From the human T2T-CHM13v2.0 reference genome, Homo sapiens, in the NCBI RefSeq assembly GCF_009914755.1, contig NC_060927.1: a stretch of 64,000 nucleotides of DNA; one strand, 5' to 3'. A program made the position numbers and the translations under genes. The notes beneath the pieces were generated by a model that was given only the letters and a program-made list of their open reading frames with translations, ran no database searches and was not told the DNA's origin. Shown here in pieces: positions 1 through 64,000 of the stretch (position 1 is the stretch's first letter; every line of letters starts with the position of its first letter).

Positions 1-165
1 GCTATAGTATAGCTCATGTAGGCTTCATTATGTAATGGAATGATTTCCTTACACGTCTGTCTTCCTCTCTAGCCCGTGAACTCTTAGTGAGAGAAACCAT
101 ATCTTAATCATCTTTCCATTCCCAAAACTTAATAGGCACCTATCACATAGTAGCATCTCAATATA

Positions 166-494
166 TAGCTGGCTTTCCATATGCACAGGTTCTACATCAA
201 CAGATTCGACCAATCACAGATCAAAAACATTCAAAAATAAAACCAATAATAATAATAATACAACAATAAAAGACCATCCAAATAAAAACAATACAGTATA
301 GCAACTTTTTGCATAGTGTTTACATTGTGTTAGGTATTATAAGTAATCTAGAGATGATTTAAAGTATGTAGGAAGATGTGAATAGGTTATATGCAATTAC
401 TATGTCATTTTATATAAGAGATATGAACATCATCGGATTTTGGTATCTGTGAGGATCCTGGGCCAACCTCCTGTGCATACTGAGCGACGACCAT
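166..494 (-). mobile_element. MER2 (Tigger-family non-autonomous DNA transposon)
   Basis: Reverse complement matches recalled MER2 (ATCCGATGATGTTCATATCTCTTATATAAAATG..., TTTAAATCATCTCTAGATTACTTATAATACCTAA); degenerate TIRs. Confidence 0.75.
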
Positions 495-869
495 ATACAG
501 TTTGAGAGTGTGACTCTAAACAAGCAGGACCCTAAAACTTGAATTAATTCTGCCTATTGTAGGCCAAACACTGTCATAGATGACTCTCTCACAATGAAAA
601 ACTGTATTTGGAGTTGATATTTTCCCTCCTAAAATGGAAACTTTTTTTGCTTATAAAAGTAATAGCTGACACACTTTCAAGTAATGCAGAAAACAATATG
701 ACAGCCTCCCAGAAAAGCCAAGTGTTGTTATGACCTTAATACAGCTCATTATTACTGTCAAGACATTCTGGTTACTCTACTCTAGGGGGCAGACTTGAAC
801 CAGCATTTGGACAGGTAATGCTGGACTCAAGCCTCAGTGTTTGGCCAAAGACAAAATCACTATCGTTAC

Positions 870-1035
870 GTTTTTCTTTTCTTTCTTTCTTTCTTTTTTT
901 TTTTTTTAGAGTCTGTCATCCAGCCTGGAGTACAGTGGTGTGATCATAGCTCACTGCAGCCTTGAGCTCCTGGGCTCAAATGATCCTCCCCACTCAGCCT
1001 CCTAAAGGGCTGGGATTACAGGTGTAAGCATCAAA
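870..1035 (-). mobile_element. Monomer-length Alu (FLAM/AluJ-derived)
   Basis: Poly-T then CAGCCTGGAGTACAGTGG...GCTGGGATTACAGG. Confidence 0.8.
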
Positions 1036-1049
1036 TCTCTTAAAAGCTT

Positions 1050-1183
1050 CTTCACTATCATGAGAAAAACATGGGGGAAACTGCCCCCATGATCAAATCA
1101 CCTCCCACCAGTTCCCTCCCTCAACACGTGGGGATTACAATTCGAGATGAGATTTGAGTGGGGATTCAGAGCCAAACCATGTC
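1050..1183 (-). mobile_element. MaLR LTR fragment (MST/THE1)
   Basis: CACTATCATGAGAA...CCCCCATGATCAAATCACCTCCCACC...AGCCAAACCATGTCA. Confidence 0.75.
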
Positions 1184-1827
1184 AGATGGTAAACAAAAAT
1201 CAAAGAAAAATATAGCATAATGTCATGAAGAATCAAAAACAGTTAGGAAATAGAGATAACGGGAATGCTTTTTAAGAGTGAGTTTCCAAAAAAGCCTGTC
1301 TGATGAGGTGGTATTTGAGCTGAGGTATGAATGAAATGAGGGAAAAGGGTCTCAGGCAGCAGCGCAGCAGTGTAAAGGCACTAAGGTAAGAGCTTGCTTG
1401 GCTTCTTTTAAAAATAGCAACATATTCCTGGAAAGGAGTGCATGACAGGTGTGCAATGGAAAACGAAGCTGGAAAATGCAAAGGGTGGATAATCTGTTAC
1501 CTAGGTGGTTGTTATTCTAAGTGTCATGGGAAGCTATTGGAAGGTTTTGAGTGAATCACATGGTGTGACAATTTCAGGGAGGGATACATCACAGAGGCAA
1601 TATTGCTATGCCACTTCAGACATATTAGCATGCTGCTTTCCCAAAGTTCCGTCATTAGTCATTGTTAGCTCTGTGGCTAGAAGACAAAGAAGAGTTTCTT
1701 GAAGTGGGAAAAGAAATTATGGTACTCTCCTTCTAAGTTGAGAATATCCTCTTGGCAAACAGCATGGTGCATGAATAGGTTTGTTGAATGAGTGAAAGAA
1801 ATAATGAATGAAACAACAGTGAAGGCA

Positions 1828-2118
1828 TTTTTTTTTTTGAGACAAAGTCTCACTCTGTCATCTAGGCTGAAGTGCAGTGGTGCGATCTCCTCACTGCAAC
1901 TTCTGTTTCCCGGGTTCAAGTGATTCTCCTGCCTCAGCCACCCTAATAGCTGGGATTACAGGCATGCCCCAACATGCCTGACTAAGTTTTCTATTTTTGG
2001 TAGAGATGGGGTTTTGCCATGTTGGCCAGGCTGGTCTCGAACTCCTGGCCTCAAGTGATCAGCCCAGCTTGTCCTCCCAAAATGCTGGGATTACAGGTGT
2101 GAGCCACCATGCCCAGCC
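1828..2118 (-). mobile_element. AluS
   Basis: Full dimer in reverse with poly-T. Confidence 0.9.
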
Positions 2119-2351
2119 AGCAAAGCCATTTCTTAAGTATTATAAACATCTTGAAACAGTTTCCTCTCTGCTTTGCTAATTCATGGATATTTACTAAGGG
2201 CTGCATGTACTGCAGCGTAATAGGTGGGGCACACCAAGATGAGTGAGACACAGTCCTTGCCTTCAAGGAACTTCAATTTTTGTTGGAAAAATAGACATAT
2301 ACACAAAACAGAATGCTTATATTGAGATTTTGGCTGAGGCATCAAGATACA

Positions 2352-2935
2352 CAGCTGTCCTTCACTATCCATAAGGGATTGATTCCAGGACCCCCTGTGG
2401 ATACCAAAATCCATGGATGCTCAAGTTTCCTATATAAAATGGTGTAGCATTGGCATATAACCTATGCATATCGTTCTGTATACAGTTGACTTTTGAACAA
2501 TGTTGGCTTAAACTGTGCAGGTCCACTTATAAGCAGATGTTTTCAACCAAACACAGATGGAAAATACATTATTGAGGAATGTCAAACCAGTGTATATGGA
2601 GCACCAACTCTTCTTATACGTGGGTTCCAAAGGGCTGACTTCAAGACCTGGAGTATGCATGGCTTTTGGTGTACTTGGGAGTCCTGGAACAAATCCCCCA
2701 CATATAACAAGGAATAATAACTGTACTTTTAATCATTTCTAGGTTGTTTATAATACCTAATACAATGTGAATGCTATATAACTAGTTGTTATACTGTATT
2801 ATTTAGGGGATAATAAAAAGAAAAACAAATTTGTGGATGTTCAGGGCAGACACAACCATTTATCTTTTCTCAAATATTTTTTCATGGTTGGTTGAATCCC
2901 TGGATGTGGAACCCACAGATACAGAGGGCTGACTG
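2352..2935 (+). mobile_element. MER2 split by a nested MER8
   Basis: CAGCTGTCCTTCACTATCC...GGATACCAAAATCCATGGATGCTCAAG start; ends GAGGGCTGACTG-TA. Confidence 0.8.
2483..2723 (+). mobile_element. MER8 (Tigger family) inserted in MER2
   Basis: TA-CAGTTGACTTTTGAACAA...TAACTG-TA; TA target duplication; ~240 bp. Confidence 0.7.
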
Positions 2936-2979
2936 TAACAGATGCTATGTACCAAAATTAGGAGTTTTGCAAAATTGAT

Positions 2980-3215
2980 AAAATACCTAAATGTAAACCT
3001 GAAACTATAAATTTCCTAAAAGAGAACAAAGGGAAAAAGTTTTTGGACACTGGCAGTGGCAGTAATTTTTTGGATATCATACCAAAAGCTCACTATAAAA
3101 GCAAAAATAAATAAATGGGACTATATCAAACTAAAAAGCTTCTGCATAGCAAAGGAAACAACAAAATGAAATGGCAACCTACAGATTGGGAAGAAATATT
3201 TGCAAACTATATATG
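2980..3215 (+). mobile_element. Old L1M ORF2 3' fragment
   Basis: AAATGGGACTATATCAAACTAAAAAGCTTCTGCA (KWDYIKLKSFC). Confidence 0.75.
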
Positions 3216-3229
3216 TATAAGGGGGTTTA

Positions 3230-3411
3230 AGCTGCCATATGAAGAAGCCCGTGGGGAAGGAATTGAGGGTGACCTCTTGCCAGTAGTCATCAAGGAAATG
3301 CCCTCATTCTGAAAACCTGCAAAGAACTGAATCCTGCTAACAGCCATGTGAACTTGGAAATGGATCCTTCTTTAATCGAGCTTCACATGACTGACAACTT
3401 GATTGCAGCCT
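3230..3411 (+). mobile_element. MLT1 fragment
   Basis: GCAAAGAACTGAATCCTGCTAACAGCCATGTGA...CTTGATTGCAGCCTTG. Confidence 0.65.
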
Positions 3412-3900
3412 TGTTGATAAATACCTAGGCAGGTAGGGGTGGGTCCCCGGTGAAATTCAACCTTCAAGTCAGAAACAGTCCCAGGTAAATCCTTGAACCA
3501 GATTGAGAACCCGCCCTCCTGTTTGGCGTGCTTTCCTCTGATTGATACTCAGCCTTCAACTATTTTACATATACCTACCCTTTCCTAATTGGTTTCCTAC
3601 ACTATCATGCCCATTTTTAAGTGGTGTCTTTGACTTTTTTGCATACTCACAAGCTAATCAGCACGCACTCCCTATTCTGAGCCCATAAAAAGCCCTGGGC
3701 TCAGCCATATTGGAAACTCTCTTACCTTCAGGCAGGGGAACTACCCCTGTGTAACTTCCCCACTAAAAGCTGTTTCATCACTCAGTAAAACTTCCTGCCT
3801 TGCTCACTCTTCCAGTGTCCATGTATCTACTTCTTCCTGATTGTGAGACAAGAACCCAGACCAAGCTGAACCTTAGTTCAGAGCAAAAAATTCTGCATCA
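3412..3900 (+). mobile_element. ERV1 (MER4 group, MER83/MER61-like) 5' LTR
   Basis: TG...CA ends, CATAAAAA TATA-like box, AGTAAA polyA-like signal, followed by TTTTGGAGGC PBS-like start. Confidence 0.7.
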
Positions 3901-6900
3901 TTTTGGAGGCTTGTCTGGCATTTGTCAGAAGGTTGAGTAAAATGTGGACCCAACAATCTCTTTCACTTTTGTTTCTGAGCTTTCTTATCCTCAGACTTTT
4001 TCGGAAGGCAGGGGATACTGCAACCTGCCCCCTGCCCCCCTGTTGCTCTCAGGGGTCAGGAATGTTGGCCTTTGTCCAACCCAGTCTTTTCTATGGCATT
4101 TTCCTTCTTTTTTCAGGACTGTAATGGCACCTATCTTTTAGTGGGCATGTTCCACCCCCACCCCAATGGCCACAGGCATGCACACAAGACAGATTGGCAA
4201 GCTCCCTGCCCTGCTCCCCTCCTGGCTGGGGCACACAGCACAAGGGTCCCTCATGGCTGGCTGGCCAGCATTTCTCACTTGCCGTCCCCTCCTGCTAGGT
4301 GCCCAAGGAGTCTTTCCTCCCCTTGCTGAGCCAAGAAGGAGGAGACAGCAATTAAAAGTTTCTTTTCCTGTTGAAGAAACCCACTTGCATAAGAATAAAT
4401 AAGAGGTTTCTACCCAAGGCATCTTCCCAGCCCTGAACTTAAGCTTTTTTTTCTTCCTTTTCTCCACCCTGTCAGCAGTTAACACAGCCCTGTAGATATA
4501 GGGAGTTTTCTATGCAAGAGTTTTTTTTCCTCCTTTTGGAAGGCATCTTGTTAGGCCACAGGACACCCTTTTTCGCTCCCTTGTTTGAAGAGGACCCAGC
4601 TCCTCAGCTTTACCTTAGCATTTGGCTTATGGTAAGGAGGCAGCAGAGGAGCAGTCCCGCTGGCTGCTGGCTGCAGTCTGGCGAGGGACACCTGGGACTT
4701 GATGAGTCCATGTACCCACTGAGGCAGTTCTTTTGTCCCAAACTCAATTCCAAGCTTAGAGTTGAAGACTCAGGATAGAAAATTGAATATGAGGGGTCCA
4801 GAGGCAGACAACAATGGAAGTTAAAATGCAAAGCATAAGTGACCATGGCTAATTCCTGCCAATCAAACCAAGCCTCCTGTTTCATGGATAGAGGTCATGC
4901 CTGTATCCATGGCATAAATGAGGCCTAGGGAACTCAAAGGTTATGACAACAGGCAGGGACAGGGCATATGTGGGTGAGTTCAAATATTCCCACCCCCTTG
5001 GCCCTTCTGTTACTATGAGTGAAAGCCACATTGGCACCCATGGGTGGCACCTTGTCAAGGTCGCTGGGACTCGGATACAAGGACATAAGAAAGAAAAGAG
5101 ATGCCTATTTTTTCTCTCCCTCATGTACCCTGGGTATTCACTGGGAAGTAAAAGGAATTGGGGATGGCTTATCCACTCTTCCCAGCTGGGTAACAATTCA
5201 TCTTCCCAAAATGGGGTCAGTAGCACTTGCTCTGTTTTAGTCCATGCACCCACTGAGGCAGTTCTTTTGTCTAAAGAACCATTCATCTTTAGTTCGTACC
5301 CCCCTTGAATGCATCCTGAGTCCTGGGGGGGCATCTTGGAAAAAAAGCCTTCTTTTTCCTTTTTCCTCCTCTGTCCTCTCTTTGTGGATGGGTAATTGCA
5401 TCCCCATACTATAGGACACTCTCCTCAGATGCATCCTCTAAACTAGGAAAAATTAATTTACCAAACCTTAAACTGCTTGGCTTAGAATTGAGCTCAGGGG
5501 AAGGGAACCCAGAAGCCTGACATGCCAGCAAAAGGGTAAAAGTTTTTTTTTTACCCAGTCAGACTTTTGGCCTTGTTAGGCCAAAGTCTTTTGGCCTCAC
5601 TCTTGCTGTGCAAACCGATAGAAAAAATGGTGAGGATAACTGCTTATATTCTCCATAAAGTTTTGATTAATGAAAAATGATTTATGAGGCTTGTCTTAAG
5701 CTATAGCCAATCTGGTGTGCTTTGTGTGTTTTTCTGTATGGTTCTGTCAGAAAGAGGGGTGCCTTAGGATAGAATGTTGGCCTAGGACCCTATATGCCTG
5801 CTGTTCAAGTTAGCCCAACAAACTGGTCAGTATCAAACTTTGCTGCAGGCCACCATATTGTTTTATGTCCTTGGGAGCTTGAAATGTAACCACGTGGCAG
5901 TACTTAACTTTAGTCTCTGCCATTTTACAATGGTGGCCTGTGTTCAATCCTGGCTTGGAGAATGAGTACTTTCAAGTAAACAGCTGTGTGACTTCTACCA
6001 TTTGCTGATTCTCTTCCCATCCATGAACAACTTCTAGCTTCCATTCTCTGAGTTACCTTTAGAGGTTCTAGATTTTGTAAAAACTGCTTACCACCTTTTT
6101 GAATATATACCTCATACATTCATAGTTAAGTCATAACCTTAATTGAAGCTTGTTGGTTTCACCTGTGAGGTTACTTTTGGTAAAGTTCAAAAGCCAGAAA
6201 TGTTGGCGGGTTCACATGGCTAAGGTTGGGTAACAAGGGATTTAAAAGGATTTTCTTAAAGAATGCTCAGCTTAATTAAAAGTGGATATCAAAGCTATAG
6301 GTATATTTAAGAGACCTTTATGTTTTTCTGGAAAAGGTTTTTTTCTCAGTTGACTGAATTACTTTTCTCCATTTTGTCTTGCCACTCTTAATGCACACAT
6401 GAGAGGCCGTAAGATAACTTCTCGGCACATGGGACTCTTTGGGAAAAACAGAGAGAGTGCCACTGACCCCATTTTGGGAAGAAACCTCTGTTTTCCTCAT
6501 AGAACCCCAGGAATTGAAAGTGGATAGATCCCTCTCAAAATCTATTTTTTTCTTCCAGCTATGCCTGTTTATTGGTCCCTAGAAACTGCATGCTTTCCTA
6601 GCCTTGTGTATTAGTTGGTTTTCACACTGCTGATAAAGACATACCCAAGACTGGGAAAATTATAAAGAAAAAGACTTTTAAGGACTTCTAGTTCCACCTG
6701 GCTGGGAAGGCCTCACAATCATGGTGGAAGGTAAAAGGCATTTCTTACATGGTGGTGGCAAGAGAGAGAGCTTGTACAGAGAAACTCCCATTTTAAAAAC
6801 CATCAGATCTCATGAGACTAATTCACTGTCATGAGAACAGTCCAGGAAAGACCCATCCCCATGATTCAATCATCTCCCACCGGGTCCCTCACACGACACG

Positions 6901-9900
6901 TGAGAATTATGGGAGCTACAAGATGAGATTTGGGTGGGGACACAGGTCCAAACTATGTTATTCTGGCCCCTTCCAAATCTCGTATTTTCACATTTCAAAA
7001 CCAATCATACCTTCCCAACAGTCCCCCAAAGTCTCAACTCATTTCAGCATTAACTCAAAAGTCCACAGTCCAACATCTCCTCTGAGACAAGGCAAGTCCC
7101 TTCCAACAATGAGCCCGTAAAATCAGAAGCAAGTTAATTACTTTTTAGATACAATATGGGTACAGGCATTGGGTAACTACAACCATTCCAATAGGAGAAG
7201 TTGGCCAATACAAAGGGCTACAGGACCCATGCAAGTCTGAAATCCAGCAGGGCAGTCAGATCTTAAAACTCCAGAATGACCTCCTTTGACTCCATGTCTC
7301 ATGTCCAGGTCACGCTGATGCAAGAGGAGGGTTTCCATGGTTTTGGGCAGCTCTGCCCTTGTGGATTTTCAGGGTACAGCTTCCCTCCCAATTGCTTTCA
7401 CAGGCTGGTGTTGAGTGTCTGCAGCTTTTCCAGGCACACAGTGCAAGCTGTCAGTGAATCTACCATTCAGGGGTCTGGACTGGTGGCTGTTTTCTCACAG
7501 CTCCACTAGGTGGTTCCCCAACAGGGACTCTGTGTAGGGGCTCTGACCCCATGTTTCCCATCCTCACTGCCCTAGTAGAGGTTCTCCATGAGAGCCCCAC
7601 CCCAGCAGCAAGCTTCTGCCTGGGCATCCAGGCATTTCCATACATCTTTTGAAATCTAGGCAGAGGTTCCCAAATCTTAATTTTTGACTTCCATGCACTC
7701 ACAGGCTCAACACCATGTGGAAGCTGCCAAGGCTTGAGGCTTCCATCCTCTGAAGCCGTGGCCTCAGCTCTACGTCAGCCCCTTTCAGCTGTGATTGGAG
7801 CAGCTGGGACGCAGGGCACTAAGTCCAATCCTGCACACAGCATGGGGACCCTGGGCCTGGCCCATGAAACCATATTTTCCTCCTATGCCTCAACCTCTGG
7901 GCCTGTGATGGGAGAGTTGCCACAAACATCTCTAACATGCCCTGCAGACATTTTCCCCATTGTTTTGGTGATTAACATTTGGCTTCTTGTTACTTACACA
8001 AATTTCTGTAGCTGGCTTGAATTTCTCCTGAGAAAATGGGTTTTTCTTTTCTATCACATCATCAGGCTGCAAATTTTCTGAACTTCTATGCTCTGTTTTC
8101 CTTTTAAAACTGAATGCCATTAACAGTATCCAAGTCACGTCTTGAATGCTTTGCTGCTTACAGATTTCTTCCGCCAGGTACCCTAAATCATATCCCTCAA
8201 GTTCAAAGTTCCACACATCTCTAGTGCAGGGGCAAAATGCCCTTAGTATCTTTGCTAAAATATAGCAAGAGTCACCTTTGCTCCAGTTCCCAACAAGTTC
8301 CTCATCTCTATCTGAGACCACCTCAGCCTGGATTTCATTGTCCATATCACTATTAGCATTTTGGCCAAAGCCATTCAACAAGTCTCTAGGGAGTTCCAAA
8401 CTTTCCCACATTTTCCTATCTTCTTCTGAGTCCTCCAAACTGTTCCAGCCTCTGCCTGTTACCCAGTTCCAAAGTTGTTTCCACATTTTTGGGTATCTTT
8501 TCAGCAGTGCCCCACTCTACTGGGACCAATTTACTGTATTAGTCATTTTTCACACTGCTGATAAAGACATACCTGAGACTGGGTAAATTATAAAGAAAAA
8601 GAGGTTTAAGGACTTACAGTTCCACATGGCTAGGGAAACCTCACAATCATGGCAGAAGGCAAGTAGCATTTCTTACATGGTGGTGGCAAGAGGAGAGCTT
8701 GTACAGGGAAACTCCTGTTTTTAAAACCATCAGATCTTGTAAGACTAATTCACTATCTGAGAACAGTGTAGGAAAGACCCACCCCTATGATTCAATCATC
8801 TCCCGCTAGGTCCCTCCCACAACACATGAGACTTATGGGAGCTACAAGATGAGATTTGGGTGGGGACACAGAGTCAAACCATATTATTCTGATTACTCTG
8901 TTTCTTGAAGGGCTCCACCCTGAGGTCAATAATCAGATTAGGAGATTGGCAAATGAAAAGTGTTACAACTACTGGATCTTCTTCTGTCTGTCTGTGTAAT
9001 CATATATGTGTTATATATGTGATGTTTATATAAAAAAGAGCTCTAATTAATTGGCTTAAAGAAAAATAAGTGCTTAGATCAAATATTTTTTGAAGGAAAA
9101 ATAAAAGCTGTAATGCCTTTTAGTTCATGTGACTTTAATCTTTGAGAAATAGAGGCAATTTAAAGGTAATTGGTAAAATACAAATGTCATAAAAATGTAA
9201 ATATGTGGGCTGAATCATGTAGGTCAGATGCTAGATTTGCTAAATGTTTTAAGGTTGTAAACTGAACTGCTTCTTTGGCCTTTGAGAATTGTTCAACTAG
9301 CCTGCTTTACAACTTGGTAAGGCCTGGGGACATATGAAATTAACCATGCGCTTAATTATACTGGAAGTAGTCAGAGTTGAATTGGGGCCTAGTGCATAAT
9401 TAAAGCAACTTATCAGATTTTACATTAAAGTTAAAAATTGCTAAGAGTTACCATTATAACACGTAATTGAGACAACTGAAAATGGATTTACATACAAGGT
9501 GTGTAAGAACTGTAAAATGTGTTTTTAGTAAAAGATTATAAGAAGGCATAGAAACGTAAGTTTTTGCCCACGGTTAAAGGATTGTTTTGAATTAGCTGAG
9601 ATAAAGCTGAAGGTTTAAACAAGTTGTAGAAGGATTGTAAAAAATTAATCCTGCAAAAGAAATTTTGTGCATGAACATATTGACTAAATTCATAAGGGTA
9701 TTGTATGGTTTTTCCATAAATTGTGCATTGAAATAAAAGCACAACAAAGTTCTCTTAAGGCACAAATTTGCTCTCTAGCAAAATTTGTAAAGAATTATCA
9801 GAGGTTTATAAGAATCTCACCTCATGGTCAAACTGGTAAAATTTGATAGAATTGTCTATAAGGTTTCATTAGAAAATTCGGGTTGACATTAATAGTAGAC

Positions 9901-9990
9901 TAATGCAAGGGTAAAATTTGGCTTTCTCTCTTGAATAAGATTTTCATGTAATAGTAAAGGATAATGAAAGTTTGTTTGCTTTTTTAAAAT
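3901..9990 (+). mobile_element. MER4-group ERV internal region (non-coding, 3'-truncated), interrupted by THE1
   Basis: Directly follows the LTR; typical MER4-int leader and AT-rich sequence; no 3' LTR seen. Confidence 0.65.
6607..8886 (-). mobile_element. Full-length THE1 (THE1C-like) MaLR: LTR 6607-6960, internal 6961-8534, LTR 8535-8886
   Basis: Two ~350-bp direct repeats starting TGTATTAGT..TTTTCACACTGCTGATAAAGACATAC; internal ORF 7932-8486 (WNWVTGRGWNSLEDSEEDRKMWESLELPRDLL) is the MaLR ORF remnant. Confidence 0.92.
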
Positions 9991-10049
9991 TTGTCAATTC
10001 TTTATTGACAATTGAATTGGAGGATAAAAATCTTTCTAAGTTACTGTGA

Positions 10050-18390
<8,341 letters not shown>

Positions 18391-18419
18391 TCAATCTGCA
18401 TTTCTTTTTTAAAAGCATT

Positions 18420-19150
18420 ATTTTTAATTGATAAATTAAAATTATATGTAATTGTGTACATTGTCTTATGAAATATATATACATGTGGAATGGCTAAATT
18501 GAGTGAGTTAACGTATGCATTACTTCATATATTTATCATTTTTTTCTGTGGTGAGAACACTTAAAATCTATTCTCTTAGCAATTTTGAATACAATACATT
18601 CTAATTAACCATAATTACCATACAATAGATCCCTTTAATTTATTCCTTCTATCTAACTGAAATCTCCTATCCTTGGACCAACTTCTTCCCAACTTTCTGA
18701 CCCTGTGCCCCACCCACCACCTCACCAAGCTCCTGGTAGTCACCATGTCACTTCTACTTCTATGAATTCAAATCTTTCATGTTCCACAAATATGTGAGAT
18801 CATGTGGTATTTGTCTTTCTGTTCCTGGCTTATTTCACATAACACAACGTCCTCCAGGTTCATCCACGTCTTCCCAAATGACAGGATTTCCTTCTTTTTT
18901 ATGGATAAATAGTATTCCATTTTGTATGTATATACCACATTTTCTTTATTCATTCATTTGTTGATGGACACTTAGATTGATTCCAAATCTCGGCTGTTGT
19001 GAATAAAGCTGCTGGGAACATGGGTGTGGTCTTTGACATACTGATTTCATTTCCTTTGGCTATATACCCAGCAATGAGATTGCTGGATCATATGGTATTC
19101 TATTTTTAATTTTTGGAGGCACTTCCACACTGTTTTCCATAATAGATATT
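18420..19150 (-). mobile_element. L1MA 3' end
   Basis: GTGGTGAGAACACTTAAAATCTATTCTCTTAGCAATTTT; GATGGACACTTAGATTGATTCC. Confidence 0.8.
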
Positions 19151-21334
19151 CTAATTTAAGTTAATGTAAATTAGGAGCTTTGTGTTTCTTACCCATCTTT
19201 GTATTTCCAGTGTCTGGCCCCCAGCAGTCTGTCAATCTTTAGTTGTGGAAAGAAAGAGGGAGTGGAAGGAATTGGTGAGTTTCTATTGTTATACCGTTTG
19301 GGATTTCATTCCCTCTATCAAGTGAGTTATGAAAGTATTTCTTTTAAATTCATATGATATTTTATCCCCCAAGAGAAATTCTTGTAAATGCAATTTCCTC
19401 ATCTTTCTACATAACCTTAAATAAGAAAAGAGGAGTGTGGGCCAGGATAATATGGGAGGGAAAGGTTTTAATGGAAGATTAGGGACCTCGGGGACCTACA
19501 CTAACAATTGTGGAATGATTTAAACTTGCAGTTTGAAAGCCTTTTGCAATTGTTACAGCCACCAGATTAGTTAACATTATTTCTTATCTCAATTATTTCA
19601 ACAGTCTCCTAGATTGTCTTCCCACCATTAGTTTTTTTTCCTACCTCCTTTCACCTTGCACATCATTTCCACAAAGATAACTCATGAAAAAAAAAGATTG
19701 TGTCACTTGCTAGTTTGAAGACCTTGACTGGCTACACATTGTTCACAAAAGTAAATAAAAAAGCCTTGAGCAAGACATCAAATACCCCTTCTAGCAGGTT
19801 TTCAAACATTAAGGAAGACATTGTTTCAAACTCTTACTTTTTTCCAGCTCTCCTCCCTTCTCATTGTTGTGTGTACTGTATACAGTATCTTTCTTCATAG
19901 CACATATTTTCATTGCTATTGTGGTAAACTGCCTTCAAGTGTTTTGGTGGAGTGATAGGTGCAAACAAATTAAGTCTTCATAACGACTATTGTGTCTGTT
20001 TAGACTCATCAGCTGGGATGGGCACTGGCTAGTCATTCATTAACAGGGTAATAATATTGTTGTACTGGTCATAAACCACTTTAATAGGATTAAGGAGCCA
20101 ACCAGGTACTCTGCCAGGAATCTCTCTTGTCATATCTGAGATAATTCCATCATCCGTGATTAGTGAATTTGCATTTAAAGTCTGCTCAGTATGTTCTTAC
20201 AAACAAGTGGCTATGTTTCTCACTCCTCAATTTGCAAACATAGTGAGATAGTTAAGTCACTATTCCCAGAGAAGTACAGGAGCAAATAGAAAAGAAGTGA
20301 AAGAGGGGGAATGAGAATAACAAATCAGAGGTCTTTTAAAGATCATGATTCAAGACTGTCTAGCTCAAACTCCCACTTGAGGCAGGAACTCCCTCTGCAA
20401 TGTGTCTGCCAAGTTGCCCCAGCTTTTCTTGATTAATTTAAGGGCTAGGAAAGCAGATTAACCTTCATAGTATGATAATAATAATAATAATAATAACTAT
20501 TATTAATTATTTCACTGCATTAAAGCTCTAGTAGTTGATATTGTTATAATCCTGTCCACTCTTTGACCCCCAAAGATCCTTTTCCATCCTGAGCTGAAAT
20601 CTTTGAAGGATTCCATCCACATGAAACTTGGTCTTTTTATTTCCCTCTGGTACCCCAAAGCAAAGGTCTTAATCCTCTCCTGAATGATGTCACTACTGTT
20701 CCTTTAAGAGCTCTCATGCCTTTCTCTGCCTCTCTGTTGCCATGGGGTCTCCTCAGGTGAACATCCCTGCACCATCCATCATTCCTTACAAAACCTAAGT
20801 TCCACAACCACATTGCCCTAAATGGCTTCCTTTGAACCCCTCTAAAATATGGTGTCCATACTAATAAAAATGTAAATGAAAACAATTTAAAATGACAAAT
20901 TGGCAAATGTTTTTAACCAGTAATTCTCAATACTTGGGAGAGTGAGACGAGATTTGTTCAACCTTTCTTGAATGTAATTTGTGTCTCAAGAATATTACAA
21001 ATATTATTACTACTTCACCCTGTACATTTCCTTATAGGAATCCATTCTTAAGAAATAATAATTGTGGGATCAAAGATTTTTGTGTAATGGTGTTTTTTAC
21101 ACTATTTTGCTTAAATATTCCATTCTGAACTGCTTTGTTAAGGTATAACTGGTATACAATAAACTGCACATATTTAAAGTGACAATTTGATAATTTTCTT
21201 TTTTCATTGTGGCAAAATATACAGAACATAAAATTTACCGACTTGATAAATTTTGACATATTGGAAACCTTCCTTTTTGCTCCTTCCTCCCATCATGCTC
21301 TAGACAACCACTGATCTACTTTCTGTCATGCTAT

Positions 21335-21510
21335 TTCCTTCCTTTCTTCCTTCTTTCTTTCCTTTCTTTCCTTCTTTCTTTCTCTTTCTTTCATCTTTCT
21401 CTTTCTTTCTTTCTCTTTCTTTCTTTCATCTTTCTCTTTCTTTCTTTCTTTCTCTTTCTTTCATCTTTCTCTTTCTTTCTTTCTCTTTTTCTTTCTTTCA
21501 TTATTTCTTC
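21335..21510. repeat. (TTTC/CT)n pyrimidine microsatellite at an Alu tail
   Basis: Seen directly. Confidence 0.9.
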
Positions 21511-21802
21511 TCTTTTTTGAGGCAGGGTCTCATTCTGTTGCTCAGGCTGGAGTGCAGAGGCAAGGTCTTGGCTCATGGCAACCTCTGCCTCCCTGCTTCA
21601 AGCGATCATCTCACCTCAGCCTCTGGAGTAGCTGGGACCACAGACATAGGCCACCACGCCTGTCTAATTTGTGTACTTTTTTTTGTAGAGACAAGGTTTC
21701 CCCCATGTTGCCCAGGCTGGTTTCAAACTCATGTCTTCAAGGGATCTGTCCACCTCGGCCTCCCAAAGTGCTGGGATTACAGGCATGAGCCACCACCCCT
21801 TG
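21511..21802 (-). mobile_element. AluJ
   Basis: Diverged Alu dimer. Confidence 0.85.
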
Positions 21803-22340
21803 CTATTCTTGTATTTCTGCCTATTTTTGCTTCATATAGTTTGAGGCATATATAACTTATTAGGTGTATATAACTTAGAGCTGTCATATCTTCCTAATGC
21901 ATTGAACTTTTTATCATTACAAAATATTTCTATTTTTATTAATGTTTTTAAAGTCTATCTTGTTTAGTATTAAAATATAATCTTATTAGCCTTCCTTTGT
22001 TTACTGTTCATATGGTGTTTATTTTTCCATCCACTTATACACAATCTTTATTTGTCTTCATATTTTAGGTGCTTTATTGGTAAACAGCATATACCTGTAT
22101 ATGCATTTGTGTGCATGTGTGTGTGTGTGTTTTATCTACTCTGACAATCTGTCTTTTATTTGAAGTGTTTGGTTTATTTACATTTAATGTAATTACTGAT
22201 ATATTGCTGTTTAAACTTACCATATTACTCTGTGCTTCCTATTTGCTTCATCTGTTATGTGTTCCCTTTTCTCTCCTTTATTAATTTCTTTTAAATTTCA
22301 TATTTTTGCCTATTCCATTTCCCCCTTAAATTAGCTTGGT
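21803..22340 (-). mobile_element. Old L1M (L1MC/ME) fragment
   Basis: TTTACATTTAATGTAATTACTGATATA, CTTGTTTAGTATTAAAATA L1M-like motifs. Confidence 0.55.
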
Positions 22341-22344
22341 AGCT

Positions 22345-23684
22345 GTAGCTGATACCTTGCATCATATCCTCTTATCCTACTTCAGATTTCTGCTGCGACT
22401 GTAGTAGAGAGCTCCTTCTGAGTGCAGCTTTACCTCAGGTGAACAGTATCTCATTTCCAGCACTCAATATGTATTTTTCACTTTCAGTCCCAGGGAATTC
22501 TCTGATGGCAAAAGGGAGCAAGTGCCCTAACCCTTAAAGTTTCGCAGAAGCAGTTGCTTCCCCTCTTCTGGAGGAGACTAATCTCATTTTCCCGGTAACC
22601 ATAAAAAAACTCCCTCAGATGGCTGCTTCACAGGGCGATATTCACCCTTCTTGAGATTAGCTCATGCTATATGTCACTGCCTACAGACCAACAGCTTAAG
22701 AGGAGAAATAGTCTTCACCAAGATTAAATATCTTGCTTTCCAAAAGAATTTCAGGGCCCAGCTAATATGAATCAGCAGGAACCAGGAGAACATATGTGAG
22801 TATTGGAGTATATGTGGTGAAACATTGACCAGACAGGGAAGAATTTATCAACATGGTAGCACTCTCTTCTGACTCTGAATTTAGTAACCTGGAAAGGACA
22901 TTTGGGGTCTATACTAGTAGCCTGCTGGAATGACTCCTTGAAGCTTGGGCATGATAAGGATTTACAATAAAAGAGGTGGTGTGGTGGCTTATGCCTGCAA
23001 TCCAAGCACTTTGAGAGGATTGCTTGAGGCCAAGAGTTTGAGACCAGCTTGAAAAATATAATGAGACTCCATATCTACAAGAACATTATAAAAATTTAGT
23101 TGGGCATGGTGGTATGCACCTGTGGTCCCAGCTACTTGGGAGGCTGAGGTGGGAGGATCACGTGAGCCCAGGAGTTCAATGCTGCTGTGAGCCACTGTTA
23201 TTGTGTCACTGTGCTCTAGCCTGGGTGGCAGAGCAATACACTGTCTCTAAAAAAAATACAAAGAAAAAAAGGTGGAAATGCCAGATCTGCCTTGGCAGAA
23301 TATTGAGGGAGGGAGGATCAGAGGGCTTGGGGAGGTAGATTTATTATATGAGACTAGAGATCTCATCCCTTGATTATGTTGCCCAAGAGAACCCAGAGTA
23401 AACTGAATCCATTGCAATCATAAGGAATTCATTAGTAAAGTAGTAACGCACTTGGTGTTTCTGAGCACTGGTGACCATCCACTATTTAACAATAGGAGAT
23501 ACTGCCACAGTGCTGGGCTCCCTAAAAGCAATGATAAGATTTCAGAATATGAGAGTGCAGGTGAGGATAAGCTGGACTTAATTACTGTAATGGGATGCAG
23601 GGTCAGAGTACCAGTAGTTACCAGAGTACTTAGTGCCTTGGCAGGCAGGGATCTGTGGTGATGGCTAACAGACCATGGTGTTTC
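22345..23684 (+). mobile_element. Degenerate ERVL (LTR16/HERV16-like LTR plus gag remnant)
   Basis: AGGGATCTGTGGTGATGGCTAACAGACCATGGTGTT reads RDLW*WLTDHGV, like the ERVL gag motif DLWxWLIxHGV. Confidence 0.45.
22974..23270 (+). mobile_element. AluJ
   Basis: Alu dimer with A-rich tail. Confidence 0.85.
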
Positions 23685-24168
23685 TGTTAAGAACTGTGAA
23701 GGTTCTGAGATTTTTCCCTTACATGTAAGCTAACAAACTAGTCTACCACAGTGTTGTGGATGATGACAAAGGACAAGAGACTCTTGCGTCAGGGACAAAA
23801 GGTGGTTTGTTATTCATAGTCATAGCAGGAGCCAGATTATCAGCATTCGCACTGGTTCCCAGAATACCAAATCCTACAGGATGACATGGTGAGGGCCAGT
23901 TGATATGTAAACATGCAGCAGGTTTCTGAGCTTAGAAACTTCCAATATTTTATAATGCTTGCAAGCAAACCTTTCCAACTTCTGCCCTGAAATAAGACAT
24001 TGTCTTTATTTTTTTAAAAATGCCCTCTCCTCTGGAAGGAGGCATTATCTTTATTTTCCAAGGCTGTTTGCTCTACCTTCTTGAGCTGATAGTCTAAGAA
24101 AAGGCTCTCTGTGTCTCTGTTCATAAGATATGCAGAAACCTGAGACATCAGTGAATTGTCTCCTAACA
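23685..24168 (-). mobile_element. LTR40-like (ERVL class) 3' LTR
   Basis: Minus strand starts TGTTAGGAGACAATTC..., ends ...TTAACA; preceded by purine-rich AAAACAAGGG. Confidence 0.7.
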
Positions 24169-24702
24169 ATATTGACCCTTGTTTTTATAATACTATCTTC
24201 ACTTGGGGCAAATTTTCCCATGAATATGCCACTCCATCAGCCAATCTGATTAACCTGACCAATAGAGCTGGGACCAAGTCTCTTTAATTTGTCCCATACA
24301 GCATTTAATTAAGGCTACTATCAACAGGACTCCAAATATCAGGAGTCCCAGAATATTGACTTCAAATCTACCTCCCTTTCTGCCCAGGCTCCTGGATTAA
24401 ACCAGCTGACCAAATGCCACAAACCATCAGAATCTATCTTTGAAAGCCAAATGGCTTTTTCTTTAGGTTTCTGTGTTGACCTTTCCACTAGGCCCAAAAA
24501 GGCATTAATCTTGATTCAATAGGATGTATGAGTGATGGTACAATAGGAGTGATGGTACAGACTCTGACTTGGTCTGTAAGGAGAAAGTCTGTCATCTATA
24601 ACAATCCTGGCTAGTGAGTTGAGACTGACCTGAATGCCTTTAAGGACCAAAGTGGTGTCATTGATGACATCATTTAAAGTAAGGGGTAAGTCTTGCATCA
24701 TC

Positions 24703-25005
24703 TTTGTTTTTTTTTTTTTTTAGAAAATGTCTTATTCTGTTGCCCAGGCTGGAGTGCAGAGTAGGGTGATCTCAGCTCACTGCAACCTCGCCTTCTGGGC
24801 TCAGGTGATCCTCTCACTTCAGCCTCCCAAGTAGCTGGGACTACAGGTGTGTGCCACCATGCTCGGAAAACTTTTTGTATTTTTTTTGTAGAGATGGGGC
24901 TTTGCCACATTGTCCAGGCTGGTCTCAAACTCCTGAGCTCAAGCCATCTGCCTGCCTCAGACTCCCAAAGTGCTGGAGTTACAGACCAGAGCCACCACAC
25001 CTGGC
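24703..25005 (-). mobile_element. Alu (J/S)
   Basis: Dimer with poly-T. Confidence 0.88.
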
Positions 25006-25065
25006 CCATCATTTCTAATTATACAACTTCCATTGTTGGAAAAACTACCAGGAGGGTGTGCATAA

Positions 25066-25248
<183 letters not shown>

Positions 25249-25367
25249 TAGTCTCATTTTTTAAAGAGATCTCCTTGGTGATCTGAAAGTTTCATAATCT
25301 GCTGGTAGTGTTTGTTTAAATGCTAGTAGGTCTCTTCTGACAACTCCTAAGATGCAACTCACTATGG

Positions 25368-25671
25368 TTTTTGTTGTTGTTGTTGTTTTAACAGACAGGA
25401 TCTCACTCTGTTGCCCAAGCTGGAGTGCAGCAGTGCTATCATAGCTCACTGTAGCCTTAACCTCCTGGACTCAAGCAACCCTTCTGCCTCAGCCTCTGGA
25501 AGAGTTGGGACTACAGGTGAATGCCACCATGCCAGGCTAATTTTTAATTTTTCGAGGAGATGGGGTCTTGTTATGTTGCCAAGGTTGGTTTTGAACTCCT
25601 AGCTTCAAGAAATCCTCCCTCCTCAGCCCCCCAGAGTGTAGGGATTATAGGCATGAACAACCAGGCCTGGC
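25368..25671 (-). mobile_element. AluJ
   Basis: Dimer with (GTT)n tail; CACTATG on both flanks. Confidence 0.85.
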
Positions 25672-26884
25672 CCACTATGTTTTTGGGAGGGAGGCAAGTT
25701 AATGCCAAACTTCTCAAGAAGGATGGTACTGGAGATGTGCATGGCTCCCCTAGAAAGACCAGGATTGTCGACAATTGCTGGGGCCCTCAGGGGAACCCAC
25801 ATCAGTGGGGTTGGAGGAAGGACTACAAATGACAGTTCTTCCAGTGTGGCTTCCTGGCTAGTTGGTAAGTCTTGGGGTTCTTAGTTAAGTTAGAAAAATT
25901 GAAGCTGGTTGTTTTTGGAAAGACTGTCCGAGGGTAACCAGTCCTATCTGTCCTGTCTGTCCATGCCACTGGCTGAGTGGCATTTGTTTACCCCCAAGAG
26001 TGACTTCTCAGTCCTGACTCTGATGATGATCATCAGACTCCGATGAAGACATTCAGAGGTGTTGACAGGTGCTTGGTGTGGGAAGTATAGGAGTTGGGGC
26101 CATCCTTTGATGTTGCCAACAGTCTTCTTGGTAAGGTTAAGGGAATGGTTATCAAATTGTGGTAAGAACTATCGGATGGGGTGGCAGAACCACAGTCAGT
26201 AAAATTTAAGGTGCTTGCAACAGTTTGGGAGAGCGTCATTAAGGCATTTTCTCTGGGGAGGAAGGCTCTAAGGCAGTTCTGAAAGACAAAGTATCACTAA
26301 TGTCCCTCTTTCCTCTGTATATCACAGGGTCTAATGTGTATCTTCCTCATGTGCCAGGCTTGTTGCTTTCCTTTCACCCCAGTCGTCCCCTATTCACACC
26401 AAGCCCTTTTGTCCAGAGGGCCAGGTGCAGGAAGGATAGTACATTTTGATAAGTTTATAGAGATCCCTTATGTCCACTCCTTGGGCCCACACAGGATACT
26501 ATAGGAGGACTCGGTGAGCAGTGTACTCAACTCAACTCTTAAGTGTTCATTACCTTTATGATCTAGGACAAGGTCTGTCCAACAAGAGATTGCAGGTGGC
26601 TGAACCAGAATTAAGTTTGAATCCCCTAGCCTTTTGTCCAGCCTAACTCTGAAGGTCACACCAACCCAGCTGGCCTAGTGTTACCATTAAGAGAAAGAAT
26701 GAAACATCATGCCCAAGAATGGTCAGGTCAGGATCCCAAATTTTCCTAACTCTCTGCTTCTTTCATCTGGAACATGACCCAGGAAGCAGCTGAGCAAGAT
26801 GATCCCTTTCTGGAGAGAGTTACATCCAGTGACCAAACTAAATTGTGGTGGTCAGGAGGAGGTGAGGGAGATAGAGTCAGAAGT

Positions 26885-28314
26885 ATTTTTTTAAACTTTT
26901 TCTTTCGAGCTAATTGTAGATGCACATGCAAGTTGTAAGAAATAATACAGAGAAAGCCTGTGTACTCATCACCCAGTTTCCCCCAATGGTAACATTCTGC
27001 AGAATTACATTATCTCAATATCTCAACAATATCCCATGGATACAGTCAAGCTATTAATAAAAATTTCCATCACCACAAAGATCCCTCATGTTGTTCTTTC
27101 ATAGCCAAGCCTACTTGCCTCCTACTCCACCATCTCCTTAATACCTGGCAACCACTTATCTGCTCTTTATTTGTATAATTTTGTAACTTGAAGGATGTTG
27201 CACAAATAGAATTACAAAGTATGTATGGAAAGCATCCAGTCTTTCACATTCAGTATAAGGTCAGCTGTAGGTACTTTGGTAGGTGTTCTTTATCAAGTGT
27301 GGAAATTCCCTTCTATTCTTCTTTTTCTGAGCGTTTTTATGGTGCTGAATTTTGTCAAGTGCTTGTTCTACATTGATTGATATATTCATGCGATTTTTCT
27401 TTTCTTTAGCTTGTTCATATCAGGAATTGCATTGATCGACATTTGTTTTTTTTTTTTTTTTTGAGACAGAGTTTCACTCTGTTGCCCCATCTAGAGTGCA
27501 GTGGCAACTGCAGTCTCAACCCCCCAGGCTCAGGTGATCCTCCCACCTCAGTCCCACCTGTACCTGAGACTACAGGTGTGTGACACCATGCTGGGCTAAT
27601 TTTCATATTTTGTGTAGAGATGGGGTTGTGTCCTGTTGCCCAGGCTGGTCTCAAACTTCTGGGCTCAAAGGATTCGCTGGACTTGGTCTCCCAAAGTGCT
27701 GGGATTACAGGCATGAGGCACCACGCCTGGGTTGATTGACTTTAGAATTTTGATTTTGCATCCCTGAAAAAAACTCCACTATGTTGTGGTGTATAATTAT
27801 TTTTATATATTGCTGAATTCTGTTTGGTAATACGTTGTTAAAGATTTCTGCATCTTCACCTTGTTACAGCCTGGAAAAGGCGGGAGTCTAGGATTTCTAC
27901 TCAGCCTCTGTTCATGTAGGAGTGAGTGGGGCCAGGGTTTTTCCTGTGGTGTTTGGCTGAAGTAGAGCCATTACTGCCTAAAAGTTTTTCTGTCTTTCTA
28001 GGCTTCCCATTTCCTGGTCCTTGACTAGAGAGAGCAGGGTTCGTTGAGACTTTTTTGTCTGTGCCTGTTGTCATTTTTGGGTTGCTGGCTTCTTCAGCTC
28101 CAAGTTTGGGGCAAAGAAACAACAGAAAGCAAGCCCAGGGAACTCAGCATCATGTCATTCCTTGGGTTCTGAGATTTCTAGCTCATCTGTCTTCTTCTCT
28201 CAACCTCTTGGAGTTTCCAATGTTGGAAAATATATGAAGTCCAGGATTTTTTGTTGTGCTTAGCAGGAGAAATGGAATACTGATGTCCACTCCATCTTCC
28301 TGAGAGCAGAAGGA

Positions 28315-28345
<31 letters not shown>
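26885..28345 (-). mobile_element. L1MC/L1MD fragments containing an Alu
   Basis: GCAAGTTGTAAGAAATAATACAGAGA...CCCAGTTTCCCCCAATGGTAACAT is an L1MC-type 3' end. Confidence 0.65.
27443..27731 (-). mobile_element. AluJ
   Basis: Dimer with small internal deletion. Confidence 0.85.
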
Positions 28346-28695
28346 GTGATTTTTGGTCAATATCAGATGCCTGTTGATGGTAATGAGTGTGGAGGGTTAA
28401 TCAATACCTTGACTATCAGCCCACTGTTGAGCGGCTTCTGTGATAAAAAGTGCAGCATTGTGAGATTACAAATGATTCAGAAAGCTGAACACATGACACA
28501 TTACTTTCAAGGGCTACATTCAAATGTTGCTCCTTTGTGGGTTTCCTTGACTGCCAGAAGGATTGGAGTGTTGTGGTTGCACTCATGTAGTGCCACTTTA
28601 CTTGCTGAGCAGGCTCCTGCATTTGTGGGGGTCTTACAGAGTTATGATAACATTGCAGTCAGGTCCATTGAAATTGAGGTGTCTGACTATCCAAT

Positions 28696-29094
28696 TGTGG
28701 CAGACAGACTTGTAGGTGGCCCCTGTGATCTCTATTCTCTGGCTTTTCAGAACCGTGGATGGCCATTGGGAGCCTAAGAGCAGTCTTTCGGAGCTAAGGG
28801 CAGCCTCTAGCTCACATCTAGAAAGAAACTGGGGAGTCAGTCCTAGAGCTGCAAAGAAATGAATTCTGTCAATGACCTGAGAAAGCTTGGAAATGATTCT
28901 TCTCCAGTAGAGCCTGCAGATGACAATGCAGCCCGGCTGACACCTTGATTGCACCCTTGTGAGAGCATAAGCAGAGGATCTAGTTTGGCCATGCCTGGAC
29001 TTCCAACCTTCAGAAACTGTGCAGTGATATACATGTGTTGTACAAAGCACTAAGTTTGTGGGAATCTGTTGCGCAGCAATAGATGACAAATACA
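28696..29094 (+). mobile_element. MLT1 solo LTR
   Basis: TGTGGCAG...CTAAGTTTGTGGGAATCTGTTGCGCAGCAATAGATGACAAATACA; near-perfect 5-bp TSD CCAAT/CCAAC. Confidence 0.8.
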
Positions 29095-29819
29095 CCAACA
29101 AACAAGACATTATCATTGTAGTGAAAGCTTTGGACACTCATAATAAATTCTGACCCCTGCAGGGATGGCAAATTGCAGATGAGTTTATGTATCTATGATG
29201 GAGTGCTGCAAACATATGTTTGGAGACATCTGTGGTAGGCTGGGATAGGTGCTGGGTCTTGGAGATTATTTTAATATCTATTTTATAAGGTAGTTGTAAG
29301 AATTAAATGTGATAATGCAGGTAAAAACTGTTTAATGCGGGGTCTGGTGCCTTCCCTGGCGTGCAGCCCAGTGAGTGTGGCTCTTGCCCACTTAATATTT
29401 CAATGAGGGAACGGTTCTGTCAATATGCACAAATTATAATGGCAATTGATTTGCAGATCTCTTCTTTCCTCCTCTCCTTCTAACTCACTAATCAAAAAAC
29501 TGGTTAACCCTCCAACTGCTTTCCCAAGTTCAAAGCAACGTTTGGCGCAGTCCTTTCTCAATTCTCACACAACAAAGCAGTATTTCTCGGTTCCCTACAA
29601 CGACCATCACTCAATACAAAAAACCAAGCAGGTCTGCCAAACCACTCTCATACCCAGTCCTGGTCATCTCCGCAGGAACAACTTCAATTCTGGTTAATAA
29701 GGACTTCAACGAAGGGTTCATTAAGGTTTTCCCTCCACCGAAAGAAAGAATACCGTCCCCAGGGAGCAGGCTCTTGGGCCCTATTATTTGCTCCCTGGAG
29801 AAAGTGAAGAGAGAGGAAT

Positions 29820-30460
29820 CCCAAGGCGTGGCCTGAACGCCCTTTGGGGGCGTGGGCAGCCCGGAGCCCCAGCCTCTTCCACTCCAAGCACCAGGCGCGT
29901 CTTATTTTCAGCCCCCAAACGGCTACAAATCATCCGCCTTATTTTCAGCCTCCAAACGGCTACAAATCATCCTGTTTAAACAAAGCGGTCTGTCTAAAAG
30001 GAGGGGCATAACAGGGCCGGGGCAGGGGCAAGACCTGGGAGTAGGCAACCTCCCTCTCTGCCCCGAGCCGTCCCGGCCGCGCAGCCGCCGAGTGCCACAT
30101 CAGCGACGGCGCTGCACTTCCACATTCCCTTAGGATGCAGCCAGCGGGCCTGAGAGAGGGGCGGGCCCGAGGCCCTCCGGAGTGGCGGGCCGCCCGGCCA
30201 ATCGGCAGCAAGTGAAGAGCTGCGGCCACCAATGAGCTGGGGCTTGTGCCAGCCGCGGCCGCCGAGGCCCGTGCCCCGCGGGGGGAACAGATGAAGCACA
30301 TCTGGACAGCTGTGCGGCCTCCTCGCGGGCCGACGTCAGCCGAGCACGTCCCCCACGTCCTCTCCTTCTCGCCACTTATTATTTATTCGTTTTCCCAAAG
30401 AAGCGACTAGGGACCCAAGTTTAAAAATTCCTCCCCCCACCCAATGCGAGACGTGGCCAG
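29820..30460 (+). promoter_or_regulatory. TMEM45A: CpG-island promoter of TMEM45A
   Basis: Only non-repeat CpG-dense region in the window; GC box 30158-30166; CCAAT at 30198 and 30229; GACGTCA 30332; ACGTG/CACGT cores at 30345, 30354, 30451. Confidence 0.85.
29901..29972. repeat. 37-bp tandem duplication
   Basis: CTTATTTTCAGCCYCCAAACGGCTACAAATCATCC twice, one mismatch. Confidence 0.95.
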
Positions 30461-30602
30461 ATCCCATCCAACACACGGTTTAATTTTCATGGGGCTCTGG
30501 GATCAAAAGAACAGAAACAGCAACAACAAAAGCCCAGCCGCTGTCTGATTTTAAGCTGGCAAAGTGGGAAAAATAAAGTGTTGAGTAAACAGACCAAGTT
30601 GG
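30295..30602 (+). other. TMEM45A: TMEM45A non-coding exon 1 (start approximate)
   Basis: Ends ...AACAGACCAAGTTGG|GTAAGT (strong donor); matches my recollection of the 5'UTR that splices to ATCATGGGGAAT (MGNFRGH...). Confidence 0.8.
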
Positions 30603-31254
30603 GTAAGTTTTGGATACGTGCTGGATATCATATTTCTCTTGCCGTGATCTCTATCCTGTGTCTTTTTACTGTTCTCACCAGCTTTCTCTTCATCAAGGGG
30701 AGAAAAGTAACACTTGCTGCGACAAACTGGACCCTTCGCTCCCTTCTCTTCCGTTTCACTAACATTTTAATTTAATTTTTTTGGTTTGCTATTCTTTTTT
30801 TTTTTTTTTTTTTTTTGGTGAGCTAGTTTTAAATATCCTGGGAGCAGCAATGTGACTGATATTCTGTTGTAAACCTCTAACTCCAAAATTGAATCTATTG
30901 ATAAATTTATTTCTCTATTTTCTTTCTGTGAAAATACTGTGGGTATTTGTAAAGCCAAAATCGTTTTTTATCCCCAACTCTGGGACTGTTTTGATGGGAG
31001 ATTGAGAAAATTATCTGATCTTTTCAGAATTAACACGTTTGCTTCTGTTAATAGGATGTCTAATATAAATTACGTAAAACCTGGGTTATGCAGGTAGTTG
31101 CTGGATTTTTCACTTAAATCTGGAGGTAGTTGCAAGCCAAATATATATCTTTTCGGTATTCTCCTATCCATAGTGGGAGACCTGAATTCCTTTATAATTG
31201 TTAAAAACAAACAAACATGTGACAGACCACTTGTGTGTTCATAAACTTATAATT

Positions 31255-31390
31255 GTATATATATACTATATAGTATATATGCACTATATAGTATGGTATA
31301 TATACTATATACATGCTATGTATACACTATGCTATATGGTGTATATGCTCTATGTATGCTATATAGTATACTCTATATACGCTATATATT
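31255..31390. repeat. TA-rich low-complexity tract
   Basis: Seen directly. Confidence 0.85.
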
Positions 31391-31727
<337 letters not shown>

Positions 31728-32014
31728 TAATTCTATCAAAATAATATAAAATTGTTATATGTACATGCTTGCAGATAGTTCCGGTATACATTACAGGATT
31801 TAGAAACAGAATGATGAAAAATATTCAGTTAAGTGAGTGGCCTGAGACCCACTCCATCTGAAACATGTATAATCCCCTCTGTTTAACCAATGTTTTGGAT
31901 TTGAGACTTTTGTCATATGTTATTTACTATCATGGGAGAGCTGGATAGAATGGATCTTTAATTTCCGGCTCAGAAAGCAGTAGATGGGAATTTAGTACAA
32001 TAATTAAAAGTTGC

Positions 32015-32318
32015 AGCCTGGGCGCGGTGGCTCACGCCTGTAATCCCAGCACTTTGGGAGGCCAAGGCAGGTTGACCATGAGGTCAGGAGATCGAAACCA
32101 TCCTGGCCAACATGGTGAATCCCTGTCTCTGCTAAAAATACAAAAATTAGCTGGGTGTGGTGGTGCGCACCTGTAATCCCAGCTACTTGGGAGGCTGAGG
32201 CAAGAGAAACTCTTGAACCCAAGAGACAGAGATTGCAGTGAGCCAAGATCACGCCACTGCACTCCAGCCATCTCCAGCTCTGGTGACAGAGTGAGACTCC
32301 GTCTAAAAAAAAAAAAAA
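32015..32318 (+). mobile_element. AluS (Sc/Sg-like)
   Basis: Full dimer with poly-A. Confidence 0.9.
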
Positions 32319-32419
32319 TTCTAAGTGTGTTTTTGATTCAGAAAGGTAATGCATACAAAGTGGATGGAGCAGCTGAAGTGATTTGCAGGGAAGCAGGCTT
32401 AGAAGGAACAGTATTGCAG

Positions 32420-32670
32420 AGAAGCGATGTAAAGAGCCAGCTGGCCTGGTTCAATTTACAGCCCTACAACAGTAACTTACCTAGGGCAAGTTACTCAGCC
32501 CCCCTGTGCCTCAGCTTCCTCCTCTGTAACATGGAGAGTTTCCTCCTCTGTGGTGAGTTTCCTTCTCAGTTCCCTCATCTGTAATGTGCTAATAATAATG
32601 GCACCTACATCATGGGGTTGTCTCGAGTACTGAGTTAGCATACATTGAACACTTGGAATAGTTCTGGCCT
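32420..32670 (+). mobile_element. MIR
   Basis: GGGCAAGTTACTCAGCCCCCTGTGCCTCAG...CCTCATCTGTAAAATG core. Confidence 0.7.
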
Positions 32671-34829
32671 GTAGTCCCATAGCATGTCTTTGCTGTTGTA
32701 CTCACTCTTTGTTATCTTCCTTCCCAGCCTGCACTGTTGCACATCAGTTTCCCCAGCTGCCATTTTGACTTCTGCTCTAGCAACTGGTATTAACTGAGTG
32801 CTGACCACTTGCTAGCCAGCATTGTATGAGGCTATAAGGAGAGAGAGTCTTGAATGAGGAGTGAGGTAGAATTGATCTTCTTAGGAAGATCTAGAAGGTT
32901 CTGAAATGCAGGGAATAGAAAAAGGCTATCTTTTGTAGGATGGCTTCACAGAAGGGCTTGCGTTTCTGGGAATGGGTTTTGTCAAACAGTTCTGGTTTGG
33001 GAATGGGAGGAAGGGAAGGGATTATAGAGGAGCAGGAACATTTTAGGAGGAAGGAGACCTTTTGCAGGGGCAAAGGCACTATGGCTGGAAAGTGAGGAGC
33101 TATCCTGTGGATGTTGGGACATTGGGATAATCTGTGGGAGGTTAGTTGGAGGAAAGTTTGGAAAGGTGGGAGAGGTGGGAAGGGACAGCATAAATTACCT
33201 GATAAGGAAAGAGAGGCTTGGGAGGTAGATTGGTGGGGAGATGGCAAGCCGAACTGTCAGCAGTTACACAGAAGAGGTGTTTCTGGAATAATCCATCTCT
33301 GGGGTCCTGTCTTCTCTCTTGCCCAGCATTCCCTTCCCATCTGCTCCACTGCTTCTATAACCTCCATCCAGGTCCTGCAGGTTGGGTGGGTAGGGATGGG
33401 CAGTGAGTCTGTGTTTTGGAGTCATTCCATGGTGGCTGTCTTGGAGCTCTGTTTAAGTGGTCTGGTGCTCAGGGCAGTTACCCAGGCTACTTTTTGTTAA
33501 CAGGCCATGCCCTAAAATCTTTGACATGGATGTGATTGTTACAACCCTCCCCATCCGCATACACGCCCATAGTGTATGCCGAGTAGCTCTTTCTCATCCT
33601 GCTGATAGAATCATCTACTCACATTTTAACACATATAACTTCATAACTTACAATTATTGAAGTAGATAAGAACTGTAATATGCACTTAAGTGGAGAGTCA
33701 CTTTGGAGTTCCCTTGCTTTCTCTTCCCTGAGAGCATTGTTCTGTGGTAGAGAGGTGTGCCTGATGCTGCTGTTGACCACCTGTGTGACTTCAGGCAAGA
33801 CATTGAACCCTTGTGGTCCTCCTTGCCATCATCTGTGAAATGATCTCTAGAGGCCCTTTTTCTCTCAGATAATCATTTATTCTTCTCCCCGGATCCCTGG
33901 AACAGTCCATTATTCACAGATGCCTATTTGATACATCTGCGACTAATATTTTCTGATCACTTAATACATGGAGAACGTTCTGATGATGGTCATGTCCTCC
34001 TCACATCCTCCTGTGAGGGTTGGTACCTATTTGTGTCCTGTTTTTCTAGTTGAGGAGACAAGGGCAAAGGCAGTTTAAGAAATTTGCCCAAGATTACACA
34101 GTGAACAAGTGGCAGGTGTAGAACCAGTCTAACTTTGTAGCCCGAGCCTTACCCAATAGGCTATGCTACCTTAGGTATAATACAGCTACAGCTGCTCTTC
34201 GTGTTTGTGGTGGTGATAGTTGAGAAGTACATGGAAGGAAGATCATTGGAGAAAGGGCATATTTGGAGATATTGATTTGGTAAAATTTGCCTGGCGGGGG
34301 CCAGAATATCAATGTGAATCTTGTCTATGAAATGTGCTCCATATGGAGACAGGAGACATGTGGATCTCATTGCAGGCATGCACTCTGTCTTTTCACCTTG
34401 TTTGAACAAAACCCACATAGCACCTGGTTGTCTAGCAGACACTCAATACATGTCAATTGAATGACTGTCCCCTTTGAAAAAGGAAGTTGTGACCACACTA
34501 TTTTTATTTAAAAAAATAAATAGAGAGACTATGAAATGTCCCAAGACTTGTGGGAAAATGGGTCAGATGCCAGGTAAACATTCTACTTCTGCTTTTGGGG
34601 CATCTCAGTTTCTCTTTTTATTTCTGGACATGCTGTGGTTTTGGGCTAAGAACTTCTCATGGTGAATATCAATGAAGGTCTATTTTAGGTATATAGTTAT
34701 TAATCATACCCATTCTGGATTTGGCATCTATCTTTTTGGGAATTCATTCCTTAAATATTTTGTGTATTGAATCAACTTTAAAATATTTGAAAAATGTTTT
34801 AGGTTGCTCTTTATCTAATGTAGTTGCTC

Positions 34830-35050
34830 TTTTCAGTATGGCATAGTGACTAAGCACACAGGCTTTGAAGTCAGACTGTGAGGGTTTGAATTCCAGATCT
34901 GATTCTTACCAATGTGGCCTTGAGCAAGTCACTTTCCTCTAGAAGCTTTTATTATCTGTAAAATGGGGGTACTCATATGCATTACATGAGAAAAGCCATG
35001 GAGAGCATTCAGTATATTGTCTGGCTCACAGTAAAGCCTGTACATGTAAG
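34830..35050 (+). mobile_element. MIR
   Basis: GGCTTTGAAGTCAGAC...CCTTGAGCAAGTCACTT...TCTGTAAAATGGGG. Confidence 0.75.
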
Positions 35051-35509
35051 CAATTCCTTTTTTATTGTGGTAAAATATATAACATAAAATTTACCATCTT
35101 AACCATTTTTAAGTATACAGTTCAATGGCATTAAGTACATTCACATTGTGTGTAACCATCACCACCATCCATCTCCAGACATTTTTCATCTTCCCAAACT
35201 GAAACTTAATACTCATTAAACAATAAATCCCTGTACCCCTTACTTTGTCAGCTTCTGGAACCAATATTCTACTTGCTATTTTTATGAATTTGACTATTCT
35301 AGGTACCTCATATAAGTGGAAGTATATAATATTTATTCTTTTATGTTTAGCTTATTTCATTTAGCAAAATGTCTTCAAGTATCATCCATGTTGTGGTATG
35401 TGCCAGAATATCCTTCCTTTTTAAGGCTGAATAATATTTCATTGTATGTATATACCATCTTTTGTTTTTCCATTCATTCATTGGTAGAGGGACTTAGGTT
35501 GTTTTCACC

Positions 35510-36319
35510 TGTGATGATTAGTTATGTGTCAACTTGTCTAGGCCACAGTACTGAGCTATTTGGCCAAACATTATCCTAAATGTTTCTTTGAAGATATTTT
35601 TTAGTTGATGATATGGTTTGGCTTTGTGTCCCCACCCAAACCTCATCTTAAATTGTAATCCCCATAATCCACACGTGGAGAGGGAGGGACCTGGTGGGAG
35701 GTGATTGGATCATGGGGACGGTTTCCCCCATGCTGTTCTCATGATACTGAGTGAGTTCTCATGAGACCTGATGGTTTTATAAGGGACTCTTTTCCCACTT
35801 GCTTTCTCTGTTTCCTGCCACCATGTGAAGAAGGTCCTTGCTTACCCTTTGCCTTCTGCCATGATTGTAAGTTTCCTAAGCCTCCCCAGCCATGTGGAAC
35901 TGTGAGTCAATTAAACCTCTTTCTTGTATGAATTACCCAGTCTTGGGTATTTCTTCATAGCAGTGTGAAAATGGAATAATACAGATGAGGTTAACATTTA
36001 AATCAGTAGACTTTGAGTATGGCCTCCATAATGTTGGTAGGCTTCATCTAATCAATTGAAGGCCTCAATAGAAAAAGATTGAATTCCACTCAAGAAGAGA
36101 GAATTCTGCCTCCAGCCTGCCTTTGAACTTGAGACTACAGCAAGTCTTCCTTGCACCTTCAGCCTGCTAGCCTACCCTGTAGGTTTTGGACTTGCTAGCC
36201 TTCACAATTGTGTGAACCAATTCTCAAAATCAATCTGTCCATGTATGTGTGTGTGTGTTTGTGTGTGTGTCCCCTGTTGGTTTTGTTTCTCTGGAGAACC
36301 CGGGCCTCTAATTAATACA
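35510..36319 (+). mobile_element. MLT2B-like ERVL LTR split by an MST/THE1 LTR
   Basis: TGTGATGATTAGTTATGTGTCAACTTG...TTCTCTGGAGAACCC...AATACA. Confidence 0.8.
35609..35983 (+). mobile_element. MSTA/THE1D solo LTR
   Basis: TGATATGGTTTGGCTTTGTGTCCCCACCCAAA...AATACA; TSD GTTGA/GATGA. Confidence 0.88.
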
Positions 36320-37268
36320 CCATCTTTTGGCTACTGGGAATAATGCTGCGATAAACATTGGTGTACAAATATCTATTTAAGTTTATGCTTTCAATTATTT
36401 TGGGTGTATAACCAGAAGTGGAATTATTGGATTACCCCTTATTTTTAATATTTTGAGGAACCATCCTACTGTTTTTTCACAGCAGCTGCACCATTTTATT
36501 TTACATCCCTACAGCAGTACACAAGGGTCTCAATTTCTCCACATTCTTACCAACACTTGTTATTTTCTGTTTTTAATGTAAAAAATAATAGACATCCTAA
36601 TGTGTGGGAAGCATCTTGTTGTGGTTTTGATTTGCATTTCCCTAATGTTTAGTGATGTTGAACACCATTTCATGTGCTTATTGGCCATTTGTAAATCTTT
36701 TGCCCATTTTAAAATTAGGGTTTTTTTTTCGTGTGTTGTAGAAGTTCTTTACATATTCTGGATATTAATTCCCTATCAGATATATTATTTGCAGATATTT
36801 TCTTCCATTCTTCGGGTTACCTTTCCACTGAGTTGGTAGTGTCTTTTGATGCATAACAGTTTAAAATGTTGATGGTCTAATTTCTTTATTTTTTTCTTTT
36901 TTGCCTGCACTTTTGGTGTCATATCTAAGATATGATTGCCAAATTCAATGTCCTGAAGCTTTTTCCATATGCCTTCTTCTGAGAATTTTATAGTTTTAGC
37001 TCATATGTATAAGTCTTTGTTCCATTTTGAGTTAATTTTGTAAATGGCATAAGGTAATAGGTGTTCACCTTCATTCTTTTGCATGTGGATAGTTAAGCAA
37101 TTCATTAATAATTTTTATCAACGATTATAATGTTTGTCTCTATGTAGATATCATAAGCATAGACATAGCCATAGTTTAAAAATATTAATTCATTCTTGAC
37201 ATCATTTTTCTAATTATATCTAAAGTACTGATTTTTTCTTATAGAATTACTAAAAAATTCTGTACTTG

Positions 37269-37566
<298 letters not shown>

Positions 37567-38039
37567 TTATAGCTTTTAGTATTTCCAAGAAAGAAAAACT
37601 ATTCTTGTGGTCAAATGGCATTGGTGGCTGATAGCTATTTTTTTTAAAACTATTTTTACCTTTTTGTGGTGTTTAGAATTAAAAAAGCAACATCCCCATG
37701 TTGCAAAAAATTGAAATAGATTGTAGAGTCAAAAGTAATGGTTCCCCTTCTATTTACATGGTTTCTTCCCTTCCACTACTCTCCCCACAATTAAACTTTG
37801 TTAATAGTCTGCTCTATATTTTTCTAGACCTTCTCCAAGAGTCCATTCACAGGTATAGATTTAAACATAAATATTATTTTAAAATATACATGGGACCATA
37901 TTTTATGCATTGTTCAGACCTTGTTTTTTTAAAAAGTCTCAGCGGTATCAAATACACACATCTCAGTCTGTCCACTGAGACCCAGAGATCTCGTGAACAT
38001 ACTGTGTCCTGGAGAACAGACACTAGCACTCAAGTGAAA

Positions 38040-38146
38040 GAATGTTCTTTTTCTATAACACGTAACAGTGGTATTGGGTTACATTTGTTGAATGAATGTT
38101 CTTTTTCTATAACACGTAACAGTGGTATTGGGTTACATTTGTTGAA
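38040..38146. repeat. Perfect 54-bp tandem duplication
   Basis: GAATGTTCTTTTTCTATAACACGTAACAGTGGTATTGGGTTACATTTGTTGAA twice. Confidence 0.97.
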
Positions 38147-38551
38147 CGAGGCCTGTTTGCCCTGTTCCCTCTCTCTGGACTCTTGGCTCCTCTCTGTGAG
38201 CCATCAGATTGACTGTTTCCAGTCTCGTCTGACTTTCAATGTCCCTGCCAAGGACTCTCACATTCGTCTGTCTCAGAGAAAGCTCGGAAGACAACAAATC
38301 CTTTCCCGCATCCACCCATCACCGCTTCTGAGCAGCCTGGGCCCCTCTGGTGCCATCAACAATCTTGAAGTGGCAACAGGTCCAGAGGCAAATGACTCCT
38401 TCCTTCCTGCTGTTTTATGCAAAGATTGCTATCTTCTGTGGCTTAGTTTATTTCTCCTTCAAGAGAAATTTAAAAAAAATGACCAGCAAGGTGGTGCTTT
38501 CCACAGCAAGGAAGTGGGTGGTATGCCTGCACCTTTCTCCAGAATTCCTGG

Positions 38552-38809
38552 AATTCCAAAGGCTTAAAAACATACACAATATTTTATTAAATTCTTTTTA
38601 GTAGATGAGAAAATTGATTTTTAAAAATTATGCTTATGGAAATTGATGTTTAGAAAGGTAAACTGTACTACTTGTAAAATTCCACAGGCTTAAAAACACC
38701 TACACAATATTTTATTAAATTCTTTTTAGTAGATGAGAAAATTGATTTTTAAAAAATACGATATGCTTAAGGAAATTGATGTTTAGAAAGGTAAACTGTA
38801 CTACTTGTA
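38552..38809. repeat. ~126-bp imperfect tandem duplication
   Basis: AATTCCA.AGGCTTAAAAACA...GGTAAACTGTACTACTTGTA starting at 38552 and 38678. Confidence 0.95.
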
Positions 38810-38914
38810 TAGTAAGCAAAGAATATGAAAATTTGTCTGATTTTAGTTCTCTTTTCATTCAACATTCCCGTTGCCTCCGAAAGATAGCACATTGCCCTTG
38901 AGAATTCTACAGAC

Positions 38915-39093
38915 TAGTCCTGTGGTACCTAACCAATGTACAGCTGAATTGCCTGTGGAATATTTAAAAAATACACCCATGCTTGTCCTGCCCCTGGAGA
39001 TTCTAATTCAGAAGGTGTGGAGTGAGGCCAAGGCATCTGTGAAAAGCTCCCCAGAGAGCTGATGGTTGGCCTGGGTTGAGAACCATGGATCTA
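38915..39093. mobile_element. MER5A-like hAT element
   Basis: GAGATTCTAATTCAGAAGG...GGGTTGAGAACCATGG. Confidence 0.65.
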
Positions 39094-40092
39094 GTGGGAG
39101 GAGTTTCCCAGCTAAAGTTCCAAACCCTCACAGGTGAGCTGGTGTCCTTCATTGCTGATGATGCTTAGAACTGGCCTCAAGCAGTCACAGTTGGAGGAAA
39201 GCTCTACCTAAGGTCCTAATTAAAAACACATAAATTGGATGGAAACTCCTTCTTCTTGGGATGTTTACAGAGGTTACCTTTTTATCCTGTTGCCTTATTC
39301 CCATGAAAACTCACTTGTCTAACTAAGCTGAAAGGTGGAATCTTTCTCACCAATATTTGTAGAGCTCCTATTAACTTCACTTTTTTGGGAGCCAAACTTC
39401 CCTCAGTGCCGCAGTTATTTCGTGGTAGTAACATAGGTGTTTAGGAGACATCTGAATTCCCTCTCAATGACCTAAAAGTATAATTAGTCCATTTTCTGAC
39501 ATGAGTCAACAACTAGGGTTGCCACATAGACCCAATTCTTAGTAGAGACTGTGTCTATCTCGGACTCAGAGTTGACCACTAATTACATTTCAGTAAAAAA
39601 ATATTACTTTTAATTTATCTTAAATTTCACAGAGGAAAAAGAAACCAAGGTGAAATTTAAGGAATTTCTGAACTTCAGACAAATATCTCTTGAAACAAGA
39701 CACGTTAGTTCCTTAAAGATTCCTCTAAAAAATATCAAACTGTTGGGATTATTAACTACTCTCATAAAATTCAGAATACATTCTTCATATCCAAATAGAC
39801 CTACATTTTATATAACTACCCTCACACTTTAAATTAAAAAAAGAAAAAGTTCCAGATCTGACTTTGATATGTCTAGGTATGGATCTTTTTTTTTTTTTTA
39901 AACACCTTTTCTCCTGATATGTCCTTTCAATTTGAGGATCCATGTCTTTCTTCATCTCAGGGAGTTTTTCACCAATTATCTAATTTTTTCTTTCTCTCTC
40001 CTTACAAACCAGGCATAATTCAGACTAATGATCATGGCAGAATGTTAAAGGCAGATTAAAAGAAACCAAAATTGAGAGCTACATCATAATAA

Positions 40093-40443
<351 letters not shown>

Positions 40444-40579
40444 CTAAATACTTTATATTAATGAAAATTAAGTAATATTAAAAATGTTAGCAAGGAAGAA
40501 AAAAATTATAGAAAATGCTCACAGCAAAATCATGCCATGGCTAAACCTTGGGGATAAAGACCAGAGGAAGACAGAGTGA

Positions 40580-41190
<611 letters not shown>

Positions 41191-43329
41191 TAAGCCTCAT
41201 TTTCCTCAACAGAAAATTGGGCCTGTTTCTCCTTCCTTCTAAATGTCATTGCAGAGGTTTCATGAAGCAATGTGTGTGATGGGACTTTGTCCAATGTAAG
41301 ATACTTTGCAGAAGTGAGTGATTCTGTGACCACAATCTTGCTATGAAGCTTTTTCTTCACAGGAAGATACATGAACAACTAATGACTGAGTGACTGTTGG
41401 TTAGGTTTCAACCTCTTCTCAGGCTTCTTCTTGTTTTACCCTCATGGACAACTTGTCGGGAAGAGGCTATTATTATTCCCATTTTATTGATAAGCCCAGA
41501 GAGGTTAAGTAACTCATGCAAGGTCACACCGTGGTGAAATCAGTATTTAAATACAGGGTAGCTTCACTCCAGTGTCTGAACTGTTAACATTTATGCCATG
41601 TGTAACATTATTTTCAGGAATGAAACAATGTTATTGGTTGCCACTTTTCAGAGAATTGGCAAGTGCTCAGGTTTAATGCAGGTGGGCAGAGGCAGAGGTG
41701 TCACTGGGTGCTCTAGCCTCTGTATCCTGAACTTCCAGCTTCCTCTTACTGTCCATTTGTGATCCTGGGAGAGAGAAACACTGTCTCCTCTGTGCCTGAT
41801 CCACTCTTGTTCAAGTGTCCAGCACCCTTTCCCTGAATTACTGCAAAGACCTCTCAAATTATCTGTGGTAAAGGACCATTTCCCACCCCACCCCCTGAGT
41901 CCATTGTAGCCTTATATTTTTATAAAAAAAAAAAAAAGTCTTGCTTGGATATCGCCACAATGTTAAACTACTTCAAGATATTTAAAAGCCTCTAAACACT
42001 TCATCTCAGTTCCTGTCCTTGTAGATGGTAACAGCTTGCAGACTAGGACTGGTCCACAGGGTGTGGTTGAAATAGCACTGCTGCAAGGGTCTCCTGACTT
42101 TGATTCTTTCCCCGTATAACCTATGCACCACAGAGTGGCCAGAGTGGTTCTTGAAAAATACAACTAAAAGTCACATTGTTTCCCTGGTTACACCCTCCAG
42201 TAGCTTCCTATTGCATTTAAAATAAAATCCAGATATTTACCAACGGCCCAAAAGTCCCTGGGTCATCTGGCCCTGCCTGTATCCACCCGCTTTCATCTCC
42301 TCCCTTGCCCGCTGGATATCTCCAATGCTAATGAAACATAGGTAGGCTTGGGTAAAAGTTGTTTCAAACAGGGAACACATAATAATCTGGGATGTGAGAT
42401 ACACTCTGTTTTGTCCTTTCCTCTACTGGATCAAGCATGGACAAGTGCTTCTATCACTTTCTTTCCAGCAGCGAGAGCCATGCCACTAATTTCTGAATGA
42501 GCAAGATGACCAAAACCAAGTCTCAGAAAAGATTTGTGCAAAACTGTGCTTATGTAGTGTAGCCTGTTGCCTCTCTGGTGAACTCAGCCTGAAGATGCCT
42601 GTATTCTGTTGAAGTCTCATACCTGCTTTTTAGACTCTTTGTTTCCTCCCCCAGAAAATGGGTCTGTCGTGGGTCGAGATGATGGAGGGGTCATTCCAAA
42701 TGTTCCTGAGATTGGAGAACAAAAGGTTGACCGTGTGGTTGTTGTCACAGACTCATTGCTGGGGAGTGTGGCTACCATTGCTGCATTGGTTATTTAATGA
42801 CTGAGGGGGAAACACAAATTTTGGTTAAACAATTTCCTGGTGGGTTTAGTGCTTGCTGCCCAGAGAGCCTCTTGTGTGGAGGCACCCGGGAGAGACACCC
42901 ATCTCACCACGTGCTCTACCATGGCAATGAATGAGAAAGAAGCAGCTACATGGAAAATGGTTCATTTAGCAACAGACAGCCATAGTTTCTAGGAAACTGA
43001 CTTCCCACTGTTCTCCCTAACATCCCCCCAACCCATGACTTTTTAATCCATTGCCTATTCCAATGATTTTTGGACTTTCAGAAGAAGATTTCATTGTCTT
43101 TTGCTAATTAATTGCCATGGCAATGGCAACAATTCTCACATTTTAGTGGCAGGAAATTTATGTTTAATAGAATGGAGAATGTGATGTAGCAAAGTGCGTC
43201 TTTGCCAAGCATCCCAGGTGATTCTGGCATAGGTGGTCCAAGGACCTTACTTTGAAAAACACTGGTTTTAGGATTGTCTGTTCTGTGTAATGATACTGGT
43301 ATTGAGTGCAAAGAGTTTTAAAGAAGTTC

Positions 43330-44090
43330 TGTTTCTGCCCAAGATGGAGTAACAGGGCCAGATTTACCCTTTTGCCTGACACAACCAAAAATGTCAGATA
43401 AAATACATGAAATAATGATTTTTGAAACACCAGTCATCAGGTGATGAACAGCAGTAATCTCTAAGAAATAGGAGACAAAAAGGCGTACACTCGGACTGCT
43501 CCAGCTTACTGCATGGAGAGAATTTCCAGGCTGAGACTCAGGGAAAGGAACTCAAGTGCAATTCAGACTCCCAATTTGAGGAGAAGGTGTGAAGAGGCTG
43601 GGGAAACCAAGGTGGTTAGAGTTCATGGAACAGAGTACCAGGAATGAGAGAGCTGCATGGAGAGAGAGGACCCCGATAACTGCAGAGGGGGCCCTCAAGG
43701 ATTCAGCATCGTACTGACCAGCACCTGTATGTGGGGAAACTACTGGAGACCTGGGGGCCAAGCTTGTGGGGGGAAGAGAACAGAGCCTGGCTCTCACCAA
43801 AGGCTGGGAATATTGCCTGTTCCTTCCAGCCAGACTGGGAAACCCATAATCCACAGGGTATTGGTAGAACAGTCAGGAGGGCCTTGCCTCAGTAGTGGGG
43901 AATAATTAGCAGTCTAGAGCACTGCTCCATATTTGCCTAATAAATCATAAAAAAGCAATTTGCAAAAGTATTAAACTGCATCTAAGTTACTTAAGCTCAT
44001 CCCAGAACAGAGTTCAAGAATATTTATGGGAATAAAAAAAAAATCCGGTGCCAAACAAGGTAAAATTCACAGTATCTGACACCCCAAAAT
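43330..44090 (+). mobile_element. Ancient L1M 5'-region fragment
   Basis: CCCAAGATGGAGTAACAGGG start; AACAAGGTAAAATTCACAGTATCTG. Confidence 0.55.
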
Positions 44091-47000
44091 AGTAATGTAG
44101 TTTAAAGTGGAAACACACCACTCTCCCTGACTGTCCTGGAGGTGAACTTCCATGCACATTTTTGTACCCTTAAAGAGTCCAACAGTTTAAACCTTCAGTG
44201 TAACATTTTATACATAACAATCTAGAGACTGCCAAACCATGGTCTGTGTTGATATTTATCTTGGCTTCTGAGATAGCACTTCCTCTTTCATGTCTATGAG
44301 TGTTTCAGAAAATATTTTTTCTGTGTTTGACACCTTCAACCTTGCCATTGCATTATGGTAAGGTAGATTCAGCTAAGATATTGGCTAATTACATTGTGCA
44401 TCCTAAGAGGTTGGAGCTAAGAGTCGTAGGTAATGGTGATGGTTGGGTGAGATGGGACAAGTTTTCTGAGGTCAATGTATGACTCAGATTCAAAGGCTTG
44501 GAGAGCAGTAAGGACCAAACCAGGCAGGCCAAGATCTTGGACAGGTCTGAGGGGGCTAGCTAAGCCAAGTTCTAGAACCAGAAGCCCTTTGGAACCCAAC
44601 AGGAACATACAGAGAGTGAAGTGAGTAAAGTCTTGTTAGGACTTGGTCAAGACTAAAGAGTCAGGGTTTGTTCATTGGCAGAAGTTGGAGGCTGGGTCAG
44701 AGAGGAGTGTTCTGGGATCATGCATGGACTTACTGCTCTAGAGGTTCATAACTGAGCTCCACAATATGAGCCTGGGATGTACATTCTTCCTCTGAGATTT
44801 GGAAGGTTTTAAATTTGGTTTCCAGGCCTATTTGTCCGATTCTCTCCCATGCCCCAAATTCAACCTGACACTCTGTCATTAGGATGTCCCTAGTTAGACA
44901 CTTGACTGCCAGAACAAACATGTTTTCTTCAGATTGTCTGGCACCTGGGCATTCTTTCCCACTCTGCCTATACAGAAATGTGGCTTTTCTGCATACAATT
45001 TACAAATCTTTTGGCTGCTGGAAAACACTAAGTTTCTTAAAATATTGTAGCCCAGATGAATTTGTGGGAAAGTTCCTACTTGAAGATGATCACAAGATAT
45101 TACTGTTATTTGATAGAAATTTTACCTGCTCCGGGAGATGAGAATGGGACTCAAGGATTAGTCTTTGGGAAAAGTGGAAATGAGTTGATCTTTTAAAGGA
45201 GGGGGTCTTAAAATCACTTTTTCACCTAGAAAGGTTTTCAATAAATGTTCTTGGAGCTCTTTATTTTCATTCCCAATGGCTATTGTACCATGGATTGAGT
45301 AACTAGAGTTGGGATGCAGGGATGAAGAATGGATGCTAGTCAGTGTTGTCATGACCACCATGATGGTCTGGATGGCGAGAACAATTCACTTACAGTTTTT
45401 AATAATGACAAAGACAACAACACTAGAAAGTAGATAGAGTAAGTTTATACTTTAATTTCTTTCAGATCAGTATGGACTAGAGGAGCTTCTGCCCTCTCTA
45501 TGTTTTCCAAAGAGAGAAAAATAGATACAGAAGAGATTAAGAGAGCATAGGAGGGGGCTTCAAGATATTTGACTAGAGACATCTGTTATTCACCTTCTCC
45601 ACAAAAGAGGACCAAAACAGCAACTAGATAAGCACGATGTCAAATAGAGTATTTAAGAGAGAACACAGGAACTCAGCAGGAAAGTGACAGAAAACCTCTC
45701 AGGCATGGAAGGAGAGGAAAGCAAAGCAGCTGGCCCAGCTGAGATCGGAGCCAGGAGAGACTCCTCAGTGCAGGAAAAGGGAAGGGAGAGAGCCCCATGT
45801 TCCACATTTCCACCATGGACTACTGCAATCCTAGCTACAGAGTGCCCTTTGGCTCTCACAGACCCTGAGACTAGTATAGGAAACTTCCTGGAGCCCACAC
45901 GATGGCATTGTCTCAGAGAGGGATTTCACCATGGGTCACACACATAGCCCAAGACTGAAGCAACTGCAGCGTGGTGCCCTTTCGAGAGCCCAGGCCCGAC
46001 AAGACTGCATCTTGCCGTGGAGTCCAACAGCCCATGCATCTCCATATCCCTGGAGCCCCACTGACATCCCCTTACATCTACTCAGATGGTTGCAAAATAC
46101 CAATGACATTCTTCACAGAAATAGAAAACACAATGCTAAAAATTGTATGGAACCAAAAAAGGACCTAAATAGCCAAATCAATAGTAAGCAAAAAGAACAA
46201 AGCTGGAGGCATCTACTACCTGGCTTCAAAATATACCACAGACCTATAGTAAGCAAAACAACATGGCATTGGTATAAAAACAGACACATAGAGAAGTGGA
46301 ACAGAATAGAGAATTCAGAAATAAATCCACATATTTACAGTCAACTGATTTTCAACAAAGGCATCAAAAACATATATTGGGGAAAGGAAACCCTGTTCAA
46401 TAAGTGGTGCTGGGAAAACTGGATATTCATGTGCAGAAGAATGAAACTGTCTGAATGAATAGACCCCTGTCTCTCACTATATAAAAAAAAAAAACTCAAA
46501 ATGGATTAAAAACTTTAAGACCTGAAACTATAAAACTACTAGAAGACAACATAGGGGAAACACTTCAGGGCATTGGTCTAGGCAATGGTATTATGATTAA
46601 GACCTCAAAAGCACACATAACAAAAACAAAAATAGACAAGTGGGGTTATATTAAACTAGAAAGCTTCTGTATAGCAAGGGAATAAACAGAATGAAGAGAC
46701 AAACTTCGAATGGAAGAAAGTATTTTTTAACTATTCATTTGACAAGGGACTAATATCCAGAATATACAACGAACTCCATCAACTTAACAGAAAAAAAATC
46801 CCATCAGATATTTCCCAAAAGAAGACATACGAATGACTAACAGGCATATGAAAAACTGCTGAATATCACTAATCATTAAAGAACTGCAAATCAAAACCAC
46901 AATGAGATATTATCTCACCCCAGTTGGAATGGCTGTTATGAAAATGACCAAAAGTAATAAATGCTGGCAAGGACATGGAGAAAAGAGAACTCTTACACAT

Positions 47001-47547
47001 TGTTGGTGAGAATGTAAATTAGTATAGCCATTATGGAAAACAATATGGGGGTTTCTCAAAAAAATAAATGCAGAACTACCATAGAGTCCAGCAATTTCGC
47101 TACTGGATATTTATCCAAAGGAAAAGAAATCAGTATATCAAGGGGATACCTGTACTCCCATGTTTATTGCAGCACTATTCACAATAGCCAAGGTATGGAA
47201 TCAACCTAAGTGTCTATCAATGAATGAATGAATGGGTAAAGAAAATGTGGTATATAGATATACGATGAAATATTGAGGGATGGAGGAGCCAAGATGGCCA
47301 AATAGGAACAGCTCCAGTCTACAGCTCCCAGCGTGAGTGATGCAGAAGACAGGTGATTTCTGCATTTCCATCTGAGGTACCGGGTTCATCTCACTAGGGA
47401 GTGCCAGACAGTGGGTGCAGGTCAGTGGGTGCGCGCACCGTGCATGAGCTGAAGCAGGCTGAGGCATTGCCTCACTCGGGAAGTGCAAGGGGTCAGGGAC
47501 TTCCCTTTCCTAGTCAAAGAAAGGGGCGACAGACGGCACCTGGAAAA

Positions 47548-47730
47548 TCAGGTCACTCCCACCCGAATACTGCGCTTTTCCAACGGGCTTAAAAAACGGC
47601 GCACCAGGAGATTATATCCCACGCATGGCTCGGAGGGTCCTACGCCCACGGAGTCTTGCTGATTGCTAGCACAGCAGTCTGAGATCAAACTGCAAGGTGG
47701 CAGCGAGGTTGGGGGAGGAGCGCCCGCCAT
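47548..47730 (-). pseudogene. L1 ORF0, truncated at 60 aa
   Basis: MAGAPPPTSLPPCSLISDCCASNQQDSVGVGPSEP...IRVGVT*. Confidence 0.8.
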
Positions 47731-49254
47731 TGTCCAGGCTTGCTTAGGTAAACAAAGCAGCTGAGAAGCTCGAACTGGGTGGAGCCCACCACAGCTCAAG
47801 GAGGCCTGCCTGCCTCTGTAGGCTCCACCTCTGGGGGCAGGGCACAGACAAACAAAAAGACAGCAGTAACCTTTGCAGACTTAAATGTCCCTGTCTGACA
47901 GCTTTGAAGAGAGCAGTGGTTCTCCCAGCATGCAGCTGGAGATCTGAGAATGGGCAGACTGCCTCCTCAAGTGGGTCCCTGACCCCTGACCCCCGAGCAG
48001 CCTAACTGGGAGGCACCCCCCAGCAGGGGCAGACTGACACCTCACATGGCTGGGTACTCCAACAGACCTGCAGCTGAGGGTCCTGTCTGTTAGAAGGAAA
48101 ACTAACAAACAGAAAAGACATCCACACCAAAAACCCATCTGTACATCACCATCATCAAAGACCAAAAGTAGATAAAACCACAAAGATGGGGAAAAAACAG
48201 AGCAGAAAAACTGGAAACTCTAAAAATCAGAGCGCCTCTCCTCCTCCAAAGGAACGCACGCAGTTCCTCACCAGCAATGGAACAAAGCTGGATGGAGAAT
48301 GACTTTGACGAGCTGAGAGAAGAAGGCTTCAGATGATCAAATTACTCTGAGCTACGGGAGGACATTCAAACCAAAGTCAAAGAAGTTGAAAACTTTGAAA
48401 AAAATTTAGAAGAATGTATAACTAGAATAACCAATACAGAGAAGTGCTTAAAGGAGCTGATGGAGCTGAAAACCAAGGCTCGAGAACTACGTGAAGAATG
48501 CAGAAGCCTCAGGAGCTGATGCGATCAACTGGAAGAAAGGTTATCAGCAGTGGAAGATGAAATGAATGAAATGAAGTGAGAAGGGAAGTTTAGAGAAAAA
48601 AGAATAAAAAGAAACGAGCAAAGCCTCCAAGAAATATGGGACTATGTGAAAAGACCAAATCTACGTCTGATTGGTGTACCTGAAAGTGACAGGGAGAATG
48701 GAACCAAGTTGGAAAACACTCTTCAGGATATTATCCAGGAGAACTTCCCCAATCTAGCAAGGCAGGCCAACATTCAGATTCAGGAAATACAGAGAATGCC
48801 ACAAAGATACTCCTCGAGAAGAGCAACTCCAAGACACATAATTGTCAGATTCACCAAAGTTGAAATGAAGGAAAAAATGTTAAGGGCAGCCAGAGAGAAA
48901 GGTTGGGTTACCCTCAAAGGGAAGCCCATCAGACTAACAGCGGATGTCTCGGCAGAAACTCTACGAGCCAGAAGAGAGTGGGGGCCAATATTCAACATTC
49001 TTAAAGACAAGAATTTTCAACCCAGAATTTCATATCCAGCCAAACTAAGCTTCATAAGTGAAGGAGAAATAAAATCCTTTACAGACAAGCAAATGCTGAG
49101 AGATTTTGTCACCACCAGGCCTGCCCTAAAAGAGCTCCTGAAGGAAGCGCTAAACATGGAAAGGAACAACTGGTACCAGCCGCTGCAAAATCATGCCAAA
49201 ATGTAAAGACCAACGAGACTAGGAAGAAACTGCATGAACTAATGAGCAAAATAA

Positions 49255-51246
<1,992 letters not shown>

Positions 51247-51249
51247 TGA

Positions 51250-51534
<285 letters not shown>

Positions 51535-51537
51535 TAA

Positions 51538-51801
<264 letters not shown>

Positions 51802-54781
51802 TAAAGTTCATATGGAACCAAAAAAGAGCCCGCATTGCCAAGTCAATCCTAAGCCAAAAGAACAAAGCTGGAGGCATCATGCTACCTGACTTCAAACTAT
51901 ACTACAAGGCTACAGTCACCAAAACAGCATGGTACCGGTACCAAAACAGAGATATAGATGAATGGAACAGAACAGAGCCCTCAGAAATAACGCCACATAT
52001 CTACAACTATCTGATCTTTGACAAACCTGAGAAAAACAAGCAATGGGGAAAGGATTCCCTATTTAATATATGGTGCTGGGAAAACTGGCTAGCCATATGT
52101 AGAAAGCTGAAACTGGATCCCTTCCTTACACCTTATACAAAAATTAATTCAAGATGGATTAAAGACTTAAACATTAGACCTAAAACCATAAAAACCCTAG
52201 AAGAAAACCTAGGCATTACCATTCAGGACATAGGCATGGGCAAGGACTTCATGTCTAAAACACCAAAAGCAATGGCAACAAAAGCCAAAATTGACAAGTG
52301 GGATCTAATTAAACTAAAGAGCTTGTGCACAGCAAAACAAACTACCATCAGAGTGAACAGGCAACCTACAAAATGGGAGAAAATGTTCGCAACCTACTCA
52401 TCTGACAAAGGGCAAATATCCAGAATCTACAATGAACTCTAACAAATTTACAAGAAAAAAACAAACAACCCCATCAAAAAGTGGGCGAAGGACATGAACA
52501 GACACTTCTCAAAAGAAGACATTTATGCAGCCAAAAAACACATGAAAAAATGCTCACCATCACTGGCCATCAGAGAAATGCAAATCAAAACCACAATGAG
52601 ATACCATCTCACACCAGTTAGAATGGCAATCATTAAAAAGTCAGGAAACAACAGGTGCTGGAGAGGACGTGGAGAAATAGGAACACTTTTACACTGTTGG
52701 TGGGACTGTAAACTAGTTCAACCATTGTGGAAGTCAGTGTGGCGATTCCTCAGGGATCTAGAACTAGAAATACCATTTGACCCAGCCATCCCATTACTGG
52801 GTATATACCCAAAGGACTATAAATCATGCTGCTATAAAGACACATGCACACGTATGTTTATTGTGTCATTATTCTCCAATAGCAAAGACTTGGAACCAAC
52901 CCAAATGTCCAACAATGATAGACTGGATTAAGAAAATGTGGCACATATACACCATGGAATACTATGCAGCCATAAAAAATGATGAGTTCACGTGCTTTGT
53001 AGGGACATGGATGAAATTGGAAATCATCATTCTCAGTAAACTATCACAAGAACAAAAAACCAAACACCGCATATTCTCACTCATAGGTGGGAATTGAACA
53101 ATGAGAACACATGGACAGAGGAAGGGGAACATCACACTCTGGGGACTGTTATGGGGTGGGGGGAGGGGGGAGGGATAGCATTGGGAGATATACCTAATGC
53201 TAGATGACGAGTTAGTGGGTGCAGCGCACCAGCATGGCACATGTATTCATATGTAACTAACCTGCACATTGTGCACATGTACCCTAAAACTTAAAGTATA
53301 ATAATAAAAAAAAAAAAAGAAAAGAACTATTGAGCCACAAAAAGAATGAAATCCTGTCATTTGTAGCAACATTGATGGAACTGCAGGTCATTATGTTAAG
53401 TGAAACAAGCCAGGCACAGAAAGACAAATATTACATGTTCTTACTAATACATGAGAGCTAAAAAAGTTGATCTCAGGAAAGTAGAGAGTAGAATGGTGGT
53501 TACCAGAGGCTGGGAAGGGTGTGGGAGGAGGATGAAGAGAGGTTGGTTAATGGGTACAAATATACATTCATATAGAAAAATAAGTTCTAGTGTTTGATAG
53601 CACAGTGAGGTGACTATCATGAACAACAATATATTATATATTTCAAAATAGCTAGAAGAGAAGGTTTGAAATGCTCCCAATACAAAGAAATGATAAATGT
53701 TTCAGGGGTGATAGATATCCCAGATACTCTAACTTGATCATTACACATTTTATGCATGTAGCCAAATAGCACATGTACTCTGTAAATATGTACAATGATT
53801 ATGTATCAGTAAAAAATGTTAAAAAGAGAGAGCATAGGTGAGAGCTCTCTGCTTTTATCTAATGAGCTCCGGACTGCCATACTCCTGGACATGATAGTAG
53901 GAAGTCTCAATCAAGGGCAAGATTATGCTTTCTGGAGAGAAATACACTGGAAACTTGATATAATCTAATTGATGTTAATTGTGATAAGTGTTGCTGGTTT
54001 TACTTTTGGCTTCATACATAGTGACTTATGTTTTGTGGTGGTAATGAGTAAAAGAGGTGGGGTGAATTGATGAAACTGCTTCTGTGCCCTGATAAGTGGC
54101 TGTGTTCTGATTGGTTCTCAGATGGGAGTTGATTTTTCTACAGGAAGAGAATTAGCTTACCATTGTGAAACCACTGAAGGCAATGTCAAGAGAAGTTTAC
54201 TTTACCTCCATCGCAGTCTTATTCCCACGTCCTCACTTTTTTCTCTTCCCTTTATTTCCTTCCTTTTCTCCCCAGACTCATGATTGCCTTTCTGTCAGCA
54301 ACTCTCTCCAGGTTCTCATTGACACAGAAATTGTAAAGACTCAGAAAAGGCTATGATGGGATATTTTTCCTCCTTGTTTCTGTGAATCTTATATTTGGAT
54401 TGGAAATAGAATTTATATACCACCTTACGGGATCCTTCTTCAATTTTTCTGAAATTAAGAGAGCCCATTTTTTTTTTCATAATGTGTTGAAGGAAATAGT
54501 TTTTGAAAAGTTGGGAATGGAAAGAGGTCAACTGAGAGGAGATTTTTTACTTTGAGATATCCTCTCCCTGGCATGAGATGAGTCCTTGTGAAGTGAAAAG
54601 ATGGGGGCTATCTTTGGAAAAACACCCATCCCTGCTCCCAGAGAGCTCTGGGCCCGCATTTTATGGAGAACAGCATCTGCTCTCACATTGAGCCTGGTTA
54701 AGCCTTTGAATTTTCCTTTGCATGTGTTCTCAATCACTGATGGTGCTGAATCATGAGGCATATTGCCAGACGTGGGAATGA

Positions 54782-55058
<277 letters not shown>

Positions 55059-56829
55059 TGGGAATGGAATATTCCTAATGAGGAACTTGATACTTTCTGA
55101 AAAAGTAAATTTTCAGGAAAAGCCACAGGCTTGAAGTGTATCATCTTTCCTTCATGGTTTGGCACATCCACGTAAGGGTGTAAGTTCTGTAAGTTCCTTT
55201 TCCATGTGTTAGTTAACAAATGACGTTTAGAAATATCCTCTTTCTCACTGTCCCCATGCCAAAGATCAGCCTTTCATATTTTTCCTTAATTGTCAAAGAA
55301 ATATTTGAGCATCTAAGGTGATATTCTTTATTACTGTGGATGTGATTTGGGAAACAATTCTTGGAGGGCAACTCTGAGTCTGTGGTGAATAAAAAAGTGA
55401 GGATAAATGTGAATGAATATTGTTTCTGGGGTTCTCTGTGCAGCTGGAAAAATGATGAGCAAGTTAGCTTAATTAGCTGAGCATCTTCCTCTTCTTGAAA
55501 GGGCTGTGATGCTTGTGATTGGAAAAAGCCGTTCTTACGTGGCATCCTTTTAGGAAAGACTGTGGTTTAAATGGGCTTGTTTACAGGCCTCACTTTTGGG
55601 CTTACCTCCACCTCCAAGCCATCCACCATCATTAGCCACGTTTCTAAAATTAACTTATTAGAGGAACTGTTTGATTCATTAGATAAGTGGGTTTTGATTG
55701 GGCGTGGTTATGGGGTTTAGGAGGGTCTGCTGGTTAGTTCCACTGAGACCCTGAACAGTATGAAGGGGAAGGCTAGTTAAGAAGCAGAAAGAAAAAAGGA
55801 AGCCATTCTTCTCAAACATTTTGTTGGAAGTCTGCTGAAAGATTCATTTTGCTTCTGGGCCCCACAGATTGCATAGCTGGTTCTGCCTCTATGCTTTCAG
55901 GTCGCTCAAGTGTTAACAGGAGTGAGAAATTAGAATCAAGGGCCCATTTCCTCACTTTCTTCCAAGTTTCTGTATCCACATGTGCACTGTATGAAACTGC
56001 TGTCCATACTCTTGTCTTAATTGATTTAATGTTTAATCTCCTTTAACAGAAGGTTTGCAGAGGTCTCTTTTCTTCTTCTAGTACAACTTGCATACTTATT
56101 TAGAGTCTGTAGTTAAAAGGGTGATTCAGGTCTTGGCAATATGTGAAACTTCTGTCCTTTGAAAAGAAGTCATTTTTAAAATCTTGGTTTACTTTGTTTT
56201 ATGGTAACAAGACAATACATCTTCTTATTTATTTCATATGTGCACTCCACACTCATTCCAGCAGGCCTTATTTCTTAAGCAAGAGACAAGAAATGGCCTT
56301 ATTGACTGGCAGGTACAAGTGCTGAAACTAGCACTAATGACTGTGAATATTCATTCCTGAGTCGTATTTGTGTTCAGACTCAGGTGAGGGGTGCAGACTG
56401 GAGTGTTCGTCTATTCCCCTTGTGTGGGTTAAGATAAGCATGAGATGGTCGGCTTAGGTTGGCCCAGGTGAGAGAAGCAAAGTGATGGGTGGCCCTGTTC
56501 CCTGTGGGAGGCTTTACTTTTCCATGCTTACACACTGAACACCTAAGCTGGCTGGTCAAATAATCAAGAGGCAGACTTGGTAAAAATGTGAATAAATGAG
56601 TGTAGTTACTATATAGCCATTAAAGAAAAATCTGCTAATGGTGACTCAGTAGTGCCTCCCTGATTGTAAAGGACAATGTCTTCTGGTGAGCTGTGAGCAT
56701 GTTCCATGGGTTGACAATCAGATTTACATGTCTGATGACATTAATTGCAGGGTGCTATGGGCCAGGTTTCTGAAGTTGGGTGGAGGTGGAGGCCACCGGC
56801 AGTGAGTACAACGCCCAGGGGAAGCATGT

Positions 56830-56990
56830 GAGTGGGAGGAAGAAAAGAGAGTTTTCTGGAGCTGTTGCAATGTGTATGCTGGTGAAATCTACTTGAGCAT
56901 TAAGCAGTATCTCCCAGCATTGTTAGCTACTGAGTGGCACATCTTCAGTACGCATGATTCGTGGGGGACTCAGGCAGAGGTAAAAGTGTG
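56830..56990 (+). other. TMEM45A: Putative alternative non-coding first exon of TMEM45A (start approximate)
   Basis: Unique sequence ending AAGTGTG|GTAAGT, 145 nt upstream of acceptor TTTTTTTATTCCAG; AP-1 TGACTCA at 56642. Confidence 0.6.
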
Positions 56991-57044
56991 GTAAGTTTTA
57001 ATACTGTGTTTGCTTACTAGTTGCTTTTGACATGCATACAGGTT

Positions 57045-57084
57045 GTGTGTGTGTGTGTGCATGTGTGTGTGTGTGTGTGTGTGT
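57045..57084. repeat. (TG)n microsatellite
   Basis: Seen directly. Confidence 0.9.
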
Positions 57085-57237
57085 AAAACTGACTGTAAGA
57101 TGTCAAGTTTCAGCCTATTGATTTTTTTATTCCAGAAACTTTTCAGCATTACCTAAGAAGCAAAGGCTCAATTTTGGCTGCTTCATTCTTATCTCTTCTG
57201 CCACAGTTCTAACGTGCCTGATCTACTGAGACCAAGG

Positions 57238-57282
57238 ATGACCAATGACTCAGAAGGGAAAATGGGATTTAAACACCCAAAG
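57238..57282 (+). CDS. TMEM45A: TMEM45A long-isoform N-terminal coding segment MTNDSEGKMGFKHPK (exon ~57136-57282)
   Basis: AAGGATGACC start, 15 codons, phase-0 donor AAG|GTTAGT; peptide matches the recalled extended isoform MTNDSEGKMGFKHPKIMGNFRGH... Confidence 0.82.
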
Positions 57283-57644
57283 GTTAGTTTGGCGTTTCTG
57301 CAGTAACCTTTGGTGTGATAATGTGAAAAGAGCAAGAACTTTTGATTCATAAAGACCTAGTTTGAACCTGACTGTACCGTGTATTTATGACATTGTGCAA
57401 GTAACTTATTGTGGGTTGTGGCTGATCAAGGCAAAGTTAATACTAGCCTAATGCTGATGATTCTGTAGAAATTTTATTTCATTTTATGTTGGGATCTAGC
57501 ATTGTGGGTGGATAGGAAGAGTTGATGTTGAAGATATGTGCCTTAAATGCTTCTCTTGATTTCTGTAGCATTTTCTTCCTCTGGGGCCTTCAGGAATCTG
57601 GCAGCTGAAGCGTTAGGTCTACCAGGCACTCTTTTTATCCATCC

Positions 57645-57940
57645 TTCCCATCCATCCATTTATCCACTCAACACTTAGGTACTGAACCACTTACTGTATG
57701 CCAGACACAGTTCTAACAGCTAAGGATTAAGCAGTGAAGAAAATAGAAAAAAAAATCCTGTATACATGGAGCTTTCATTCTAGTGAGGGAGGAATGCAAT
57801 AAACAAAATAAGTCAGTAATTATGGGTATATTAAAAGGGAATGTGTTACAGGGTAAATAAAGCAGGAAAAGAGGGTAGGGTATTGAGGCAATTTTAAATA
57901 AGGTGATGAGAGCAGGTCTCATTGAGAAAGAGCTCCCCTG
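57645..57940 (-). mobile_element. L2 3' end
   Basis: CCATCCATTTATCCACTCAACA...CACTTACTGTATGCCAGACAC...GGAGCTTTCATTCTAGTG. Confidence 0.7.
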
Positions 57941-58842
57941 CAGAGCTCTGAAAACAATTTGCAGACAGTGCCTTCTTGTTATTACCAACCAGCAGTGCTC
58001 GTTGCCTTGTCTTCCTCTTGTTTATTCACTGAGGCCTCACCATTTTTGGTCCATGAAAAAAATAATTGTTTGAGAGCATAGAATATGACTTTTGGGTTTT
58101 CCCTTAGGGCTATGTTAAGATGCTAGTAGATGCTAGTTAAAGGATACCTTGGTGAGGCCCTCTTTTCCGCCCTTGCTGGGTTCTGGAAATGATACCTTCT
58201 GCTCTGTTATCCATGTGGCCTTATACATTGGGTACCTACCTGCAGAGCTTTTTGTGCATAACCTCTCTAGCCCCTCTTGTACGCCCCACACAAACCTCTG
58301 ACTATGCAGCTAAGTATAGTCCCTTGTAGGGCTAGGCCTCTGCTTCTAGTCTTTTCCCTGCTTTCTTGGAGGAGCAGGCAGGCACGGGTTGCCAACCTAA
58401 CTTCATGCTTTTGGATAACAGCAACCTCTGCCTTCACCATTTCCTGACCCAACATAGTGAAAGGAGAGTGTCTCATCACCAAGAAAAGCCTCTCACTTTC
58501 TCCGTCTTGGTCCAGGAGGTAGGAGAACAAAGAGGAGCAAATAAGTCAATCACATCATGGTGTCACAGCCAGGCTGGGACCTGGAAGCAACCTTTGCAGT
58601 ACGAGGATGGGATCCACATCAAGAAGACACCCAGTCTTCTTTGGCCCATGATGGATCATGAGTCAGTGAATGTTTCATTAGCTTTCATGAAGGGGGATAT
58701 CTGCTTTCTGGTAATTTTCAAAATGTTAAAGAACCCCTTTCGGAGCTAGGAGCAAAGTTTAGCGCGTGAAGCTCTGTGAAGGCAATGGATGCCTTTTAAT
58801 TTGGGATTTAGTAGAGCTTAAATTCCCTCTGATACATCCTAA

Positions 58843-59225
<383 letters not shown>

Positions 59226-61039
59226 TCATTTCCTCTTTCTGATATGGATCTCAGAGGTGGCTTCTCCTTGGCTAGGAATATGACATTGCCACACCAGCTG
59301 CAGCACGTACGCACACACCCTGGGGCTTTCCACCCCACATCATTCTGTGCCAGTTGTGTTGGCCTTTTTCTGCCCACTGAGGATCTAGAGAGACAATGAT
59401 GTCAGCCAGAGCTGCTGTGGCAGGTGGGGCTGTTCTGATGTCTGATCAAGTGGCCAGAGCCTCCTTGCCACATTCAGCTCCTGCCCACGTCCTCTAGGCT
59501 GGCCCCAGTACGGCTCTGGGCCACTTTCCATGACTGTGAAGTATATTTCTGCCCAGCTTAGTAGTAATGAGGAGTATTTATTTTTATACGTTTGCTTGTT
59601 GTTTCAGGTGGTAAGAGTTCTGTAGAAGCCAGGCTTTCCTAACATCCCAAGTCCTTCTTAGGCAGCATTTTGGTGCTCCAGTTATATACCTGCCCAGTTC
59701 TGTCCAATATTGAGTTCCAATCTATACTTGAAAAGACAAAGATGAACAGTAACAGGAGAGTAACTGTTGGGGGTGGGGGTAGTGGGCCCAGCTGCACTGA
59801 CAATAACAATCCCTTCCCCACCCCTCCTTGGTTGTCTGTGAAGCTACTCTAAGGAGTAATTCTTCCCTGGACCATACCCTGTTGGGAAGCGAGGTGTGGA
59901 GGTGCCAGGCAGTGGTTTGGGGGGCTGACTCTGGCCCTTGACCTGTGAGTCACAGCTGTGTGGGAGATGCAGTATCAGTCCCTTGATTTGTTTGTTTTTC
60001 TGGATTGCACCTTTGTTGACAGTCTGGCACTTACTCTTGTGCATTTTGTTATTTATTTTCAATGGTGCAAGGCCCCAGTGTTCCATCCTCCTTCTGAATT
60101 CACAGAAACATCCACGCAAATAGACTGGCCTTGGCTCGGACTCACATTTGAGAGACTTCAATCTCCTTGGCCTGTCAAAATGAAGTTCTTCTTAAAAGTC
60201 CTAACTCTCTGGTGCTGGCCTATAGTCTAATCAATGCTTCCCAACCTTTTTCATGTCACAGTATACATGGACATGACATGATTTATGTAGGTGGGAGGGC
60301 TCATTCCTAGGCAGTAGGCCATCGGGGTCTGGCTACTATAGTCCTTGCCCCCTCACCCTCACCTGGCTGTTCCTGGGGCTTAGGGAAATTTGTGTTTCCC
60401 TCTGGCACACCTGTTCCCACTGGGGGCACACAGGTATGCTACAGCTAAGGTTAGAAGTTCTGGCCCAAGACCTAGCATAGACCACAATCTCAAGGTGCAA
60501 CAAAGTGTCTCGTCCATAAACATCTTTGAAGATGATCCTAGAGGGTGGATGTACTTTCCCAGGATGTTGTAAGTTTGGGAGAACCAAGTTCCTGTGGTTG
60601 CGCCCATTGCTTGGTGCAGTCTGCCACCACCTGTCCTTCTAGAAGGAAGGGTAGAAGGATGCCAACACTGCATGTCCCCTGTCCCCTCCAGGCCAGCATG
60701 ACCAGGATCCTTGGCTCTGTGGCCAAACTCTAATGCTTAGCACTGCTTCTTTCCATCCTACCATATTCTGGGGTTATTTCACATGACTTCCACAGGTTCC
60801 TGACCTCCCAGCTTTGCTACATCTTCTGCATCGCTTAGAACATCACTTCTTATGCAATGGTTGCAGGTGTCATAGACGTTCTGCTGATGTTGTCTGTTTG
60901 TGTTGCCGTGAACCACACCTGGATAACTGGTCTGGGTGGAATTCAGCTACTGCAAGAGTACATACTAGTCCTCTTTTAGCCCTTATGACTGTGTGGTACC
61001 AGGTGGTGGTTCTTACATTTAAACAGAGCTATGGGCTCA

Positions 61040-61300
61040 TCCATCCATTCATTCATTTATTTACTCGTTTAACAACCCTATTCAATAAATGCTGGGTACT
61101 GGGAATATAAAGATTAAAGTCATAGTCTCTGCCTTTCAGGAGCTCACAGTGCAGTGAGGGAGATCCAAGAAGTAAACAATTATGATATGCATGAGAAATT
61201 CCATTGGGTTCTGTGGGAACACAGAAGAAGGGGAAGATTCTTGCACTTGGAGAGTGGTCAGAGGAGGTTCCCTGGCTGAGATGAGATAACTTTTAGCTTG
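61040..61300 (-). mobile_element. L2 3' end
   Basis: CATTCATTCATTTATT...CAGGAGCTCACAGT. Confidence 0.7.
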
Positions 61301-61304
61301 AATC

Positions 61305-61527
61305 TTTTCTCCTCTTCCTCCTCCTCCTCCTTCTCTTCTTCCTCCTCCCCCTCCTTTCTCCTCCTTCTCCTTCTCCTCCTCCTCCTTTCTCCTCCTTCTC
61401 CTCCTCCTTTCTCCTCCTTCTCCTCCTCCTTCTCCTCCTCCTCCTTTCTCTTCCTTCTCCTCCTTCTTCTCCTTCTCCTCCTCCTCCTCCTTCTTCTTTT
61501 TCTTTCTTCTCTTTCTCCTTCTTATTC
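61305..61527. repeat. (CCT/CTT)n pyrimidine tract
   Basis: Seen directly, ~220 bp. Confidence 0.92.
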
Positions 61528-62195
61528 CTTTTTGAACAGAGTTATCTGGGATGTGTGCTAATTGAATGAAGGAAGGAAGGGAACTGCATAGAGCTAGAGA
61601 GCGGAACTTCAAGTGCCACCATTTTGTTTGGTCATAGTAGAATTCTAATGGGCAACAGTAGCTAATGAAATAAGGATCACTTAAGGAGGGAGAGGAGACC
61701 TCTACATTAGCCTGCAATAGTCAGATCATACTTTTGGAAGGAGAATGTCTGTGGGATTCACTCATAGAAACCCTGGAAAGTTTCCACTGGAGGAGAAAGA
61801 AATCTAGATGGCAAGCTGGCTTGAAGAGACTTGTTATGTGTGGCTTCTGTGAGTGCGGGAGGATGGTGGGGGAGACTGCCTTCTCTATCCTGCTTCTTTC
61901 ATTCAAAAGACAGCATGATCTTGGGCAAGTGCCATGACATCTCCAAACCAGTGTCCTCATTTATAAACGTGGTTCTCATAATACCTCTCTTACCAGGGTT
62001 GATATGATAATTAAATGACATAATTTATTGTTGTATGAAAGAATCTAACATAGTAACTACTCAACAGATGTTAATTTCTTTTTCCTTCCCATGTATCTTT
62101 TTTCTCTTCCTCTTTTCCTTCTCTTTTCCCTTTCCCCTGCCTTCATACATCAGCTCTTTATTAGGTAAGTAATATTTGTCAGGCATCCTGCAAGT

Positions 62196-63084
<889 letters not shown>

Positions 63085-64000
63085 TTGTGGAGCTTATGTC
63101 TGATGGGGGGAAGGTAGAAAAGCAACAACAGCAACAGAAAGATATTTTAAAAATAAATGTAAAAAACAACAAATACAAAATTACACATTGTGATGCATAC
63201 TGTGAAGACAAGTTTCTATGGAAAGGAAAATGAGAAGACCTAACTTCATTCAGCTGGCCCATGGAAGGCCTCGCTGAGGAAGACACATTTGTGCTGTGCC
63301 TTGAGGGAGGCTCTTCCCACAGAGTTTCCAGCCAAAAGTGGAGACAGAGCATTCCAGGTAGAGGAAACAGCCTTCCGGGGAGTATTTCTTGAGATTCCCA
63401 AACACTTGTGGTCAGCAATGGGGAGAAACAGACCCATGAAGGGTCCCCTGACTTTTCAGAGCTTGTGGTACGGGGAGACAGGCAGGACAGGCATGTGCTC
63501 TAGGCTACAGGGATGCGACAAGTAGTACTGGCTCTGGAAGCACTTTTCCTTCCTTTCTTCTCTCTGCCTCTGAAGCGTCACTGACCACAGTCCTGCCCTT
63601 GGAGGTCCCTGGGCTGGTCTGTTCTTCCTTCATGGTGGGTAGTGAATAACACTCGCATTTGTCCCTTGATTCCTTGTTCTCTCCCGCGGCTCTGACTCAG
63701 ACTCACCATCTGGGAAATGAGCGTCTGCAGCAGCCACTTAACCAGTTTCCTTGCCTCCAGCGTCTTTCTCCCTTTCATATACTCTGTGTGACGCTGCCAA
63801 ATTAATCTTCCTGAAATACCATTTAGCCCGTGTAACTTCCCTGATAGCACCCTGCTGCTGGCAGAGGAGCTGTGTGCTGGGAGCTTCTGGACGTCTCTCA
63901 CTTTTCACCTTTACCTTTTCCTTCTATGGGCAATGACACCGTTTGCAGAGAAGCATGTTCTACTGCCAGCCTCTTTAGCTTGAGGAACTCTTAAAGTCTC

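What the first reader, a model, noticed from the sequence alone, without database searches (positions are those of the whole stretch)
18391..47277. TMEM45A main promoter and exon 1 sit in a potentially invertible ~29-kb cassette, with a second promoter outside it
Seen: the CpG promoter and exon 1 lie between ~6-kb inverted L1 repeats, while the alternative first exons (56.8-57.3 kb) and the coding exons lie outside. Established: NAHR between inverted repeats inverts the spacer. Inference: a crossover would turn the main promoter away from the gene and leave only the N-terminally extended isoform, acting as a structural isoform switch. The intact TSD and continuous L1MA host around the plus L1 indicate this haplotype is in ancestral orientation (or has inverted an even number of times).
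Basis: inference. Interest (0 to 1): 0.7.

Follow-up and report, generated by a model that had tools for sequence, protein, structure and literature searches.

The report
Inverted L1 pair around TMEM45A promoter
Two dead L1 retrotransposons in opposite orientation do bracket the main TMEM45A promoter, but they are an ordinary, rather poorly matched repeat pair, and nothing found here shows that the segment between them ever flips.

Summary
A minus-strand full-length L1 (10050-18381, split by an SVA at 14564-16722) and a plus-strand full-length L1 (47278-53323) bracket the only non-repeat CpG island in the window (about 29600-30600) and TMEM45A exon 1. The alternative first exons and the coding exons lie outside. 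The plus L1 has a 10/11 target-site duplication and sits in a continuous older L1, so this haplotype is in the ancestral orientation.

The "invertible cassette / isoform switch" reading is geometry only. Good homology covers just the outer 4.5 kb, at 94.6% identity with 247 differences and a longest perfect run of 133 bp. The 5' parts match at 73-89%. Each arm resembles unrelated L1 copies as much as its partner, or more, so the pair has not been homogenised. An apparent 98% tract is a conserved L1 segment.

Four variants are private to the pair. Two lie in one 131-bp identical run and hint at short non-crossover conversion.

No inversion at this place appeared in the four inversion supplements I could search cleanly. 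None of these is a complete panel. L1-flanked NAHR inversions are a known class, and published work puts useful LINE-LINE identity at 96% or more. The verdict is an ordinary repeat pair with low interest.

The parts
10050..14563 (-). Left L1, 3' part (ORF2 and 3' end; the poly(A) tail reads as T8 at 10050-10057). This is the arm of good homology with the right L1.
   Evidence: 4518 columns at 94.58% against 53313-48801; the 3' end sequence; longest open frame 300 aa, so the coding frames are broken.
14564..16722 (-). SVA retrotransposon inserted into the left L1 in the same orientation. Its 10-bp TSD GTATCTTTGT lies at 14554-14563 and 16723-16732.
   Evidence: T-rich tail at 14559-14627, a 37-49-bp-unit VNTR at 15177-16272, and a GAGAGG hexamer array at 16648-16721; a 2169-bp gap in the right arm; the TSD.
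16733..18381 (-). Left L1, 5' part (5' UTR and ORF1 region). It matches the right L1 poorly and carries 128 bp (17509-17636) that the right L1 lacks.
   Evidence: 82%, 88% and 75% HSPs; 300-column windows at 73-89% and the 128-bp gap.
10038..10049 (.). Probable degraded TSD of the left L1: AAGTTACTGTGA here against AAGTGACTCTCA at 18382-18393, matching 9 of 12.
   Evidence: Read by eye. The one-mismatch TSD scan did not list it. Both copies abut the element ends. This is weak evidence.
18382..47277 (.). Spacer between the two L1 5' ends (28.9 kb). It holds the CpG island and exon 1.
29600..30600 (+). CpG island over the main TMEM45A promoter and the start of non-coding exon 1 (30293-30602).
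   Evidence: GC 0.63-0.65, o/e 0.63-0.80; both ATGs in exon 1 run into stops. Exon coordinates come from the hub annotation.
47278..53323 (+). Right L1, full length (6046 bp with tail), in sense orientation within TMEM45A intron 1. Its TSD is GAAATATTGAG at 47267-47277 and GAACTATTGAG at 53324-53334.
   Evidence: longest open frame 555 aa, so the frames are broken.
46518..47277 (+). Older L1 3' fragment that hosts the right L1. It continues at 53335 to about 53441.
   Evidence: 72-73% HSPs; one collinear HSP crosses the reconstructed empty site.
50063..50193 (+). Candidate short gene-conversion tract (partner 13171-13301). It is a 131-bp perfect run holding two variants (50101 C, 50135 G) seen only in these two arms.
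   Evidence: Searches show the run; 0 of 29 relatives of the right arm carry either variant; 1 of 15 and 0 of 15 short stretches from relatives of the left arm; 0 of 12 longer relatives.
56751..57282 (+). Alternative first exons outside the pair (56751-56990, 57136/57207-57282). An ATG at 57238 is open to the exon end.
   Evidence: Hub annotation. GT donors, and 15 codons in phase 0.

Best explanation
Two independently inserted, dead L1PA retrotransposons of different ages happen to lie in opposite orientation on either side of the main TMEM45A promoter. The left one is the more diverged and was later hit by an SVA. The right one is less diverged and lacks 128 bp of 5' UTR. Together they form a potential but weak substrate for non-allelic homologous recombination. 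A crossover in the outer 4.5 kb would invert 34-43 kb and uncouple the CpG promoter and exon 1 from the gene. This haplotype is in the ancestral orientation, and the pair shows no sign of frequent exchange beyond perhaps a few very short conversion patches. It is an ordinary piece of repeat architecture, not a functioning switch.

Shown: the anatomy, the identities, the TSDs and the lack of homogenisation. Inferred: the ages, the low recombination propensity and the consequence of a hypothetical inversion.
For: - Anatomy and identity.
- SVA with TSD.
- TSD and continuous host for the right L1.
- Substrate quality: 247 differences over the 4.5 kb, mean identical stretch 17 bp, longest 133 and 131 bp.
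- No homogenisation: 39 non-self hits to the right arm scored at 95-97% (16402 first-look candidates, 40 scored). The left arm at 94.6% is not among them. The left arm's best other copies are 94-95%.
- Left-right identity is 94.7%, against a mean of 94.4% between the left arm and 29 unrelated copies. The left-right profile follows the left-versus-others profile window by window, including the 97-98% segment at 51199-51797.
- Of the 19 left = right alleles that differ from the majority of the 29 copies, 14 are also carried by copies L010, L014, L012, L016 and others. This is sub-lineage structure.
- Literature: Startek 2015 gives 17005 direct LINE pairs over 4 kb and over 95% identity within 10 Mb. 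It says identity of 97-98% is needed, with 96% the minimum (abstract and section 19). The Porubsky 2021 preprint has 22 L1-flanked inversions in 41 genomes, 21 of 22 above 90% identity, median 97.2%, median size 5.6 kb (passages).
- No entry at the locus in the searchable supplements.
Against: - 94.6% identity lies inside the range above 90% seen for 21 of 22 L1 pairs that did mediate inversions. Lee et al. 2008 report L1-mediated inversions up to 81 kb. An inversion here is therefore not excluded.
- Four variants are private to the two arms: 50101, 50135, 52338 and 53118. They were seen in 0 of 29 relatives of the right arm, and in 0 of 12, 12, 8 and 5 relatives of the left arm. About 1 coincident site is expected if the arms mutated independently. 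This suggests the arms have exchanged sequence at least once.
- My negative literature evidence is thin. The HGSVC3 supplement was cut when stored and its hits were noise. The ape T2T supplement had no text. The Cell 2022 callset is not held. One supplement file of the Genome Res 2026 paper was not searched.
- I could read only one human haplotype and no ape.
Confidence: 0.85

Rival explanations
1. The locus is a real L1-mediated inversion polymorphism, rare or recurrent, in humans or other apes, and the catalogues I could search missed it. Carriers would lose main-promoter TMEM45A transcription from that allele and keep only transcripts that start at 56.7-57.3 kb.
For: - Inverted full-length L1s with 4.5 kb above 90% identity match the architecture of known L1-flanked inversions.
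- Four pair-private shared variants hint at physical exchange between the arms.
- Balanced inversions flanked by 6-8-kb repeats are hard to call.
Against: - No entry near chr3:103.17-103.22 Mb (T2T) or 100.47-100.52 Mb (hg38; my offset relies on a recalled gene start) in the Porubsky 2023 supplements (41 genomes), the Genome Res 2026 inversion table, Lee 2008 or the 2026 benchmark.
- Identity is below the 96% minimum of Startek et al..
- The longest perfect run is 133 bp.
- This haplotype is ancestral.
Confidence: 0.07
2. The arms interact only by short non-crossover gene conversion. Occasional patches of tens of base pairs to about 130 bp are copied between them without ever inverting the spacer.
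For: - Variants 50101 C and 50135 G lie 34 bp apart inside a 131-bp identical run. Neither appears in any of the 29 relatives of the right arm. They appear in 1 of 15 and 0 of 15 short relatives of the left arm and in 0 of 12 longer ones.
- Two more pair-private sites lie in identical spans of 43 and 54 bp.
- Three of the four are transversions, so parallel mutation is unlikely.
Against: - Only four sites are involved, and the reference panel is 29 + 13 copies out of tens of thousands, so rare shared sub-lineage alleles are not excluded.
- With five sites absent from all 29 right-arm relatives, one pair within 34 bp has a rough chance of about 0.15 by clustering alone (my estimate).
- A longest run of 131 bp or more occurs in 13% of uniform simulations.
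Confidence: 0.4
3. The pair is one duplicated segment (an inverted segmental duplication) rather than two independent insertions.
For: Long collinear inverted homology.
Against: - Homology stops at the L1 ends.
- Each element has its own TSD and its own flanks.
- The right one sits inside an older L1 that is continuous across the empty site.
- The 5' UTRs differ, at 73-89% identity with a 128-bp indel.
- Each arm is as close or closer to copies on other chromosomes.
Confidence: 0.01

Closest known systems
Retrotransposon recombination-mediated inversions (RRMI; Lee et al. 2008, PMC2603318; abstract and passages read)
   Same: Inverted L1PA pair on one chromosome with a genic segment between. 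In that study L1-mediated events average 14 kb in human, range up to 81 kb, and have inverted exons of known genes (DOCK3, USP40).
   Different: Those are observed inversions with chimeric elements. Here only the substrate exists, and the single haplotype read is not inverted.
L1-flanked balanced inversion polymorphisms in human panels (Porubsky et al. preprint 10.1101/2021.12.20.472354; passages read)
   Same: Same architecture and same proposed NAHR mechanism. The pair's identity falls in their range above 90%.
   Different: Their median pair identity is 97.2% and their median inverted size 5.6 kb. Here identity is 94.6% and 34-43 kb would invert. The locus is absent from the T2T-based supplement of the follow-up paper.
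LINE-LINE NAHR substrates (Startek et al. 2015, PMC4344489; abstract, methods passages and section 19 read)
   Same: Homology over 4 kb between full-length L1PAs. Their method explicitly classes inverted pairs as inversion substrates.
   Different: The pair fails their 95% identity catalogue criterion and their 96% empirical minimum. Their LR-PCR test of 95 inverted pairs gave inconclusive products.
F8 intron-22 inversion in haemophilia A (recalled, not looked up here)
   Same: Inverted repeats separate the promoter and 5' exons from the rest of a gene when they recombine.
   Different: As I recall, those repeats are about 9.5 kb and nearly identical, and the event is recurrent and pathogenic. 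Nothing comparable is shown here.
Bacterial invertible promoter switches such as fimS or hin (recalled)
   Same: A promoter sits between inverted repeats, so that orientation decides expression.
   Different: Those use short specific repeats and a dedicated recombinase, and they flip at high, regulated rates. Here any flip would be a rare mutation made by general homologous recombination.

Membership tests
L1-flanked NAHR inversion locus | Two elements of the same repeat family in inverted orientation on one chromosome, flanking unique sequence | tested here: met
   10050-18381 (minus) and 47278-53323 (plus).
L1-flanked NAHR inversion locus | High pairwise identity of the arms: 96% or more per Startek 2015; above 90% with median 97.2% per the Porubsky preprint | tested here: inconclusive
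   94.6% over 4518 columns and 73-89% in the 5' 1.5 kb. This is above 90% but below 96%.
L1-flanked NAHR inversion locus | Both orientations exist: chimeric arms with swapped TSDs in some haplotype or species | tested here: not met
   In the one haplotype available, the TSD of the right L1 matches 10 of 11 and its host is continuous. Other haplotypes and apes cannot be tested with these tools.
L1-flanked NAHR inversion locus | Listed in a published inversion callset | tested here: not met
   No matching coordinates in the supplements of PMC10150506, PMC13629690 (one file not searched), PMC2603318 or PMC13721702. PMC12350169 was inconclusive. The Cell 2022 tables and the ape T2T tables were not readable.
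Full-length L1PA insertion | About 6 kb, 3' poly(A), target-site duplication, homology to many genomic L1 copies | tested here: met
   Right L1: 6046 bp, A-tail, 10/11 TSD, 39 non-self hits scored at 95-97%. Left L1: 6164 bp without the SVA, short A-tail, 9/12 TSD read by eye, other copies at 94-95%. Subfamily names were not determined, because no repeat library is on hand.
SVA retrotransposon | Hexamer repeat at the 5' end, GC-rich VNTR, poly(A) tail, TSD | tested here: met
   The Alu-like and SINE-R parts were not tested by homology.
Programmed invertible promoter switch | Dedicated site-specific recombinase with short specific inverted sites and regulated flipping | not tested
   No recombinase search was run. 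The repeats are dead L1 copies with broken frames, and the rest of this row rests on general knowledge. The resemblance is one of geometry only.

The most novel reading that the evidence does not exclude
The pair mediates a real, so far uncatalogued inversion of about 34-43 kb, low-frequency or recurrent, in humans or great apes. Such an allele would remove the CpG promoter from TMEM45A and give a natural promoter-swap allele expressing only the transcripts that start at 56.7-57.3 kb. The pair-private shared variants would be traces of the same ectopic pairing.
Probability: 0.06. Interest if true: 0.35.

Novelty: already known. Interest (0 to 1): 0.12.

Why it matters
If an inverted allele existed, it would be a clean natural experiment on promoter choice at TMEM45A, and one more L1-mediated inversion that touches an exon. 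As it stands, the locus shows how common such potential substrates are. Startek et al. count 17005 direct LINE pairs over 4 kb and over 95% identity within 10 Mb. By symmetry I infer a similar number of inverted pairs. A repeat geometry alone therefore does not predict a rearrangement. The useful outcome here is the corrected anatomy (SVA split, 4.5-kb usable homology, 94.6% identity) and a small, testable hint of short ectopic conversion between the arms.

Tried and rejected
1. The 97-98% identity segment (51199-51797) as a conversion tract: rejected. The left arm is equally similar (97.0-98.3%) to 29 unrelated copies there.
2. The 19 left = right alleles that differ from the majority of the right arm's relatives, as conversion: mostly rejected. 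14 of the 19 are shared with other copies, chiefly L010, L014, L012 and L016, which indicates sub-lineage structure. Only 4 remain private after adding 13 relatives of the left arm.
3. Inverted segmental duplication: rejected on separate TSDs and flanks.
5. Literature dead ends:
   - The Cell 2022 inversion paper is not held, by DOI or by a recalled PMC id.
   - PMC12485790 has no readable supplement.
   - The ape T2T supplement has no text.
   - The HGSVC3 supplement was cut when stored, and the numeric hits shown were unrelated columns.
   - Four papers hold both 'TMEM45A' and 'inversion'. None has both words in its title or abstract, and I opened none (listing only).
6. Two searches failed on term length and were re-sent.
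7. Exon 2 of TMEM45A was not located, so the reading frame of the N-terminal extension across the splice junction was not checked.
8. Subfamily assignment (L1PA3, L1PA4-6, SVA class) could not be made, because no repeat library is available. The age statements are inference from divergence and recalled rates.


Full report
**1. What is there**

A scan for inverted repeats and a blastn of the two regions show a long collinear inverted match. Window 10050-14563 pairs with 53313-48801 over 4518 columns at 94.58% identity (236 mismatches, 9 gap openings, E = 0). Weaker matches follow in the 5' parts: 16716-17431 with 48816-48108 at 82%, 17449-17508 at 88%, and 17648-18381 with 48044-47289 at 75%. 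AT skew changes sign between the two regions, as expected for an A-rich L1 sense strand on minus at the left and on plus at the right.

A global alignment shows that the left copy carries a 2169-bp block absent from the right copy. Tandem Repeats Finder finds three things in that block:
- a T-rich tail at 14559-14627;
- a GC-rich VNTR of 37-49-bp units at 15177-16272;
- a GAGAGG hexamer array at 16648-16721.

This is the layout of an SVA on the minus strand. A perfect 10-bp target-site duplication, GTATCTTTGT, flanks it at 14554-14563 and 16723-16732.

The anatomy is therefore:
- Left L1, minus strand, 10050-18381, 6164 bp without the SVA.
- SVA, 14564-16722, inside the left L1.
- Spacer, 18382-47277.
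- Right L1, plus strand, 47278-53323, 6046 bp.

Both L1 5' ends face the spacer. Both have broken reading frames; the longest frames are 300 aa and 555 aa.

**2.

*CpG promoter.* The 500-bp windows starting at 29601-30101 reach GC 0.63-0.65 with CpG observed/expected 0.63-0.80. They are the only CpG-island-like windows outside repeats. The only other such windows lie in the SVA, and on looser criteria in the 5' UTR of the right L1. They overlap exon 1 (30293-30602, hub annotation), whose two ATGs both run into stops.

*TSD and host of the plus L1.* Its TSD is GAAATATTGAG (47267-47277) against GAACTATTGAG (53324-53334), 10 of 11. I removed the L1 and one TSD copy in a script. The remaining flanks then gave a single collinear HSP to an L1 3' region (68% identity, 1040 columns) that runs across the junction. 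The older host L1 is therefore continuous.

*TSD of the left L1.* Only a degraded candidate exists, 9 of 12, abutting both ends (read by eye; the scan did not list it).

*Exons outside the pair.* The alternative first exons (56751-56990, 57136/57207-57282) lie outside the pair. DUF716-coding exons lie at window-equivalent 96078-96287 and 106509-106649. The exon ending at 57282 has an ATG at 57238 that is open to the exon end in phase 0, 15 codons. This is compatible with an N-terminally extended protein. I did not locate exon 2, so I could not check the frame across the junction.

**3. Quality of the pair as a recombination substrate**

Good homology is confined to the outer 4.5 kb. It holds 247 differences, the mean identical stretch is 17 bp, and the longest perfect runs are 133 and 131 bp. 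The 5' 1.5 kb is only 73-89% identical and differs by a 128-bp indel.

A crossover would therefore have to fall in the outer parts. It would invert 34.2-43.3 kb, carrying the SVA and both L1 5' parts along, and not just the 29-kb spacer.

From recall, not from a call: efficient mammalian homologous recombination needs uninterrupted identity of roughly 200 bp or more. The runs here are shorter than that.

**4. Have the arms been exchanging sequence?**

The right arm has many closer relatives elsewhere. Of 16402 first-look candidates, 40 were scored. The 39 non-self hits are 95-97% identical, and the left arm is not among them. The left arm's best other copies are 94-95% (29166 candidates, 40 scored).

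I aligned both arms with 29 copies related to the right arm:
- left-right identity is 94.7%;
- left versus others averages 94.4% (maximum 94.7%);
- right versus others averages 96.8%.

The left-right identity profile follows the left-versus-others profile. This includes the 97-98% segment at 51199-51797, so that segment is a conserved stretch of L1 and not a conversion tract.

Nineteen sites have left = right differing from the majority of the 29 copies. Fourteen of these alleles also occur in other copies, mostly L010, L014, L012 and L016. Those copies also share the most left-type alleles overall (59, 30, 12 and 10 of 195, against 19 for the right arm), so this is sub-lineage structure.

I then added 13 copies related to the left arm. 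These copies are at least as close to the right arm (94.5-96.5%) as to the left (93.7-95.3%). Four sites remain where the two arms share an allele that no relative carries: 50101, 50135, 52338 and 53118. They appear in 0 of 29 right-arm relatives and in 0 of 12, 12, 8 and 5 left-arm relatives. About one coincident site is expected if the 43 right-private and 94 left-private changes fell independently.

Two of the four lie 34 bp apart inside the 131-bp perfect run at 50063-50193. In 15 short stretches from relatives of the left arm, one carries the 50101 allele and none carries the 50135 allele. The other two sit in identical spans of 43 and 54 bp.

I read this as a modest hint of one to three short non-crossover conversion patches. 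It is not proof. The panel is small, and a longest run of 131 bp or more arises in 13% of uniform simulations.

**5. Ages (inference)**

Assume a star-like history. Others versus others differ by 2.5%, right versus others by 3.2%, and left versus others by 5.6%. This puts about 1.9% private change on the right copy and about 4.3% (including subfamily differences) on the left copy.

With recalled L1 substitution rates, that fits a great-ape-age element on the right and an older catarrhine or ape-age element on the left.

The right copy lacks 128 bp of 5' UTR that the left copy has. That is the size of the 129-bp deletion described for L1PA3 and younger families (preprint 10.1101/429613, passages read). 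I did not verify that it is the same segment.

The inverted arrangement has probably existed for on the order of ten million years without a net fixed inversion on this lineage. This only weakly bounds the rate.

**6. What is known**

- Recombination between inverted L1s is an established source of inversions. Lee et al. 2008 found 49 retrotransposon recombination-mediated inversions between human and chimpanzee. Human L1-mediated events averaged 14 kb, the largest locus was 81 kb, and exons of known genes were inverted.
- The Porubsky et al. preprint found 22 L1-flanked balanced inversions in 41 genomes. 21 of 22 pairs exceeded 90% identity, the median was 97.2%, and the median size was 5.6 kb. 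Recurrence was driven mainly by repeat length, with most recurrent loci having flanking repeats of at least 10 kb.
- Startek et al. 2015 counted 17005 direct LINE pairs over 4 kb and over 95% identity within 10 Mb. They concluded that 97-98% identity is needed for NAHR, with 96% the absolute minimum. Their LR-PCR of 95 inverted pairs was inconclusive.

The present pair is thus of a very common kind and lies at or below the lower edge of the identities that work.

**7. Is an inversion recorded here?**

A full-text search for TMEM45A with 'inversion' found four papers. None has both words in its title or abstract, and I opened none of them (listing only).

Coordinate searches for T2T 103.17-103.22 Mb and hg38 100.47-100.52 Mb gave the results below. 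The hg38 offset rests on a recalled hg38 gene start.
- Porubsky 2023: nothing at the locus in the supplements.
- Genome Research 2026 inversion table: nothing at the locus. One file was not searched.
- Lee 2008: nothing, using recalled hg18/hg19 offsets.
- 2026 inversion benchmark: nothing.
- HGSVC3 supplement: cut when stored, and the hits shown were unrelated numbers.
- Ape T2T supplement: no readable text.
- Cell 2022 tables: not held.

So "not catalogued" is supported only as far as these files reach. No other human haplotype or ape genome could be read with the tools.

**8. Verdict**

The most probable account is two independent dead L1 insertions of different ages that form a weak potential NAHR substrate, in the ancestral state here (confidence 0.85). 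A real undetected inversion polymorphism remains possible (about 0.06-0.07). Short conversion between the arms is plausible (about 0.4) and is compatible with the main account. Interest is low.

Noticed in passing
window 14564-16722 (minus): An SVA element with a perfect 10-bp TSD sits inside the left L1. Its tail and SINE-R end coincide with the RefSeq 'enhancer' feature at 14552-15237 given in the hub annotation.
   Followed up: partly
window 17509-17636 versus 48055: The left L1 carries 128 bp of 5' UTR that the right L1 lacks. This is the size of the 129-bp ZNF93-site deletion reported for L1PA3 and younger families. I did not verify that it is the same segment.
   Followed up: partly
window 47451-47750: The 5' UTR of the right L1 still passes a loose CpG-island test (200-bp windows, GC at least 0.5, o/e at least 0.6), although the element is old enough to have about 2% private change.
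   Followed up: no
window 31450-31640 and 32079-32269: An inverted repeat pair, probably Alu, with 191-nt arms at 84% identity and only 438 nt apart. It lies in intron 1, about 850 bp downstream of the exon 1 donor (I11). Several further Alu-like inverted pairs lie in the spacer (I12-I18).
   Followed up: no
window 18797-19000 (minus): A second old L1 3' fragment lies about 400 bp beyond the 5' end of the left L1. It is inverted relative to the old L1 that hosts the right element (I22).
   Followed up: no
window 47278-53323 (plus): The right L1 is full length and in sense orientation inside TMEM45A intron 1. Its 3' end lies 3.4 kb upstream of the alternative first exons at 56751-57282. I did not examine whether those transcripts relate to L1-driven or read-through transcription.
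   Followed up: no
loci L023-L031 (own genome): Some L1 copies related to the right arm are up to 99.87% identical to one another over 4.5 kb. This suggests very young copies or copies inside segmental duplications.
   Followed up: no
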